IMG/VR virus record: IMGVR_UViG_3300042503_000838
Span: 1 to 64,000 of that record
Source of the DNA: a virus
DNA length: 64,000 nt
Strand: one strand, 5' to 3'
Below are positions 1 through 64,000 of the stretch, one piece after another. The notes under the pieces were generated by a model that saw nothing but the letters and a program-made list of their open reading frames with translations, was not told where the DNA came from and searched no databases. A program made the position numbers and the translations under genes. The stretch's first letter is position 1, and every line of letters begins with the position of its first letter.

Positions 1-131
1 TCCAGAGAACAAAGCTATTCGCTGTGATGTTTCAGCAGGTATATTTGCGGAAACAAACAACTTGCCAGTGCTGATATTTGTGCCTCCAATAAGCAGCGCA
101 CCGGCGCTAGTCAGCCTCATCCGCTCCGTCG
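1..131. repeat. Direct repeat copy 1 (copy 2 at 41263-41393), inside tail-fibre coding sequence
   Basis: 129/131 identical to 41263-41393; mismatches at 105 (c/t) and 114 (g/a). It may extend left of the window. Confidence 0.95.
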
Positions 132-1755
132 TGGTGCTTGCTCCGTCGGCGGTAGTGGAGAACACTAATCTAGACGGAGTATCACCACTTCCGCTTGCTG
201 CATCTGCAACAGCAGTAATCGTGGCTCGTGCATCAGCTAAGCCATCGCCAAACCAGATGGTCCCCAAATCAGTGTCAACTGCCGTGGCATTGCTACCACG
301 CTTAATTTGAATAACGCCTACTCCTGTTGGAGTACCTGGAAAGCCTGCAACAGTTAACAATGAGTTGGCAGCGCTCGAAGACGTGCCAACTAAGAGCCTG
401 CCGGAGCTATCAATCCGCATAGCCTCCACGCCGCCTTCAGTAAACGCAAGCGTGTCAGCTGTGGGACTGTAGATGCCGGTGTTGGGGTCGCCAGTAAAGC
501 TGTAGGTCGGGGCTGCGGCACTGCCAAGGCTTACGGCCTCAATCTGGCCACTGGCATCGATACGCAGTCGCTCCGTCGTGTTAGTGGCAAAAGAAAGTTG
601 ATTTGCTGCGCTGAGGTAGAGCCCGTTCGCGGGAACCGTGCTGCTGGTAGGAATGAAGCTGGCGGCGGTGCTAGTGCCAGTGGACGTGACGTTCTGGCTA
701 CCGAAGTTTGGGCTGATTTTGGTGCCGGCAATGGCGGCCGATGCGTTTACGTCGCCGTTAACGATGGTGCCGTCAGCAATTTTATTGCTGGTGACAGCTC
801 CAGCATCAATAGTCCAAACCGTACCAGAACCGCTAACAGTAATATCACCGTAATCGGCGTCTCCAATACCAGCAGCTACAGACGTATCTACGTAAAGTTT
901 GGTAGCAGCATCAGTGTTTGCTGTAGGTGTACCAAGCCCAGTAATTTTATTGGAGCCCATGTCTAGGGCACCGCTCATCGTGTCGCCAGTAACGTTTATA
1001 TAGCGAGCATCGTAACGAGCGTCAGAAGCGCTAGTTGTAAAGAAACTGGTGTCATCAGGGGTGCTAATACTTTGCTGTGCGTTAGTGACAACAGTAGCTG
1101 CGTTTAACTTAGCGCTAGTAATTACACCGTCAGCAATCTTGGCTGTAGTAACAGCAGAGTCAACTAGCTTTGCAGTTGAAATACTGGCGTTAGTAACACC
1201 GACAGTAATTTGACCGCTACTGGGGCTGTTGTCGGTAACAGTAATTGAATCTCCAGCAACAACATCAGTTGTTAAAGCTGTATCAATTTTGGAGTCAACC
1301 CGAGCATCAATAGCTCCAGTAGTGGCTGCTTGAGAATTATTAGAAACCCAAGTTTCATTGCTACCAATAAAACCACCAAGAGCACTAAGATCACCAGTGC
1401 CGCTAGTAAGAGCACCATAAGTGTCAGAAAACTCTTGAAGACCGTAACGAATTTGATTATCAGCGTTGTTAAGGTCTTGGGCTGTCAGCGTAGAACCAGC
1501 TGTGTAAACCACAGTGGCATCACTAATATCAGTAACCCTAGAAATAATGATGCTTGCGTTTGTAACTGGAGTTGCAAGAACAATAGAAGTTCCAGCGGTG
1601 TTAAAGGTATATTGAGTGCTTTGAGTAAGGACAACACCGTTAACAGTTACTGAAATATCAGACTGACGAAGATACGGAATTGGATCTCCTTCGCTATTAG
1701 TAAGAGCAAAGGTAGTACCAGAAGCACTGGTGTAGGTAATCGATGCGTAAGCCAT
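1..1755 (-). CDS. gp17: Tail fibre (T7 gp17-like N-terminus), runs off the window's left edge
   Basis: Not in the ORF track (no stop in window). ATG at 1755 overlaps the gp16 stop (TAATG). Hand translation MAYASITYTSASGTTFALT...YLRQSDISVTVNG...AGSTLTAQDLNNADNQIRYGLQE fits the gp17 attachment domain; later SGRLLVGTS and RLVFSTTADGA..TERMR fibre motifs. Directly follows the gp16-like gene. Confidence 0.9.
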   Translation of the reverse strand, partial: MAYASITYTSASGTTFALTNSEGDPIPYLRQSDISVTVNGVVLTQSTQYTFNTAGTSIVLATPVTNASIIISRVTDISDATVVYTAGSTLTAQDLNNADNQIRYGLQEFSDTYGALTSGTGDLSALGGFIGSNETWVSNNSQAATTGAIDARVDSKIDTALTTDVVAGDSITVTDNSPSSGQITVGVTNASISTAKLVDSAVTTAKIADGVITSAKLNAATVVTNAQQSISTPDDTSFFTTSASDARYDARYINVTGDTMSGALDMGSNKITGLGTPTANTDAATKLYVDTSVAAGIGDADYGDITVSGSGTVWTIDAGAVTSNKIADGTIVNGDVNASAAIAGTKISPNFGSQNVTSTGTSTAASFIPTSSTVPANGLYLSAANQLSFATNTTERLRIDASGQIEAVSLGSAAAPTYSFTGDPNTGIYSPTADTLAFTEGGVEAMRIDSSGRLLVGTSSSAANSLLTVAGFPGTPTGVGVIQIKRGSNATAVDTDLGTIWFGDGLADARATITAVADAASGSGDTPSRLVFSTTADGASTTTERMRLTSAGALLIGGTNISTGKLFVSANIPAETSQRIALFSG

Positions 1756-4700
1756 TACTGAGGACCTCCGGTCATGCGGTTGGTGAGAATCATTTGTTTC
1801 ATTTCAGGTGGCGCTTTGTAGCGTTGACCAGGAAGGTCACCCATTAAAAATTGCTCCTTAGCAATACCTATAAGTTTATCCACTTCGTTCTTAAGAATTA
1901 CACGACGCATATTATCTTCTCGATTCCAATTAGCATCTTGAACCAAACCAAACGGTCCCATTTTAAAAGGACTGTCTACACCTGGATACTGTGTGTACTC
2001 TTTACTAGTTACTAGACGCTTAAGATACCCATAAACACCTTTTTGTGTTTTTTGAGTGTTGGGATCAAAGAACGTGAACTCACTATTCAAAAAGTGATTG
2101 AAATCGTTTAGGACTACATCGTTAATACCAACTCCATCACTATGGAACAGGGTTTTACGTGGCGGTGAGATCAGGTTGTATACCATTTCCTTAGCCACAG
2201 GATCCTCAAGCTTGTCAGGGAACACCCAGTAACGACCTAGGACAGCCTGCAATGGGTACCAAACACCAGCGTGGTTAGCTTTAACCGTTTCACCTGAAGG
2301 ACCGTACCAGAGGGCTTTACGAGACCTTGTACGTATTTCGGGATCTTTCCGCAACACAGATATTAAAGCGTCTGCAATAACACCTACAGGGCTGTACTCA
2401 GTGGCAATACCAAAAGTACCAAAAGCAGTGTCAGCAACGCTGTTAATAAAGTCAGCAGGAGTTACACCTTTTTCACCAAGTTTTCCACGGCTATAAAACT
2501 TTGTCAGAGCAGACTGGCTTACAGGTGTAGCTGGTTTACGAGGATCAATGCCTTGGATAAGGACTTTGCGTAGGTTGAGATAAGGATCACCAGCTTTTGC
2601 TACTGAATCAGAAATCATTTTTTGCAACCTACTTACATCACCAGAAGTAGCTGTTTTAAGTGCAGCGATGAGTTTGTCAAAACCAGCAATTGAAGGAGTA
2701 TCAAGAATAGTGTTAGCTAGAGCAGCAGCAGCAATAGCTACAAGTCCAGAAGTATCACGCCCAGGAGCAAACTCTTGAAGGTCTCGAATAGTGGCGTGGA
2801 AAGCCAAAGTGTTACCAAGTACTGGCAAGTAGCGATAAGGCAAAGTCTTACCACCAATACGCCAGGTGTAAGTATCTACAGCTCCCTCCGCTTCACGGTA
2901 GGAGTTCTCAAGACCACCAGTGATATCTTGATTTCCATCACGAGTCAAGAAGAAAGCCAGAGAGTTGATGCCAATAGAAAGTGCAAGAGCACCTTGAGCA
3001 AGTGAACGTTGTTTGGGATCACTGCTTAGATACTTACTTTCAAAATCAATAACTTGTTGACGGGTTTCAGGAGGCAGAAGTTTTGTGACTTCTTCTGGGA
3101 GGTTTTTAACAATTGTTGAAGCAGTAGCTCGTACAACGTCAGAAGAGGCTTGCACCACTTCACCGCCATATGCAATCATCACAGCACGTTTAATGCCGTT
3201 AACCGGAGAGGTAATGATTGGGAAAATGTCCCTAGCAAAGAACGCAAGGGGAGTGTACTTACTTTGACGCCAAGAGTTAATAGATTCTGTAATGTCACTC
3301 AGCGGACCTGTAAGCTCTTCTGTAAGGTTTACAGCACGGGTAAGTTCAAGCATTTGGTTATCAAGAACTGAGTAACCAATAGTCTTTTGATCAAACCCTA
3401 CCTTTACTGGTTTGTACATATTAGAAGCTTCTTTGTTCAACTTGTCTGCAAGAACAGTTGCACGATCTTCAGCCTTGACAAGTCCTGCCGCAATCTGTTC
3501 ATCAACCTCACTAGTAATTCGAGCCCTCATACCAGCGTTAGCAAATAGCGCTGTAGAAAACTCGTCAGCAACTGCAGAGAGTTGGTTAAAAACAGTAAGG
3601 TTTACATCCTCACCGCTTGGGTAATAACTCTTCTTACCTAGGCCCATACCACGCAAAGCAGTAGTGGGTAAGCCAATTCTTTTACCAATAAGGCTTCGCT
3701 TACTCCAAGCTTCAGCAGGCATAAAGTAATCGTGGAAAACTTTAGTCATCACACGACTTTTGTTTAAGAGATCAAAGAGCTTTTCGTTCTCTGCGCTCTT
3801 TTCCATTACATAGTCAAAGAAAGGAGTTTTAAGTTTGGTTGCGCTCAAATCTTGAGCAATGGCCTCCTCCCTACGCAGACTAGATTTGCTTGAAATTTCG
3901 TAAGCAGAATCAGCTGCTGCCTTTGGATCAGTAATAGAACGACCATAAACAAAACGGTTATACGTGGCGTCTAGGGCCTCTCCAATGACGTTACGCAGCT
4001 GTAAAAGAGTTTCAGTAGCAGCTCGGGCCTCTCTAAGGCTTTCAGCAGCCAAAGGAGTTTTACCAAGAAATTTAGCTGTAGTACCAGTAATAGTTTGCCC
4101 AACAGCCATACCCATTAGTTGAGCTGCTGTTTCAGGAATTCCTTGAATAGGAATTGAAGCAATCATTGCTGGGTTAGACAGCGGAGAGCCGACTTGAAGA
4201 CGAGCTAGAACTGCATCACCAGTAACCTCAAGCTCTTTAAGCTTTTCAAAATCACCTTGGCTTTGATAAACCTTTTCAACCAAAGCTTCAAAACCCTCTA
4301 GTTCTTCATCGGTGAGATCTTCACCAGCTTTCACCTTTTTAAAGAACTGACCAATACCTTGATCAAGCTCTTCTTTGGCTGATTTAGCTGCATCAGAAAG
4401 GCTGTCAGCAAACTCGCTACTATCACCAAAAGATGCAAGCTGCTCGTTAAAAGCACTGAAAAGCTCTTCAGGGCTACGAGAGGAGAACCCAAGACGGTTA
4501 CGACGGTCAAAGAGCCTGAGAGCGTTACCAACGCCATAGAACAACTCATTAACAGCTTTTACGTTTGACATCAGAACTTGATAACTCTCAGCTGCGTTGA
4601 CAAGAGCTACGGTGCGATCAAGTCCTTCAACTTCTTCACCTTGAAGAACCCTCCTAAGGTCCCTAGCATCCCTAAGAGCTGCTACAGCACTGTCGTCCAA

Positions 4701-7433
4701 CATTGAAGTTGGGACCATAATTTTGTTTAGGTTTTGCTGAATGTTTTTGCCAAACTTTTCAGATTCAGCAAAAGCAGCAATTTTACGCATAGTGGTTTCA
4801 CCACCAAGAAGTGTTGCCATCTTTCTAATAGCAATGCCGTATTGCTGAGGAAGGATAGCTTTGCGATTATCAAGAGCATCTACAGCTGCTTTAACTGCTG
4901 CTGCGTTTTCAAGAGAGTTTGTGTATTTAACAGCGTTAGTGCTGTAGATCTTTGTGGCATCCTCGGCTAGGTCAGTACCGTTACGCAGATCTTCAGCTAC
5001 CAATTCACCTTGCTTGGTAATAATCTCGTTTACGTTTTTAACAAAATCACTGATTGTTTCTTTTGTCTCAGTTGGGTCTAAATTGCGACCAAGGTCACGG
5101 TTAACTTCTTTAACAACATCAGCAACAGACCCGTTAACCTCGTCTAGTTGAGGTGCCTGTTGAAACTCACGTTCAGCAAGAGCATCAGAATCAATGGCTA
5201 GCTCACCGTTGTCAGTCTTGGTGATCGGCACTGGATTAGTTACAGGTGCAGGATCCCTAGGAAGACCGAGCTGATCATCGATAGGCTCAGCAGCTTCAGT
5301 AGTCAGAGGTACCTCATCGCCAATATCAGTGCCACCAGGCATCTCAGGAGTAACAGGAGCTAGGCCGCCGTTATCGATAACTTTGTTATGAATCGCATCT
5401 GCTTGTTGAACAAACATCCGCATAAAATCATCATTCAAGTTACCGCTAGCTACAGCAGCCTCAGCAGCATTTAGGAGGTCTTTAAGTTCTCCGTAAGCTT
5501 CACCGTAAGCATCTTTAAAGCTGTAGTCGTAATCAATCTCATCTAGACGGTTCTCAGCAAACAATTGGCTGTTACGGCTTTCAAGCAACTGAACACGCTC
5601 TGCGTTTAGCTCATCCAAAGCGTTAACCAAAATACGAGCATCGTTAAGACTGTTACGGAACCCCACAGAGGCCGTCATCGTATCAACAGTCAAACGCTCT
5701 AGTTCGCTTTCCTTTGTAAGACGCTGCAGATTAGCGTTATCAAACTCAGACTTTTGAAGATACAGATCTTCTAGCAGCTTGATACGTTCTGCAGCTTCGT
5801 TTGCAAGACGCAGTTTGGAACTGTTCTTACTGGCCTTTTTACCAGTACCAGTGCTTTTAGCTAGCCAATCAGGGTCTTTTGCAATGGCCTCTTCATAAGC
5901 AGCCAAACGCTCCTGAATCATTGCGCTTTTGCTAGTCAACTCTTCAGGAGATTTAACTCCAAGAGTTTTCTGCATTACAGCAATATCAGCATCTACCTGT
6001 TGCAGTTGTGGTGTCAGGTCAGGAGCACCTTGAAGGTCTGCAATAAGGTTCTCAGTTTCAGGTACAAGCTGCTGTCGCTTAGTAATAAACGATTCAGCAC
6101 CAGCGCGACCAGCTTTAGCAATCTCAGCTGCGTTTTCTTCAATCTTTCTGTAAAGCTGAGTGTTGATGTTACCTAGACGCTGCTCACGAACCTCGTTTGC
6201 TTTAGTAAGGCCCTCGGCTTCAAGGTCTTGACGCAGCATAGGCTCTGCTTCCTGTGAAGCTTCTTGGAAGGCTTTACCAGCTGGAGTGCCTGACGTAGCT
6301 TTGCTTAGAGCCCTGTTAGCGGCCCAGTAAGCCCCTCGCAACACACCAAGGGCAGCAGCACCACCCACTACGTTTTTAAGCTGCTCAAAGGCGTAGTTAA
6401 ATTCAGTAGTGCTGGTAGCCCGAAGCACCTTGGCTTCAGCTATGCGCATTTCAGGTGTTTTAAGTTTTTGAATATCCTCAAACTTTTTCTGCATTGCTGC
6501 AGGAGCTTGAGGCATAAAGAACATTGCGTCCTGAATGGCGTTTGGAATTACATCTTTAACAAGAAACCGAGCCATTACTTCAGTACCTTGTTTAATGTCT
6601 TTAGCGTCCCAAATATCACTCAATTTGGCTGCTGTTTTAGCAGTCATTGAAGGAGCTTTAAGCAGCTTGCTTACGCCTTTATCGCCACCTACAGCAGCAA
6701 ACACACCAGCAGCTAGTTCACCACCCCAAGTTTTAGGTTTGATGTTTTGACGTACAAAGTCGCTATCTTCGCTGAACAGGGGGCCCAAGACGGGCACGTT
6801 AGGTCTGATACCGTAGCTAAACCCCTCAGGGTCCTTACCACTCTTTTGGATGGCCTCAATGGCTGCTGAGGCGTTCTTTTGGCGCTGCTCAAACAGCTTT
6901 GGATCTTCGATTTGAGTACCAACAGAACCAGCCCCCATAGGGCCACCAGCAAGGGCTCCACCAAGATCTATGCCTTGAGTCAGGGCTCCTAGTTGTTGGG
7001 CAGCAGCAATAGGGTCATTAACAAGCTTTCTAGCGCCTTGTTGTACAACACGACCAGCCTCTTCGCCAAACGTAGTTTTAGTGCCAGGAATTGGAGTTTT
7101 ACCAACGCCTTGAGCAGCTTTAAACATTTGAACTGCTGGAGCCAGAGGACCAGCAAGAACTGAAGTAGCAGCACCCTCTACAAAACGTTTACCAGCACCT
7201 ACAGCTTGATCTCGGATAAAAGCACCAAGATCAAATCCGCGTTGTTGAGGTTTGGGCTGAGCTTTAGCAGAAGGTTTAGCTGTTGGTTTTGCTTGAGGTT
7301 TAGCTGCAGCAACGGTTTCCGAAGGAGCAGAGCCTTGGCTAGCACCTCCCCACTCCTGTTGGTAACGTTGCTCAGCTTGTTCAGGGTTTGCTACAAAAAG
7401 AGATTGGCCGTTACGAAGAGGAATGTAAGGCAT
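1755..7433 (-). CDS. Large internal virion (ejection) protein, T7 gp16-like
   Basis: 1892 aa, helical and Ala-rich; lies between the gp15-like gene and the tail fibre as in T7 gene order. Confidence 0.8.
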   Translation of the reverse strand: MPYIPLRNGQSLFVANPEQAEQRYQQEWGGASQGSAPSETVAAAKPQAKPTAKPSAKAQPKPQQRGFDLGAFIRDQAVGAGKRFVEGAATSVLAGPLAPAVQMFKAAQGVGKTPIPGTKTTFGEEAGRVVQQGARKLVNDPIAAAQQLGALTQGIDLGGALAGGPMGAGSVGTQIEDPKLFEQRQKNASAAIEAIQKSGKDPEGFSYGIRPNVPVLGPLFSEDSDFVRQNIKPKTWGGELAAGVFAAVGGDKGVSKLLKAPSMTAKTAAKLSDIWDAKDIKQGTEVMARFLVKDVIPNAIQDAMFFMPQAPAAMQKKFEDIQKLKTPEMRIAEAKVLRATSTTEFNYAFEQLKNVVGGAAALGVLRGAYWAANRALSKATSGTPAGKAFQEASQEAEPMLRQDLEAEGLTKANEVREQRLGNINTQLYRKIEENAAEIAKAGRAGAESFITKRQQLVPETENLIADLQGAPDLTPQLQQVDADIAVMQKTLGVKSPEELTSKSAMIQERLAAYEEAIAKDPDWLAKSTGTGKKASKNSSKLRLANEAAERIKLLEDLYLQKSEFDNANLQRLTKESELERLTVDTMTASVGFRNSLNDARILVNALDELNAERVQLLESRNSQLFAENRLDEIDYDYSFKDAYGEAYGELKDLLNAAEAAVASGNLNDDFMRMFVQQADAIHNKVIDNGGLAPVTPEMPGGTDIGDEVPLTTEAAEPIDDQLGLPRDPAPVTNPVPITKTDNGELAIDSDALAEREFQQAPQLDEVNGSVADVVKEVNRDLGRNLDPTETKETISDFVKNVNEIITKQGELVAEDLRNGTDLAEDATKIYSTNAVKYTNSLENAAAVKAAVDALDNRKAILPQQYGIAIRKMATLLGGETTMRKIAAFAESEKFGKNIQQNLNKIMVPTSMLDDSAVAALRDARDLRRVLQGEEVEGLDRTVALVNAAESYQVLMSNVKAVNELFYGVGNALRLFDRRNRLGFSSRSPEELFSAFNEQLASFGDSSEFADSLSDAAKSAKEELDQGIGQFFKKVKAGEDLTDEELEGFEALVEKVYQSQGDFEKLKELEVTGDAVLARLQVGSPLSNPAMIASIPIQGIPETAAQLMGMAVGQTITGTTAKFLGKTPLAAESLREARAATETLLQLRNVIGEALDATYNRFVYGRSITDPKAAADSAYEISSKSSLRREEAIAQDLSATKLKTPFFDYVMEKSAENEKLFDLLNKSRVMTKVFHDYFMPAEAWSKRSLIGKRIGLPTTALRGMGLGKKSYYPSGEDVNLTVFNQLSAVADEFSTALFANAGMRARITSEVDEQIAAGLVKAEDRATVLADKLNKEASNMYKPVKVGFDQKTIGYSVLDNQMLELTRAVNLTEELTGPLSDITESINSWRQSKYTPLAFFARDIFPIITSPVNGIKRAVMIAYGGEVVQASSDVVRATASTIVKNLPEEVTKLLPPETRQQVIDFESKYLSSDPKQRSLAQGALALSIGINSLAFFLTRDGNQDITGGLENSYREAEGAVDTYTWRIGGKTLPYRYLPVLGNTLAFHATIRDLQEFAPGRDTSGLVAIAAAALANTILDTPSIAGFDKLIAALKTATSGDVSRLQKMISDSVAKAGDPYLNLRKVLIQGIDPRKPATPVSQSALTKFYSRGKLGEKGVTPADFINSVADTAFGTFGIATEYSPVGVIADALISVLRKDPEIRTRSRKALWYGPSGETVKANHAGVWYPLQAVLGRYWVFPDKLEDPVAKEMVYNLISPPRKTLFHSDGVGINDVVLNDFNHFLNSEFTFFDPNTQKTQKGVYGYLKRLVTSKEYTQYPGVDSPFKMGPFGLVQDANWNREDNMRRVILKNEVDKLIGIAKEQFLMGDLPGQRYKAPPEMKQMILTNRMTGGPQ

Positions 7434-7489
7434 TTAGAAACAAGTTATCTGCGCTTCCTCCAAACTAACGGATATAACTAGAAAACACA

Positions 7490-10258
7490 CTAACGACGAT
7501 TGGGGTCGCTTACGTTACGGAACAGTGGGTAAACAGATTTACGGAAGAAATCGTTTTGAGTTTCCTGTCCGTATTGTGCAGCCTTACCAGGAAAACCCTG
7601 TCCAGGACGGAAAAGCTGACTATGAAGGTGACCAGGAGTACCTTTACCAGTACCAGACCTGCCTGGGTTGCTATTCATTGGGCTTTGATCACCAGCAATC
7701 AAAATAGTTTGACCACGATTGATGCGTTGACCAGGGTTAACAGTAAGACGAGCAGCGTGCCCCAACAGCAGCCTGTCCCCTTTACGGTAACCAGGACCGT
7801 TTGTTTCAGCTTCAAGAACAACAGTGTTACCGTAGCCTTCAACAAAACCAGCGTGAATTACACGACCACTGAACGGAGCAGGCATAGGGTTAGCTGTTTG
7901 AGCCCTGTTGCCACGTTCAATCTGGAAGTCAACAGCTCGATTATTTGAGTGAGCGTGTTGAAAATTATAGACATACAGGAGAGTATCTTTAGGTGCAGCT
8001 CCAGTGCCAGCTACAGGGGCTTTAACTGCTGCTTGAAGCTTTTGAGCGTTCTGGCGGAACACAGGTGGTACCTGACCATCAAAGTAACGATCAGCTTGCT
8101 TCTGAACAATCTCAGCCACAGTCAATTTGTTCCCAAAGCCACGTTGAACGTTTGCAATACTGCGTCGGGTATTGGCACTAAGTGCAGCTGTGTTTCCAGT
8201 AGCTAGAGCGTTGTTGATTTCACTAAGCTCTTTTTCATTAAAAACAAAGTTGTTGCTTAGGTATTGTCGAGCAGCTTGAGGGTTATTAGCAAACGTACGT
8301 TGAGCTAGAGCAGACCAAGTAGCACGATTGTCAGCGTCGTTGACCGTAATACGCCAGCGGCCCTGAGCGTCTTTAGAAGAAACTCCAAGAATAGGACCAC
8401 GAGTATTTTTAGCTCCCAGTCGTGCAGGGTCAGAAATGTTGTAATAGCTATCGACATCGCTGTACTCAGGACGCTGGTAAAAATATCGCTTGGCATCCTC
8501 AAGAATCCGTAGCTGTACAGCTGGGTCTTTGATATTCTCTCCCCGAGCTTTTGCTTCATAGATCTTGTTGTTGATGTAACGGTTTCCTTCAACGTTCAGT
8601 CGCTGCTTTGCTTCAATAACAGCTTGATTAAGAAACGTTTTCTTCTGTTCGCCTACCTTGCCTTCTACCGCAATACCCTTTAGCTGAGAGTCAGCAGCCA
8701 TAAAAGAGCCCTTAAGACCGTCTGTAAGCTGTTTAAGAATATTGTTACGAGTTTGGTTTGTCTCAGGGTTAGCAGCCTCCCTGCGAACGTTACCAAACTT
8801 ATTAACAGCAAAAGCCATTACAGATGTTCCTTCAATTCGTGCAGCTAGGTCTGCAGGAATATCAGTGACACCTTGAGCAGCAAGATCCTCTACCTCTTCC
8901 TTAAGGCGAGCCTCCTGTTCAGGGCTGATGTCCCTATTACGGAACGGAAACGCTTTATCAACAAGATCATCAGCATCAGCTACAGACATACCCTCAGGCA
9001 ATAGCCCTTGAGCAGCTAGTTGGCGGTTACGGGCTTTAAGAGCTTCCCGTTGACCTGTAATTTGATCATCTGTTGGGTTTGGATTTTGAGCGTAGAACTG
9101 GTTTGTATCGTCGTTAAAATTACGCTTCCACTGACGCTGAGCACGTTGAATACCACGCTCAACAGAACCTTCAAATACTTCTTGAGCTTTGACAGCTTGA
9201 ATTGCACCGTTTTCAAGTGCTTGACGGAACGTTTCTCCTTTTGCGTTACGTAGATCAAGGATTGCTTGACCATCGGCAGTTTTAATACCTTGCCAAGCTT
9301 TTACGTAGTTAAGGTAGCTAAAGGTTTCTCCAAGATCGTTGTAACCATCTTTATTGGCATCAACAAAAAGATTAGGTGCTTCACGAAACAGGATGTCGTG
9401 AAAAGCTTTTTCAGAGTACCCACGGGTTACAACGTAATAGTTATATGCCTCGTTGTATCCGTTTTGCAGACTACGCTCACCAAATACTGTGCCAGCTTCA
9501 GTACCGTAAGCACCACGTACAAACTGAGCACCAAGGCGAATGTTACCAAGAAATTTATCTGAAGTTACACGTTGATCAGTAAGCTCTGCTCGTTCGTAAG
9601 TTTTGTTTGTTATGTCCTTTTTAACGTCCAACAGAACGTTACTGACAATTGGATCAATCTTTGCAGCTTTAAAAGCAGCTGGGATATCTGAGTAAGGCTT
9701 AAGCAGATCATCTACCTTTGCTGCAATTACAGCTGCACGTTCGGCTGGGTTATCAATCTCTGAAATACGTTCAGCTTGTTGTTTACCCCAAGAGGCCAAG
9801 CCAATACCAACTTCTTTACCAGCGTTAGATGCTTTGGTGTCGTAGTAAAAAAAGTTAACCCAAGGGTTACTAAGGCGGTTTTGCTTAGCTAGGTTTTCGT
9901 TACCAGTTTTTGAAATAATCCTTGTTTCGTTTGCATTTTCAAGAGAGTCCCGAATAGCAGAGGCCTCTTGTTGCAGCAGTCTTGTGGCTTCTTGACGCTT
10001 TTGCTCTTTGTAATCTTCAAACAAATCAGCAGACGCCTTACCAAACGCCCCTTCTTTACTAAGGAACTGCTGAATGCTTTGAATGCTCTCAGCTGCAGCT
10101 CTGTTGGGCTGGTAACTAGCCCCATACATCAATTGACCGCCAAGCTGTTGAGGCCTGTTTGCAGGCTCAGCTGGGCGTGCTGGAGTAGCTTCCTGCCTAG
10201 GACCGGCTACCAGATCACGAATTTGACGTTGAGGGCTAATACCAAAGCTGCTTGTCAT
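7490..10258 (-). CDS. Internal virion protein (gp15-like) with C-terminal M23 peptidase domain
   Basis: Synteny; C-terminus has H..AVDF, 'APFSGRVIHAG..GYGNTVV', 'GH...V..GQ.I.RGQ.I' and the HLH zinc motif of M23 peptidases. Confidence 0.8.
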   Translation of the reverse strand: MTSSFGISPQRQIRDLVAGPRQEATPARPAEPANRPQQLGGQLMYGASYQPNRAAAESIQSIQQFLSKEGAFGKASADLFEDYKEQKRQEATRLLQQEASAIRDSLENANETRIISKTGNENLAKQNRLSNPWVNFFYYDTKASNAGKEVGIGLASWGKQQAERISEIDNPAERAAVIAAKVDDLLKPYSDIPAAFKAAKIDPIVSNVLLDVKKDITNKTYERAELTDQRVTSDKFLGNIRLGAQFVRGAYGTEAGTVFGERSLQNGYNEAYNYYVVTRGYSEKAFHDILFREAPNLFVDANKDGYNDLGETFSYLNYVKAWQGIKTADGQAILDLRNAKGETFRQALENGAIQAVKAQEVFEGSVERGIQRAQRQWKRNFNDDTNQFYAQNPNPTDDQITGQREALKARNRQLAAQGLLPEGMSVADADDLVDKAFPFRNRDISPEQEARLKEEVEDLAAQGVTDIPADLAARIEGTSVMAFAVNKFGNVRREAANPETNQTRNNILKQLTDGLKGSFMAADSQLKGIAVEGKVGEQKKTFLNQAVIEAKQRLNVEGNRYINNKIYEAKARGENIKDPAVQLRILEDAKRYFYQRPEYSDVDSYYNISDPARLGAKNTRGPILGVSSKDAQGRWRITVNDADNRATWSALAQRTFANNPQAARQYLSNNFVFNEKELSEINNALATGNTAALSANTRRSIANVQRGFGNKLTVAEIVQKQADRYFDGQVPPVFRQNAQKLQAAVKAPVAGTGAAPKDTLLYVYNFQHAHSNNRAVDFQIERGNRAQTANPMPAPFSGRVIHAGFVEGYGNTVVLEAETNGPGYRKGDRLLLGHAARLTVNPGQRINRGQTILIAGDQSPMNSNPGRSGTGKGTPGHLHSQLFRPGQGFPGKAAQYGQETQNDFFRKSVYPLFRNVSDPNRR

Positions 10259-11307
10259 TTGAATTGTTCGGAAATGGTCGGCTTAGGAGGTTGCATAGAC
10301 TTGTAGTTTTCGAAAGCTTCAAGTCCAATATTTGCTAAATCAATCGTAAGCGCAGTTGGGGAAGGACCAGATACAGGCGTAGGTGGTACCGCAGTAATAG
10401 GTAGAGGAGCTAGCGGTTTGACTGGATCAGAAATTGGCTGAGGTGTATAGAACTGAGCTTGGTTGGTCGTGTTTTGCCTTGCTACATCCAAAGCTTCACC
10501 TTGACGAACCTTATCCGCTATTCGGAAATTGCGAGTGATCTCACGATTACTGACGTTAGCCAGATACTGTTGGTGATATTGATTAGTCAAACGTTCAACA
10601 GATCTACCAACCTGACCACGAGCTTGAGCCTTACCAGCAGCTGCAATTGATTGAGCCCTAAGGTTTTCAATTTCTACAGTCTCTTTAGCTTCTTCTTCGT
10701 AGAACCTACCTTCAAGGTCTGCAATTTGACGCTCAAAGTTTTTAAAGGCTTGAGAAGCCGTCGCACCTACGAACTCAGATTGTTGCTTAGCTAGTTGATC
10801 TTCGTAATCTCTACGTTTTTGAACGTAATCAACATCCCTGTAATAGGTCTCAAGTTGATACTGGTAATCCCTATAATTTTGAGCTACTTGGTCTGCATAC
10901 CGAGCCCAATACTCCTGCTGAGCCGCTGCATTTTGAGCCACTGTATCGGCTGCTCGTGTTTTGTAAGCAGCTGCTGCAGCTGTAGCATCCATAATCCCCT
11001 TACCAATTGAGAGGATTGAAGGTAGCTCAAAAATGCCCTGTAGGGCTTGATTAAAGAAGTTGTTATCGTTTTTTTGAGTTTTAAATAGTCCTGAATAATC
11101 TGGAACATTAAGTTTTGGAATCCCAAAATCTGCTCCAAAGTCAAACCCCCCGGTAAACCCCAAAGACCCAATATCAAAAGAAGGCGAAAAAGCCTTACTT
11201 GAGTAATCGGGTACGTCAATTTTAGGGATATTTAAAGTTTTACCTAGATCCAGATTTAGGTCAAAATTTGAAGAGCCAGAAAATTTTGAAAAATCAGAAA
11301 AAGTCAT
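10255..11307 (-). CDS. Internal virion protein (gp14-like)
   Basis: Position after tail tube B; Ala/Gln-rich helical core with 'GQVGRSVERL' resembling gp14-type proteins. Confidence 0.65.
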   Translation of the reverse strand: MTFSDFSKFSGSSNFDLNLDLGKTLNIPKIDVPDYSSKAFSPSFDIGSLGFTGGFDFGADFGIPKLNVPDYSGLFKTQKNDNNFFNQALQGIFELPSILSIGKGIMDATAAAAAYKTRAADTVAQNAAAQQEYWARYADQVAQNYRDYQYQLETYYRDVDYVQKRRDYEDQLAKQQSEFVGATASQAFKNFERQIADLEGRFYEEEAKETVEIENLRAQSIAAAGKAQARGQVGRSVERLTNQYHQQYLANVSNREITRNFRIADKVRQGEALDVARQNTTNQAQFYTPQPISDPVKPLAPLPITAVPPTPVSGPSPTALTIDLANIGLEAFENYKSMQPPKPTISEQFK

Positions 11308-14300
11308 TAGCCGTACTTCCTAGCGACATCAAAATACAGGCCAGTCCATTCAAGAGCAATGAACTTAGCTTGGTCGATGCTGTCGTTCACTAGCTCCACT
11401 GTAACTTGGTCATTCTTGCTCTGGATATAAGCACGGTATTTTGCCTCTTCAAACGGCTCTTCTTCACTAATAACAATGTTTCCATTTAGAGGGTCTCTAC
11501 GATCAAATTCATAGATAATCTCATCACGAAACTTAGGCGTCACTTGAACGGTGAAATACCGAGAATCGCTGTAGTAAATATCCATATATCGCAGCTGCAA
11601 ACGACCAGTACGATTACCAATAAAAGTGTTGTCGGTCGCTGTTCTGCTGTAAGGCATAATCTGAGGCGGCTCATAAGTAAACGTGTACTTTTCACCAAAG
11701 ACCCAAGAGCTGTTTGAAAAATCCCCAAGGCTATCGCAAACAAAACTAGTAACCCCAACCGGAACATTAGCAGCCACGATCCAACGTTTCTCAGATTCAG
11801 CGCTGTCATTTTTGTTCTGTTTGATGATTACAAGCTGACTGGGGTTAACAGTCCTATACGGCAGGGTAACAGTGGTTTTGTTCGTACCAGCGTTGTAGCT
11901 AAATGAAGCTGTACCAATATCAGTAGTAATAGAGTTTGAGATCTGACGGTCTAGCAGGAACAACTCAGAGCTATCCTGAGGCGGTCTAGAAGCGTTAATA
12001 CCCTCAAGGTAAAACTCGTTGCTACCGCTGTTTACATATTTCACAAGGCTATACAGGGTGCCCTCAACAAAGTCGCACCAGTAAAGGTTTTTGTTAGGGA
12101 AGTTCCATTTATGCCAAGCGTTCTGACGATTAGTTAAAGAGCCACCAGAAGCTTCCCAAAAGAACTGGTACACGTAAAGGGAAGAAGGTTCATCTTGACT
12201 TAGCAACATCAAAAATTGATCAGTACGGCTTACAGCCAAAGAATCAATATTTTTGGGAATGTATTTAGGAATAGTTTCTGTGATTACTGCAGTTTGACCA
12301 AGGTTAATGCCAACCGTTCTGTCAGTCGTAATGAAAGTGTGTACACCAGTAAAGTCCCCCTCTTTAACAGGGAAAATTACCTGAGGTCCAACTTGTTGAG
12401 GACGCACATTAGGTTCCATACTGATGGAACTAATACGACCCACAGAGGCTGTCTCAGGGCTAAACGTTACGTTGTCACCAGAATACAAACGAAACTGGTT
12501 TTCACTGGAGAACAGGATAAGCTCGTCCTGCTGTTGAAGGGCGTAGTTTAAAACAGCAACGTCACTACTAACAGCTGTAAGGTCAATAGGATCGCTGTCT
12601 ATAACTTGTACAGCTGACTGCTGCCAGAAGTTGTAATAGTCACCAGACTCACTAAGGATTACGTTCTCACCACTTACAAAACCCAAACGGTTTTTAAAGA
12701 ACACAACATCGTTAATTGTGTGATCTACAAACGAGGGTCCAGGTATTTCTTCTACATCCCCTGCAAGACGAGACACCCAACCTGGGATTGGGAACGAAAC
12801 AGTGCTGTCAGTGTAGGTAGTACCGCTAAAGGGTTGGAAAGTGAACCTAGTAAGGCCGTTAGCGTTCCTGTAATAGATAAACGCATGAGGCATCGTGTTG
12901 TCGTCTAAAAGCCCCCTAGTGCCCCACCCAGGAGCTTCTTCCCAAACACCACGACCAAACGCACCAGCAGTAGTAGTGTTCTCAGCGTTAAACGTTAGGT
13001 AGTAAGAACTTTCTTGTGACGATCCGCTAGGAGCCACGAGGACTGTATAACCTTCCCAAGAAGTAGGAGGTAGTTCTGTAATACTTGTAATTTGATTGGA
13101 AAATCCAGACATCAAAGTGTTGCCACGAGCATCAGATGCAACAACACTTTTGATATAACGAGAAGAGCTAGTGAGGCCAATAAGAATTTGAGAACCTTGA
13201 ACTTCAAACGTTAATTGGTTAGTGCTGTCTTTTTGATCAAGACCGTGACCAAGGGTATAAGTATGCGAACCACCGTCAGTAGCTGCAGCACTCATCACAA
13301 TAGAGGTTGCACCTTTACTAACCACCGTGGTTCCAGCAGGTACGTGGGTTCCTGTAATAGTGTCACCTATATAAATTTTTGACATATCAGCAGTGTTAAT
13401 GCTGGTCATTGTTGCACTGCCGTTAGATACATGACCAACAGCAGTTTCTGAAAATGAAACTAAATTTGAAGCAATAAGTTCAGAGCTAACAACAATAGGA
13501 TTTCCTGCGCTGTCAGTAAGAGAAGGCGTAAGGTACTTACCAGTAATAGTTACGTTGTTATCTAATACAACATCAATGCGATATTCAGTGTCATAGTCAA
13601 CCAGCTTTACCCAAATTTGAGCTTTGGTTGGTTGGTAAACTGAGCTAATGCTCCCAATGTTATACCTAGTTAGAACTTCAGAGGCGTCGTACGCTACTTC
13701 CTTTTGAACGTTAGTGACAAATACATAATCTTGGAACGAGGTAGCCCTAAAGCGGTCCCTCGCTCTACCAGAACCTCGAAGGTACCCAAGATTAGTTGAA
13801 GTGATATTTGTAAATGATTGCTCAATAGGCACCACAGTAGGAAGAATCCCACTCAAAGGTTCTACGTTGGATACACCAGTTACAAAGGTATAACTGGATT
13901 GAACTGTAAGAGTTACTCCTGTAGTAGTTGCTGTAGCGTTTTTGCTGAGAGTGGCCCTAGAAGAAGCAATATCAATATCAACAATTACTGTTCCACTAGG
14001 AATACCAGATCCAGTTACACCAGCACCAACAAACAGATCTGTCATAGAGCTGACAGAAGTTACAACAGCAGAACCGTTGGTAATGTTTCCAGTGCGAGAA
14101 ACAGTCCTACTATCATCAGCAATAATCAAAATGAAACGTTCGGTGCTGCTTCGGTTATAAACGTAAACCCAAGCCTCTTCCCATTTGATTGGGTTGACAA
14201 GGGTAAGACCACCAGCGTTCTTAGTAAGAGTATCAATACGCTTTAGGGGTACAGAACCTAAACGCTTTTTAAGGCCCTCTACAAGATCGCAGTTACCGTT

Positions 14301-14402
14301 TTCAAGAACTTTTGCAAAGCCAGGTAGCACAAAGCTATCTGCTTGTTGGTTTACTCCTTTATTGAGAGGAGCAATGATTTGACTAAAAAGTTCTCGTGAC
14401 AT
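11307..14402 (-). CDS. gp12: Tail tubular protein B (nozzle, T7 gp12-like) with two inserted repeat domains
   Basis: MS...SQIIAPLNKGVNQQAD start, 'GLKKRLGS', 'PSFVDHTINDVVFFKNRLGFVSGENVILSESGDYYNFW', 'DPID', 'AWHKW' are typical gp12 motifs. Confidence 0.92.
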   Translation of the reverse strand: MSRELFSQIIAPLNKGVNQQADSFVLPGFAKVLENGNCDLVEGLKKRLGSVPLKRIDTLTKNAGGLTLVNPIKWEEAWVYVYNRSSTERFILIIADDSRTVSRTGNITNGSAVVTSVSSMTDLFVGAGVTGSGIPSGTVIVDIDIASSRATLSKNATATTTGVTLTVQSSYTFVTGVSNVEPLSGILPTVVPIEQSFTNITSTNLGYLRGSGRARDRFRATSFQDYVFVTNVQKEVAYDASEVLTRYNIGSISSVYQPTKAQIWVKLVDYDTEYRIDVVLDNNVTITGKYLTPSLTDSAGNPIVVSSELIASNLVSFSETAVGHVSNGSATMTSINTADMSKIYIGDTITGTHVPAGTTVVSKGATSIVMSAAATDGGSHTYTLGHGLDQKDSTNQLTFEVQGSQILIGLTSSSRYIKSVVASDARGNTLMSGFSNQITSITELPPTSWEGYTVLVAPSGSSQESSYYLTFNAENTTTAGAFGRGVWEEAPGWGTRGLLDDNTMPHAFIYYRNANGLTRFTFQPFSGTTYTDSTVSFPIPGWVSRLAGDVEEIPGPSFVDHTINDVVFFKNRLGFVSGENVILSESGDYYNFWQQSAVQVIDSDPIDLTAVSSDVAVLNYALQQQDELILFSSENQFRLYSGDNVTFSPETASVGRISSISMEPNVRPQQVGPQVIFPVKEGDFTGVHTFITTDRTVGINLGQTAVITETIPKYIPKNIDSLAVSRTDQFLMLLSQDEPSSLYVYQFFWEASGGSLTNRQNAWHKWNFPNKNLYWCDFVEGTLYSLVKYVNSGSNEFYLEGINASRPPQDSSELFLLDRQISNSITTDIGTASFSYNAGTNKTTVTLPYRTVNPSQLVIIKQNKNDSAESEKRWIVAANVPVGVTSFVCDSLGDFSNSSWVFGEKYTFTYEPPQIMPYSRTATDNTFIGNRTGRLQLRYMDIYYSDSRYFTVQVTPKFRDEIIYEFDRRDPLNGNIVISEEEPFEEAKYRAYIQSKNDQVTVELVNDSIDQAKFIALEWTGLYFDVARKYG

Positions 14403-15037
14403 TAGCGATCAAGAATATCAGGACCAAAAGTAGTCAGCACTCGACCGCCATACAAATCATCAGGACCACTAATGAAGTTGTAGTTTTGTCCGAGGTCTTC
14501 AGTACGCTTTAGGGTTTGAAGAGCGTTCTTTTCATCATCGCTTGTATAAGCTTCGATTGATGCAGAAGTAACAGCTCTGTTTGCAAACATCCTTGCAGCA
14601 CGAATCATAATGTAGCGGCGTGCTGTTTCCGGAATGCTGTCCCAATCAAGTTCTTCAATAACTTCAGCAACAATATTGCTAGTAGTTGCTGTGGCAATAA
14701 TCCCGCTGTCCCTTAGGTCGTATGAATTTTTAATGCGATCAAAAAGCTTAATACCCCTAAGCACCAACCTTTGTGTTGGGTAAGAAACTGGGTTAAACCG
14801 TACTGCAAGCGTGTTTGATGGCAAGTTGGAATGACCAGTATTAGCGACCAAAGGAATGCTGTCATAAACGGCTGTGTTCCAACACCAACCTGCACCTTGT
14901 ACCTCTCGACTAACTTCATCCAGCGTACGCTCTGCAAGGCTTACATCGCCTGTTAGAGGGGCGTTAAGACTATTCACTGGTGCTTCGCCAATAATGGCAA
15001 GCAACGTATTAACTGCACTGAGTTTTGTAGTCGCCAT
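14402..15037 (-). CDS. gp11: Tail tubular protein A (T7 gp11-like)
   Basis: 'LSAVNTLLAIIGEAPVNSL', 'VQGAGWCWN', 'IPETARRYIMIRAARMF'. Start moved to ATG 15037, downstream of the terminator. Confidence 0.92.
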   Translation of the reverse strand: MATTKLSAVNTLLAIIGEAPVNSLNAPLTGDVSLAERTLDEVSREVQGAGWCWNTAVYDSIPLVANTGHSNLPSNTLAVRFNPVSYPTQRLVLRGIKLFDRIKNSYDLRDSGIIATATTSNIVAEVIEELDWDSIPETARRYIMIRAARMFANRAVTSASIEAYTSDDEKNALQTLKRTEDLGQNYNFISGPDDLYGGRVLTTFGPDILDR

Positions 15038-15046
15038 TATTGCAAC

Positions 15047-15073
15047 AAAAAAGGGGAAGCATTTGCCTCCCCT
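15047..15073 (-). terminator. Intrinsic terminator after the capsid gene (position of T7 T-phi)
   Basis: Minus strand AGGGGAGGCA-AA-TGCTTCCCCT followed by a T run. Confidence 0.85.
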
Positions 15074-15106
15074 CATTGTATTGGTAATTAACTAGAAGCT
15101 AGTTAA

Positions 15107-16519
15107 TCAATAGGGGTTGCCGTCAGACAGCAGGCTCACGCAGCACTCAGGACGCAGCACACCGTGACCCACGGCATAGCTAGCAACCATCATGGTGCTT
15201 TGAGTCATAGCCTTGTACTCAGCACCGGTCATCTGCATCGAGACATCCTTGAGGGACACCGTACCCACAGCTTCCTTGGTGAAGCATAGGCCGAAGCAGT
15301 TAGCGATGGAGCTGGTGTTACCCTGCTCATCCTGGAAGTAATCAACAGTACCAGAGGCAGCCTGACCGTCAGAGCCATCACGGCCGTTGACGTAGTTAGG
15401 ACGCTCACCACGGGTCACAGCGGACTGGTTGCTCAGACCCACGTAGGACTGACCGTTGGTGTAGCTGTTGATGCCCAGATGGTTGGAGGTAACCAGACGG
15501 AAACCAGCAACGTTCAGAACCTTGTTACCAGCAATGGTACCGTTACGACCGTCAGCACCGTTCCAATCAGTGTTGATGGCACGGTCAGAGCTGAGAACGT
15601 CGTAGTAAGCACCAGGGCTCAGAACGGTCACGCGACCATCCTTAGGAGCATCCTTTTCGTCCAGCACTTGGCAGGCCTTGAAGAGGTTCTCAACGATCAG
15701 GTTGCCACGAGCAGCACGGCTAGCAGCACCGTTCAGGTCGATACCACTGAAGGAAGTACCACCAGGCAGAGCGTTCAGAACGAACAGACGCTCACCAACA
15801 GTGAACTGAGCGTTAGTACCGGTACCGATAGAACCGATTGGGTTGATAACGAAGGTGGCTGCACCGTTGGTAGGAGCAGTGGTGATCACACCGTAAGCAC
15901 CGGAGGTCTCACCGTACACAACTTCGCCAACTGCCCAGAAACCAAGTTCAGCGGTTTGGAAGTTAGCACTCAGGGTAATCGTGTTGGTGCTCACAGAAGC
16001 GTAAGTACCACCGTTCAGTTGGAATCGCTTGGAATCCCAATCCTTCACACGACCATCAGACTCAGAAGCAGCCAGAAGGGTACGAGCAAGGCGCTGGTCA
16101 TAGGCACGAGCCAGAGCCCGCCCCAATTCGGTTGAGTAGATCGACCGAACATCCCAATGAAGTTTGGCTTCATCAAGATCGTAGATGGAAGCATCAGCAA
16201 TCAGCAGGTCATCAATGGTGATGATCTTTTCGCCGATCATGCCCTTGTTACCTTGACCGGTAATAAAGTCACCGGGGCGGTGGTAGCGGCTAGAGAAGCG
16301 CCCAGTAATGGGGAAGCTTGCAGATTTGCCCGAAGAGATCGAGCGCTTCATCGTGAGATCTTTAAAAATCGTCTCGCGATTGAAGGTAGTCAGAACTTCT
16401 CCCGAAAAGATTTTCAGGAAATTAGCGTTTTCACGCTCATAGTTACCGGAGGCGGAACCAGCGTTGTATTGAACGCCGTTAAGACCACCCAACCGGCCGA
16501 TAGATGCAAAATCAGGCAT
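15107..16519 (-). CDS. gp10: Major capsid protein (T7 gp10-like), enlarged to 470 aa
   Basis: 'FLKIFSGEVLTTF', 'RSISSGKSASFPITGR', 'EKIITIDDLLIA...IYDLDEAKLHWDVRSIYSTELGRALARAYDQ', 'YAVGHGVLRPECCV'. Confidence 0.95.
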   Translation of the reverse strand: MPDFASIGRLGGLNGVQYNAGSASGNYERENANFLKIFSGEVLTTFNRETIFKDLTMKRSISSGKSASFPITGRFSSRYHRPGDFITGQGNKGMIGEKIITIDDLLIADASIYDLDEAKLHWDVRSIYSTELGRALARAYDQRLARTLLAASESDGRVKDWDSKRFQLNGGTYASVSTNTITLSANFQTAELGFWAVGEVVYGETSGAYGVITTAPTNGAATFVINPIGSIGTGTNAQFTVGERLFVLNALPGGTSFSGIDLNGAASRAARGNLIVENLFKACQVLDEKDAPKDGRVTVLSPGAYYDVLSSDRAINTDWNGADGRNGTIAGNKVLNVAGFRLVTSNHLGINSYTNGQSYVGLSNQSAVTRGERPNYVNGRDGSDGQAASGTVDYFQDEQGNTSSIANCFGLCFTKEAVGTVSLKDVSMQMTGAEYKAMTQSTMMVASYAVGHGVLRPECCVSLLSDGNPY

Positions 16520-16610
16520 CGTTAGGTTGGAGATAGAAGTTTACGTGCGCTCGCATCTCAAAGTTGTTATCGCCTCAGCGGCAACAATGTCTACGTTCGC
16601 TAATGAAATA

Positions 16611-17237
16611 CTAACCCCTAGGGCCCAATACTTCACTGCGAATCAACTTATCCTGCACATCTTGTGTGTAAGCAGGGTCTTGAAGATAACGAGAATCGTT
16701 CATAGCAGCCATTACTTCTTGGCTAGAGCGGAACACATCGCTACTGTTTCCAGAAAGCTTTCCACCCATTAGTTGTGGCTCATAACCTTCAGTATCCTGA
16801 TAAGCAAAGTAAAGACTTTGCAAAGCGTTACGAGCACGGTAGTAATCACCGCTATTCACTTCACGGTTGTAAGCCTCAAGCTCTTCAGCGTTAAGGTTTC
16901 CCCGTGCCCATTCTTGAACAGCTTGGAAATTTTCTTGACCTCCAATGCTGTCCATGATCACTGTCTCCTCTTCTTCAGAAAGAGAAGCAGCCTCTACTTG
17001 ATCTTCAGTAGTTTCTTCAGTTTCTTCTGGTTCCGTAGCTTCATAACCACGGTTGCCAAGTTTCTTCTCAAGTTCTTGATAAGCCTTCAAAAGCTCATCA
17101 GGTGTTTTAAACTTGCCAGCAATCAGTTCCTCTTGCTGTTCCTGCTTTTCAGATTCTTGAAGGATTTCAAGATCTTGCTCGCTATAGGGCCCAGTCTCCT
17201 GAGCCAGAAAACCATCAGCGATAATTTCCATGATCAA
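16611..17237 (-). CDS. gp9: Capsid assembly scaffolding protein (T7 gp9-like)
   Basis: Acidic; 'LIAGKFKTPDELLKAYQELEKKLG', 'GGQENFQAVQEWA', 'DSRY..DPAY..DVQDKL'; lies between portal and capsid. Confidence 0.9.
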   Translation of the reverse strand: MIMEIIADGFLAQETGPYSEQDLEILQESEKQEQQEELIAGKFKTPDELLKAYQELEKKLGNRGYEATEPEETEETTEDQVEAASLSEEEETVIMDSIGGQENFQAVQEWARGNLNAEELEAYNREVNSGDYYRARNALQSLYFAYQDTEGYEPQLMGGKLSGNSSDVFRSSQEVMAAMNDSRYLQDPAYTQDVQDKLIRSEVLGPRG

Positions 17238-17446
17238 CCAATACGGATGGTCAGATCAGGATAGATCCAAACAGGACGCTTGTTTTTAGCAGCCTGAGCA
17301 TATTGTTCGTATGTTTCAGGCTTCTTCTCTTTGAGTTCTTCAATGAGAAGTTCCATCTTGGACTTAGGTTCTGCCTTCTTAGAAGGGAGCTGCTGCTCCT
17401 CCACCACCGGCTCCGGCGATTTCTTGGCTTGTCCGGATTGAGTCAT
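17234..17446 (-). CDS. Small hypothetical protein
   Basis: 70 aa, translationally coupled to the scaffold gene (ATGA overlap). Confidence 0.6.
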   Translation of the reverse strand: MTQSGQAKKSPEPVVEEQQLPSKKAEPKSKMELLIEELKEKKPETYEQYAQAAKNKRPVWIYPDLTIRIG

Positions 17447-18986
17447 TTTCAGCTTTGACGAGAGCGGCCTGTTTAGCAGGATCGTTATTAGGATCTTGCG
17501 TGGCCATTTGTTGCTGCATCATCATAGCTTGCTGTTGTTCTTCGGCCATGAGATCCTCGTCACTCTTAATGAGTTTGTAGGTATCCAACCCGTCAGAAGC
17601 TGCAAGACGAGTAATAAGCTCACGACTGTTAACGTACTTAGCCAAAGTCTCAGGCCCAAGAGTTCCAGCAATCGTCTGTAAGAACTCAATAAGTTTTGCT
17701 TTGTCATTACCTCGTCCAAGGGCATCCAAGCCAGTTGTGATTTGAGGTTTGACAACGTTTTTAGGCAGCTTAGGAAGACGCCCCTGACGTTCCATAAGGG
17801 CCATCTTGCGGTTTACCAGAGGAACTTGAAGTTCAACACTCAGGATGCTGTAAATGCCCCCCAATCCTGCTTCCAGCTCCTGTGCAACCATTCTGATTTC
17901 TTCGGCTGTCACTCGGTCCCGACCAGAAGCACCAGCTTGAATTGCGCTGTTAAGAAGGAAGGAAAAGCTCAGTCGTTGTTCAATACGAGCAATCGTGTTC
18001 AGAGCAACCGTAAGATCAGCTTGCTTCTGCATTTGCAGAGGAGCCACATCATTTGGATTGCCGCTAACAATTGATCCATTGGCAGCCCTAGCAAGAGCGT
18101 CAGGACGAGTCGTACCGTTTGGATTGCAGAGGAAGATGATCTTGGCTGCTGCTGCTGAACCCTCAACAATTGCTTTAGAAAGATACTCAAGGCTTTTCAG
18201 ATCACCAAGCAGTTCTTCACAATATCCACGACCGTAGGCTTCATGAGCCACACGGAACATACGCAGCGGAATCCAGGGGCTTTTATCAATTGCTACAGAA
18301 CCGGTCTTATTAACTTGTTTTCCGTAAGCCTCTTGATACCAGTTGCACTTATCTTTTTGGTAATCCCAAGTGATATGGGTGTACAAGAAAACACTACGGT
18401 CTACAAATTTACCGTCGCCGCTTTTAGGTGCAACACCTTTAGGAAGTACATCAGGACTTACCTCTTCCCTAACTACAACTTCAAGAATGTTTCCTTCTGG
18501 GTCTCTATTAAGCACAAACGATTTAAGTGGATAAACCCTGGTACCTGTGTCAGCTACATAGATAAGAGCGTTACCGCCAATGATGAGGTGTTTAAGGGCC
18601 TCAAACAAAGCAGTGCGATCTCCAGACTCTTCAATGTCACGCATCACTGAGCGTTCCATCAAAGCAAGCTGCTGGTCAAATTCAGACTGCAGTTCTTTGT
18701 AATTATCTAGTTCCCGCTTTAGCTTCATATCGTCTACTGAAAGACGGAAAAAGCTTTGATTAGGAGGAAGCAAAGCAATAAGAAGTTTGCTTGCCAGATT
18801 ATTTACGCCACGAGCACCTAGACCTTGGTAGGTAGTAGCGATCTTGGTGTAAAGGTTTTTGCCTGTGCTTCTGTCGTTATCGGTAATCAAAGTGGGCAAG
18901 GTGTACTTGCTGCACTCAATAGCCCGATCAAGGTAAATAGTCTTTTCGGGCTCTAGTGCCGAATAACGAGCCTGAGCATTAGACAT
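17379..18986 (-). CDS. gp8: Portal / head-tail connector (T7 gp8-like)
   Basis: 'YQGLGARGVNNLASKLLIALLPPNQSFFRL', 'YGRGYCEELLGDLKSLE', 'RVTAEEIRMVAQELEAGLGGIYS', 'TGLDALGRG'. Confidence 0.96.
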   Translation of the reverse strand: MSNAQARYSALEPEKTIYLDRAIECSKYTLPTLITDNDRSTGKNLYTKIATTYQGLGARGVNNLASKLLIALLPPNQSFFRLSVDDMKLKRELDNYKELQSEFDQQLALMERSVMRDIEESGDRTALFEALKHLIIGGNALIYVADTGTRVYPLKSFVLNRDPEGNILEVVVREEVSPDVLPKGVAPKSGDGKFVDRSVFLYTHITWDYQKDKCNWYQEAYGKQVNKTGSVAIDKSPWIPLRMFRVAHEAYGRGYCEELLGDLKSLEYLSKAIVEGSAAAAKIIFLCNPNGTTRPDALARAANGSIVSGNPNDVAPLQMQKQADLTVALNTIARIEQRLSFSFLLNSAIQAGASGRDRVTAEEIRMVAQELEAGLGGIYSILSVELQVPLVNRKMALMERQGRLPKLPKNVVKPQITTGLDALGRGNDKAKLIEFLQTIAGTLGPETLAKYVNSRELITRLAASDGLDTYKLIKSDEDLMAEEQQQAMMMQQQMATQDPNNDPAKQAALVKAENDSIRTSQEIAGAGGGGAAAPF

Positions 18987-19752
18987 TCAAACCACCCGTA
19001 GAGTTTGGTGTACCCATACCGACGCCGCCGGAAATGGGAGATTGTATTTCCAAACTAGTACGTAGTCCAGCTGGTGTGCCAGTTCTTTGGCGAACACGAG
19101 AAGAAATAGGAGAACCAGCAGACTGTTGCTGTTGAATTGCTGCGTTAAGTTTTTGTTGTTGCAACATCGAAGCAGAAGCTAGGCGTTGCTGTGACATTTG
19201 CTGTTCAGCAGACTGTCGAGCCAACGTAGCTTGCTCTTGCATCGATTTTGTTTGAGCTTGATATTGATTCAACTGCTCACGAGCAAGCCCAAGTTGTTGT
19301 TGCTGGGCTTCACGTTGCTGTGCCGTTTGACCTTGCAGTAGTTTGCTTTGTTCCGCTGCTTGCGCTTGAAGAATTTTGCTTTGTTCTGCTGTTTGACTTT
19401 GCAACAGATTTCTTTGCTCTAAAGATGAAGCGCGTAAAGCATTTAATTGTTGCTCTGCTATCGCTTTATTTGAACTAAGTTGTTCACGACTTCTAGCGCT
19501 TTGTTCTTGGTACGCTTTCTGAGCTAGTTCAAATTCTTGTTGACGTTGAGCTAGCCCTTCACGAAGCGCAGTAAGTTGCCCCTCAACAGCCAAACGTTGC
19601 TGTTCCTGAGACCTACGTGCAATGTCTGCTTGCTGCTGAGCAGCTTGACGGGAAGTCTCAGCTTGTTTGCTAGCGGCTTGTCCAGTTTTATAAGCGGAGT
19701 AAGCACCAGCAGCGGCACCAACAATGCTAAGAATCCCTTTAAGAAGAGACAT
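18979..19752 (-). CDS. Gln-rich coiled-coil virion protein, gp7.3-like position and C-terminus
   Basis: Immediately upstream of portal; ends ...GGLNV, similar to the G-I/L-N-I ending of T7 gp7.3-type proteins. Confidence 0.55.
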   Translation of the reverse strand: MSLLKGILSIVGAAAGAYSAYKTGQAASKQAETSRQAAQQQADIARRSQEQQRLAVEGQLTALREGLAQRQQEFELAQKAYQEQSARSREQLSSNKAIAEQQLNALRASSLEQRNLLQSQTAEQSKILQAQAAEQSKLLQGQTAQQREAQQQQLGLAREQLNQYQAQTKSMQEQATLARQSAEQQMSQQRLASASMLQQQKLNAAIQQQQSAGSPISSRVRQRTGTPAGLRTSLEIQSPISGGVGMGTPNSTGGLNV

Positions 19753-19918
19753 ACTTCGTTTCCTCTTGCAGCTTTAGTTGCTCTTTAAGATGCCTAACAA
19801 CTGAAACTTGTCCAGCTGCAAACCAAATTAGTTTCTCTTCCATACTAAGGTCGGGAGACTTATCTGGATAAAGCTGCTCTAAATAAGCAATAATGTCAGA
19901 CTCAATGTAAGGAATCAT
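19739..19918 (-). CDS. Small T7-like conserved protein (59 aa)
   Basis: Hand translation MIPYIESDIIAYLEQLYPDKSPDLSMEEKLIWFAAGQVSVVRHLKEQLKLQEETKYVSS; ATGA-coupled to the upstream gene. Confidence 0.75.
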   Translation of the reverse strand: MIPYIESDIIAYLEQLYPDKSPDLSMEEKLIWFAAGQVSVVRHLKEQLKLQEETKYVSS

Positions 19919-20733
19919 ATGTTCAAACCAGTTGGGTTAACGCGACCAGCTGCTGTGCCACCATAGCCTCCAATGCTGGGTCGTGCTGAAATTCGAGTAG
20001 AAGAAACACCAGGCTGACCAATTGTTGTCTTTTTACGTTGAGGTTCTGGTGCTCGCACTGTTGCTGCTGCTTGATCCTGTCTGAATTTTGCAGTAGATGC
20101 CTGCTTACCAATGTTTAAAGCAGTAGCAGTTTCTCGTTTAGTAATTAATTGTTGACGAGCTGTTTCTTCTTTTTGCTTACCAATAAGAGCTTCTGTTTTA
20201 ACTCGTTCAGCTTCAAATTGACCCTTTAAAGTAGCTTGTTCAGTTTCTGCTTGTTTACGTTCTGTTTCTAATTGAGTCTGTAGAGCAACTGATTCTGCTT
20301 TTTGTGCCGCAGTAATTCGTTCACGTTCTGCTACTAATTCAGCTTCAATAGCTGCTGCTTCTGCTTTTTGTGCTGCAGCAATTTGTTCCTGTTCAACACG
20401 AAGTTGTTCTTGAAGTCGAGCTTGTTCAGCTGCTAAAGCTGCTGCATCTGCCCTAGCTTTTGCTTCAATTTCTTGAATTCTTTGCTGTTCTTGTTGTGCT
20501 TGCTGAATTCCAATTTGCTGAGTGTTGAAATATTCCCACGCTTGGTTAAATCCAAACCTTGTATCATTCCTAGCTGAGTTGCGAAGACTTGCTTCTACAG
20601 ATGCAATTTCACCAGCGTTGGGGTTTCTGTATCCCTTTCCAGTGAAAATTTTTGATGATCTGTACTGTTGAAGACTTTGATATTGCTGGCTAGTGGGCCA
20701 CCACTGGTCAAAATACTGATCTTGATTAAGCAT
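19915..20733 (-). CDS. Coiled-coil protein ending ...NPTGLNI (second gp7.3-like)
   Basis: 272 aa, Glu/Ala/Gln heptad-rich; C-terminus resembles that of 18979-19752. Confidence 0.55.
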   Translation of the reverse strand: MLNQDQYFDQWWPTSQQYQSLQQYRSSKIFTGKGYRNPNAGEIASVEASLRNSARNDTRFGFNQAWEYFNTQQIGIQQAQQEQQRIQEIEAKARADAAALAAEQARLQEQLRVEQEQIAAAQKAEAAAIEAELVAERERITAAQKAESVALQTQLETERKQAETEQATLKGQFEAERVKTEALIGKQKEETARQQLITKRETATALNIGKQASTAKFRQDQAAATVRAPEPQRKKTTIGQPGVSSTRISARPSIGGYGGTAAGRVNPTGLNI

Positions 20734-20759
20734 TGTGGCCCTCTAGCGGTTCAGCTACT

Positions 20760-21473
20760 TCAAGCGTAACTTGGGAGATCAGAGTTGCTGGTCTCAAAAA
20801 ACGCTGGCATACGCGCACGTTGGGTTTCAATCAGTCCCTCAGCTTTTCCGCTATACATCAAGCTGTCGCTTTGGTCCAGCCAAAACTGTTTGTCCAGGTA
20901 CTTGTTGTCAGACTTACCCAGGGGTTGCATCACCCAAGCAGCTGTAGCTTTCCTGAGACGATCCAAGGAAGGACTGACAGTAAGACCAAGCTCACGACAT
21001 ACCAAACTGTTGGCCGCAACGTGGACTTGTTCGTCCCTTGAGATGTCGGCGCTTACGGTTCGTAAACCAGCATCACCGTTAAAACGAAAGAACGGGAGGA
21101 GTACAAAGAAAATTGCACGTTCGGCAACCATCGCTTTGAGAATCGGATGATCTGGATGTTCAACCCACGCCTGCCGTAGTCGGAAGGCTTCCTCTTCGGC
21201 TTTCTCGTCAACTCCCAAAGCGTTGGTAATGTATCCCAGCGCAAGATCATGCCGTTCTTCGTCTTTAACGTTGCTTTCAAGAAGCGCACGGGAGGCTTCA
21301 GGAATTTCTTTAGCGCAAGCTTCACTGATGAACTCTCCAACTGGAAGTTCCATGTGGCGGAGGGCGAGAGCCCGGAAGATTGCCTCTTCCGAACCCTCTT
21401 TAAGTTTGCCAGCTGTTGACTGAATTGGAGTCCAGGTGCGCTTACGGGACAGGAGCTTTTGATAAGGAGTCAT
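20760..21473 (-). CDS. nrdB: Ribonucleotide reductase small subunit (cyanophage short class I type)
   Basis: Ferritin-like DEERH and DEQVH iron-binding motifs. Start MTPYQKL at 21473 is coupled to the nrdA stop. Confidence 0.88.
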   Translation of the reverse strand: MTPYQKLLSRKRTWTPIQSTAGKLKEGSEEAIFRALALRHMELPVGEFISEACAKEIPEASRALLESNVKDEERHDLALGYITNALGVDEKAEEEAFRLRQAWVEHPDHPILKAMVAERAIFFVLLPFFRFNGDAGLRTVSADISRDEQVHVAANSLVCRELGLTVSPSLDRLRKATAAWVMQPLGKSDNKYLDKQFWLDQSDSLMYSGKAEGLIETQRARMPAFFETSNSDLPSYA

Positions 21474-22864
21474 TCGGCGCAATCGCATTGAGGTTCAGAA
21501 TCTCCCGACAGCAAATTGGCAAGATAATCCTCAACGTTCACATCGCTCAAAGCGGCATAAGCATTGGATTTATCTTGTACGTCAGACATTACTTGAAGAG
21601 AGTAATACAAACTCTTCAAGGGGGAGTTCAACCATCGTGCCATAAATTGACGATCCATGAACGTCATATCGGACCACCAATTCATAGAAATAGCGTGAGC
21701 CATTCCAGTGGAATCCATTAGACGTTGCCACTCACAGTTGAGTTCAAAGAACGTATCCCAACCAACCTCTTCAGCTGTTTCACATTTGGGATTGAACTTA
21801 TAACTTTGAACCCCAAGAGTGGCACTATCACGATCTACATCGCGACTGATGGGCGGAGCAATTTCAGGTGCTGTGGTGAACCCTTCACGATCCATGTAGC
21901 GGTACGCACAAGAGGCTGTAGGAGCCACTGTGAACGCTCGTGACATCTTGTAGTCAGCAGCCACCTTAGAGGCCTCCATAAAGCCCAAAAACAGGGCTTG
22001 AGCGATCTGACCGGCTTTGGTGTCAGCCATACCAACACCGAGGTTCCTGTCACGCATAGCGGCAACAAGTTCCGAATACTTGACGCCTTCAATGGCAAGA
22101 AGGTTGGCAAGCCCAAGGACACCAAGACCAACTTGGTTATCTTTGCGGGTGTAGATATCAGAGTCGTCCACACCAGTCTGTTGGTAAAGCTCACAAAGGA
22201 ACTTCATCCCATCAACAAAAGCTTTAGGAATCTCATCAATCTGAGTGAGACCCAAATTGATGTGAGACAGCAGACAGGTGTCGCGAGACTTGAGCAGAAT
22301 CTCTTGGCAAACGTTGGAGTAAATACGTTCACCGTTCTTATCAAACTGCTTCTTAACAATCCAGACATCACCCTTTCGGGCAGCGGTCATGATTGCGCCT
22401 AGTTTGTTTGGCTCGTTGATAACTTCAGGATCGACATTGACACAACGCTTGATCCAAGGAATACGAGCGCGGTCATAATTAACAAACTCCAAAATGTCAG
22501 GATGGTTTGCGTCAAGATGAGCAACCACCGCACCGTTGCGGTATGTGCCGCCCCTACGGAGGATTTCATTGAACTTGGAGTAGATCTCCATGAACCCACA
22601 AGGACCTGAAGCAACCATTCCGTGGCTGTTTTTGGTGCCTCGGCTACGAAGCTTAGAAAGGTGAATAGCCACCCCTGCACCGTATCGGAGAGCTTTACTA
22701 GCAAACTGCCAAGAGCCTTCCAACCCATCAGGATCCTCATCCATGGTGTCTTCCACCACGAAAACAGTACAACTAACGGGATAACGGCGGGTGGGATTCT
22801 CAATCCAGCTTTCCACCCTCCCGGTCATTGCGATCGCTGGGTTCAGATTCTCCTTCAGTTTCAT
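21470..22864 (-). CDS. nrdA: Ribonucleotide reductase large subunit (short cyanophage type)
   Basis: 'PVSCTVF' Cys, 'RRGGTYRNGA', 'NVCQEILL' (NxCxE), 'VAPTASCAY', C-terminal 'CDCAE'. Start set at ATG 22864; upstream starts are possible. Confidence 0.92.
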   Translation of the reverse strand: MKLKENLNPAIAMTGRVESWIENPTRRYPVSCTVFVVEDTMDEDPDGLEGSWQFASKALRYGAGVAIHLSKLRSRGTKNSHGMVASGPCGFMEIYSKFNEILRRGGTYRNGAVVAHLDANHPDILEFVNYDRARIPWIKRCVNVDPEVINEPNKLGAIMTAARKGDVWIVKKQFDKNGERIYSNVCQEILLKSRDTCLLSHINLGLTQIDEIPKAFVDGMKFLCELYQQTGVDDSDIYTRKDNQVGLGVLGLANLLAIEGVKYSELVAAMRDRNLGVGMADTKAGQIAQALFLGFMEASKVAADYKMSRAFTVAPTASCAYRYMDREGFTTAPEIAPPISRDVDRDSATLGVQSYKFNPKCETAEEVGWDTFFELNCEWQRLMDSTGMAHAISMNWWSDMTFMDRQFMARWLNSPLKSLYYSLQVMSDVQDKSNAYAALSDVNVEDYLANLLSGDSEPQCDCAE

Positions 22865-23105
22865 TGTCGTCAAGGTCGATGTTTTGAATTGCGTTTTGAA
22901 GCGCAGTTTGTACAAAGTCGTTCCACTGCTCTTCAGAAAGTTGAGTCAGTGGTTTCAGCTCTGGGTGCGCTTCATCATCCCATTGAAAGTTGATAAGAGC
23001 TTCACCGGTTTCATCATCCTCATCAACTTCAGCAGATACAAACTGCCAAGCTTCTTGAGGAATCTGAGAAATTAAATCTTCGTAATCAGGAATGTTCGAG
23101 GTCAT
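22800..23105 (-). CDS. Acidic hypothetical protein
   Basis: 101 aa, ATGA-coupled to the MazG-like gene. Confidence 0.6.
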   Translation of the reverse strand: MTSNIPDYEDLISQIPQEAWQFVSAEVDEDDETGEALINFQWDDEAHPELKPLTQLSEEQWNDFVQTALQNAIQNIDLDDNETEGESEPSDRNDREGGKLD

Positions 23106-23536
23106 AGATCATCAAGTTCGGCTGGTTTGTAGTTAGGTCCTTTTTGGACCTTTCCGTTGACTTTGGAAAATGGAAACTTGGAGCAGTTTGAGGTGTAGAT
23201 CCTATCGAAAGCAGTATCAGGATCCACACCCAAGGTATGAAGCAAACCATAAGTGACCCATAGTAGGTCGCAGGCTTCTTTAAGAACGGCTGAACGAGTC
23301 TCATTACGAAACGCGTACATGAGTTCGTAGAACTCTTCCTCGACGTACGTGAGTTGCTTTTCCTGCGCTTCGAGCCACTCATCGTTATCAAGATTGGTTA
23401 GCTGGCCCGCTTTGGACATCCAACTCTTTACCAGTTCCGCATTCGAAGTCAGCATCGGTTGATTCAAGGATTGAGTTGTACAAGTTCTTGGTGTATTTCT
23501 TGTCCCATTGCTCACTACGTTGAATGAGACGGTCAA
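23102..23536 (-). CDS. MazG-like / PRA-PH NTP pyrophosphohydrolase
   Basis: 'YVEEEFYEL', 'LKEACDLLWVTYG', 'RIYTSNCSK', 'GKVQKGPNYKPA'. Probable start is ATG 23455. Confidence 0.85.
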   Translation of the reverse strand: MTVSFNVVSNGTRNTPRTCTTQSLNQPMLTSNAELVKSWMSKAGQLTNLDNDEWLEAQEKQLTYVEEEFYELMYAFRNETRSAVLKEACDLLWVTYGLLHTLGVDPDTAFDRIYTSNCSKFPFSKVNGKVQKGPNYKPAELDDL

Positions 23537-23717
23537 GATACCACCGAGCCTTTTTCAAATCTTCAGTACCATTTTTGTGTTGGTACCTAGTTACGTATTT
23601 GATGACGTTGCCTTCAAGAAAATCAAAGGCGTGGCTTTCTATGTAATCAATACATTCAATTACCCCGTCGTCGTAGGCGTAGTGGCTGGGTCTGATTGGA
23701 TCAAAAGTGGTGTCCAT
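23388..23717 (-). CDS. DUF3310 (T7 gp1.7-like nucleotide kinase family) protein
   Basis: 'PSHY...IECIDYI...FLEGNVIKYVTRYQHKNGTEDLKKARWYL'. Confidence 0.88.
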   Translation of the reverse strand: MDTTFDPIRPSHYAYDDGVIECIDYIESHAFDFLEGNVIKYVTRYQHKNGTEDLKKARWYLDRLIQRSEQWDKKYTKNLYNSILESTDADFECGTGKELDVQSGPANQS

Positions 23718-24439
23718 AATTGAATTTCATCAAAGAGGTACTCAGTGTCTCTAAGGATGCGGGCTAAGCGAGCTTGTTTAAGAGCCTCTGAAGCACTGAG
23801 GCCCTTCTTTTTGTACTGTTCGACTACAACTCTCCATGCGGTGGTTTCGTCGAAGTCGTCGCTTGAGATGAGCTTTTCTGCTGTTTTTGGTCCAATGCCA
23901 GGACAGCCAGGATAGCCATCAGTGGAATCACCGGTAAGAATCTGACGATAGAAAAAGGCATCAGCTTCGACTTGAAAGATTTGAACAATGTCTCCATCGT
24001 TACTGAGATGAAGTCCGGGGATTTGTTTAAGGTCTTTATCCCCAGACCAGATGACACAGCTGTTTTGATAACGAGTACCAAGGATTCCAAGGATGTCGTC
24101 AGCTTCAAGCCTGTGCCAGCACTCTGAAGGAAACTGTTGCTCAGCCCATCGTCTGATGGCTTTGTACCCTACAGGTTTTCTCCTGTGGTTTCCAGCTCTG
24201 TTGCCTTTGTAGCTGGGTTCAATTTCCTTTCGGAAGTTTTGATCAGCTGTCCAGCAAAGCGTAAACCGATCACACTGTGACTGATTACGTTTGATGTCCA
24301 AAAGCTGGTTAAACATCAACTGAGCTTCCTTGACTGGAAGATGAGTTGTGATGATGTCTGGACACCACTCAATCTCAACCTCACAAGCGGCCACTGTTTG
24401 ATACAGCAGCATATCTGCGTCAAGCAGTAGCCAAGTCAT
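23660..24439 (-). CDS. gp6: 5'-3' exonuclease (T7 gp6-like)
   Basis: 'LLLDADMLLY', 'NFRKEIEPSYKGNR', 'LEADDILGI', 'SGDKDLKQIPG', 'LTGDSTDGYPGCPGIGPKTA'. Confidence 0.95.
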   Translation of the reverse strand: MTWLLLDADMLLYQTVAACEVEIEWCPDIITTHLPVKEAQLMFNQLLDIKRNQSQCDRFTLCWTADQNFRKEIEPSYKGNRAGNHRRKPVGYKAIRRWAEQQFPSECWHRLEADDILGILGTRYQNSCVIWSGDKDLKQIPGLHLSNDGDIVQIFQVEADAFFYRQILTGDSTDGYPGCPGIGPKTAEKLISSDDFDETTAWRVVVEQYKKKGLSASEALKQARLARILRDTEYLFDEIQLWTPLLIQSDPATTPTTTG

Positions 24440-24878
24440 CTGCGCCTCCTGTGTCGCAACCTGTTGCTCCTGTGTGGGTTCCTAGCTTATTGACCCTGCC
24501 TAGGTAATCCAGGGCTTTTAGGACACCCTCGATATTGTCCCCAAGCTTGCCGATGCCTGTGTTGCAGTTGTTACATAACCAACCACGGTGCTCCTCGCTG
24601 TTGTGGCAGTGATCCCAATGAAGCTTTTCACTGGTCTTACCGCAGCACTCACAGGGCGTTCCAAGCTCAGGAGTCTTTTGCTGCTTCCGTAAGTGGTAAT
24701 GCTTTCGCATTATCTGGGCGTTACAGGACAAGCACTCAGGACGCCTCCAGGTACCGTTACGACCAAAGAGTTCTACGTCTTTGGTTTGACCGCAAACCTT
24801 ACAGGTCTTAGTGACACTCGGCCCAGTTGGTTCCAATTTTGAATTCCGAATCGATTCCAATACGGAGTCCAAGTTCAT
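24420..24878 (-). CDS. Endonuclease VII-like HNH nuclease with N-terminal zinc finger
   Basis: CKVC..CLSC, then 'CECCG...LHWDHCH....RGWLCNNCNTGIGKLGDN'. Start uncertain. Confidence 0.85.
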   Translation of the reverse strand: MNLDSVLESIRNSKLEPTGPSVTKTCKVCGQTKDVELFGRNGTWRRPECLSCNAQIMRKHYHLRKQQKTPELGTPCECCGKTSEKLHWDHCHNSEEHRGWLCNNCNTGIGKLGDNIEGVLKALDYLGRVNKLGTHTGATGCDTGGADDLATA

Positions 24879-26697
24879 CTCCTGCCAAGCCTGAAGACCT
24901 GACCGCAATAGCTCCGAGCTGTTCGGCGAACTCTGGAAGGACTGAGAATTGGATTTCATCGTGAACGTGGGCAAGGAAGGACCAATGTGTGCCGTAGACA
25001 AGACCAGCTTTAGTCAGCTCGTCGTAGCAAGTGTTGTACCAAAGCTTGCTTATGATCGCACCAGCGCTCTGCAAAAGGAAGTTCAGTGCGCTATGTGAGG
25101 ACCGGATTTGTATCTGTCTACCGTCTAAAGCTTTCACAAAGCCTTCATCTTCTGCCTTGGCTACTACACGTTTGGTGAGAGCAGCTAAAGCTGGCATATT
25201 GCGGAAATACTTCTTCTTAAGCTTTGCGCCGTCTTGATTTGTGATAGTACCTAGCTTTTCTGCTCCAGCTCCATACATCAAGGCGTAAAAGAAAGTTTTG
25301 GCTTGATCTCTTGTGGCAAGTCCAGCAGCCTTTTGATTAGCTGTGTGAATGTCACCGTTTAAAACCTCGTTGGCAAACTTGCCGTCATCAAAGGGCCAGA
25401 GGTAGTGCGCTAAACATCGAGCCTCGATCCCACTGAGGTCCACGCCAACCTGTTTGGTAGTTTTCCCTCCCCCAAGGGTTACAGGTCCAAACAAAGCTCG
25501 ACACTCCGGTCCCAGAACTGACCTGACAGCGGGACACTGGGCCATATTGGGGTTGACGTGGCTGCAGCGAGCTGTGGCGCACCCAACAGTAATCACACTG
25601 CCGTGAATCCTGTTGTCGCGTTCCACGAGCTTTAACCAAGCATTGTTACCAGTGCTCAGTTGTCCTAAACGTTTTTGAAGTGTGAGGTGTGAAACAAAAT
25701 CCTCAGCTCCAGGAATCTTCGACAGAACCGTTTCATCGATCTTGGGTTTACCAGTATCGGTAAACTCATCTGGCTTCCACTCCAGATGATTTTGCAGTAT
25801 CCAAGCGATGTGATCACGAGAGTTTGAGTTGAGATCTACGAGGCGACACATTGCTGCGTTGGCTACGTACCCCCTGGTCGCGTTATCTCGCTTGGGTGTA
25901 AAGATCCCTCCGTCAACGAACGGGAACCGTTGTCTCAGTCGTCCGTCAAGAGTATTCAGTTGTTGGTTGATCTCAGCTTCCAACTCCAACGCCCCTTGAA
26001 CGTTGAAGGCAAAACCAGATCGTTCCTGCAGGGAAATGAGCTGCGCAAAACGCATCTCTAGGTCAACGGCACAAGGGATGTCGTCAGCCTTAGGTTGCAA
26101 CCTGTGCCAAAGCTTAACATTTAGTTCAACATCACAAACGCATCGCTCAGCCAACTCTTCAGTCAGTACACTGAAATCCTCAAGACCTGCGTGGCGCTTG
26201 CTATAGCCAAGACGAAAGCCATATGCCTCAAGACTGTGACGACCGTACAGCTGTATCGGCATCCCCTCCCATTTCTTGTTGAAGTCCATATCCAAGATGT
26301 TCGGATACAGCATCCGACAAAGGATAAGAGTGTCAACTAGCTTGCCCTTTGGTTTAAACGTTGGGTATACGTTCTGTACCGCTGGTACGTCGTACTGAAT
26401 AATGTTGTGCCCAATCAGTACGTCCGCATTCTCAAGAAGCGGAATCCACTCTTCAGGGTCTTTGTAGAGGATCGTTTCTTGACCGTTGTGTATTGCACAA
26501 CAGTGGATCTTAGTAACCTCTCTAGTCTTGAGAGCATTGGTCTCCACATCGAACGTTATCGTCGATAAAGACTTTGAGGTTTCTGCTGTAGCAGAAGTCG
26601 AGGAAGTCCTCAACTTGCTCATAGGTGAGATGGTGGATGGAGTCATTGGACTTGAAAAAGGACTGAAGGATTCGCTTTGCAGTTTCGGTTGCAGCAA
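24808..26697 (-). CDS. gp5: DNA polymerase family A with 3'-5' exonuclease (T7 gp5-like)
   Basis: ExoI 'FDVETN', motif A 'DLSGIEARCLAHY', motif B 'RDQAKTFFYALMYG', motif C 'HVHDEIQ'. True start is probably downstream (e.g. 26622). Confidence 0.96.
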   Translation of the reverse strand: MLQPKLQSESFSPFSSPMTPSTISPMSKLRTSSTSATAETSKSLSTITFDVETNALKTREVTKIHCCAIHNGQETILYKDPEEWIPLLENADVLIGHNIIQYDVPAVQNVYPTFKPKGKLVDTLILCRMLYPNILDMDFNKKWEGMPIQLYGRHSLEAYGFRLGYSKRHAGLEDFSVLTEELAERCVCDVELNVKLWHRLQPKADDIPCAVDLEMRFAQLISLQERSGFAFNVQGALELEAEINQQLNTLDGRLRQRFPFVDGGIFTPKRDNATRGYVANAAMCRLVDLNSNSRDHIAWILQNHLEWKPDEFTDTGKPKIDETVLSKIPGAEDFVSHLTLQKRLGQLSTGNNAWLKLVERDNRIHGSVITVGCATARCSHVNPNMAQCPAVRSVLGPECRALFGPVTLGGGKTTKQVGVDLSGIEARCLAHYLWPFDDGKFANEVLNGDIHTANQKAAGLATRDQAKTFFYALMYGAGAEKLGTITNQDGAKLKKKYFRNMPALAALTKRVVAKAEDEGFVKALDGRQIQIRSSHSALNFLLQSAGAIISKLWYNTCYDELTKAGLVYGTHWSFLAHVHDEIQFSVLPEFAEQLGAIAVRSSGLAGDELGLRIGIDSEFKIGTNWAECH

Positions 26698-26722
26698 GGG
26701 CCGTAACCTTTAGCGGATTCAT
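26522..26722 (-). CDS. Small hypothetical protein overlapping the polymerase 5' region
   Basis: MNPLKV...SQD, 66 aa, begins just after the helicase stop. Confidence 0.45.
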   Translation of the reverse strand: MNPLKVTALAATETAKRILQSFFKSNDSIHHLTYEQVEDFLDFCYSRNLKVFIDDNVRCGDQCSQD

Positions 26723-26738
26723 CTCAGACAGATGAACG

Positions 26739-28379
26739 TCAAAAGTCGGTTTCAAAAGAATCATCGAATTGTGCGGACTTGATCTTTCCGCTGTTTTTAA
26801 ACTCCAACATTCTGCCTGTTGCTTTGTCATATTTCACGGTCCCGGATACGCCACACCATCCCGTGAATCGATTCTTGAGTACGCGGACAACTGTGCCTTC
26901 ATCGTCATTTTCAGACTGCTGATTTCGCTCAAGGCCGATGCAAATATCGCTAAGTTGACCAATTGCAGCACTGCCACGCAGTTGAGAAAGAGCCGTTTGT
27001 GCTCCATTTTCGTGACCCTTGTCTCCTGTAGGACGGCGTAAGTGTGACACAAGAAGCATTCCGCAGCCAGTCTCTTCAACAAAACTGCGGAGTTTAGTCA
27101 TTGTTTGGTCGATTGCCCTGCGCTCGTCCCCCTGGTCAAGACCGCTAACAAGAATCGATAGGTGGTCAAACACGATCCAACTACACCCGCAGCCAGAAAC
27201 CAAATGACGTATACGGTTAAGCAGAACGGTAGGGTCGAGAGAGCCAAAATGGTCGTACAGAAATAGCCGCCCCGTTCCAAGAGTTCTGTCAAAGGCTTGT
27301 TCGATTTGGTCATCGGTGAAGTGGCCGCGATCAATGTGGACAGGGTAATTAAGCTCCATACCAACGAACCGCCTAGCAGTGCGTCGGATGTTCTCTTCCA
27401 GGGCGACATAACCAACTGTTTCGCCTTGGCGTACCAAAAGGTCATAAGCAATCTCACTGACGAACGTGCTTTTCCCGATTCCAGAACCAGCCGTGATAGT
27501 TATTAGCTCGCCTTTACGCAAGCCGTGTAGCTTCTCGTTAAGGAACTCATAGGGATACTCAGCACTGCTGACCTTCGGATCCTCGAGGACCATCTGAAGC
27601 AGCTTGCTACCGCTCACAATGCCGTCTGGCTCGTACTCAGCAGCAGTCCACACCATCTGCATGATGGCTTTGCTGTTGCCCGCCGTGAGGGCCTCTGAGG
27701 CGTCTTTAAAGCCCTCTACCTTACCGATCTTCCCTCGGCGGGGTGGAAGCAGCTGGATGGCCTTTTTGACGGCTTTCTGGCCGTGCTCATCGTTATCAAA
27801 ACACAGAATGACTTCTTCAAACTTCAGAAGCCAATCGAGATTGTTCCTGATCGACTTTTCCGCAGAGTCAGCACCATTAGGTAGCGACACACAGGGCCAA
27901 CTGCGGCGGGTCTCTGCGTAGGCCAAGCAGTCGTACTCACCTTCAAAGATAACCAGCAGCTTGCCACCACTTCCCCACTTCTCTTGCCCGAGAAACGTAT
28001 TGTCAGGATTGGAGCCGTGTTGGACAAACTGTTTGTTTGGTTTACGAATTTTGTAACCAGTGAGACGACGCTCCTTGTCGTAGATGGGCCAGTAGTAAGC
28101 CTCACTGTCGCCGTAGACCCCCTTAAAATACCCGAATTGCTTGCACGTGGTTTCTGAAATGCCACGGCTAGCAATTCCTTTGTACGTTCCAAGGATTGGC
28201 TCGATTTCATAGCTAACTGATTGGTTCTGTTGCTTAACAGAAGAGGACATAGGGAAAGAACCGGAAAGGTGGTAATTACAACTAGGGGTGTAGCAGTGTT
28301 GCCCACCGTCGTCGTAAAGGGCTACGTTGTCGCGTGATCCACATTTCGGACAGCTGAGTCTGCCGACAACGCGAGACAT
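26739..28379 (-). CDS. gp4: Primase-helicase (T7 gp4-like)
   Basis: Zinc finger CPKC..C..C, TOPRIM 'EGEYD...CFDNDEHG', Walker A 'AGSGIGKST', 'FDHLS', 'LVSHLRR', 'LRGSAAIGQLSD', 'KNRFTG'. Confidence 0.96.
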   Translation of the reverse strand: MSRVVGRLSCPKCGSRDNVALYDDGGQHCYTPSCNYHLSGSFPMSSSVKQQNQSVSYEIEPILGTYKGIASRGISETTCKQFGYFKGVYGDSEAYYWPIYDKERRLTGYKIRKPNKQFVQHGSNPDNTFLGQEKWGSGGKLLVIFEGEYDCLAYAETRRSWPCVSLPNGADSAEKSIRNNLDWLLKFEEVILCFDNDEHGQKAVKKAIQLLPPRRGKIGKVEGFKDASEALTAGNSKAIMQMVWTAAEYEPDGIVSGSKLLQMVLEDPKVSSAEYPYEFLNEKLHGLRKGELITITAGSGIGKSTFVSEIAYDLLVRQGETVGYVALEENIRRTARRFVGMELNYPVHIDRGHFTDDQIEQAFDRTLGTGRLFLYDHFGSLDPTVLLNRIRHLVSGCGCSWIVFDHLSILVSGLDQGDERRAIDQTMTKLRSFVEETGCGMLLVSHLRRPTGDKGHENGAQTALSQLRGSAAIGQLSDICIGLERNQQSENDDEGTVVRVLKNRFTGWCGVSGTVKYDKATGRMLEFKNSGKIKSAQFDDSFETDF

Positions 28380-28445
28380 TAAAAGACCTCCAAAGGTTAG
28401 TTGCCCCCTGGAGGTCCGGTGTCCTTTCATCCTTGTCCGAACTGA

Positions 28446-28835
28446 CTATAGCAGCCAACCGGTCGGGACTGTAGGACCCTCACACCAAGGGACGTTGTGC
28501 TTGTCACACCAAGTGGCATAAGTCATCTTGCCGGTCTTGGTGAGCTTCTGATGCGGCTTCTGTAGGACCATTCGGAGGTCTACATCAGGGTGCTGCTCTC
28601 GGAACAGCTTGATGAGCCTCCTGTCCTCCGCATCGAAGTAGCCCTTTACCTCCAGCACGACTCCGTTTTCGAGGAAGAAGTCAGGCGTGTAACTCCGGGG
28701 AATTAGGAGGTCAAAGCTTCGGCCCTCATAACTCCAATTGATTTCCCCGGTCAGGTAACTGGCTACTCGACCCTCAAAGCCCGAACGAAATCCGTCTGCT
28801 TGGCGCTTGCCGTACTTATGGAATCGTCGGGCCAT
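28446..28835 (-). CDS. gp3: Endonuclease I / Holliday-junction resolvase (T7 gp3-like)
   Basis: 'FRSGFE', 'YTPDF', 'EVKG', 'TYATWCDKH'. Confidence 0.95.
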   Translation of the reverse strand: MARRFHKYGKRQADGFRSGFEGRVASYLTGEINWSYEGRSFDLLIPRSYTPDFFLENGVVLEVKGYFDAEDRRLIKLFREQHPDVDLRMVLQKPHQKLTKTGKMTYATWCDKHNVPWCEGPTVPTGWLL

Positions 28836-28840
28836 TGAAC

Positions 28841-29419
28841 TCAGAAGTCAGCGTCGCCGCTAACAGTAGCAAGTTCTTTGAGGTTTGGTTTGCTTTGCTT
28901 GAACCCAGCTTGCTTTTTGAAAGCTTTGGTTACGTCAAAGTCACCACGGTCGCTACCCGTGATAGTTACCGCCTCAAGCACTTGAATGCCCTTAGGGCAA
29001 AGCCGAAGGCCTCCCTTGGGGCTCTTGCGGGGAATGTAGGTGGGTTTCACAGCAACCAACACTTCAGAGCCCTCACACAGCTTCAGATCACGAGCAATGG
29101 GTTGTAGCTCAGTGTCGATCACAGGCAGAGGGAACTCCTCATAGGCCAGCTTGGCGGTCAGTTTGACCAGCAGTGAGCCATCCTCATTGGCCTCAAACGG
29201 GGCATCGAAGAAAGCTTTACGACCCGTGGCATCACGCCACCAAGCACAAGCTTTGTCGTACTCCTCACCAAGCTCCTCAAGCAGCTCCTCAGCAGTAGCA
29301 CCACAGCTACCACCATCGGTTACCAAGATCTTTAGACGGAAGTCACAGGGCTCACCGTTGTAGGTCGGAGTCTTGTAGAAGTCGGGGATCCAACCGGTCA
29401 GCTTTCCTTGGACCTGCAT
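28841..29419 (-). CDS. Single-stranded DNA-binding protein (T7 gp2.5-like)
   Basis: Position before endonuclease I; 'GSEVLV', 'GGLRL..KGIQVL'; acidic end ...DADF. Confidence 0.75.
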   Translation of the reverse strand: MQVQGKLTGWIPDFYKTPTYNGEPCDFRLKILVTDGGSCGATAEELLEELGEEYDKACAWWRDATGRKAFFDAPFEANEDGSLLVKLTAKLAYEEFPLPVIDTELQPIARDLKLCEGSEVLVAVKPTYIPRKSPKGGLRLCPKGIQVLEAVTITGSDRGDFDVTKAFKKQAGFKQSKPNLKELATVSGDADF

Positions 29420-29464
29420 TTGCGCTTTAACGCGAAAGGACCCACAGAAGGTACCCCCAGAACT

Positions 29465-29640
29465 TACGCCTTGGAGAGGGCTCTTGGGACAGCTCTCAAA
29501 GTGGCCTTAAAGGGGTGGCAGGAGAGGTCCTCTCTAATTACCTTTAGATAGCTCTTTTAAAGAGGGTTTTAAAGAGGCTCTTCTGCTGTACCTCTTTAAG
29601 ACCTCTTTCTTAGAGATACTTTAGTACCACTTAAAGAGGT
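29465..29640 (+). promoter_or_regulatory. Control element copy A (promoter/origin candidate) with TTAAAGAG-type repeats
   Basis: TACGCCTTGGAGAGGG (29465-29480) and ACCTCTTTAAGACCTCTTTCTTA (29590-29612); both recur inverted at 34633-34649 and 34525-34547. Function inferred. Confidence 0.6.
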
Positions 29641-29648
29641 CCTTACTA

Positions 29649-29783
29649 ATGACATCCAACACTTCCAGTCACAAGCGTATGACTGATGAAGAACTTGATA
29701 AGTTCTTGGAAACCTTCTGGGAAGACATTGATAACACCCATGAAGATTCCGACAGTGTTGTGATTGAAGAGGAAGTTAAGTGA
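29649..29783 (+). CDS. Small acidic protein (44 aa)
   Basis: Hand translation MTSNTSSHKRMTDEELDKFLETFWEDID...; first gene of a tightly coupled plus-strand operon. Confidence 0.6.
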   Translation: MTSNTSSHKRMTDEELDKFLETFWEDIDNTHEDSDSVVIEEEVK

Positions 29784-29935
29784 ACAACGCTTCCCTGTCT
29801 GTTGAAGAGATTATTGAAGAGTATCAACACGCTCGTGATGAGTACAAACGAGCTGTTGGTGATCGAGATCGTGATTATTGGGATGGCTATCTAGCCGGTA
29901 TTGAAGCTGTTCTTCCTGAGGTATCTCACCGATGA
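29780..29935 (+). CDS. Small protein (51 aa)
   Basis: GTG start overlaps the previous TGA; stop overlaps the next ATG. Confidence 0.6.
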   Translation: MNNASLSVEEIIEEYQHARDEYKRAVGDRDRDYWDGYLAGIEAVLPEVSHR

Positions 29936-30279
29936 ACCACCCCATCACCCCACCGCCGGAGCTGGTGGAGCAGTGGATTGAGGAAACAAGGTCTCACGAC
30001 TGCATCGGCGCATACCCTGCGGATTTGGAACAATGTGTCGCCACCCGCGCTGCCCAGTGGGGTAGCGACCAGGAGCTGGAGGCGTGCTGTGAGTATCTGG
30101 TGCGCTGCGCCCAATGGGAGCCAGAGGATGTCGCAGAACTCCGCGCCGCCCGCCGTCCACAACCCCAGACGCTGAACAGCATTGCGATGCAGATGCTGGG
30201 AACGATTGAGCGCGATGGCCACTACATCCCTGAGATCACTGACACCATCCGCCGCGCACTGGAGCAACTCAATGACTGA
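29932..30279 (+). CDS. Hypothetical protein (MNHPITPPPELVEQW...)
   Basis: ORF track; GC-rich; coupled at both ends. Confidence 0.75.
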   Translation: MNHPITPPPELVEQWIEETRSHDCIGAYPADLEQCVATRAAQWGSDQELEACCEYLVRCAQWEPEDVAELRAARRPQPQTLNSIAMQMLGTIERDGHYIPEITDTIRRALEQLND

Positions 30280-30559
30280 CTACCGCGCCCTGTGCGCCCG
30301 CATGGCTGACGAGCTAGATCGTTACCGCCAGCTCCTGATGGATGATCGCCGTGAAACTCATGCGTTGGCGGCTGAAGCCCGCGCCGCCCTGGCCCAGCCC
30401 GAGCCGCAGGGGCCGACGGATGAAGAGCTGCACGACCTGTGGGATCAGGAAGGCCCTGAGGCTGACTTCCAAGAGTGCCGCCGCTTTGCCCGCGCCGTCC
30501 TTGCCAAATGGGGCCGCCCCGCCATCGAGCCGGTGCCGCAGCAGGAGGCTGAGCAATGA
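30272..30559 (+). CDS. Hypothetical protein (MTDYRALCARMADEL...)
   Basis: ATG 30272 in the frame of track ORF 30182-30559; overlaps the previous stop. Confidence 0.75.
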   Translation: MTDYRALCARMADELDRYRQLLMDDRRETHALAAEARAALAQPEPQGPTDEELHDLWDQEGPEADFQECRRFARAVLAKWGRPAIEPVPQQEAEQ

Positions 30560-30729
30560 CTGACCCCTCCCCCGCCGCTCAGGCGATTCTGGATGCCGTG
30601 CGCGAAATCTGCCCTGCGCCTGCCGATGAGATTGCCTCTGCCGCCCTGCGAGCTGCTGCTGTGTACTGCACACGCGAACGACGCATCTTGATGACCATCG
30701 CCGCCGAGCTGGAGGGTGGCAATGTGTAA
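30556..30729 (+). CDS. Small protein, 'SPAAQAI' family paralogue 1 (57 aa)
   Basis: Hand translation MTDPSPAAQAILDAVREICPAPADEIASAALRAAAVYCTRERRILMTIAAELEGGNV. Confidence 0.7.
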   Translation: MTDPSPAAQAILDAVREICPAPADEIASAALRAAAVYCTRERRILMTIAAELEGGNV

Positions 30730-30985
30730 CAAATCGCAGGGTTTTTACGGTTTGAACAGTACGCTTTCCCCCGCCGCGCAGGCGATCGAAGACGCATACT
30801 TCAACGCCGATGGCTTTGGCTACCAAGCCGGTCTCGCTGCCGCTCTCCGCGCTGCTGCCGATCAGGTATTAGCTGCTCAGTGGGAAGGACGAATAGAACC
30901 CGATACAGCGCACAGTCTCGGCATCAATTGGACCCGCGATGCGCTCCTCGCCATCGCTGAAGAGCTGGAGGCCCTCAATGACTGA
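30722..30985 (+). CDS. Small protein, 'SPAAQAI' family paralogue 2
   Basis: LSPAAQAIEDAY...AAALRAAADQV...LLAIAEELEALND parallels the previous gene. Confidence 0.7.
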   Translation: MCNKSQGFYGLNSTLSPAAQAIEDAYFNADGFGYQAGLAAALRAAADQVLAAQWEGRIEPDTAHSLGINWTRDALLAIAEELEALND

Positions 30986-31175
30986 CCTCAACTGCCCCGT
31001 GGCAGCTTGTGTTGAAGCGTACTGGGACAACGAGCGCTTTTCCAACTCTCTAATTGACGCCCCAGAGCGGATGCAAGCGGCCTTTGACGTACTCGCTGAG
31101 TGGTGTGACCTGCTGTGCTATTCAGACACCGCCAAGAGGCTTAGAGAGGCCTCTGAGGAGGTTCTGGTAACCTAG
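30978..31175 (+). CDS. Small hypothetical protein (MTDLNCPVAAC...)
   Basis: ATG 30978 overlaps the previous stop; last gene of the plus-strand cassette. Confidence 0.65.
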   Translation: MTDLNCPVAACVEAYWDNERFSNSLIDAPERMQAAFDVLAEWCDLLCYSDTAKRLREASEEVLVT

Positions 31176-31183
31176 GTAGTTAC

Positions 31184-31570
31184 CTAAGGGTCAAGGCCAC
31201 CGTCGTTTCCTTCTTCGTACAGAGACTCGAAATCTCCTTCTTCATTCAAGAAGTAACACTCGCTGTTCTTGATCCTTTGGTAGTCACCCTCCAACAGGTC
31301 AGCAAATGAACCGACTAACGATTGGCACAACGCTGCTTCTAACACTGATTTATGAAGCGTCGTTTGTGCCAGTACAACTTGCTCTAAAGTCTCAGACTCC
31401 TCTTCTTCCTCCTCACCCGCTTCGCTATTCATTTCCAGATACTCCAAACACTGATTGGCGCGTGATTGAAGCACCTGCATACGTGCCATCAAAAGGGGTA
31501 TATACTGCTTTGCCACTTGCTTAAGCGGCGCGTAGAACTTCTCCCTTCCAGACATAGTGGGTTGTGTCAC
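31184..31570 (-). CDS. Hypothetical early protein, acidic
   Basis: 128 aa ORF converging with the plus-strand cassette. Confidence 0.7.
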   Translation of the reverse strand: MTQPTMSGREKFYAPLKQVAKQYIPLLMARMQVLQSRANQCLEYLEMNSEAGEEEEEESETLEQVVLAQTTLHKSVLEAALCQSLVGSFADLLEGDYQRIKNSECYFLNEEGDFESLYEEGNDGGLDP

Positions 31571-31683
31571 GGGCTGTTAAAGAGGTCTTCCAACAATTTA
31601 GCCCCTGCCCCGTGGCGTGACCCGTGGCCGTGATAGTAGTTAGACCCGAACATCTGTACTACTCTCCCCTCTCCTCTTGATAC

Positions 31684-31730
31684 TGAGAATCATTCTCAAG
31701 TAGTCCTATTGCTGTTGCGACTCATTCTCA
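31684..31730. promoter_or_regulatory. Two Fur-box-like 7-1-7 palindromes
   Basis: TGAGAAT-C-ATTCTCA (31684-31698, perfect) and TGCGACT-C-ATTCTCA (31716-31730), in an intergenic region. Confidence 0.55.
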
Positions 31731-31782
31731 ATAAACCTGATCTCTCACAATATCGGCATATAACGATAACGTTATATCGTAA

Positions 31783-31814
31783 GTAAAGTTAAAGGGGCCC
31801 TAGATAAGGCCCCT
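31783..31814 (-). terminator. Probable intrinsic terminator
   Basis: AGGGGCC/GGCCCCT stem (31793-31814) followed by TTAACTTT on the minus strand, downstream of 31915-32586. Confidence 0.6.
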
Positions 31815-31914
31815 ATATAACTCTTAATTAGCTCTTAAATAGCCTAAAACAGTGATGATAATAGGGAGACAGAAGAGTAAACAATACCCGAGAAACTTAG
31901 GGAGCTGATACATC

Positions 31915-32586
31915 TCAACCTCTGCGCTCCTCCACTGTTTGCCAGAGAGTTATCCCCAGGTAGGTCATACCAGCGTTGACGAGAGCAGTAGCAAAGTCGT
32001 CAGGATCTTCTATTGTTTGACCTTCCACTAGTTGAAGACGTGAGGTGTAGCCATAAGCTGAGCAAGCCTCATCAACCCAGTGAAGGACACAATCAGTATT
32101 GCATTCGTAGAAGTTAAGAAGATCTTTGATATAGCACATATCAATATTTACGAAATCAGAACGATCGTAATTAGAAAGAGCTTCAGGAGCGTCGTTGTAG
32201 CGATCAATGAACCACTCGACACAGCTATCGTTTACCCAATCAAACGCATCATCAACAATGAACTTGAGAGTGTCGTACTCACACTGCTCATCTTCAGTGA
32301 TGCAGAGGTTTCGGTAGATTTCTTTGGCGTTGTCACTAAGGGAGTTCCATCCAGTGAACAAAGCACCAGGATCAAACCTCATTGCGGATATCTTGGAAAG
32401 CCTTTCGTAGCCCCTGCTAAATTGTCCGTCGTGATGCTCACTCCAGAACAAATGGTGAGCAGACACGATGTCAAAACGATCAAAGGTTGCAGGGCTCATC
32501 ATTGTCGTCGTCATCATCGGATTCAGTGAAAGGAAAGAGGGAGTCGGAATCGTATTCAAGCTCCCAGCGTGATAGTTGGTCTTCAC
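31915..32586 (-). CDS. Early protein with acidic C-terminal half (possible Ocr-like DNA mimic)
   Basis: Early-region position; ~28 D/E versus 7 K/R in the last ~125 aa (manual count). Function is inference; start may be nearer 32514. Confidence 0.5.
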   Translation of the reverse strand: MKTNYHAGSLNTIPTPSFLSLNPMMTTTMMSPATFDRFDIVSAHHLFWSEHHDGQFSRGYERLSKISAMRFDPGALFTGWNSLSDNAKEIYRNLCITEDEQCEYDTLKFIVDDAFDWVNDSCVEWFIDRYNDAPEALSNYDRSDFVNIDMCYIKDLLNFYECNTDCVLHWVDEACSAYGYTSRLQLVEGQTIEDPDDFATALVNAGMTYLGITLWQTVEERRG

Positions 32587-32619
32587 ACCAGGAGTTGAAC
32601 AAATAGAACGCTGGGTTGT

Positions 32620-32739
32620 TCACCTAATTAGAACAACACGTTGAGTACCACTGTGAGTTACTGAGCTATCGCTTGCCTCATCGATTGCCATAAAGACCAG
32701 AGCACAAACAGCGAGGGTAGACAGGATAAATTCTTTCAT
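32620..32739 (-). CDS. Small protein with hydrophobic N-terminus (39 aa)
   Basis: MKEFILSTLAVCALVFMAIDEASDSSVTHSGTQRVVLIR; start overlaps the previous stop. Confidence 0.55.
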   Translation of the reverse strand: MKEFILSTLAVCALVFMAIDEASDSSVTHSGTQRVVLIR

Positions 32740-32936
32740 CAGTACAACTGGCTAACGGTGATCTCGTTGCCCTCTGTATCAACACAAAGGAAACCTAAAG
32801 CTGCAATGGTGCCTAGAGCGCTAGGAATCAATGTTTTAGTGCCTGTCAAGCGAAGCAGGAGGATGGCTTCCTGACTTACTGGATAGGCTCTCGTAAGGCC
32901 GTAGTGGCTCTCAAGTTTAAAAGTAATTGGTTTCAA
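32739..32936 (-). CDS. First early small protein (65 aa)
   Basis: ORF track; first ORF after the long non-coding stretch. Confidence 0.65.
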   Translation of the reverse strand: MKPITFKLESHYGLTRAYPVSQEAILLLRLTGTKTLIPSALGTIAALGFLCVDTEGNEITVSQLY

Positions 32937-33116
32937 GGTTTGAAAGGAAAAGGGAAAGCAGCAAGCCCTCTCGGCTCGCTTGACGGAACTATAGACCCTG
33001 ATCAGTGCCAGGTAGGGCTAGAGGCTACTGATCCTGTTGTAATCCGTAACAGTCAGTTCAGAGGCCTCTGGAAGGTCCTGCAGCAGGCCTGCAGAAGCTT
33101 TAAGTGGGGATGGTAG

Positions 33117-33188
33117 TGAAGGCTGTCTGAAGGCTGTCTGAAGGCTGTCTGAAGGCTGTCTGAAGGCTCTCAGAGGGCTCTCAGAGGG
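33117..33188. repeat. 11-bp tandem repeat (TGAAGGCTGTC x4 plus degenerate copies)
   Basis: Four perfect units at 33117-33160, then TGAAGGCTCTC, AGAGGGCTCTC, AGAGGG. Confidence 0.95.
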
Positions 33189-33416
33189 CACCTAGATGTG
33201 GCCAAGCGCGCGCGTGTACATGTGATTAGCCAAACTTATCAATCCCCTTAAAACCCTCTAATTGCCTTATCAATTGCCATCGTTATGCCCCCCTATAACG
33301 GCATCGGCATGTGTTTATAGGCCCTTTAAAGGCCCCCAAGGGGGGTTTGGGGCCGGGGCGATACGCTAACTAGGGCTCAAAAATCTGAAGCAAAACCCTT
33401 TCACCCCATCAAAAAT

Positions 33417-33440
33417 AAAAAAGGAGCCCTTTAGGACCCC
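33417..33440 (-). terminator. Probable terminator ending the late/thyX transcript
   Basis: Minus strand GGGGTCC-TAAA-GGGCTCC followed by a T run. Confidence 0.65.
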
Positions 33441-33572
33441 CTTAAACCTTTTATCTACCTTCAACTTAAAATCGGGGAGACGTTATCGGACGCCTCCTGA
33501 ACCGAACCCTAAGGCCAACACAACTATAAACCCTTCTGAGAGCCCTTTAGGAGCCCCTAAAAAGCCCTCTAA

Positions 33573-33791
33573 TTACTTCTTCGACCTGTTGTAGCTCTTA
33601 CTGACCACTTGAAGGTTTTTAGAGCTGTTATTACGGGGGTTACCGTCTTTGTGATCTACGTCTTTACCGTTAACGTTGTAACCAGCTTTTACAGCTTTAC
33701 GTCGAGCTTTGTTACGGCTTGATCTGTTTTCTCTTTGTTCTGGTTTGGAGTGGTAATTGTCGTATTCCTTACGGTAGTTACGCTTTGTCAT
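33573..33791 (-). CDS. Small HNH-motif protein
   Basis: 'GKDVDHKDGNPRNNSSKNLQVVSKSYNR'. Confidence 0.8.
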   Translation of the reverse strand: MTKRNYRKEYDNYHSKPEQRENRSSRNKARRKAVKAGYNVNGKDVDHKDGNPRNNSSKNLQVVSKSYNRSKK

Positions 33792-34426
33792 AACCAGTCA
33801 AGAGCTTTACCAATAGTAGGCAACTCTTTACAAAAGATTTGTTTAGCTTCGTTAGCTAGTTGCAAGTGTTCTAGTTGAGTCCCATTTTGAGACCGTAGAT
33901 CAATGTAGTGGATCCAGCTTCTGATTGAACCAGCCATATACATCCTGGTTGGAGTAGCTAGGGGAAGAACTTCACGAGCACACTCTTTAGCTACACCACT
34001 GGATACCATCTCTCGGTACAGATCTTGAGCCTCTTCAAACAGCTGACCAATACGCCTGTAATAGATCTGAGTTTTAGCTGTATCTAGATCATCAATACTG
34101 TTCTGCCTGTTTGTCAGGTCTTGTCTTCTGAGGTGAGGAGCTTTGGCATAACCAATAGCTTCTGTATCTGCGTATCGCTGACTAAATTCTTGAAAGCTGA
34201 AAGACCTATGTCGAAGTATTTGAGCAGAGATAGATCTAGTGGTGTTTATCTCCAGGACCATATGAACCATTTCAAAGGGTGACCAATGCTTATGGTTGAT
34301 CAAGTATTTAATAAGTTTTTCTGATCCTTGGTTATTACTTTGATTACTGGGGTTACTGACCCTAGCCATATAGACCACTAGGTCTTCTGCATCAGGTGTG
34401 ACTGTGATCAGCTTTACCCTGTCCAT
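33788..34426 (-). CDS. thyX: Flavin-dependent thymidylate synthase
   Basis: ThyX signature 'RHRSFSFQEFSQRY', plus 'HWSPFE' and 'AKECAREVLP'. Confidence 0.97.
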   Translation of the reverse strand: MDRVKLITVTPDAEDLVVYMARVSNPSNQSNNQGSEKLIKYLINHKHWSPFEMVHMVLEINTTRSISAQILRHRSFSFQEFSQRYADTEAIGYAKAPHLRRQDLTNRQNSIDDLDTAKTQIYYRRIGQLFEEAQDLYREMVSSGVAKECAREVLPLATPTRMYMAGSIRSWIHYIDLRSQNGTQLEHLQLANEAKQIFCKELPTIGKALDWL

Positions 34427-34429
34427 CGT

Positions 34430-34649
34430 TAAAGCCCTTGTAACTGGCTTAAGCAGCTTAGGGCTTTAAGCAGCTGTTTAAAGGCTGTCTAACTGGTCTT
34501 AAATGGGTCTTTTTAAAAGGTCTTTAAGAAAGAGGTCTTAAAGAGGTAACAGCTAAAGACCTCTTTTAAAGAAGACTCTTTAAGTACCTCTTTAAATACC
34601 TTTAAAAGGAGTCTAACTACGCTGTCAAGTACCCCTCTCCAAGAGCGTA
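34430..34649 (-). promoter_or_regulatory. Control element copy B (inverted homologue of 29465-29640)
   Basis: Reverse complement carries TACGCTCTTGGAGAGGG, the identical 23-mer ACCTCTTTAAGACCTCTTTCTTA, several TTAAAG(AG) repeats and a TTGACA (plus 34623-34628). Confidence 0.6.
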
Positions 34650-34799
34650 TCTCTTAAAGGGGGGTCTCTTTGCGTATCACCTAGAGGGGCTTTTACCGTA
34701 AACCCTTCTGAGAGGCCCCCAGAAGACTCTCTAAGGCCCCTTTAAGCCGTTTTAGGTGTCAGGGTAGCCAAAGGGCCTTTTAAAGCCTCCTAGAGTCTT

Positions 34800-36557
34800 C
34801 TAGAGGTCCTCTAGCCAATTAGAGGCTCCTGAGGTGGCGTAGAGGGCTTTTTGAAGGTCTTCAAGGGATCTGGCGTATCCAAGAGCATCAATAGAGAGAC
34901 CACCGTCACCTTGGACAAACTTTCGTTCCAGTTCCCACTGTTCTGCTTCCCTAGCAGCGATAGCTTTTTGTTCTGTAACAGCCATCGACTCAGTAAAATA
35001 CTGAACAGCCATTGCTAAGGCGTCTAAGCGGTCGTCATGCCTGATGCTGTTTTTCTCTTTGGTAATCCTTGTCAGCTGGAAAAACAGTTGATATTGGCTT
35101 CTGACTTCGCCTGGGTAGCACTCTGTGGAGGCAATGTCGTTAGTGATTACGTCAGTGTCAACCATGAGCCGGTGTTGGTTAAGGACAGGCTCAAGGGTGT
35201 CGATAATGCGGAGTTCCTTTTGCTTTGTGTGTCGAACCTCTTCAACAGTGCAGGGGTAAATCGTTCCGAGGTATCGCTTAAGAAGCTCGGAGAACATACC
35301 GAGGCCGAGGTTACTTTCAACAAGTATTTGCTTGACCTTGAACTCTTTAGCGATGAGGGCCAGCTTTTTGAGGTTCGGTTCGCTGTAACCACCCCTAAGG
35401 CCACCACTGGAGAGGAGGAACAAATTACCGTTCAAGTAAGCCACTACTGCGTAGCCAAGCTCGTCACTGCCGCGTCCAGAAGGGTCAACGGCCATGACCA
35501 CCCCGGTGTATTCAAGAAATTCATCCCCTATTTGGGCCGGTTTGTAAAACAGATCACCATGAAGACCGACTGAGGGTAGGTCAAGGGCTTTATCGCCGTT
35601 AGCAAGCCACACGACTTTATTAGGGCCGTTTTCACGGTTTAAACGGAACACACAAAGGTCTCTGAGCTTGAGAGGAAACCGCTCCTCATCACTCAGGCTG
35701 ATGTCCAACAGGAACTGCAGGTTGAACGTTGAACGACCGATAGAGAGCTGACGAGCTTCCAGTTCAGCCCAGTCAAAACGTTCAGGGTCTACAGGGTGTC
35801 CAGCGAGGCCTTTATCAGCTTCTAGATCGGCTTGGATCTTGGGTGCTAGACGGTCACCGTAATAGCTTTTAAGCTTTTTACCGGTTGGATACAGAGCAGG
35901 CCAGATCCTTACGTTGTAACCAGAGACCTCAAGCTTTGCGTAAACACTGTCTTGGGTGTGAGGCGTACCAAGAAACACGATCTCACCACCAGGCTTGATC
36001 ACAGAGTCAAACTCTTTAATGGACTCCCGGAGCTTGTCTCGAATCAGTTGAGTTTCACAGGACTGGGGTGTCTCAACGTCGTCAGCAACGATGAGGTCAG
36101 CACGGGAGCCAGTAATTTGACCAAAGATACCGCTGGAACGTACCGAAGGAGACTGGTCTGGTTTTGCGCCGTAAACGTCAAAAGCAACCTTACTAAACCG
36201 TTGCGTGTCGCTAGGGAAAAGGTCTTTGACCATAAACCAGTTGCGTAACAAGTCATGGCAAAACACGGAGAACGCATCAGCACGGTCTTGAGCTGCAGAG
36301 ATCACCAAGACCTTACAGTTTGGATCCCTACGGAGTCTCCAAAGTACGTAACCAGCTGTCAAAAACGACTTACCACAGCCTCGGTAAGCCATGATGATGC
36401 GACGGCTAGGACCGCTTTGTAGAAAGTCAGCTACTTGGTATTGGACCGGTGTTGGGCTAGGAAGCCGTAGGTAATGCCAAAGGTGAGTAGCAAAGATTGG
36501 AAAACTTTCTACCGCTTCCTGAATAATCTGTTCAGTCTGTTTGCTTTGCCGTGCCAT
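34800..36557 (-). CDS. gp19: Terminase large subunit (T7 gp19-like)
   Basis: 'AYRGCGKSFLT', 'GQITGSRADLIVADDVE', 'LGTPHT', nuclease 'AVDPSGRGSDE', 'HDDRLDAL'. Confidence 0.97.
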   Translation of the reverse strand: MARQSKQTEQIIQEAVESFPIFATHLWHYLRLPSPTPVQYQVADFLQSGPSRRIIMAYRGCGKSFLTAGYVLWRLRRDPNCKVLVISAAQDRADAFSVFCHDLLRNWFMVKDLFPSDTQRFSKVAFDVYGAKPDQSPSVRSSGIFGQITGSRADLIVADDVETPQSCETQLIRDKLRESIKEFDSVIKPGGEIVFLGTPHTQDSVYAKLEVSGYNVRIWPALYPTGKKLKSYYGDRLAPKIQADLEADKGLAGHPVDPERFDWAELEARQLSIGRSTFNLQFLLDISLSDEERFPLKLRDLCVFRLNRENGPNKVVWLANGDKALDLPSVGLHGDLFYKPAQIGDEFLEYTGVVMAVDPSGRGSDELGYAVVAYLNGNLFLLSSGGLRGGYSEPNLKKLALIAKEFKVKQILVESNLGLGMFSELLKRYLGTIYPCTVEEVRHTKQKELRIIDTLEPVLNQHRLMVDTDVITNDIASTECYPGEVRSQYQLFFQLTRITKEKNSIRHDDRLDALAMAVQYFTESMAVTEQKAIAAREAEQWELERKFVQGDGGLSIDALGYARSLEDLQKALYATSGASNWLEDL

Positions 36558-36786
36558 TGCTATGAGCCCACTTAAAAACTTGGCTCAAGTTATTCTGCAG
36601 CAACAGGTTCATCTTTACGTAAGCAATCAAAAGGTCTTGAAGGGTTTCTTTGCTTACGGTAGGTAGGTCACGCTCAATAGCAGCCACACGAAACTGCTGT
36701 TCAAGCGTCAGTTCTACCTTTGGCCAAGGCGGTAGATCTACACCGCTATTGGGTAAGGATTGGTAAATCTCGTCGAATTGATCCAT
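36532..36786 (-). CDS. nblA: NblA-like phycobilisome degradation protein
   Basis: 'ELTLEQQF..AI...L..VSKE.LQDLLI.Y.KM' matches the NblA 'LSLEQQF' helix-turn-helix pattern (recalled, not searched). Confidence 0.7.
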   Translation of the reverse strand: MDQFDEIYQSLPNSGVDLPPWPKVELTLEQQFRVAAIERDLPTVSKETLQDLLIAYVKMNLLLQNNLSQVFKWAHSNGTAKQTD

Positions 36787-37118
36787 TGGAGGATGGTCTG
36801 CTTACGCTCCTCACAGTAGTAAGGTTTGCGCTGATACCACATCATCCAGTGCTCTGAGCCTTTGTTGTGGTTACAACGCTGACAAGCAGGAACTACGTTT
36901 GTTGATACGTCTTGACCTCCACGGGTCTTGGGTTGAACGTGATCAAGAGTGAGTTCTTCGTGATGCTCACCGCAGTAAGCACACCGGTTGCTAAACGCTT
37001 CTTTGATTGACTGTCTCCATTGACGAACGGCTTCTTTACGCTGCAACGCTTGAAGGTTAGCCATAACATCGTCAGGGCTTAAATAGACAAAACCCCCAGC
37101 AGGCGATCTAGTCACCAT
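36738..37118 (-). CDS. HNH endonuclease
   Basis: 'CAYCG...LTLDHVQPKTRGG...NVVPACQRCNHNKG'; next to the terminase genes. Confidence 0.92.
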   Translation of the reverse strand: MVTRSPAGGFVYLSPDDVMANLQALQRKEAVRQWRQSIKEAFSNRCAYCGEHHEELTLDHVQPKTRGGQDVSTNVVPACQRCNHNKGSEHWMMWYQRKPYYCEERKQTILQWINSTRFTNPYPIAV

Positions 37119-37158
37119 ACCGGGGGCTCTGCTTGGTACATATAGGAAGTTTTAGTTC

Positions 37159-37431
37159 CTAAGCACCAATATAACTGCGAACCTTCTTGATATCGACATC
37201 TGGAAGCGCAGAAATCATTTCAGAAATAGCAGAGACATCACCACCGTTAAGAGCAGTAATACCTTGGTCCTTCAGGAACTTAATAGCGTTAGCAAGGTCA
37301 GAAGCTTTTACGTCGTCACGATTCAGCTGATCGATCAGTTTAGTAGCCACCAAGCGGTGAAGACTAAACAGATCATCATCCGAAGCTAGACCTTCAGTCT
37401 TATTTAGAGACTTTTTTGGCGAGGCTGCCAT
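37159..37431 (-). CDS. gp18: Terminase small subunit (T7 gp18-like)
   Basis: 'ASDLANAIKFLKDQGIT' motif; position upstream of gp19. Confidence 0.8.
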   Translation of the reverse strand: MAASPKKSLNKTEGLASDDDLFSLHRLVATKLIDQLNRDDVKASDLANAIKFLKDQGITALNGGDVSAISEMISALPDVDIKKVRSYIGA

Positions 37432-37564
37432 AAGCAACACGAAATAGTTTCAACCCCAATTGTACGAGGCTGTTTTGCTTCAACTTAGACACACCAATGA
37501 TTTCAGAAGCTGCAAACGCAGCAAGCCACAAAGCAGCTTGAACTTGAGGATCAGAAAAGTCCAT
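37400..37564 (-). CDS. Small membrane protein (holin candidate), 54 aa
   Basis: MDFSDPQVQAALWLAAFAASEIIGVSKLKQNSLVQLGLKLFRVAYGSLAKKVSK; directly after the endolysin; basic C-terminus. Confidence 0.6.
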   Translation of the reverse strand: MDFSDPQVQAALWLAAFAASEIIGVSKLKQNSLVQLGLKLFRVAYGSLAKKVSK

Positions 37565-37569
37565 AACAT

Positions 37570-38673
37570 TTACCCAGGTTTCTTAATCAAAATAGCCCAG
37601 CCAGATCCTGGGCCTTCTACTAACCACCTTTTGTTCCAGTTCTTTTTGGAATACGCAACACCTTTTCCTCCTGTGTGGTTGATGTAACCACCGTTGACCA
37701 TATTTGCTTCACCGTTTGGATCGTTCTGAATCCAAGCACCTTCTGTGTACCCAATTACTACAGAATAGTGCCCAGAGCCACCAGGATCGCCTACAGGGCC
37801 CTTGTGGAGCCATCCAGCTACTACGGGCCTACCAGCGTCTAACTCGCCTTGTAGAAGCTCCTGGGTGCCTCTCTGAGTGAAGCTCGCATCAAGCCCTAAA
37901 TGCTTAAGAGTTTTGATTTGTGCTTGAGCGTCTGTTGAATCGCCATACCGCTTCCTAATGGCGTTATATTCATCGTCTGTTTTTACCTTGCCGTAAAACT
38001 CAGCCACCATTGCACAGCTACTAGAGAAACACTCTCGATACCCAGTGCCACTTTTGTTGTCGTTTTGGTACTCGTAAGGTACCTTTAGTATTACTTGTTT
38101 TGCTAATACTTTTGATTTATTAGGATTACGACTAACAAGATTAATAAGTTTGTCAGTATAAGCAGGATCTGTTGCGTATCCCTGTTTAGCTAGTTGTTTA
38201 GCTGCTTCTGTTGCACTGGAGGCGTTGTTGACACCTTTATAACTTTTGTAATCTTTGTACCACCGCTCAACGAGGTATGTAACGCACTCTTTAAGAGAAG
38301 AGAAATTAAGAAACCCGTCCCTAACAGAAATAGGTACTCCATTTACATACTCCGTTGTTTCTACGGACTTACCAGAGCCTTTAAGTCCAAAGTAATTATG
38401 AGTCCCCGATGTGTGTTTACCCCAGTTACTTTCCAAGGCCCACTGAGCTGCTACTAGCTCTGGATACTTAGCCCCCGCTTCCCGCGCTAGCTGCTCTACA
38501 CCGTCCCAAGACCCAGTGCTAGGAATGCTGTTCTTAGGACCAGACCGCCACAAATCAGAAAACTTTGCAATGGTCCCTGGAGGAATCTGATCCTGCAGGA
38601 AGTCCAAAGCAAAGTTTTGATGTTCTTGGTTGTTGTAATACTTAACTACGTCACGAAGAGATACGTCTGTCAT
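37570..38673 (-). CDS. Endolysin: GH73 glucosaminidase plus C39-like peptidase domain
   Basis: 'AQWALESNWG...NYFGLKG...YATDPAY' (GH73); 'VPYEYQ...CFSSSCAM...GHYSVVIGY...NDP' (C39-like). Confidence 0.85.
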   Translation of the reverse strand: MTDVSLRDVVKYYNNQEHQNFALDFLQDQIPPGTIAKFSDLWRSGPKNSIPSTGSWDGVEQLAREAGAKYPELVAAQWALESNWGKHTSGTHNYFGLKGSGKSVETTEYVNGVPISVRDGFLNFSSLKECVTYLVERWYKDYKSYKGVNNASSATEAAKQLAKQGYATDPAYTDKLINLVSRNPNKSKVLAKQVILKVPYEYQNDNKSGTGYRECFSSSCAMVAEFYGKVKTDDEYNAIRKRYGDSTDAQAQIKTLKHLGLDASFTQRGTQELLQGELDAGRPVVAGWLHKGPVGDPGGSGHYSVVIGYTEGAWIQNDPNGEANMVNGGYINHTGGKGVAYSKKNWNKRWLVEGPGSGWAILIKKPG

Positions 38674-38905
38674 TTAGTAGGATCCGATCTAGTTTTTCGT
38701 CGATGTGTTGGATCCGTTGGTCAATACGGTCCATCATCGGCATTAGCTCGTCCTTTCTAACAAACTCTTTGTGAATCGTCATCTCCACTTGATCAATACG
38801 ACGGTCCAACTCTGAATGCCGTTTGTGAGACCAAGCAAAAGTACCGCCAGCAAGGCTAGCAAGACCAAGAAAAGTGGACAGGATGAAGGAAGGTTCCATA
38901 ATCAA
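38651..38905 (-). CDS. Single-TM coiled-coil protein (lysis-associated candidate)
   Basis: Hydrophobic N-terminus followed by heptads 'IDQRIQHIDEKLDRIL'; directly upstream of the endolysin. Confidence 0.6.
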   Translation of the reverse strand: MIMEPSFILSTFLGLASLAGGTFAWSHKRHSELDRRIDQVEMTIHKEFVRKDELMPMMDRIDQRIQHIDEKLDRILLNDRRISS

Positions 38906-39120
38906 ACGCCCCTTAACGTGGCTCTAAGTTTCCTGGCATTTTTAATAATCTCTTGACCACGAGGCGTAGTTTTCAAGGCGTTGTTAAGCTTTTTAAGATC
39001 AGCTGCCCTTTCCTCAGGTGACAGATTTGGTTCGTCGTCAACGGGACCAATCAAAAAGCTAGGACCACCAGCAACTTTGGTGTCCCGTTTCTTCATCCCG
39101 TAACCAGATTTACTTTTCAT
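38902..39120 (-). CDS. Small basic protein
   Basis: ORF track; coupled to neighbours. Confidence 0.6.
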   Translation of the reverse strand: MKSKSGYGMKKRDTKVAGGPSFLIGPVDDEPNLSPEERAADLKKLNNALKTTPRGQEIIKNARKLRATLRGV

Positions 39121-39209
39121 TTTTTAGGTACGCAATTGGGAACTGTTTTAGTACCCTTCTTTTTGGTACCAACCATTTCGTAACCTTTCCAGCAGGGTCC
39201 TTTAGCCAT
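39117..39209 (-). CDS. 30-aa basic peptide with CWKGY...VPNCVP motif
   Basis: MAKGPCWKGYEMVGTKKKGTKTVPNCVPKK; overlaps both neighbours' start/stop codons. Confidence 0.7.
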   Translation of the reverse strand: MAKGPCWKGYEMVGTKKKGTKTVPNCVPKK

Positions 39210-39499
39210 TAGGTAACTCCACGAAGTTTGTAACTTTTTGGTTTTCTATTATCAGCTCCAGGCATTTTATCTTTTGTACCTGGGCCAAAACCACGACGAT
39301 TTTCTGGCGTATTCCAGTGGCGACCTCCGTGCCAATTATGTTGAGCGGGAGAAACGTCACGAGGAAGTTCGTTTAATTTGGCGTCTAAAAAAGTACGGTT
39401 TTTACGCGGTACATCGGAATACAGTCGATCTTCTCTAGCAGGTGAAGAGAAAATTTCAAGCAAGCTTTTACGTTTTTGTTTAGGCATAGTCGTGCTCAC
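39209..39499 (-). CDS. Small basic protein
   Basis: ORF track; coupled. Confidence 0.6.
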   Translation of the reverse strand: MSTTMPKQKRKSLLEIFSSPAREDRLYSDVPRKNRTFLDAKLNELPRDVSPAQHNWHGGRHWNTPENRRGFGPGTKDKMPGADNRKPKSYKLRGVT

Positions 39500-39969
39500 T
39501 TCATTTTGGTGTTGTACTTACGACCACGCCAACTAAATTCTTCACGACCAGTTTTACGGGCCATAGAGAACGCATCATCAAAAGAACCTTTGTCAGCTTT
39601 CATTTGCTGATCACGAAGTTCCAATTGACGACGACCTTTGTTCTCTTCATAAAACCGCTTCTTCATTTCTGGAGTCAGTTCAGCCTTAGCCGTAGGGCGA
39701 GGTTTCATAACTTCAGCAGCGATAGCCAAAGGAACAGACAAACGCGACATAGCTCCCCCACCACCGCCACGACCAACACTAGAGGTCCTAGCAGCTCCTG
39801 AAGGGGTCACAGTGCCAGGCATAGAGGCCCTAGGCAGTCGAGCCGTTTGCATAGGCCTTTCACGACCACTAGGGGTTTTTAGACCTCGACCTCGTTGAGT
39901 AGCTCCTTTACCTTCAGGAGCAAAGCGACCAGCGTTACTGCGAGTCTTACCGCCGCGTTTGATTGGCAT
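39496..39969 (-). CDS. Arg/Lys-rich protein
   Basis: 157 aa; C-terminal 'SFDDAFSMARKTGREEFSWRGRKYNTK'. Confidence 0.65.
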   Translation of the reverse strand: MPIKRGGKTRSNAGRFAPEGKGATQRGRGLKTPSGRERPMQTARLPRASMPGTVTPSGAARTSSVGRGGGGGAMSRLSVPLAIAAEVMKPRPTAKAELTPEMKKRFYEENKGRRQLELRDQQMKADKGSFDDAFSMARKTGREEFSWRGRKYNTKMK

Positions 39970-39973
39970 AGTC

Positions 39974-40120
39974 TTACTTGGTTTTGTAACCTTTTTTCAT
40001 TTTGCCACCCTTTTGGATTTGCGGTTTACCAGCAGCTTTAGCCTCCTTAGACCACCGCTTAGCAATTACAGGCTCTTGAGAGTACATATAACGCATCTGC
40101 TTTTCAGATTTAAACGGCAT
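39974..40120 (-). CDS. Small basic protein (MPFKSEKQMRYM...)
   Basis: 48 aa from ATG 40120. Confidence 0.7.
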   Translation of the reverse strand: MPFKSEKQMRYMYSQEPVIAKRWSKEAKAAGKPQIQKGGKMKKGYKTK

Positions 40121-40155
40121 AGCTAAAGTAAATAACTCTTTAAAAACATAACAAC

Positions 40156-40186
40156 AAAAACAGCCCAAAGATTACTCCAAGGGCTG
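40156..40186 (-). terminator. Possible terminator
   Basis: CAGCCC...GGGCTG stem followed by TTTTTGTT on the minus strand. Confidence 0.45.
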
Positions 40187-40218
40187 CAAATAGAATTTAA
40201 AGTTTTTTACGTTTTTAC

Positions 40219-40613
40219 TCAGCTAGAGCAGTCAGAACGAGAAAACACAAATTCAACAGATGGGGTACCGCCAGTAATAGTTACCAAACGACCTCGAACA
40301 GCTCGAAAAGGTACGTTTTGGATGCTAAACGCAGTTGAACCATTGGCAGTAATTGTAGTGTCACCACCAGCAGGCCCAGGCTTTCGCCGGTCGTGGGGTT
40401 GTGATCGAAGCGGGGCTCGTTCGTCGTCGCCGTCTTGATCAGCCCGTCGCTGCCCACGAACGTACCGCTGCTGGCGCGGGTGAAGGTGATGCGAGGATCA
40501 AGAGTTTTTGTACGGGCAAATTGAAGGTCTAAAGAAGAGGTATTAAAAATACCGCCATTTCTGACGGTAGGAAACACGCTCTCCATTAGACGCTTGGGAG
40601 CAATAATTTTCAT
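40219..40613 (-). pseudogene. Fusion scar: truncated fibre/lectin-type gene 5' end joined out of frame to the 3' remnant of another gene
   Basis: 'LDPRITFTRASSGTFVGSDGLIKTATTNEPRFDHNPTTGESLGLLV' stops abruptly at ~40366. A different frame (40365-40219) reads GDTTITANGSTAFSIQNVPFRAVRGRLVTITGGTPSVEF with no start codon. Confidence 0.6.
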
Positions 40614-40741
40614 TTACCTTGACCGCGATAAACCTTTTTACCCATCTTAAACTTACTGTTTTTACTTTTACCTTGACTGGTTTGCTTAGGTTTTGGTGGC
40701 AGTTTTACTGGTTTGCCGTTAAGAGTTTTACGGTTAGACAT
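40610..40741 (-). CDS. 43-aa basic peptide ending RGQGK
   Basis: MSNRKTLNGKPVKLPPKPKQTSQGKSKNSKFKMGKKVYRGQGK. Confidence 0.75.
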   Translation of the reverse strand: MSNRKTLNGKPVKLPPKPKQTSQGKSKNSKFKMGKKVYRGQGK

Positions 40742-40759
40742 AATCAATTGCTTAAATAG

Positions 40760-40792
40760 AAAAAGGCAACCAGTTTGAAATGACCGGTTGCC
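40760..40792 (-). terminator. Intrinsic terminator after the tail-fibre gene
   Basis: GGCAACCGGT-CATTTCAA-ACTGGTTGCC followed by TTTTT. Confidence 0.8.
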
Positions 40793-40809
40793 CGCCTTAG
40801 CAAGCAGGA

Positions 40810-41904
40810 CTACACGCCCTCAAGGGCTGCAACTTTGGCTTCGATGGTTTCGATCTTGGCGATGGCTTCTTGGAGCGCTTTCACCAACCGTGCCTCTGTT
40901 TTGCTCCAACCAGTAACGGTAAGCATGTCGTCGGTACCCTGGGCAACAGCGTCTGGATATACCTGCTCCATCTCCTGCGCAATAAAACCAATTTGATGAC
41001 CACTACCATCTTTGTAATCAAATTCAACTGGCCTTAAGCTGCAGATATTTTGTAGTTGTGAAGGGATGTCGACGATATTTTCTTTCAACCTGGCATCTGA
41101 AAAACTTCCAAATGCGGCGGCGCCACTACCATTCGCGTTAATTTGCCCGCTGCCACCAGTGCCGTTGTTGATGTAGAAACGCTGGAAGATCTGCGCAGTT
41201 GTGGAGTTGTTGTCAAACTTAGATATAGCAATTCCTTCAAGAATGGCATCGCCGGCTCCGCTTCCAGAGAACAAAGCTATTCGCTGTGATGTTTCAGCAG
41301 GTATATTTGCGGAAACAAACAACTTGCCAGTGCTGATATTTGTGCCTCCAATAAGCAGCGCACCGGTGCTAGTCAACCTCATCCGCTCCGTCGGACTAGC
41401 CGCGCCGTCTGCAGTAGTGGAGAACACTAGGCGGCCTGGCATGTCACCAGATGCGCCAGGGGTGCCGTCTACAAAAGCAACAATGCTTGCTGCTTGATCA
41501 AAGCTCGTGCCATTGGCGCCACTAAAAGAAATAGCTCCAAGTGCATCTCCGCTGGCAACAATTGTGTTCGTTCCTTTCGTTGCAGACTTGGACCGGCCTA
41601 GGACGATGCCAGCCGGGTCGCCAGCGACAGAGGAGTATCTTGTAGCAGTGATATAAGAATCCGCTGAAGTGCCAACAATCTGCAACGCACCGTCTAGGAG
41701 GTTGTTAACGCTAGTAGACGTGCCAACTAAGAGCCTGCCACTGGCATCCGTCCGCCATCTCTCTGTACCACCCGTACTAGCGATAATGACATCACTCCCA
41801 AAGCTGATGCCGGTGTTGGTATCTGTACCCTGCAGAGCTGGTGTAGCAGCTGAACCGTCTACACCGGAGATGCCAGATGTACCGTTGATGTAAAGAGGTG
41901 CCAT
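40810..41904 (-). CDS. Tail fibre with C-terminal intramolecular chaperone (peptidase S74-like)
   Basis: 'SDARLKENI...L..LRPVEFDYK..GFIAQEMEQVYPDAV' followed by a coiled coil. ATG 41904 follows the upstream TGA. Confidence 0.9.
   Translation of the reverse strand: MAPLYINGTSGISGVDGSAATPALQGTDTNTGISFGSDVIIASTGGTERWRTDASGRLLVGTSTSVNNLLDGALQIVGTSADSYITATRYSSVAGDPAGIVLGRSKSATKGTNTIVASGDALGAISFSGANGTSFDQAASIVAFVDGTPGASGDMPGRLVFSTTADGAASPTERMRLTSTGALLIGGTNISTGKLFVSANIPAETSQRIALFSGSGAGDAILEGIAISKFDNNSTTAQIFQRFYINNGTGGSGQINANGSGAAAFGSFSDARLKENIVDIPSQLQNICSLRPVEFDYKDGSGHQIGFIAQEMEQVYPDAVAQGTDDMLTVTGWSKTEARLVKALQEAIAKIETIEAKVAALEGV
41263..41393. repeat. Direct repeat copy 2 (copy 1 at 1-131)
   Basis: Encodes TERMRLTSxGALLIGGTNISTGKLFVSANIPAETSQRIALFSG in both copies. 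Confidence 0.95.
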
Positions 41905-41905
41905 G

Positions 41906-42571
41906 TCAAACAATGCTCCAAGTTGAGCCAGCGGGAACTGTGACAACAGCGCCTGCTTGAATAGTGAGGGGGCCCGCTGAAATAACGTTCTTCCCGGTGC
42001 TGATGGTATAACTCTGAGTAATGGTATTGTCGTGCTCTACTGCCCAACGGTCTGAGCCACCACCCGTAGCACCACCGCCTAGTTGACTCCAAGTACCTTG
42101 ACCGTAACCTTCGTATTGAAGATTAGTGGTGTTGTAACGAATATAACCAGTTGCAACAGGAGAAGGTCGTTGGGCAGTAGTGCCAACAGGAACTTTTAAG
42201 AAACCAGAGCCATTGACGTTAACGCTATCAGGAAAGGTGAAGACACCACTGGTAGCGATAGAAGCAGGGATGATGGTGCCATCACTGGGGCGCCCAATAG
42301 CTTGCATGTCGCCAAAGACGACACAGAAGAAGGTAGTACCAGTAATTGGCGGGGTGGTGAATGTAATCCCAGAGCCAGAGATTGTAAAATCAACCTCTGG
42401 TTCTTGGATAACACCACCCAAGGACAGCATTAAGTTGCGTGCCGTACCAGGTAAAACACCTTGTCCACCTGCTGCCAGGGTAAAGCCACTGGCTGTTCCG
42501 TTAAAACCACCAGAGATTTGGTCGATTTTAATATAACGACCAACTACAGGTTGTTGACCAATGTAGCTCAA
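41906..42571 (-). CDS. Tail/baseplate-fibre-associated protein
   Basis: MSYIGQQP start, 'FNGTASGFTL', 'LGGVIQEP.VDFTISGS.ITFTTPP', 'VPVGTTAQRP...GYIRYNTT...EGY'. Confidence 0.75.
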   Translation of the reverse strand: MSYIGQQPVVGRYIKIDQISGGFNGTASGFTLAAGGQGVLPGTARNLMLSLGGVIQEPEVDFTISGSGITFTTPPITGTTFFCVVFGDMQAIGRPSDGTIIPASIATSGVFTFPDSVNVNGSGFLKVPVGTTAQRPSPVATGYIRYNTTNLQYEGYGQGTWSQLGGGATGGGSDRWAVEHDNTITQSYTISTGKNVISAGPLTIQAGAVVTVPAGSTWSIV

Positions 42572-42602
42572 CTTTACCCTACGCGCTTGTTTCTATTTTA
42601 GA

Positions 42603-42788
42603 TCATTCAGACTTAGCCTCGGCTTCCTCTTCTTGCAGTTGCTTCAAAGCATTGAGTGCACCTTGAAGAGAAAGGGCTTTCTCCTTGGCTGCATTCTGGA
42701 CCTGAAGTGCTTGGTTGTGTTGTTCCACAACTTCTTCCAGTTCCTTGTAGAGGGTATCAATCTTTTCTTGAATCGAGGCCATGGTCAA
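42603..42788 (-). CDS. Small coiled-coil protein
   Basis: 61 aa heptad pattern. Confidence 0.6.
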   Translation of the reverse strand: MTMASIQEKIDTLYKELEEVVEQHNQALQVQNAAKEKALSLQGALNALKQLQEEEAEAKSE

Positions 42789-42835
42789 TAAATAAGCTGA
42801 TCAAATTATAGATTAATTATCAGCTCAAGGGGGGT

Positions 42836-43069
42836 TTAAGCAAGCCCAAACAATTCTTTAAGTTCTGCCACAGTCAGCCCAGCAGCTTCAAGTTTCTGCT
42901 CGGTGGTTAGCACGGGAGCCGGTGCAGGCTCAGGGGCAGGCTCGGGCATATTACCAGCCTCGACCCACTCCAGATAGGCCTGGTAGTCGGTGTTGGCAGG
43001 GTCGGGTGGGATGAAGGCGTTGTCGGTGAGGCGGAGGATGCAGTCGGAAGTGGTGAGTTGGTAGGTCAT
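42836..43069 (-). CDS. Tail-fibre assembly/chaperone-like small protein
   Basis: 'FIPPDPANTDYQAYLEWVEAGN.PEPA', typically found downstream of phage fibre genes. Confidence 0.75.
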   Translation of the reverse strand: MTYQLTTSDCILRLTDNAFIPPDPANTDYQAYLEWVEAGNMPEPAPEPAPAPVLTTEQKLEAAGLTVAELKELFGLA

Positions 43070-43072
43070 GGG

Positions 43073-44137
43073 TTACAGCTCGGCGGAGGCGGCAAAAAAG
43101 AAAGCATTGGTATTCGTGAAACTGGCGTAAAACCCAAACGAACCACTTTGTAAATCCGTAAATGTTCCAAGTGTTAGCGTTAGCGAAACTGTTGCCGACG
43201 CACGTTTTGTGACCTTAAACGGTACATGGGCGTAGCTACCGCCGTTAGCAACAGTTTGATTCACGCCGGAATTAGTTTCGTAATATCTCTGACACAACGC
43301 CAGCTCCTGCCCGTAGCTCCTGCGCTCAAAAGGAGTGGCTACTGTGCCCGCTTCGAGTTGCACGCCGGTGATGTAGAAGGTGGCGCCGTTGGTTGCCAAC
43401 AGTGAAGTAACACCACTGAAAGCACCTCGTCCACCTCCACTAGCACCCCATGCATTAGTGGACTGATGCCAGTCAGAGCCAGATCCAATGTTAAATGTCA
43501 GGCGGAGTCCAGTAGTGTTGTCAGTCGCCCATGTCCCAGTGATATCTCCTGGGATAACAATCGTCTTGTACTCCCACGTGTTTGCGGCAGCAATAGAGTA
43601 AGGGGCCGCATAAGACCTTGAGGCAGCATTATTAGCAAGGCCAACGCCAAAAGATCCAGTCAGGGAACTCCTAACCCAGAATGACAACGTAACTGTCTGC
43701 GCAGAAGCCGTGCCCCAACCAAAATCGGCTACATTAAATCCTTCAATGTATTGACTAAAAAACTTGGAGTCTGCTGCTGAAGGGGCGGAGCTTGTTGTAG
43801 TGGTAATAAGCGTTGAATTTGTAAATAGAGCGGGGGATAGCGCTGATCTCTGTGCTGTGAATGCTGATGAACCACCTATGTTCTGAGCAAAAAACCTATC
43901 AAGAAAGTAGAGACTACCATTCCCTACACCTACGGTTACACTCGCCCCAGCGTTCCTTTGATCAATCCGCATATCACCGTTGATAATGCGATTACGGGCA
44001 CCAGCAAGCGGCCCGCCGTTGATGCTGCTAACTGTCGGAGCAATTGGCGACGCTAACTTTTCTGTTGTTACTGCACCATTATTGATGTTGTTGGTATTGA
44101 CATCAAAAGAGCTAGTTGTATTACCAATGTATGGCAT
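43073..44137 (-). CDS. Tail fibre / carbohydrate-binding virion protein
   Basis: 'RNRIINGDMRIDQR', 'VTLSFWVRSSLTG', 'ITGVQLEAGTVATPFERRSYGQELALCQRYY'. Confidence 0.85.
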   Translation of the reverse strand: MPYIGNTTSSFDVNTNNINNGAVTTEKLASPIAPTVSSINGGPLAGARNRIINGDMRIDQRNAGASVTVGVGNGSLYFLDRFFAQNIGGSSAFTAQRSALSPALFTNSTLITTTTSSAPSAADSKFFSQYIEGFNVADFGWGTASAQTVTLSFWVRSSLTGSFGVGLANNAASRSYAAPYSIAAANTWEYKTIVIPGDITGTWATDNTTGLRLTFNIGSGSDWHQSTNAWGASGGGRGAFSGVTSLLATNGATFYITGVQLEAGTVATPFERRSYGQELALCQRYYETNSGVNQTVANGGSYAHVPFKVTKRASATVSLTLTLGTFTDLQSGSFGFYASFTNTNAFFFAASAEL

Positions 44138-44139
44138 GA

Positions 44140-44511
44140 TCAGATCGTATTATCTTGAGGGTTCAACATGTACGAAACAGTAACGTCAATGGCGCTACCA
44201 GTGCCAGCATAAGCTCGGATCACGTCTTCTGATTGAATGATAACCTTATTACCGGTCATGAATTCAAGAGAAGACTGGTTTGGTACAGTGCCAGAGGTAA
44301 CGAGCGATCCCGTGGGGGTACCGCCTGACTTAATTAACTGTACAGTAACGTTCTGAGAGTTGGCCGTAGTGTTGGAAGCCAAGATGCTCAAGATAACGCC
44401 ATAGGTGCCAGCGGGTACACCACTTGCGTTTGACGTGCCAGAAATAATTACAGTTGGAGACGCAACTCCACTAGCAATATTGGATCTAACAACAGAAATA
44501 AAACGAGCCAT
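44140..44511 (-). CDS. Small beta-rich virion protein
   Basis: 123 aa within the fibre cluster. Confidence 0.6.
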   Translation of the reverse strand: MARFISVVRSNIASGVASPTVIISGTSNASGVPAGTYGVILSILASNTTANSQNVTVQLIKSGGTPTGSLVTSGTVPNQSSLEFMTGNKVIIQSEDVIRAYAGTGSAIDVTVSYMLNPQDNTI

Positions 44512-44553
44512 TTATTTGCAGTTATCAGTACAGTTTTCTTAATTATAAGGTCT

Positions 44554-46005
44554 TCAACCTAGGGCAATGGCAAACACAATCGCAGCATTGTCTGCATATG
44601 GTTGCGTTGCAACTGTTTGACCACTAAAAGTAAGGCCAGAAGTAAACGCTCCGCTCACACCAGTTAAAGTCTGAAATAAACCAGTGGCTCCAGTAATTGT
44701 GGTGAAGTTGCCGGTAGTAGAGGTAAAGGTGTTACCCGTCAGCGAAATAAATGTACCAATAGTTGCCGCAACTGTATTGCCGCTAACCGTTAAGCCACTA
44801 ACAAGCGTGGTACCAACAACGGTTACACCCGTTAAAGAGGTAAATGCCCCACTGGCGCCTGTGATTGTCGTGCCTGAAACTTGTGCAGTGAATACACCAG
44901 AGACACCGGTAATATTCGTAAACGCTGCATTGGTACCCGTAACGGTTGTACCCGATATGCGGCTGGTAAATACACCGGAAACACCTGTGACACTGGTAGC
45001 TAATACAGTGTCACCAGTTACGGTAGTCCCTGACAAGTTGGTGTAAACACCGGATACGCCAGTAATTACTGCAAAACGACCCGCGTCTCCAGTAATTACA
45101 GCACCTGATAAAACCTGTGAAAATACACCGGAAATACCACTAACAGAACCAAAAGAACCTACGTTACCTGTAACGGTTGCACCCGATACTCGAGTTGTAA
45201 AAGTCCCAGAAACACCAGTAATTGATGTGGCGTTAACAGTTGATCCAGTAATGGATGCACCTGATAACGTACTTGTAAAAACACCCGTTACACCAGTAAC
45301 AGTTGTAAATTGTGCCGTGGTCCCAGTAACAGTTGTTCCTGATAATGTTCCGGTGACTTGTACGCCAGATGCAAATTGAGCAAGACCGGTAACGGTCAAG
45401 CCACTTGCAACGGACAGGTTACCGTTTACGTTCAGGACGGGAGTTACAAGCGTTCCGAAAATACCACTGATACCTTCGACCAAACCACCTGTAATCGTGG
45501 CGCCGCTTAAAAAACTAAACTGTCCAGATGTTGCCTGTAACGTATTACCAGTAATCGTTGCACCCGAAAGACTGGTGCTGAAGTTACCGCTTACAAAATT
45601 TGAAGTGGCACCGGTAACCGTGGTGAATGTACCTGTTACCGAATTGATTGTTGTGGATTGAATTGCCTGACCAGTAATTGTTTGCCCGCTGATCGTGCCA
45701 CTTGTGGTTAAATTGTTTTGAACAATAACGCCACTAAAGGTCGCAAGGCCACCACCTGCAATTGTATTAACAACGGTAGCGCCTGTTACAGTTAAATTCC
45801 CTAGTATCGAGACATTCCCTGTAACAGTGCCACCAGTGGTTGTTATATATTTGGTTGTAAGGTAATCCCTAAAACCAGAAATTGTAATTTTCTTGTTTTT
45901 AAGTGCGGGGTCCACCTCCGCAATGTGGACCATCGTCAGCAGATCCTGCTCAGCTACATCAGCTCCAGCTAAAGCTGGAAGTTCTGTAATACGACGATTT
46001 GCCAC
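44554..46005 (-). CDS. Thr/Gly/Ser-rich repetitive fibre protein
   Basis: 'RRITELPAL' N-terminus; repeated SGxT(V/I)TG...TGVSGVFT units. Confidence 0.8.
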   Translation of the reverse strand: MANRRITELPALAGADVAEQDLLTMVHIAEVDPALKNKKITISGFRDYLTTKYITTTGGTVTGNVSILGNLTVTGATVVNTIAGGGLATFSGVIVQNNLTTSGTISGQTITGQAIQSTTINSVTGTFTTVTGATSNFVSGNFSTSLSGATITGNTLQATSGQFSFLSGATITGGLVEGISGIFGTLVTPVLNVNGNLSVASGLTVTGLAQFASGVQVTGTLSGTTVTGTTAQFTTVTGVTGVFTSTLSGASITGSTVNATSITGVSGTFTTRVSGATVTGNVGSFGSVSGISGVFSQVLSGAVITGDAGRFAVITGVSGVYTNLSGTTVTGDTVLATSVTGVSGVFTSRISGTTVTGTNAAFTNITGVSGVFTAQVSGTTITGASGAFTSLTGVTVVGTTLVSGLTVSGNTVAATIGTFISLTGNTFTSTTGNFTTITGATGLFQTLTGVSGAFTSGLTFSGQTVATQPYADNAAIVFAIALG

Positions 46006-46058
46006 TGTATACGCACAGGTACTCCTAAATCAATTATAGTTTCTCTGAGCCTAGTAAA

Positions 46059-46346
46059 TTACTTAACCTTGATCTCAAGGCGTGGTAAGAAAGTTGAGGC
46101 AAAGTTCCATGTGGCCTGGACTCCGGTAACAATACCGCACGAGATGAGGAATACCAACAGCAGCTCTGCCACCGTCAAGTTGCGTCGCACATAAACAACC
46201 TGCGGCCTTTGCTGGGGAATAGCAGCTTGTTGTGCCAGGGTTTGCTGGATCGCCAAGTCACGAGCCCTTGTCTTCATCTCTGCCAATTGCTCGGCAGTAA
46301 CCTGACTGGGAATCGGTTGCTGACTGGGAGTTACCTGCTCTTCCAT
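46059..46346 (-). CDS. Gln-rich protein with C-terminal TM segment
   Basis: 'LTVAELLLVFLISCGIVTGV' hydrophobic stretch. Confidence 0.65.
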   Translation of the reverse strand: MEEQVTPSQQPIPSQVTAEQLAEMKTRARDLAIQQTLAQQAAIPQQRPQVVYVRRNLTVAELLLVFLISCGIVTGVQATWNFASTFLPRLEIKVK

Positions 46347-46397
46347 GATGCAAATGCTTTCCCCACACACTAGCATCTACTTAAAGATTATTGACGT

Positions 46398-46814
46398 ATG
46401 ACCCACGGTATTAGAAAAGGCCTTGAAGACATTGCGTGGGAACTGAAAGGGATTCGAAATATCCTTGCGTCCCTATGGCACAGTCGCTATTCCACTGGAG
46501 AAACAGACATGTTGAATCCAGAGGCATACGCTGATGAATACATTTCTACAGAGGAGTGTGCAAGGCGCCTAAACGTATCTGATCAAACGATTAGGAACTG
46601 GATTACCGTTGGCAAGAAAAATGTGGATAAAGGGTGGGAAGAGGGCATTCATTATATAAACATCGCTCCTGGCGACATGAAAAAACCGGTAATCCGGATT
46701 CCTTGGAACCATCTGATCCAGGCGTTTGCAAAGAATAAAAAAATCGACATTTTGGATCTACGCAAAGACGCACGCTTGTACCAGATCCCTGAACGCTTTA
46801 AGGAGTTTCAGTGA
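46398..46814 (+). CDS. Excisionase/MerR-like HTH DNA-binding protein
   Basis: 'YISTEECARRLNVSDQTIRNWI...GIHY'. Confidence 0.75.
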   Translation: MTHGIRKGLEDIAWELKGIRNILASLWHSRYSTGETDMLNPEAYADEYISTEECARRLNVSDQTIRNWITVGKKNVDKGWEEGIHYINIAPGDMKKPVIRIPWNHLIQAFAKNKKIDILDLRKDARLYQIPERFKEFQ

Positions 46815-47272
46815 TGGCCCACCGCTTTGCCAATGTTGACATCAAGAAAGTTACGGTTGCAAACCATGTAGAGGTTTTGCCCGAATCTTTGGTTAATCAG
46901 GTTGCAATCTTCTTGCCTCCCGAGGGCTCATTCGATGACAAGTGTCTAAGAAGGTACCTGGAGATCTTAAAAAACTATGAAGAAGAAGATGAGAATTCAA
47001 ACATGACCCTTGCCAATCGCTTGCGCATGGCATTTAGGGACATGGCTCCAGATACAATTTGCGGTAAATTTCCACTGGCTGAACTGCCTTTGAAACGCAG
47101 GCTTCGTTGTGTGGCTGAATACCTTATCCGTTCAGGAGAATTTGACAAATTACGTGACGAACGGGGTAAGCTGGTAAAAAAACGTGGCATCCTTGGAAAG
47201 CTTGTCGTAATTTACAAGCCTTTGCCCAAGCTTATTGATGCACTTTCTCGCCAAGGATTGATTAAACCATGA
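46811..47272 (+). CDS. Hypothetical protein
   Basis: Coupled operon member. Confidence 0.7.
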   Translation: MMAHRFANVDIKKVTVANHVEVLPESLVNQVAIFLPPEGSFDDKCLRRYLEILKNYEEEDENSNMTLANRLRMAFRDMAPDTICGKFPLAELPLKRRLRCVAEYLIRSGEFDKLRDERGKLVKKRGILGKLVVIYKPLPKLIDALSRQGLIKP

Positions 47273-47655
47273 ATCGCCGTGAAAAATTAATTGCTTCAGT
47301 CATTGGCCTGGAAGCTGACAATACAAAGGCCAAGATGCTTGATGCCACCATCAAGTTAATTCTTGGTGACTTAGGACAACAGTATTGCAAATTTTGGGAT
47401 ACCGAGGGTCCTGGCGTAATGGTGTTCCAGCCCCAGGACAAATCCCGTTCTATGTTCTTTTTGACCCTCAAGGAAATTCACTCTGCCCAAGAGGAGTGCG
47501 AACGTGAACATGATGGCGACATGGCCGAAAGCTTTAGACGCATTCTCGCAGCTGCACAAAAAATTAACCCATTAGAAAAAGCTGGTTACATCATTAACGA
47601 CAAGGACGGCATGCGTTACTTTGAAGTTGATTACCAGAAAACTGCAGAGAGCTGA
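47269..47655 (+). CDS. Hypothetical protein
   Basis: Coupled operon member. Confidence 0.7.
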   Translation: MNRREKLIASVIGLEADNTKAKMLDATIKLILGDLGQQYCKFWDTEGPGVMVFQPQDKSRSMFFLTLKEIHSAQEECEREHDGDMAESFRRILAAAQKINPLEKAGYIINDKDGMRYFEVDYQKTAES

Positions 47656-48242
47656 TGGGGAAAACATTCCGCCCTGGCTACACAGAAAACAATGAGCTGA
47701 TCACAAGCCCAGACCTGGTGGCATCAGCACATGCCCTGATGGGTGGCATTGATCTTGATGTAGCAAGCTCCAAGATCGCAAATGAGCATGTACAGGCGAC
47801 ACAATTTTTCACCCCTAGCGACGACGGACTAAATGCCCAGCAATGGCATGGGAATGCATATCTATTCCCTCCCAACGGCACGTATTACTGGGACAAACCA
47901 AATGAACGCTGGAAGTTTACGCGAGGGTCTTCTCCTACTCTTAGGTCTTCACATGCTGTTTGGTTCAAACGCATGTACAACGCCTGGCTCAGTAAAGAAA
48001 TCAAGCAGGGCCTGTATTTTACCAACTGCCCTGACATGATTCGTTACGACCCACGAATCTTTAGTTTTCCTATATGTATCTTGCGGACTGCTCCAAAGCT
48101 GCTAAAGGTCGTTGGTGACGAAGTTAAACAACAATCCACGTGCACTTCACTTGTTGTGTACTTGCCTCCAGTGGACAGCTCTGGTGCTGCCGTAGAAAAG
48201 TTTATTGACTTATACGCCGAAAAAGGTCATATCCTTTCCTAG
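47655..48242 (+). CDS. Phage N6-adenine DNA methyltransferase-like protein with atypical catalytic motif
   Basis: 'T..DL...A...GGIDLDVASS..AN..V.A..F.T..DDGL..QQWHG' fits the phage Dam-like family, but FPPN stands where NPPY is expected. Confidence 0.7.
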   Translation: MGKTFRPGYTENNELITSPDLVASAHALMGGIDLDVASSKIANEHVQATQFFTPSDDGLNAQQWHGNAYLFPPNGTYYWDKPNERWKFTRGSSPTLRSSHAVWFKRMYNAWLSKEIKQGLYFTNCPDMIRYDPRIFSFPICILRTAPKLLKVVGDEVKQQSTCTSLVVYLPPVDSSGAAVEKFIDLYAEKGHILS

Positions 48243-48275
48243 GTTCCGTATACTGAAGAACGATTGCTGACCATC

Positions 48276-48863
48276 ATGAGCGTCCTTGCTGACTGGGAAA
48301 TCAAACAACTTGCTGAAGAGCATGAAATGATTTCACCTTTTGTTGATCGCCTAATCAGCAAGGAAGATGGCCGTAAGCTTTTGAGCTATGGCCTCAGCTC
48401 TTACGGTTACGACATCCGGCTTTCACCTAAGCAATGCTTAATTTTCGGTAAGATCCAAGCCGGTGACTGTGATCCCAAGGATTTTGATGAAAGCATCTTG
48501 AAGCCCGCCGAGCTACTAGAAGATGAGAAGGGAGAGTATTTCCTTCTCCCTCCTTACGGCTATTGCTTGGGCGTGGCAATGGAGCACATTAAGCTGCCTC
48601 GCGACGTGACCGTAGTAGCCGTTGGCAAATCTACGTATGCACGATCGGGTATCTTGGTAAATATTACGCCTGCAGAAGCTGCTTGGCAGGGTCACCTGAC
48701 ACTTGAGATCAGCAACTGCACCGGTTTGTTCAACCGCATCTACGCCAACGAAGGCATTACGCAGCTTTTGTTTTATCGTGGCGAGCCCTGCGAGACAAGT
48801 TATCAAGATCGCAAGGGTAAGTACCAGAACCAGCCCTATGAGGTTGTGTACAGCCAGGTCTAA
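48276..48863 (+). CDS. dcd: dCTP deaminase
   Basis: 'SYGLSSYGYDIRL', 'GKSTYARSGI.VN.TP.E..W.G.LTLEISN', 'YQDRKGKYQNQ'. Confidence 0.95.
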   Translation: MSVLADWEIKQLAEEHEMISPFVDRLISKEDGRKLLSYGLSSYGYDIRLSPKQCLIFGKIQAGDCDPKDFDESILKPAELLEDEKGEYFLLPPYGYCLGVAMEHIKLPRDVTVVAVGKSTYARSGILVNITPAEAAWQGHLTLEISNCTGLFNRIYANEGITQLLFYRGEPCETSYQDRKGKYQNQPYEVVYSQV

Positions 48864-49234
48864 ACAAACGGTTTGCCGAACTGTGGCTTAGGCTTACGGG
48901 CGTATCCGGTACTTCCGGAGCGCCCACCCGAATCTCCTAGGCTCGGCAGCACTGTCCCGTTGATAGACGCTTCCGACCGTGGCGTTTTACCTCGGATGCT
49001 CGGCTCATCAATACCAGCACTTTGCCGAAACTTGCCTGCGCTTTTGGCAGCACGCATGTACTTGGCAACACGATTTTGATTGTCGTTTAAGGATTCTGCT
49101 GAACCCCTTTCACTTTCGTCTACACGCCTGAGGTCAGTGTCATAAGCTTGCTCAGGACGCAAGTCTGATACCTCAGCCCCAGAAGTTCCTGATAGCTGGC
49201 GAGGGTCGTAATTAGAGTTAAATAAATCTGCCAT
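48860..49234 (-). CDS. Hypothetical protein
   Basis: MADLFNSNYDPRQ...; probable start 49234. Confidence 0.65.
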   Translation of the reverse strand: MADLFNSNYDPRQLSGTSGAEVSDLRPEQAYDTDLRRVDESERGSAESLNDNQNRVAKYMRAAKSAGKFRQSAGIDEPSIRGKTPRSEASINGTVLPSLGDSGGRSGSTGYARKPKPQFGKPFV

Positions 49235-49275
49235 AGTATGATTGTAGTAGGAATAAATCAAGCCCAGATACTACC

Positions 49276-49617
49276 ATGCATGGAGCCGCTGGTTTTTTAG
49301 ATAGCTTTGTTCAAGACGAACTGCAGTGTCGTTGTCTTGATGAAGATGATTTTGGCGCACCTCTCGCCAACGAAGAAAATGATGTACCCTTAATGGATAT
49401 GTACAACAGAGGGTTAACCTTATGTCAGGACGGAAGGGAACGGACAAACTTGGCACTCGAGGGGGGACGGCCTGGAGCAACGGGCTATATTCCAACAATG
49501 GAACAGGGTCTGGAGATGGGAGCATCACCGAAACCCAAAGCATTAGTGCTGGATCTGGGGAAGCCGAACGAGGAGCTGATGGAACAGTCTCGTCTTCGCC
49601 GTGGTTTGCGCCGATAA
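49276..49617 (+). CDS. Acidic hypothetical protein
   Basis: ORF track. Confidence 0.6.
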   Translation: MHGAAGFLDSFVQDELQCRCLDEDDFGAPLANEENDVPLMDMYNRGLTLCQDGRERTNLALEGGRPGATGYIPTMEQGLEMGASPKPKALVLDLGKPNEELMEQSRLRRGLRR

Positions 49618-49916
49618 TTAGCGACTTGACTGAGTGTAAGGATGGTGTTTGCCCAGTTCCCTGGGCAACAAAAGAAACTGCTCCTGTGGTCCAGGAGGAT
49701 CTGGTGAATCATCCTTCACACTACACTGATGGTGGAATTGAATGCATCGATGCCATTGAAGCAGCTTTGACTGCCGAAGAATTTCGTGGTTACTGCAAAG
49801 GCAACAATTTAAAGTACACCTGGCGCGAACGCCACAAAGGCGGTACAGAATCACTGAAGAAAGCCCAGTGGTACCTGGACCGCCTTATTCAACTTGACGA
49901 AACTCAGAAAGGCTGA
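49422..49916 (+). CDS. DUF3310 family protein (second copy); true start probably near 49600
   Basis: 'VNHPSHYT.GGIECIDAI...YCKGN.LKY.WRE.HKGG.ESLKKAQWYL'. Confidence 0.85.
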   Translation: MSGRKGTDKLGTRGGTAWSNGLYSNNGTGSGDGSITETQSISAGSGEAERGADGTVSSSPWFAPIISDLTECKDGVCPVPWATKETAPVVQEDLVNHPSHYTDGGIECIDAIEAALTAEEFRGYCKGNNLKYTWRERHKGGTESLKKAQWYLDRLIQLDETQKG

Positions 49917-50218
49917 AGATCGTCTTCTTCCTCGTCCTCGTCGTCGTATATACATGCGGCGGCGAGTTCTGCTAGCTCCAGGTCTGTTGGGATATCAAAA
50001 TCAATCTCAATATTTTCAGACGCCATGATCTCTTTGACCGCATACCACTCCATCAGGCGTTGATGGTAGAGGTTCAACAGGGCTGCGTACAGATCATCCC
50101 ATGTCATTTCTTGAGCAGCAAGCTCAGCTTTGCGCATGGAGAACTGAAGCTCTAAGGGAAGTTCAAATTCCCGTGGTTCAACTGAACGCTCCATTCGGCT
50201 GTTCATGCTTTCTTTCAT
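49904..50218 (-). CDS. nblA: NblA-like protein with acidic C-terminal extension
   Basis: 'LPLELQFSMRKAELAAQEMTWDDLYAALLNLYHQRLM' aligns by eye with NblA 'LSLEQQFSIRSFATQVQNMSHDQAKDFLVKLYEQMV' (recalled). Confidence 0.75.
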   Translation of the reverse strand: MKESMNSRMERSVEPREFELPLELQFSMRKAELAAQEMTWDDLYAALLNLYHQRLMEWYAVKEIMASENIEIDFDIPTDLELAELAAACIYDDEDEEEDDLQPF

Positions 50219-50229
50219 TTATTCTAAGC

Positions 50230-50889
50230 CTAGCTGCTAAAGACAGAATCGTAGTCCTTTGCAGGATTGTCTAACCATTGGTTGCTGCCACTGCAAAACT
50301 CATTAGCAAATTCAGAAAGGATATAAGGACTGATCCGTTCTTCCAGCTTCCGAATCGCGTTGATTTCATGCTGAGAAGCTGAATAATTCCTAAAAGCGCC
50401 AAGGAGGATTTCACTAGAGGGCCAAGGGTGTTCATCCAGGTCTTCCAGGAACAAATTGATTTCTTCCCTGCGTCGGTCCAGGAGGTTGCCAACGACGTGA
50501 TGGTCGGCATCAAAAATCCATTGGCCCATCTCTTCTGTTGCCGCACAGAAGTCTTCGTTTTCAACGCAGTCAATTACGTGACTGTAAAGGAAAGGCTCCC
50601 AGCCAATCGAATGAATGAACGAAATCAATGCCTGACGCATCACGCTGTCAAGGCCAAGGTTTAATTTATCTAACTGCGTTTCAATAATACTGACTTCATT
50701 GAATAGATATTCCAGTGCTTTTTCCATGGTACAGAACTGCCCACGTCTAACGGCAGATCCATCTGGGTAGAATTGAGTTCCGTATCCAATTGTGTAAGGT
50801 TCTGCGCCCGTAATCGGATCTGGGTAGGCTTTTTCGTTAAAGCCCTCGTACTTGCGGATTAAGTTAATCGCACGAGAAAGATCTGACAT
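50230..50889 (-). CDS. Lysozyme (GH24-like)
   Basis: 'EG...AYPD....PYTIGYGT', 'ALISF..SIG', 'LL.RRREE..LF'. Confidence 0.88.
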   Translation of the reverse strand: MSDLSRAINLIRKYEGFNEKAYPDPITGAEPYTIGYGTQFYPDGSAVRRGQFCTMEKALEYLFNEVSIIETQLDKLNLGLDSVMRQALISFIHSIGWEPFLYSHVIDCVENEDFCAATEEMGQWIFDADHHVVGNLLDRRREEINLFLEDLDEHPWPSSEILLGAFRNYSASQHEINAIRKLEERISPYILSEFANEFCSGSNQWLDNPAKDYDSVFSS

Positions 50890-50924
50890 GGGAGCAACTA
50901 TTGTTACTCCCAATCATACACAAT

Positions 50925-51050
50925 TTACTTACCTTGCCCGCGCATCTTTTTGCGTCCATGGCTAGGCAGTGAGTTCTGCCCCTGACCTTGGCGAGTTTTC
51001 TTGGGTTTGGACTCAGGCTTGAGAGCTAGGCTGGACTTGGGTTTTGCCAC
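50925..51050 (-). CDS. 41-aa basic peptide ending RGQGK (second copy)
   Basis: GTG start; MAKPKSSLALKPESKPKKTRQGQGQNSLPSHGRKKMRGQGK. Confidence 0.7.
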   Translation of the reverse strand: MAKPKSSLALKPESKPKKTRQGQGQNSLPSHGRKKMRGQGK

Positions 51051-51086
51051 TTGGATTTGAGTGAGGCATTGAAAGCTTAGCGCGTA

Positions 51087-51359
51087 TCACCAGGCTTTGC
51101 ACGACCAGTAACCAGCTGTCAACTTGCTCTTGGGCTCGTCACAGTTGTGTCTTGCGCGAAAATTTTTACGTCGCTCTGGATTGTCTCGTTTAATTTCCAT
51201 ATTGGCATCGCCAAAACGTACAATTTTTTCTTGCCCATTTTCGCACGCCTTTACAACAGATTTTTTACCGCCTTGAATATCGCGACGAGGCTTATTGCAG
51301 GCCATTGAATCTTTATGTAACTTAGAGGCGGAGGCTGCCTTTTTACGCTTGTCTGACAT
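51087..51359 (-). CDS. Basic conserved phage protein
   Basis: 'KIVRFGDANM.IK...PERRKNFRARHNCD...AGYWSC'. Confidence 0.8.
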   Translation of the reverse strand: MSDKRKKAASASKLHKDSMACNKPRRDIQGGKKSVVKACENGQEKIVRFGDANMEIKRDNPERRKNFRARHNCDEPKSKLTAGYWSCKAW

Positions 51360-54025
51360 TAGAGACCCTTAAACATGGATGTGAACTCACCGAGAATCTG
51401 ACTACCTGTTTTGGACTTGTAGTCTTCATCTTCGTCGTCATCTAATCCCAGTTTAAAATAACTATCCATATCGGTATCTCGCGTTGTCTTGGTTCCTTCT
51501 TCAGATGAGGAATCTTCACCAAAGAAGCTTTCAATAGTTCCAAGGGAGGCGAAGGGATCGCTCATGTCTAATCCTTGTATCTTGAGTGCTGAATCAGAGC
51601 CTGCTTTTGTTAGTAACGTTTGCTCAGAGCGGTCTAGATCAGGGAAAAACTTTTCGTAAAATTCATCCTCTGTGCCCTGGTAACCAGCAGACTGAAATGT
51701 TTTATACAGCTCGGTAGATGGTTTTGCCTGCTGATCTTTATAGTCTTCAGGGCGCTCAATGTAAGTCAAGCCAAGTATTTCTTGTGTCGGTTTCTTGCGC
51801 TTTTCATTTAAGTACTTTAGTTCTTCCCTAATTTTTTGTGCGGATCCAGTGCGCAGTGTCTCCGTTACGTACTCTTTAAGCTCATCAATTGTGCCCTTGA
51901 AGTCGGTAATACCGTATCGTTGAAGAACCTCATCCCAAGACTCTTTGTCTGCTGGATCCAGGCCCTTCAGTAATTCGTCGGTAAACTCTTCTGGGGTCAC
52001 AAACTGACCAAAAACAGTGCCTTGTTTCAAAGCTTCTTCTTTAAGAGCCGGAAGAATTTTTGAGTAGATCTCATCTTGTACCTTGCCAGCGTTGAGAATG
52101 TCTTCTGCCCCGTCGTAACCACGTCCCTGGCCCTTGACTTGGAAATGCATACGTGCAAAGGCGTCCTTGTTGTTAAGGTCCACGCCAAAACGATATGCCT
52201 GCTGCGCCCAGTACGCATCGCCCTTCTTGGCAGACTCCCAGTCAGAGGCTACGGTTGCCGCTTGTTCTGTGTAGTTGGAAGTCCTTGCCTTGTCTCCCGT
52301 TGGATTGAAGTAAAAGTCTGAGTTGAAGTAACGATCAGAAGATGCCTTTAACTGGTCCAAGTACATCTGCGCTCTTAAGTTTGCAACTTGATTTGTTGCG
52401 TTTAAGATGTCCTGCGTCTGGAATGGGTTTTGCTCTTCTTGACGCACGTCCAAGTATTCAACAAACTCGTCCATTGAACGCGAGGTGTTGAACCGCGGCG
52501 TCAAGTATTTATCAATAAAATTACGAGCAAAATCTGCTTGTATCTTTACGTTTTCCTTGGCTTCTCCTGCTGTGTAACCAAGCTCCACATCTTGTTCATA
52601 TTTTTTCTTAAGTGTTTCGTCGAACCATTGTTGCCAGTTGTACGTAACGTTGTTCTTTACGCCTGTGATATTTTGCAGGCTTTTCTCCAGGGACTCCTCG
52701 GCTTTGCCTCCTGACATAAAAGAAAGCATGCCACCAACCCCAGAGTCGCCCATGATGCTGTTAGTAAGCTCCTTGTTGATGTCCATGACCTCACTAAAGC
52801 CACCAAATCCTCCCAAAAGACTGAGCATTTGCTCTTTGCCTTTTGCTTTCTTCATTTCCTCAATGGTTGTTTTTAATGCGTCTTGCGTCAACGCCCCAAA
52901 CCGCTTGACATCAACTGTTGCTTTTTCGCCAACAGCTTGATTGATTGCGTCCTCTAATTCCGTTACGCCATAACCAGCATTTACGTTGTATTGCAAACTT
53001 ACTTGCTTGTCTTCTGGACGCTCAGACAACCTAAATAACGCTGTAAATTCATCGGGCTTATCTGGGTTTAGATATTTTTCTTTTGCCTGTTGCGCCCAAT
53101 ATGGATCTCCGTTTTTAGCCTTCTCCCACTCAGTTGCAATTGCTGGAATATTAAGCAGGCGTTGAGTTTGTGAAGTTGTGTCCACGCCCAATTGAAGATT
53201 TCTTACCTGCTGTAAATCCGCATCCGTAGGTTTCTTTTCTGTATACGCAAGAGCAGCAGATGTTTGCTCTGGAGCATTACCCCTTAATCCCGATGCTTTG
53301 CCTTGAGAAGTGTAGTGCTGCAGGTAATAACCATTCTCGCCATATCGTTGCGTGATATCAATATCGTCATTTGCTACTGCAGCTTGCCAGGCAGCTGCAA
53401 CTGCTGGGTTTTGTTGCTTGTAGTACTTAGGGTCAAATTCACCATATTGGGGCTTGGCTCCAAGTGCTGGATTCCATTGTTGTAGTTTTTCTATTTGATA
53501 AAAAGCTTTGTAGTAATTCTCCAGGTTATTTTTTGTTGTTGCATCTAAATCTAACTTGCGAATTTGATCACGCATTTGAACGTAGTCACCGCCTCTTGTT
53601 GTGCTAGCCAAGGAGACAACAGAGTTGTACGCATTATTTTTTTTCTGAGCGGCTGCGTTAAATTCAGCACCTTGTTGATTTAAAGATTGGTTGTATTGGT
53701 TGGTTTGACGAGCTCCCTCCTGCGCTTGTTTTAATGCATTCTCCGCCTCCCAAGGCTGCGGATTAGGTATGCCTGCTGCATTAAGAGCATTGATTACATC
53801 CCAATATCCGCCATCTACATTAACTGTTGCCGTTTTTTTTACCTGGACAGGCACCATGGCGTAGTAAGTCTGTCCTTTGATTGTGTATGGTGTTTGACTT
53901 CTCTCATATGTCCAAACATCTCTTGTAATGGAAACAGTATTTGTCATGGGCCGATTAGTTTGATAATCGGCTTTTTCAGGTACTAAATCCCACTTTTTTC
54001 TGGAGGGGTCATACGAGAGTCCCAT
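51359..54025 (-). CDS. Large probable virion/ejection protein with internal repeat
   Basis: 888 aa; W.xAK.GD.YWAQQA occurs twice; contains an 'FDPKYY..QNP...HY...G' motif. Confidence 0.6.
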   Translation of the reverse strand: MGLSYDPSRKKWDLVPEKADYQTNRPMTNTVSITRDVWTYERSQTPYTIKGQTYYAMVPVQVKKTATVNVDGGYWDVINALNAAGIPNPQPWEAENALKQAQEGARQTNQYNQSLNQQGAEFNAAAQKKNNAYNSVVSLASTTRGGDYVQMRDQIRKLDLDATTKNNLENYYKAFYQIEKLQQWNPALGAKPQYGEFDPKYYKQQNPAVAAAWQAAVANDDIDITQRYGENGYYLQHYTSQGKASGLRGNAPEQTSAALAYTEKKPTDADLQQVRNLQLGVDTTSQTQRLLNIPAIATEWEKAKNGDPYWAQQAKEKYLNPDKPDEFTALFRLSERPEDKQVSLQYNVNAGYGVTELEDAINQAVGEKATVDVKRFGALTQDALKTTIEEMKKAKGKEQMLSLLGGFGGFSEVMDINKELTNSIMGDSGVGGMLSFMSGGKAEESLEKSLQNITGVKNNVTYNWQQWFDETLKKKYEQDVELGYTAGEAKENVKIQADFARNFIDKYLTPRFNTSRSMDEFVEYLDVRQEEQNPFQTQDILNATNQVANLRAQMYLDQLKASSDRYFNSDFYFNPTGDKARTSNYTEQAATVASDWESAKKGDAYWAQQAYRFGVDLNNKDAFARMHFQVKGQGRGYDGAEDILNAGKVQDEIYSKILPALKEEALKQGTVFGQFVTPEEFTDELLKGLDPADKESWDEVLQRYGITDFKGTIDELKEYVTETLRTGSAQKIREELKYLNEKRKKPTQEILGLTYIERPEDYKDQQAKPSTELYKTFQSAGYQGTEDEFYEKFFPDLDRSEQTLLTKAGSDSALKIQGLDMSDPFASLGTIESFFGEDSSSEEGTKTTRDTDMDSYFKLGLDDDEDEDYKSKTGSQILGEFTSMFKGL

Positions 54026-54026
54026 G

Positions 54027-54389
54027 TCAAACAGCTGCCGATAACGTGTCTACCTGATAAACAAAAACATCAATAGGTTCTTGTTTCATCCAGGAGTTGA
54101 TTCTATCCATCTTAGCTTGTGTAAAAAATTCTTGTTTTTCAAACCACTCATTCACCTTGGTACTAGCCTTGGAAGTATTGCACCTGCGACATGCAGGCAC
54201 AAGATTATTTCTATTGCTAGACCCAGACTTAAACCTTGGGATTATGTGGTCCAGGGAAGTGGCAACTTCTTCGCAATAAGCACATCTTGAATCCCAGGCA
54301 TCGTATATAGATTGGCGGTAACGTTTTTTTGCTAGCTTCGGAGTTAATTCAATGAGCAGGGCGAGGGGTTCCTGTTCGCAATTGAACAT
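54027..54389 (-). CDS. HNH endonuclease
   Basis: 'CAYC....SLDHIIPR..SG.....NLVPACRRCN..K'. Confidence 0.92.
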   Translation of the reverse strand: MFNCEQEPLALLIELTPKLAKKRYRQSIYDAWDSRCAYCEEVATSLDHIIPRFKSGSSNRNNLVPACRRCNTSKASTKVNEWFEKQEFFTQAKMDRINSWMKQEPIDVFVYQVDTLSAAV

Positions 54390-54471
54390 GCTCTTGTGTA
54401 CTGTTAACCTATTTTAATTTCACCTCACTTTTCGAAGAGAAAATAAAGAGATAAAAACTTTATTAAACCTG

Positions 54472-54499
54472 TTGACGCCCTCTTGACGGCTGATAAGCT
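54472..54499 (+). promoter_or_regulatory. Candidate sigma70 promoter
   Basis: TTGACG - 16 nt - TAAGCT with an extended TG, upstream of 54525. Confidence 0.45.
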
Positions 54500-54524
54500 T
54501 GTGACGTAGACAGCTTCTCAAGCC

Positions 54525-54743
54525 ATGGCTAAGCACCCTGGATGGGTCTCCGCGCAACGTGTGGAAGAACTCCTCGGTATTGACCGCAAGACCCTCTTCC
54601 AGTACCGCGACGACGGCACTCTGAAGCTTGGTACACACTACGCTGCTTTTCCTGAGACACGCTCTAGGGATAGCTATCGCTGGAACGTTACCGCTGTTCG
54701 CAAGCAGTTAACAAAAACAAAAGCCCTTGTCATTGCAAGCTAA
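54525..54743 (+). CDS. Small Xis/MerR-like HTH protein
   Basis: 'WVSAQRVEELLGIDRKTL..YR..G.L..GTHY'. Confidence 0.75.
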   Translation: MAKHPGWVSAQRVEELLGIDRKTLFQYRDDGTLKLGTHYAAFPETRSRDSYRWNVTAVRKQLTKTKALVIAS

Positions 54744-54759
54744 GCAAACCAATGATAAC

Positions 54760-54779
54760 AAGCCCCCGAGGGGGCTTTT
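54760..54779 (+). terminator. Terminator between convergent genes
   Basis: AGCCCC-CGAG-GGGGCT followed by TTT. Confidence 0.7.
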
Positions 54780-55011
54780 ATTGTGGCAACAAATCTTGTG
54801 AGTATGCCTCCCAGGCGAGTCCTACGGCTTCCATTGAAGACAGTTCGGTTATTTGGTAAGGCAAATAAACAACATCACCTGTCTTGTAAACGGTAGGGGA
54901 CCCTTCGTAAGACACTTCACTAAATCCATACTGGCGACGATCTAGCTCAGCTTGCGAAGCTGGTTTAGTTGAGTCAACAACGTCGCCAAAGTTAATGTTT
55001 GTATCAGTCAT
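54778..55011 (-). CDS. Hypothetical protein
   Basis: Coupled to the glycosyltransferase stop. Confidence 0.65.
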   Translation of the reverse strand: MTDTNINFGDVVDSTKPASQAELDRRQYGFSEVSYEGSPTVYKTGDVVYLPYQITELSSMEAVGLAWEAYSQDLLPQ

Positions 55012-56617
55012 CTTTTTTGTATATCAAAAGATTTTGAGTGAACCAACCCATGTGATACCCGTTCTTAATGTATTCTAAAAGAGTGTTTTCTATGTTGAAC
55101 TCCCTCGTCAAGCCTGTGCTGCTAAAAAGATTATCCCAATAGTTTTTTGTTTGGCAATTAATGTGACCGACGCCTCCCTGTCCCGGTGAAGCCGCTGTCC
55201 ATATCAATATGCCGCCAGGTTCCAAAAAGCTTGTCATTGCTTCTACAATTTGCTGATTGCTACTACTGTCAATATGCTCTGCTACCTCCATGCAAAGAAC
55301 AACATCACCAGTATCTTTTACATCAAACAAACTTTGACAAATAAGATTTGGACTTCCATTAACACGAGTGTCCGAGTCATAACCTATTGCATTGACCCCA
55401 AGATCCTGGAAGCAATTGACGTAAGTACCTGGACCGCAGCCAATATCCAAAAGTTTTGTTGGGCGTAGATTATCGGCAATCCATTTTGTTAAACGCTTGG
55501 CAAAAGGAAGTTCTTCATAGTGTAAATGCGTGTAGTTAATCACATCTGTTTCACGTAACTGGTACCAACCTTTCTTGTTAAGGTTGTTGATGTCTTTGAA
55601 TATTTTGTCGTACTTTTTGCCACATGTCTCTAAGCTGTAGCGCATCCTTGCAGTGTTAGCGACTGTAACTCTATTAAGATTTCCTGCATTATGGATAGCA
55701 TCAATCCAGTCTTGTAATGTGTGACAACGAAAACCAGTGACGCCATCGACAATGGTTTCAGTAAATGCTCCATAATCAACAGCAATTAGCGGAGTTCCAC
55801 ACATCATTGCCTCTACTCCGCTACCTGCAAATGGCTCGGTAAAGTTTGTCGGCATCAATGCAGCTCTTGCGTTGCGTAAAAAATCAGAACGTGCTTTGCC
55901 AGTAATAGGTCCACGATATTCAATATTAGGGTGCTCCCAGGGAGTTGGATCACCTTGCCCATGAAGGACAATAGGCCAAGGACTGTAGTTTGCAATTTCT
56001 TTAATTGTATCCATCCCCTTGGCTGAACAAATACGTCCCAAGAAAGCAAGGTATTTTCCTGGTTTGTAGGATGGTTGCCACTCATCTAGGTCAAAGTAGT
56101 TAGGAATAACCCATTCGTAGTTCTTGCCTTGACGTTTTTCTTGACCTTGATGGTAGTGCATCCAAGCGTAGCTTTCAAAGATTCGAAAACTATTTGGCAT
56201 CAATGTAGGATAACCAATGCCTGTTTCTACGTGTTGATGCAAAGGAAACTTGTCCATCAATACTTGATGGGCATGTCCAAACGGATGGCAAATTATGTCT
56301 TCTTTTTGTAAACGTTTACGCAGCTCGACGATAAGACGTTCTTCAAATAGTTGGTGTCCCTTGCTTCCTACTGTGGCGTCATCACCATGAAAGTCAGTAT
56401 CCTTACGGCTTCCATAAAGCTCGCTAAATTCATCCAAGGTCAGGATGGGTACGTGCTCTGTGGCGCCTGCTTCACTTCCTTCATTGCTGTATTCAATTAC
56501 TTCATAACCTTGCGCCTGCATCATACGAGGAAAACGTAAAGCCTTACCTGTAAAAGCACAATGAGAAAATGCAGCTGTTGCTTGGGTATGGAAAATACCA
56601 ACCAAGTGAAGACGCAT
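55004..56617 (-). CDS. GT-B (GT4-like) glycosyltransferase fused to a SAM-dependent methyltransferase
   Basis: 'FLGRI...KG', 'EPFAG..VEAM.CGTP.I..D.GA..ETI.DGVTGF'; then 'LLDIGCGPG' and 'LCMEVAEHI'. Confidence 0.88.
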   Translation of the reverse strand: MRLHLVGIFHTQATAAFSHCAFTGKALRFPRMMQAQGYEVIEYSNEGSEAGATEHVPILTLDEFSELYGSRKDTDFHGDDATVGSKGHQLFEERLIVELRKRLQKEDIICHPFGHAHQVLMDKFPLHQHVETGIGYPTLMPNSFRIFESYAWMHYHQGQEKRQGKNYEWVIPNYFDLDEWQPSYKPGKYLAFLGRICSAKGMDTIKEIANYSPWPIVLHGQGDPTPWEHPNIEYRGPITGKARSDFLRNARAALMPTNFTEPFAGSGVEAMMCGTPLIAVDYGAFTETIVDGVTGFRCHTLQDWIDAIHNAGNLNRVTVANTARMRYSLETCGKKYDKIFKDINNLNKKGWYQLRETDVINYTHLHYEELPFAKRLTKWIADNLRPTKLLDIGCGPGTYVNCFQDLGVNAIGYDSDTRVNGSPNLICQSLFDVKDTGDVVLCMEVAEHIDSSSNQQIVEAMTSFLEPGGILIWTAASPGQGGVGHINCQTKNYWDNLFSSTGLTREFNIENTLLEYIKNGYHMGWFTQNLLIYKKDD

Positions 56618-56681
56618 AGGTTGCTAATCGGTCAACCAAGTATAGCGTTAGACCTTAAAGCTGCATTTGGTTGTTTTGTGC

Positions 56682-56957
56682 TTAGCTATCCACCGCGGCA
56701 GCGTATTCGGGCTGCGCCTTGAGCCAGACGTAGGCGATGGCTAGGGGATTGGTGCCGGGCTGCAGTTCAGCGGTGGGCGCCGTGAAGGTGCGGTCATAGA
56801 CCGGCTGAGCATTGGCGTGCCGTGCCTCAGCGCTGGCGTAATGCGACACCTGCATGAGCATATGCTCCTTGTCACACCGCAGCAGGGTGATGCAGGCGTA
56901 GGTATCGGGCAGCGGGATGCCGATGTTGGTTTCGTTGAGCGAAATAGACAGGGCCAT
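56682..56957 (-). CDS. Small fibre-associated protein
   Basis: GC-rich; coupled to the upstream fibre gene. Confidence 0.7.
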   Translation of the reverse strand: MALSISLNETNIGIPLPDTYACITLLRCDKEHMLMQVSHYASAEARHANAQPVYDRTFTAPTAELQPGTNPLAIAYVWLKAQPEYAAAVDS

Positions 56958-58048
56958 TAGAAGGTCATCTCAGTGGTGTCGATGCGGCAGACCCACCTGA
57001 TCGTGGTGGCCGCTGCACCAGTGACGGTGATGGTGATGCAGCCGATGGCGGTATTTGCTGTGACGGCGACAACCCACGTAGCAGCGCCAGCATCGAAATG
57101 CGTCATGGTGACCGTAGGCGTGCCGACCATCACTGTGGATGCGGCGTTAGCACCACGCTTGATGGCGCCGTTGATGGTCCAGCGGGCTGTGTTGCCGCCG
57201 CCGGTCACGCCAGCAATCACTTCACCAGAGAAGCTGTAGGCGCTGTTATTGGGCAGGGTGACTTGGTTGCTGAAGTTGGCTGCGCTGCTGTTGCTGGCGA
57301 GGACTGTGGCGGTGGCGTCGGTAGTTTGACGGCCAAGGATTAGCAAGGCAGTTTGACTGGCGCCTGAAATCGATGCGACTGGCGAATTGCACGCGGGCAA
57401 TACGTGATTGCCAATGATACTTCGTGTGGTACCGCGGCGTCCACCGGCAATAAAGGAATAAGCTGAGTTTGCTGTATTGGACTCTCCGCCAGCAACAGTA
57501 GCACTTGAGTCACTGGCGGTGTTGCTAACACCTCCTCCAACGACCGAATAGCCGCCACTTGCAATGTTGTTTTGCCCCCCACACACCGTTGCGTGGCCGG
57601 CGGTGGCGCCGTTGGTTTGGCCGCCACCTACGAAGCCGTGACCGCTATTGGCAAAATTGTCTCTGCCTGTAGCAACTCCAGAGTAATCGCCAGAAGCGAC
57701 ATTTAAAAAACCTCCTCCAACGGTGCCCCAGCTGCCACTAGCGCGGTTTCGCTCACCGCCGCCAATGGTTGACGATGGTGCGCTTGCTACGTGGTCGGAA
57801 CTGTTGCGTGACTTCTGCCAATCCGTGGCCCCAGCGCCCCGCTTATTGCCACCCGCCACCGTCCCATCCGGCACCTGCGCCAGCGTTGCGCCTGTGCCCT
57901 TGGCGACCAAGGCGATGTCCGCGTTGGTTGCGCTGATCGTGCCACCGTTGATCTCGGTGACTGGTGTGGTGCTGTTGACGCCATCACTGTCTAGCCGCGC
58001 CAGTAGACGCAGCACCGCAGATGGCCAGCCGATAGGATTCAGGTTCAT
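56957..58048 (-). CDS. Tail-fibre-like protein with beta-roll repeats
   Basis: Repeated ASGxYSxVxGGxxNxA units. Confidence 0.8.
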   Translation of the reverse strand: MNLNPIGWPSAVLRLLARLDSDGVNSTTPVTEINGGTISATNADIALVAKGTGATLAQVPDGTVAGGNKRGAGATDWQKSRNSSDHVASAPSSTIGGGERNRASGSWGTVGGGFLNVASGDYSGVATGRDNFANSGHGFVGGGQTNGATAGHATVCGGQNNIASGGYSVVGGGVSNTASDSSATVAGGESNTANSAYSFIAGGRRGTTRSIIGNHVLPACNSPVASISGASQTALLILGRQTTDATATVLASNSSAANFSNQVTLPNNSAYSFSGEVIAGVTGGGNTARWTINGAIKRGANAASTVMVGTPTVTMTHFDAGAATWVVAVTANTAIGCITITVTGAAATTIRWVCRIDTTEMTF

Positions 58049-58440
58049 GTCAGGTCACCCCCGAACGCTGCAACCCGCACCGTGCCGGTCGTCGGTGCAA
58101 CCGTGATCGTGGCGCCCAGCTTCCATGTCGCGCTTGGTAGCACCAGATCGGTGTAGGCCGTCACCAGGCGGTAGCCCTTGGTGGTGTTGCTACCCGTCAA
58201 AGCGCTAATGGTTACTTGATCGAACAGGTCCCACTGCGTCCCATCGAACAAAAACAGGTTGACCAGTGCCGCCACCGTGGTCGCGGTGCCTTGGACGTTC
58301 ACGCTAAGGATCCGAGTGCCGGCAGATGCGCCAACAAGCAGGTCGCTGATCGTGCCGGTGCCATCGGTGGCGGTGTTCGCTGTGCTCAGCGACAGGCGCC
58401 CGATGCGCGGTGTTGAGATAAAGGCGGGTGATGCAGCCAT
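58045..58440 (-). CDS. Small beta-rich virion protein
   Basis: 131 aa, GC-rich, coupled. Confidence 0.65.
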   Translation of the reverse strand: MAASPAFISTPRIGRLSLSTANTATDGTGTISDLLVGASAGTRILSVNVQGTATTVAALVNLFLFDGTQWDLFDQVTISALTGSNTTKGYRLVTAYTDLVLPSATWKLGATITVAPTTGTVRVAAFGGDLT

Positions 58441-58443
58441 AAT

Positions 58444-59376
58444 TTAAATACAAGTAATGTTAAGGAACAGGTTGGCACCAGCTGAACTACCGCCGCCACC
58501 TGCTGGACCTGTGGCGCCAATAGGCCCTGTTGCACCAGTAACACCAACACCAGTAGCACCAGTAGCCCCTGTAATGCCTATTCCCGTAGCACCTGTCGCG
58601 CCGGTAACACCTACACCTGTGGCACCAATAGGTCCAGTAGCCCCCGTAATACCTACTCCTGTTGCGCCAGTAGGACCATCAATACCTGTTGCACCTGTAA
58701 TACCTACACCTGTGGCACCTTGTGAACCCGTGACACCAGTAGCGCCGGTAACACCTACTCCTGTAGCGCCCTGTAGACCTGTGGCGCCAGTAATACCTAT
58801 TCCCGTTGCACCAGTAATGCCTACACCTGTGGCACCTTGTGGACCTGTTGCACCTGTAATGCCTATTCCCGTTGCACCAGTAATGCCTACACCTGTGGCA
58901 CCTGTCGCACCAGTAATACCGACGCCCGTAGCACCAGCGGGACCTGTGACCCCGGTTGGCCCACCAGGATCCCCTTGCGGACCAGTGGCGCCAATCATTG
59001 TATAAACTTTTGCTAGACCACCTATGTCATATACAACCCAATCAGCATTTTCATTGAAAACTAAAGATTCCCCCTGTGCCAGGGAACCTTTCCATAGGGT
59101 AGTAAAACGCGTTCCATCCGTATGGTTAATTGTTAACGTGTTACTTCCTGTAGTTACATCGTTTTTAATAAAAACAGTTCTTACATTTCTTTGTGTTGTG
59201 TTTGCGGAAGGAGGAGGGACAATAGTTGTAGTGGTTGCTAAAGCAATAACGGAATCAAGGCGGCCAGCGGTAACAACCCCGTTATTGTTATCTGCATAAG
59301 ACGCATGCACTTCAATGTTACCAGCTGCACTGGTAATCACCTGCAAAGCATCAAATGTAGAAGTCAGCAGTAACAC
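58444..59376 (-). CDS. Collagen-like fibre protein
   Basis: GxT triplets interrupted by GVGIT/GIGIT units, residues ~165-295. Confidence 0.85.
58500..58990. repeat. Imperfect coding tandem repeats (GATG-V/I-GIT units)
   Basis: Recurrent gcacctgtaatacctac / gcaccagtaatgcctac units. Confidence 0.85.
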
Positions 59377-59415
59377 AGATGCGTGGATGCAATACTTTTA
59401 TTTTAATTCAATGTA

Positions 59416-61050
59416 TCAAATTGCGGGCATCTGCCCCAAAGATGGAATGTAGATTGAACCGTTTTTGTCAAACATTTTAAAGCCTTCCATCAGCACAAAA
59501 GTAGACGGAACATTAAACAATTTCTGCATCATTGGCATCATCATGGGTGCTTGGCAGTTATATGGTGGAACATCCATCAGTGACAAAGCATTTCTCGCTA
59601 GTTCTACACTAACTTTTTCTTGGTTTTTTTTATTCTTGTCAACCAACTCTTGCTCCCATTCAACAATGCCTCCGTTCCCAAAAGGAACATCAGAAGGCTC
59701 TGGAGGAAACACGCCCTCTTTAAAGCGCATTGCATATATATGTTTGCAATAACGAAACTCGTCCAAAACAGGTGTCCATGTATCTGTGAGCGATGTCAGC
59801 TCATTGCCTACTGTAGAGTAATCAGCATATGTAACAGGGCCATCAGAGACCGCCCCAGGGAGGGCTGGATCATTTCCACGTAAGTAAACAGAACCAAAAT
59901 CTGTAAAAACACCAGGACTATCTCTTGTTGTACCCAACACTGTTTTTGAATTTGGAGTCACAGTAGGGGGGATGTTGTATTCAGCAGACGGTGAAACAAT
60001 CTCCATCATTCTGTTAACATTTCCTGGCGTCATTGCATTGTTATTGACTAGACCGTCGAGCATTATGATTTCTTTGCGGCCTGGCTTGACTGTGCCGATA
60101 CTATTTCTTGGGAAACAACGTTGATTTGAATTTTTTAAATTCATCATAAACGCATAGCTTCTACGCGTGAAATCTTGACATGAACAGCAATATCTAGTAC
60201 CTGTCATGAAGAACCTACCGATAGCAGGTGGCCTGGTTGCTGGCGTCACAAGTGTGCGATCAGGTGTTGCCTCTACAGAACCACGCTTGCGTAAAGTCAG
60301 GATCCCGTTGAACGGATCAGTTGCAACAAGAACTGCTTGAACGTATCCATAGCGTGTTTGTGTTACTGGATTAATAGTATCTCGCGTAACAGGTATACCG
60401 TTTTGCTCAACAATGCGATCTTCTAAAATTTCGCCATTGATTGCTTTTAAGCCGCCAGGCACCCCTGGAATAGGAACATATAGAGGAGGAGGAAGTGGGT
60501 TTGCCGTGCTCCAGTCTCCTTCTAGCTGGACATACCAATACTCGTCATCTTCTGTTACAGACTTGATAGACGCAACTTTATTTGTAATGAAGAAGTAAGG
60601 ATCAAACCACTGACCAATGTTTTCATAGTTATTGAACTGCATCCCGCTCCAATAGAACGGGTTACTGACTCTTGTGTTTCTTATGTTGTCAAATCTAAGG
60701 CTTCCGGCAACGCGAATACCGGCCCAATGCATTCCAAATTCTTTGTTTACAGTTGGGAAACCTTTAAAAATACCTGGAAGGATAGGAGAGTTTCCTCCTG
60801 TTTGTTGTACGCCTTGTGGCAGTGGAACCTGATAAAGAAAAGGGTATTCGTATGATGTATCCGTTACCGAAGCAGTGGCAAGCTCATATCCACGGCGCCA
60901 ACGCACCCATGAAGATTCCCTGTCCATTGTAGTAATGGAATCAGGGATGCCACCCTCAGAAAACTCAGTAGTAATCGGTTTAATTCTAAAAGGATCTTTA
61001 TCAGCACTAGCCGAAAAAGATCCAAAGTTATCACCTGCTCTGGGAGACAT
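59416..61050 (-). CDS. Hypothetical protein with split SWIM-like zinc finger
   Basis: 'YCCSCQDF' and 'YCKHIYA' about 145 aa apart. Confidence 0.6.
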   Translation of the reverse strand: MSPRAGDNFGSFSASADKDPFRIKPITTEFSEGGIPDSITTMDRESSWVRWRRGYELATASVTDTSYEYPFLYQVPLPQGVQQTGGNSPILPGIFKGFPTVNKEFGMHWAGIRVAGSLRFDNIRNTRVSNPFYWSGMQFNNYENIGQWFDPYFFITNKVASIKSVTEDDEYWYVQLEGDWSTANPLPPPLYVPIPGVPGGLKAINGEILEDRIVEQNGIPVTRDTINPVTQTRYGYVQAVLVATDPFNGILTLRKRGSVEATPDRTLVTPATRPPAIGRFFMTGTRYCCSCQDFTRRSYAFMMNLKNSNQRCFPRNSIGTVKPGRKEIIMLDGLVNNNAMTPGNVNRMMEIVSPSAEYNIPPTVTPNSKTVLGTTRDSPGVFTDFGSVYLRGNDPALPGAVSDGPVTYADYSTVGNELTSLTDTWTPVLDEFRYCKHIYAMRFKEGVFPPEPSDVPFGNGGIVEWEQELVDKNKKNQEKVSVELARNALSLMDVPPYNCQAPMMMPMMQKLFNVPSTFVLMEGFKMFDKNGSIYIPSLGQMPAI

Positions 61051-61053
61051 GCG

Positions 61054-61839
61054 CTAGAAGAAGCCACCCTGTGCAATAACATGCACACCGGGAATATAGC
61101 CAGAGCTATTGGGGCCATCCGGGAATACACCAACGTACAGACGGTCGCCCCGCTCCAGGTAGATGCCCTTGTTGCGCAGAGGAGCTGTAGTGCCTAAGCC
61201 ATTGGTGTTACCAGCGCTTACATTCGGTACTGCAAGCTGAGGCATCACATCAGAACAATCAATCGTGCCGCTGCCTGCCGGAAGAGTCTTTGCAAAAATA
61301 ATCCTGTAATCACCAGAGCCCGGGATTGGAGTCGTGGTTCCACGCGTCTGGTAAAACACAAAGGTTGCAGCTTGCTGATAACCGTAAGCAACACCGTTGT
61401 AAGCGAAGCCCGATGCAGTGCCACCGGAATAGTTAAGTGCAGTGTTGATTCCAGTGAGAGTGGCTGCTCCTGTGTAGGTGTAATACCCATAGCCACTGAA
61501 GGGTGCGCCACCACCGGTCAAGGAGCCAGTTGCTGTAATTAAAACAAGCTGTCCACTGACAAGTGAGATGGGAGTGCCAGAGGTAGTTGCGTTTACTGTG
61601 TAATCAGGAGAACGGTAGAAATCGTTACGTGTAATGGTGATTGAATCAACGACACCGCCACTGTTATTATCTTCGCTTAATTCGGCGTCCATGTCTACGA
61701 GGATAGACGGTGCCTGACCACCTTGCACAAACAAAGTATTGGTTGCAGCACTACCTACCGTTTGAGTCGTGACTCGCACGGTATCAAATAAAGGGCGATC
61801 AACAAGCAAGGGCTGCTTGTTCGTGGAAGTCGAGCTCAA
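61054..61839 (-). CDS. Probable virion structural protein
   Basis: TTG start; beta-rich, Thr/Gly-rich. Confidence 0.6.
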   Translation of the reverse strand: MSSTSTNKQPLLVDRPLFDTVRVTTQTVGSAATNTLFVQGGQAPSILVDMDAELSEDNNSGGVVDSITITRNDFYRSPDYTVNATTSGTPISLVSGQLVLITATGSLTGGGAPFSGYGYYTYTGAATLTGINTALNYSGGTASGFAYNGVAYGYQQAATFVFYQTRGTTTPIPGSGDYRIIFAKTLPAGSGTIDCSDVMPQLAVPNVSAGNTNGLGTTAPLRNKGIYLERGDRLYVGVFPDGPNSSGYIPGVHVIAQGGFF

Positions 61840-61910
61840 TTACCTACTCCTTCAGCCTTGAAAATCCTTGTTAACAGAATTCTAGCTCAAGCAACTTTTA
61901 AGTGCTACAG

Positions 61911-62237
61911 TCAAGAACTTGCCGATGCAGCCAAGTTGTAAGCCTGGTTGAAACCTGTCGGCAAGCGCATTTTGCTTTCAACTAAAGATGTGGGATTATT
62001 TTGCAACGCAAGGAAACGCTGGAACATGCTCCCAGGATCTTTCTGTTCCGACTTGAATTTACTCAAGCGATCAAAGCCAACACTTGTGTATGTTGGCTGA
62101 TCCTTGCCGCTCAGGTCACCGAAAGAATAGGGGAGATCGCCAAAGGATGTGTAGCGTTCTCCCTTAAGCAGCTCAGATACTTCCCCAGGGGTGTAATCTG
62201 AACCTAGATAAGTTTGTCGGTTTTTGAGACTTGTCAT
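61911..62237 (-). CDS. Hypothetical protein
   Basis: Coupled to the lysozyme stop. Confidence 0.6.
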   Translation of the reverse strand: MTSLKNRQTYLGSDYTPGEVSELLKGERYTSFGDLPYSFGDLSGKDQPTYTSVGFDRLSKFKSEQKDPGSMFQRFLALQNNPTSLVESKMRLPTGFNQAYNLAASASS

Positions 62238-62932
62238 TATTCAAACATCCTCATGGCATCAAGTGGAGTCAAATTATATGGATTTGACGCCTTTAGGAGA
62301 TCTTCCGGAGACATCGTTGCATTCGTGACGCCTGCACTGAGACTGTTCTTGAGAACATACCCAAGCAACGCATCGGCAAGTGAATTGCCTTTCTCTACTG
62401 CTTTTGCAGTTTCCGGTGATGGAGTTGAAGCAGGTGCGGTTGGTTGTACATCCTGACCATAAACTTTCTGTAGTTCAGAAAGCTTTTTGACAGGCTGCCC
62501 GTAATAGCTTCTACCCGTTTCCGTTGGAAGAGATGCCCACTCTGGAGCCAGGGCTGCTGATACACGAGGACTAAACCCTTCTTTTTCAAGGGTAGCCAAG
62601 CCACCAATTGGCATCAGGCGATTACGCATCGCACGTGTTGCCGCGATGTCTTGGTTAGCAGCACTGAAGTCTTGAAGCCCTAAAGCACTGGCATGTGACT
62701 GCCAGCTTGGTGTCAAGAACTGATAAGCACCAGCAGCAGAGCTTGCGTACCCACCGGTGTTAATTACCCTGTCGGGATGACGCTTTAGGTCTGGTGCCAA
62801 GCCACCGCCAAACATGACCCGATAAGAATCGGGACCACCCCTTTCGGTGCCTTCTGCAAAGCGAAGAACTCGCAGTGCATTCTGCACGCTTGGACTTTTG
62901 ACTTTTTGTTCCAGTAGCTGGCGTTCGTTCAT
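62237..62932 (-). CDS. Lambda-R-like lysozyme/transglycosylase with low-complexity tail
   Basis: 'LRVLRFAEGT...Y.VMFGG...HP...SSAAGAYQFL..SW...LGL.DFS..NQD.AA'. Confidence 0.9.
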   Translation of the reverse strand: MNERQLLEQKVKSPSVQNALRVLRFAEGTERGGPDSYRVMFGGGLAPDLKRHPDRVINTGGYASSAAGAYQFLTPSWQSHASALGLQDFSAANQDIAATRAMRNRLMPIGGLATLEKEGFSPRVSAALAPEWASLPTETGRSYYGQPVKKLSELQKVYGQDVQPTAPASTPSPETAKAVEKGNSLADALLGYVLKNSLSAGVTNATMSPEDLLKASNPYNLTPLDAMRMFE

Positions 62933-62942
62933 AATGATGCTC

Positions 62943-63059
62943 TTATTCTCCTACCCAGTTTGAACTTGCTTTGAGACCAGGAATGAATACGGTTTGCAGC
63001 GAAAGGGCCGTAGCCAAATAGGTCAAAGTACGTTTAACAAACTTAGGGCAGAGAATCAT
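62943..63059 (-). CDS. 38-aa signal-peptide-like mini-ORF
   Basis: MILCPKFVKRTLTYLATALSLQTVFIPGLKASSNWVGE. Confidence 0.45.
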   Translation of the reverse strand: MILCPKFVKRTLTYLATALSLQTVFIPGLKASSNWVGE

Positions 63060-63144
63060 GGTTTTAAAGCAACAACACTGGCCCCCGTAGATCAAAGATC
63101 TATGTCCAGTTGGCTGGGCTTACATGCCTTGCAATGCCAGAGAA

Positions 63145-63969
63145 TTACTTTTGAGTAGAAAAGATCGAGTCTTTAAACATTTCAAGAAGCTTTTGGGCTT
63201 CTGCACCCTTGGGATCAAACTTCGGAAGCTCAGACCCTACAGGCTGTAGGCCCGTTGCACCAGCATAAGAAGCACTTGGCATATCAGTGGGCATGCCGAG
63301 GGGAGCACTCTGTAAAGTTTGGCCTTGATTAAACCCTGCATAAGGTGCTGCAGAAGCACCTGCAAAAGAATTTGCAGGTAAAGGTGAGAGACCTAAACCT
63401 TGGGCAACCTTTGCAACACCATACGATTCTGGGGAAACGGGAGGTGTCGTACCAAGGGGGGAGCTGTTATCAAATGGGAAGTTCATGGGAGAGCCCATTT
63501 GACCCACCCCAAGAGTGCGTTGGATTGCATCGTAACCGGCTTGGCCAGGCTTAACTTTTGCTGCAAGTTTGGGATTGGCTTTTGCCCACATCTGCATCCC
63601 CATATCTTCTGCAGATTGCTCAGCGGCAGAACCAGGGCCAGCAGCAACTGCTTCTTTGCGAGCCTTTTCGTAACGCTGAAGTTCTGGGTCTTGTGCGGTC
63701 AGCTGGGCAACGCGAGATGCTTCTTGCTGATACGCACGCTCTGCAGCAGGATTAATGCCTGCACTAGGAATTGGCTTCTGGGCACTGCCGGGAACGTAGC
63801 GACCATACATGCCAGTTTTCTGCGCTTGCTGAGAAGGCTCCGTATAAGGAAGGCGCCCTTTTAACAGCTGACCACCTGCGTAACGCATTTCATTCCCCAA
63901 GCCTGCAAGCAATGGGTTTGTCAAAGGTGCAGGAAAAAACCGATTAAGTAGATCAGACATTAACGCCAA
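63145..63969 (-). CDS. Pro/Ala/Gly-rich hypothetical (possible virion) protein
   Basis: 274 aa ORF. Confidence 0.6.
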   Translation of the reverse strand: MALMSDLLNRFFPAPLTNPLLAGLGNEMRYAGGQLLKGRLPYTEPSQQAQKTGMYGRYVPGSAQKPIPSAGINPAAERAYQQEASRVAQLTAQDPELQRYEKARKEAVAAGPGSAAEQSAEDMGMQMWAKANPKLAAKVKPGQAGYDAIQRTLGVGQMGSPMNFPFDNSSPLGTTPPVSPESYGVAKVAQGLGLSPLPANSFAGASAAPYAGFNQGQTLQSAPLGMPTDMPSASYAGATGLQPVGSELPKFDPKGAEAQKLLEMFKDSIFSTQK

Positions 63970-64000
63970 ACCTCATGTAAATAAATACGGGTGCCTACGG

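Follow-up and report, generated by a model that had tools for sequence, protein, structure and literature searches.

Two complete lake cyanophage genomes in one 126-kb virus record: a probable assembly chimera joined at a shared tail-fibre tip

Mosaicism of phage tail fibres is already well known: receptor-binding C-termini have reportedly been exchanged horizontally among unrelated phages, the fibre genes of P2, Mu, P1, lambda and the T-even phages being the cases that Haggard-Ljungquist et al. are said to have described in 1992. Fibres tipped with an S74 chaperone, such as pb1 of T5 and the endosialidase of K1F, belong to the same background. The locus described here is a clean new example of such mosaicism, not a new principle; as in other mosaic tail fibres, a C-terminal tip and its chaperone are common to phages with different N-terminal virion anchors, and the recombined segment has an abrupt edge that falls within a conserved shaft motif. 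It differs from the classic cases in its identity (100% over 549 nt), in its partners (a podovirus and an S-EIV1-type phage) and in their presence in the same lakes.

One has to keep in mind that a shared sequence of this kind can also mislead an assembler. The record studied here resembles the repeat-mediated figure-8 chimeras of short-read metagenomes, with a join inside an exact repeat, contig ends within that repeat and a depth step; it departs from the usual ones in that both partners are complete genomes, giving a tidy “phage within a phage”, and in that a functional module for host recognition, instead of an IS element or an rRNA gene, forms the repeat. The described phages to which the two partners compare are P-RSP2 (HQ332139), which forms an outlier clade of its own among the T7-like cyanopodoviruses (PMC9860041), and S-EIV1 (KJ410740), which the part of PMC8790148 citing Chenard et al. 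2015 places in a polar freshwater lineage.

The window is the whole stretch of DNA analysed, 64,000 nucleotides from base 1 of IMG/VR record IMGVR_UViG_3300042503_000838, whose full length is 125,842 bp; window and record begin at the same base. We give a probability of roughly 0.85 to the reading that this record is an assembly chimera of two complete, unrelated lake cyanophage genomes, hereafter phages A and B, joined at a shared fibre tip, hereafter S. Their features are listed below.

1-131, minus strand: partial S copy at the record start, A-type (C105, G114), corresponding to the 5'-proximal 131 nt of S in gene sense; 129/131 identical to 41263-41393
1-1755, minus strand: N-terminal 585 aa of the phage A gp17-type tail fibre, ORF running off the record start; residues 25-113 match PF03906 (T7 tail fibre N-terminus), 57% aa identity to the P-RSP2 fibre N-terminus
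132-40814, minus strand: phage A-specific genome, P-RSP2-like T7-type podovirus; 28 ORFs collinear with P-RSP2 around the whole of the closed genome
14402-15076 and 11307-14402: phage A tail tube, PHROG matches
15107-16519: phage A capsid, PHROG match
17379-18986: phage A portal, PHROG match
21470-22915: phage A RNR, PHROG match
24808-26697: phage A DNA polymerase, PHROG match
26739-28430: phage A primase/helicase, PHROG match
34800-36557, minus strand: phage A large terminase (TerL), phrog_38, E 5e-107; 85% aa identity to P-RSP2
37570-38673: phage A endolysin, PHROG match
40810-41946, minus strand: fibre ORF of the record, starting at TTG 41946 (378 aa) or ATG 41904 (364 aa); N-terminus of B type, followed by S, with the last two codons (..EGV) of A type
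40815-41393, minus strand: full S copy, 579 bp, encoding the 193 C-terminal aa of the fibre (distal tip and S74 intramolecular chaperone, PF13884) to the stop codon at 40810-40812; its ends recur at 1-131 and at record 125713-125842
40818-41366, no strand assigned: exactly identical 549-bp core of S, where the repeat collapses to one node in the assembly graph; a separate Logan unitig has exactly these ends in run X1
41394-64000 and on to record base 125712, no strand assigned: phage B-specific genome, S-EIV1-like; 96 ORFs collinear with S-EIV1
Record 72474-74000: phage B TerL, 82.5% aa identity to S-EIV1
Record 97167-99032: phage B DNA polymerase
Record 115371-117992: phage B primase

The sequence-only reading had noticed that 1-131 and 41263-41393 agree at 129 of 131 positions in the same fibre frame, and re-computation gave the same result: bases 1-104 are exact, SNPs stand at 105 and 114, and the BLAST E value of the pair (1e-65) is far past chance expectation. 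Beyond base 131, the identity of the two copies drops to about 60-70%. The 131-bp repeat is real, but it is only part of the shared segment: the full module measures 579 bp and closes phage B as well, at the 3' end of the record, where the last 130 bases (125713-125842) repeat 40815-40944 and the final 127 do so exactly (40818-40944). The record, thus, runs from S-end through phage A, S and phage B to S-start, forming a figure-8 about S with both of its ends inside S and a k-sized end overlap of 127 exact nucleotides; the largest k in JGI metaSPAdes runs is 127. The boundary of S is abrupt, with 58-80% identity upstream vs 100% inside; the A and B copies are 100% identical over about 555 nt, and the 549-bp core is the same in every copy seen (contigs L095, L096, L102 and L103). 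Scans of the window for tRNA and Rfam families gave no matches.

Both 131-nt copies share one minus-strand fibre frame, and joining them restores, as had been proposed, a single gp17-type fibre of 735 aa; protein P0001 of contig L095 has the same length and matches the N part (585 aa) at 100% identity. The gene at 40810-41904 had been described as having no gp17 N-terminus, and this is indeed the case: the ORF, B-type in its N part, has 32% aa identity to the S-EIV1 gene at 768..2573, and PF13884 (S74) is the sole Pfam match (residues 283-334, 63.4 bits vs a cut-off of 22). Its translation carries S-D-A-R-L-K, corresponding to the Ser / D-x-R-x-K cleavage motif of S74 proteins, and the C-terminus of the fibre is predicted from this sequence to be a self-cleaving intramolecular chaperone. 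The parental B form of the fibre, found in L096, ends in ..EAA, unlike the ..EGV of the record's ORF.

Phage A with one S copy makes a circle of 41,262 bp, the period that the sequence-only reading had also given, and closing this circle at S recovers the P-RSP2 gene order. The two genomes are close in size (41.3 kb vs 42.3 kb, i.e., 42,257 bp for P-RSP2) and collinear over the 28 ORFs, with 86% aa identity for the portal and 85% for both TerL and the capsid. They differ in origin, lake-water metagenomes for phage A and the Red Sea for P-RSP2, and in GC content (about 46-47% vs 34%). About 4.8 kb of P-RSP2, lying between the fibre gene and the small ORFs that follow TerL, are also missing from phage A, which has an S-EIV1-type endolysin and ThyX and differs in the C-terminus of its fibre, the alignment with P-RSP2 being limited to residues 1-229. 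Of the “exact T7 gene order” claimed earlier, the replication, structural and packaging genes stand; a single-subunit RNA polymerase (PF00940) gave no match in the record, in a weak search that was also silent on the control genomes, and the early region of phage A has no ORF >630 aa.

The sequence-only reading had suggested that the rest of phage B lies to the left of the window; however, the record begins at window base 1, and phage B runs to the right and ends in S. With one S copy, it makes a circle of 84,898 bp, and closing it at S recovers the order of S-EIV1 (gene 78221..731, fibre, gene 3215..4324). Phage B and S-EIV1 are both of freshwater origin and collinear over the 96 ORFs, mostly at 40-87% aa identity, with 84.9 kb for phage B vs 79.2 kb for S-EIV1 (79,178 bp, circular map), and S-EIV1 is the only phage record with a TerL >60% identical to that of phage B. 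Phage B differs from it in its fibre, only 32% identical, and in its fibre cluster (41.9-44.5 kb); it also has an extra S74 fibre paralogue (record 104761-106023) and added segments, for example at record 94.1-96.1 kb.

Phages A and B are complete genomes of unrelated known lineages, each of the right size. Only 5 of 40 phage A ORFs have a phage B homologue outside S, at 36-64% aa identity, and each side has a full gene set with its own TerL, DNA polymerase and primase (primase/helicase in phage A); the head genes found are portal and capsid in phage A and one large virion structural protein in phage B. A second segment shared by the two phages (30040-30538; record 94212-94710) matched no Pfam family.

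How such a record could arise from two phages is readily pictured. Phages A (41,262 bp) and B (84,898 bp) would be independent phages co-occurring in lake water, with the same S ending the fibre gene of each. The 549 identical bp exceed a short Illumina read (assumed to be about 150 nt), and the two circles would collapse to a figure-8 in a de Bruijn graph; the assembler would have entered S from the A side, left it on the B side and halted on meeting S again at the end of phage B. Such a path would give the observed layout from S-end to S-start. Some observations stand against the chimera. The first base of the record corresponds to 41263, vs the 41240 predicted if a k=127 graph had branched cleanly at the first SNP, and both reciprocal cross junctions have been assembled, as a true cointegrate would give. 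A third S variant was considered for the start offset, and neither the SNP of contig L010 at 41261 nor the unitig stop at 41260 in run X3 gave an exact fit.

Depth was compared on either side of the join, as the sequence-only reading had suggested, with the mean k-mer depths of Logan unitigs, which are noisy, in four lake-water runs (X1, X2, X3 and X7) picked by a query spanning both phages, a choice that partly selects for their co-occurrence. Run X1 shows a step from about 26 on phage A (unitigs at 25.4 and 26.7) to about 36 on phage B (34.7, 35.0 and 37.7), with S core as a unitig of its own at 51.7; the two sides are unequal and roughly additive on S. Phage A stands at 13.4-13.8 and phage B at 18-20 in X2, except for one B unitig at 7.9, and X3 gives 5.2-6.5 vs 9.7-10.9. 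The A/B ratio is about 0.7 in X1, 0.7 in X2, 0.55 in X3 and 1.0 in X7, which is not the equal copy number that a cointegrate would show throughout, and not one Logan unitig bridges S in the runs examined. The noise itself tells against the chimera: within phage A, one X1 unitig (covering 31401-33146) has a depth of 14.7 vs 25.4 for the adjacent one. Run X7 has near-zero cover on the fibre cluster of phage B (41406-45407) together with an A-to-S contig; the uncovered part was not counted as evidence.

Contigs from other samples link the flanks of S in several ways. The parental join A-S-A is found in L102 (sample 3300044642) and B-S-B in L096 (3300042309) and L103 (3300042453), all letter for letter as predicted; L095 (3300034102) carries the reciprocal cross join B-S-A, L101 joins the N-flank of a third fibre to the end of phage B, and A-end contigs elsewhere terminate 141 nt (MEGAHIT k141) and 99 nt within S. 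We considered these junction contigs as proof of the parental circles and rejected them as such, as S is longer than a short read and the assembler may guess either way; they show only that linkage across S is inconsistent between assemblies. An unresolvable repeat yields just such a mixture of parental, cross and third-fibre linkages.

A stable cointegrate of one phage within the other, or one genome of 126 kb replicated and packaged as a unit (an A-S-B-S circle), would account for the fact that this record and L095 together close a circle of 126,160 bp with both fibre genes intact, and both IMG/VR and CheckV do treat the record as a single virus, 100% complete. We nevertheless hold it to be very improbable: the depth is unequal in X1 and the ratio is off 1 in X2 and X3, the packaging and replication gene sets are doubled with head genes on both sides, the parental joins A-S-A and B-S-B are found in other samples, and S is also joined to the fibre of a third phage (L101, L093). 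The two parts moreover match isolate genomes of 42.3 and 79.2 kb; judging capacity from these genome sizes only, a molecule of 126 kb would exceed what either capsid can package. Complete genomes, an exact repeat, a depth step and parental joins elsewhere bear out the earlier opinion that a chimera is more parsimonious than a cointegrate.

The cross joins could also be physical and in the minority, dead-end products of recombination across S in cells co-infected by phages A and B, sampled in a cellular-fraction metagenome. The exact identity of S makes it a good recombination substrate, both cross joins are present in assemblies, the two phages occur together at comparable depth in all four runs examined, and S itself must have moved through such recombination earlier. 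On the other hand, assemblers produce cross joins without any such molecule, parental joins are no rarer in the assemblies, and the co-occurrence stems partly from the choice of runs; we consider this explanation unlikely. It is decidedly unlikely that a P-RSP2-like podovirus and an S-EIV1-like phage, co-infecting the same lake picocyanobacterium, recombine at their identical tip module so often that A::B heteroconcatemers or cointegrates reach assembly-level abundance; were it so, the cross joins would be physically real and show two phages fusing naturally, with no integrase, as it happens, and at least four phage lineages would receive the receptor-binding tip in this way.

With the chimera as the preferred reading, a “126-kb virus” at 100% completeness is two genomes, to be split at S into 41,262 and 84,898 bp, a matter of database quality, and other contigs around S are likely mis-joined in the same way. 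Splitting it adds a complete freshwater genome to each of two cyanophage lineages with few sampled members.

The sharing of the fibre tip between phages A and B is real and a recent gene exchange, because S also ends, at 98-99% identity, at least two further fibres (793 and 724 aa) in two other phage backgrounds. Recent tip sharing between unrelated phages, already suspected by the sequence-only reading, agrees with about 555 nt at 100% identity vs 36-64% aa for the other homologues, and the exchange would appear to be very recent, ongoing rather than ancient. S was probably swapped between fibre genes that were already related, through homologous recombination (gene conversion) while both phages infected the same host; one crossover would then sit immediately upstream of 41393, within the conserved shaft motif, and the other in the final codons of the chaperone. 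At least four lake phages, otherwise unrelated or very distant, share this fibre tip and chaperone at 98-100% nt identity, and such circulation implies overlapping hosts, frequent co-infection and a very recent exchange of a host-recognition module across phage families. The N part of the phage A fibre returned distant relatives from IMG/VR, at most 47% identical over a segment.

Both ends of the 125,842-bp record, which IMG/VR classes as linear with a CheckV completeness of 100%, repeat parts of one tail-fibre module. As had been read from the sequence alone, bases 1-131 match 41263-41393 at 129 of 131 positions in a common minus-strand reading frame; the match is exact over 1-104, the SNPs lie at 105 and 114, and past base 131 identity falls to about 60-70%. 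At the 3' end, whole-record self-comparison matched the last 130 bases (125713-125842) to 40815-40944, the final 127 exactly. The rest of the second phage had been expected to the left of the window, but the window covers record bases 1-64000, and nothing precedes it. The record thus has the following layout, and closing on the module gives two circles, A of 41,262 bp and B of 84,898 bp.

Table. Layout of the record
1-131: end of the module (S), 131 nt, at the record start
132-40814: A, a T7-type podovirus genome
40815-41393: S, complete, 579 nt (fibre tip and S74 chaperone)
41394-125712: B, an S-EIV1-like phage genome
125713-125842: start of S, 130 nt, at the record end

The T7 tail-fibre N-terminal domain (PF03906) occupies residues 25-113 of ORF 1-1755, which is left open by the start of the record, and ORF 40810-41946 has the S74 chaperone (PF13884, residues 283-334) as its sole Pfam domain, in agreement with the non-gp17 N-terminus proposed for the right-hand fibre gene. 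When 1755..1 is joined to 41262..40810, as in the sequence-only reading, the predicted single gp17-type fibre has 735 aa; another metagenome assembly contains a protein of just this length (P0001), with both Pfam domains and 100% identity over the 585-aa N part of the A fibre. S codes for the final 193 fibre residues, up to the stop codon, 3' of which A and B are unrelated; A and B also diverge in the final two fibre codons, reading ..EGV and ..EAA, respectively.

In our view, the fusion of A and B is best explained as an assembly chimera (probability about 0.85) and is itself no real feature. This reading is based on the presence of two full packaging and replication gene sets, with head genes on both sides, on the sizes of A and B, which fit those of isolates, and on the position of the join, which falls in an exact 549-bp repeat (the core of S), with both ends of the record inside it.

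Table. Main genes of A and B (record coordinates)
11307-14402 and 14402-15076: A, tail tube proteins
15107-16519: A, capsid
17379-18986: A, portal
21470-22915: A, RNR
24808-26697: A, DNA polymerase
26739-28430: A, primase/helicase
34800-36557: A, TerL
37570-38673 (-): A, endolysin
72474-74000: B, TerL
97167-99032: B, DNA polymerase
115371-117992: B, primase

The unequal depths of A and B also argue for a chimera. The segment 36401-46400 was found in 24 runs from 19 studies, mostly labelled lake-water metagenomes, and Logan unitigs from four runs (X1, X2, X3 and X7) were placed on 31401-51400, depth being the mean k-mer depth per unitig. In X1, the S core forms its own unitig, which spans exactly 40818-41366, so the graph branches at both ends of S. 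Its depth is 51.7, against 25.4 and 26.7 for A-specific and 35.0, 34.7 and 37.7 for B-specific unitigs; the coverage step sought near ~41,300 is thus visible in this run as a difference between A and B unitigs. In X2, X3 and X7, A has about 0.7, 0.55 and 1.0 times the depth of B, respectively, and no unitig bridges S in any of the four runs. Two caveats apply to the step: the depths are unitig means, and one outlying A unitig, at depth 14.7, was taken to reflect strain variation.

Linkage, moreover, varies between assemblies, and S also cross-links to a third phage, both of which favour a chimera. The joins that the record predicts were checked base by base against contigs assembled from other samples.

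Table. Contigs crossing S in other samples
L102, sample 3300044642, 988 bp: A-end / S / A-start, parental closure of A
L096, sample 3300042309, 5,720 bp: B-end / S / B-start, parental closure of B
L103, sample 3300042453, 1,668 bp: B-end / S / B-start, parental closure of B
L095, sample 3300034102, 4,246 bp: B-end / S / A-start, reciprocal cross join
L101, sample 3300042389, 1,439 bp: third fibre N-flank / S / B-end

Each linkage thus occurs somewhere, as expected of an unresolvable repeat, and two A-end contigs end within S, L098 (MEGAHIT k141) at 141 nt and L099 (3300034102) at 99 nt. The reciprocal join of L095 supplies the 318 nt absent between the record ends and gives a 126,160-bp circle, as a cointegrate might; one has to keep in mind that junction contigs alone do not tell physical from assembled linkage. 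Judging from genome sizes, a 126-kb molecule would be too large for capsids built for ~42 kb and 79-85 kb, and we consider a stable cointegrate highly improbable. Recombinant molecules arising transiently in cells co-infected by A and B are somewhat less improbable, though still unlikely beside an assembly chimera.

S is a putative host-recognition cassette that has been exchanged recently. The A and B fibre genes share 58-80% nucleotide identity along their homologous shaft but are fully identical (100%) for the final ~555 nt, which upholds the recent tip sharing suggested earlier. Two other fibres end in S as well. One, of 793 aa and with S at 99.1% identity, is encoded on an IMG/VR contig of 33,950 bp (L093), where that fibre adjoins very large fibre genes and the remainder is unrelated to A or B; the other, of 724 aa and with S at 98.3%, is encoded on contig L010 (15,461 bp), the remaining genes of which share only 25-60% aa identity with B. 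Beyond these, no S-like protein among 5.8 billion sequences searched exceeds 74% identity. The likely route would be gene conversion during co-infection, acting on fibre genes that were homologous beforehand; its crossovers would fall within the final codons of the chaperone and within a conserved motif of the shaft, immediately upstream of position 41393. Fibre-tip exchange between unrelated phages has long been known, and S offers a clean new example of it.

The TerL of A is 85% identical to that of Prochlorococcus phage P-RSP2 (42,257 bp), a member of a recognised outlier clade among T7-like cyanopodoviruses (PMC9860041), and 28 ORFs are collinear around the full circle; once A is closed, its fibre adjoins the small ORFs after TerL, which is also the P-RSP2 arrangement. 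A search of A for a single-subunit RNA polymerase gave no hit, but it was a weak one, control genomes having been silent too.

B, which also codes for a large virion protein, has a TerL 82.5% identical to that of Synechococcus phage S-EIV1 (polar freshwater; 79,178-bp circular map), with 96 collinear ORFs, and closing B at S regains the S-EIV1 order (gene 78221..731, fibre 768..2573, gene 3215..4324). Chenard et al. (2015), as cited in PMC8790148, place S-EIV1 in a freshwater lineage of its own. The S-EIV1 TerL gene (54080..56620, 2,541 nt) aligns in two pieces with the 508-aa B TerL and seems to hold a ~340-aa insertion, perhaps an intein or homing element, absent from B. Outside the window, B has an extra S74-tipped fibre paralogue (104761-106023, +; 420 aa, 44% identical to the S-EIV1 fibre), on the opposite strand amid replication genes, non-syntenic with S-EIV1 and sharing short near-identical shaft motifs with the A and B fibres (115-186, 370-402). 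In the B structural region, ORF 58444-59376 (-) encodes 310 aa of collagen-like Gly-X-Y repeats, in which a periodic repeat of 9/33/42 nt recurs in 14 overlapping copies. ORF 55004-56617 (-) of B encodes a 537-aa glycosyltransferase (phrog_3408), weakly methyltransferase-like in its C-terminal part, within a GC-rich (0.54) patch where S-EIV1 has no collinear counterpart.

S aside, only 5 of 40 A ORFs have a B homologue (36-64% aa identity); A and B are each a complete genome and otherwise unrelated. Endolysins lie shortly downstream of the fibre in both genomes (367 aa in A; 370 aa in B, record 122877-123989, -); they are 50% identical to each other and 50% and 62% identical, respectively, to S-EIV1 gene 3215..4324, and P-RSP2 has no counterpart. 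A Pfam scan of the A copy found Glucosaminidase and C39-like peptidase domains. The endolysin is a candidate second, older module common to both lineages. A further segment of ~500 bp (30040-30538 and record 94212-94710) is 80% identical in like orientation, its plus-strand ORFs (29932-30279 in A, record 94107-94439 in B) sharing 64% aa identity; it matches no Pfam family, and neither S-EIV1 nor P-RSP2 has a counterpart. The stretch around the A copy is GC-rich (0.555) and poor in long ORFs.

Within a 110-aa ORF of A without Pfam match (40281-40613), loose unitig ends occur at 40364, 40415/40419 and 40489/40491 in all four runs, and the summed depth of bin 40072-40738 (57, 63, 37 and 9) far exceeds that of the A flanks (25, 13, 5 and 4); the short segment around 40364-40491 seems to be either common to other abundant genomes or hypervariable. 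Finally, a 50-nt inverted repeat (88%; 29567-29616 and 34521-34570) flanks the A early region.
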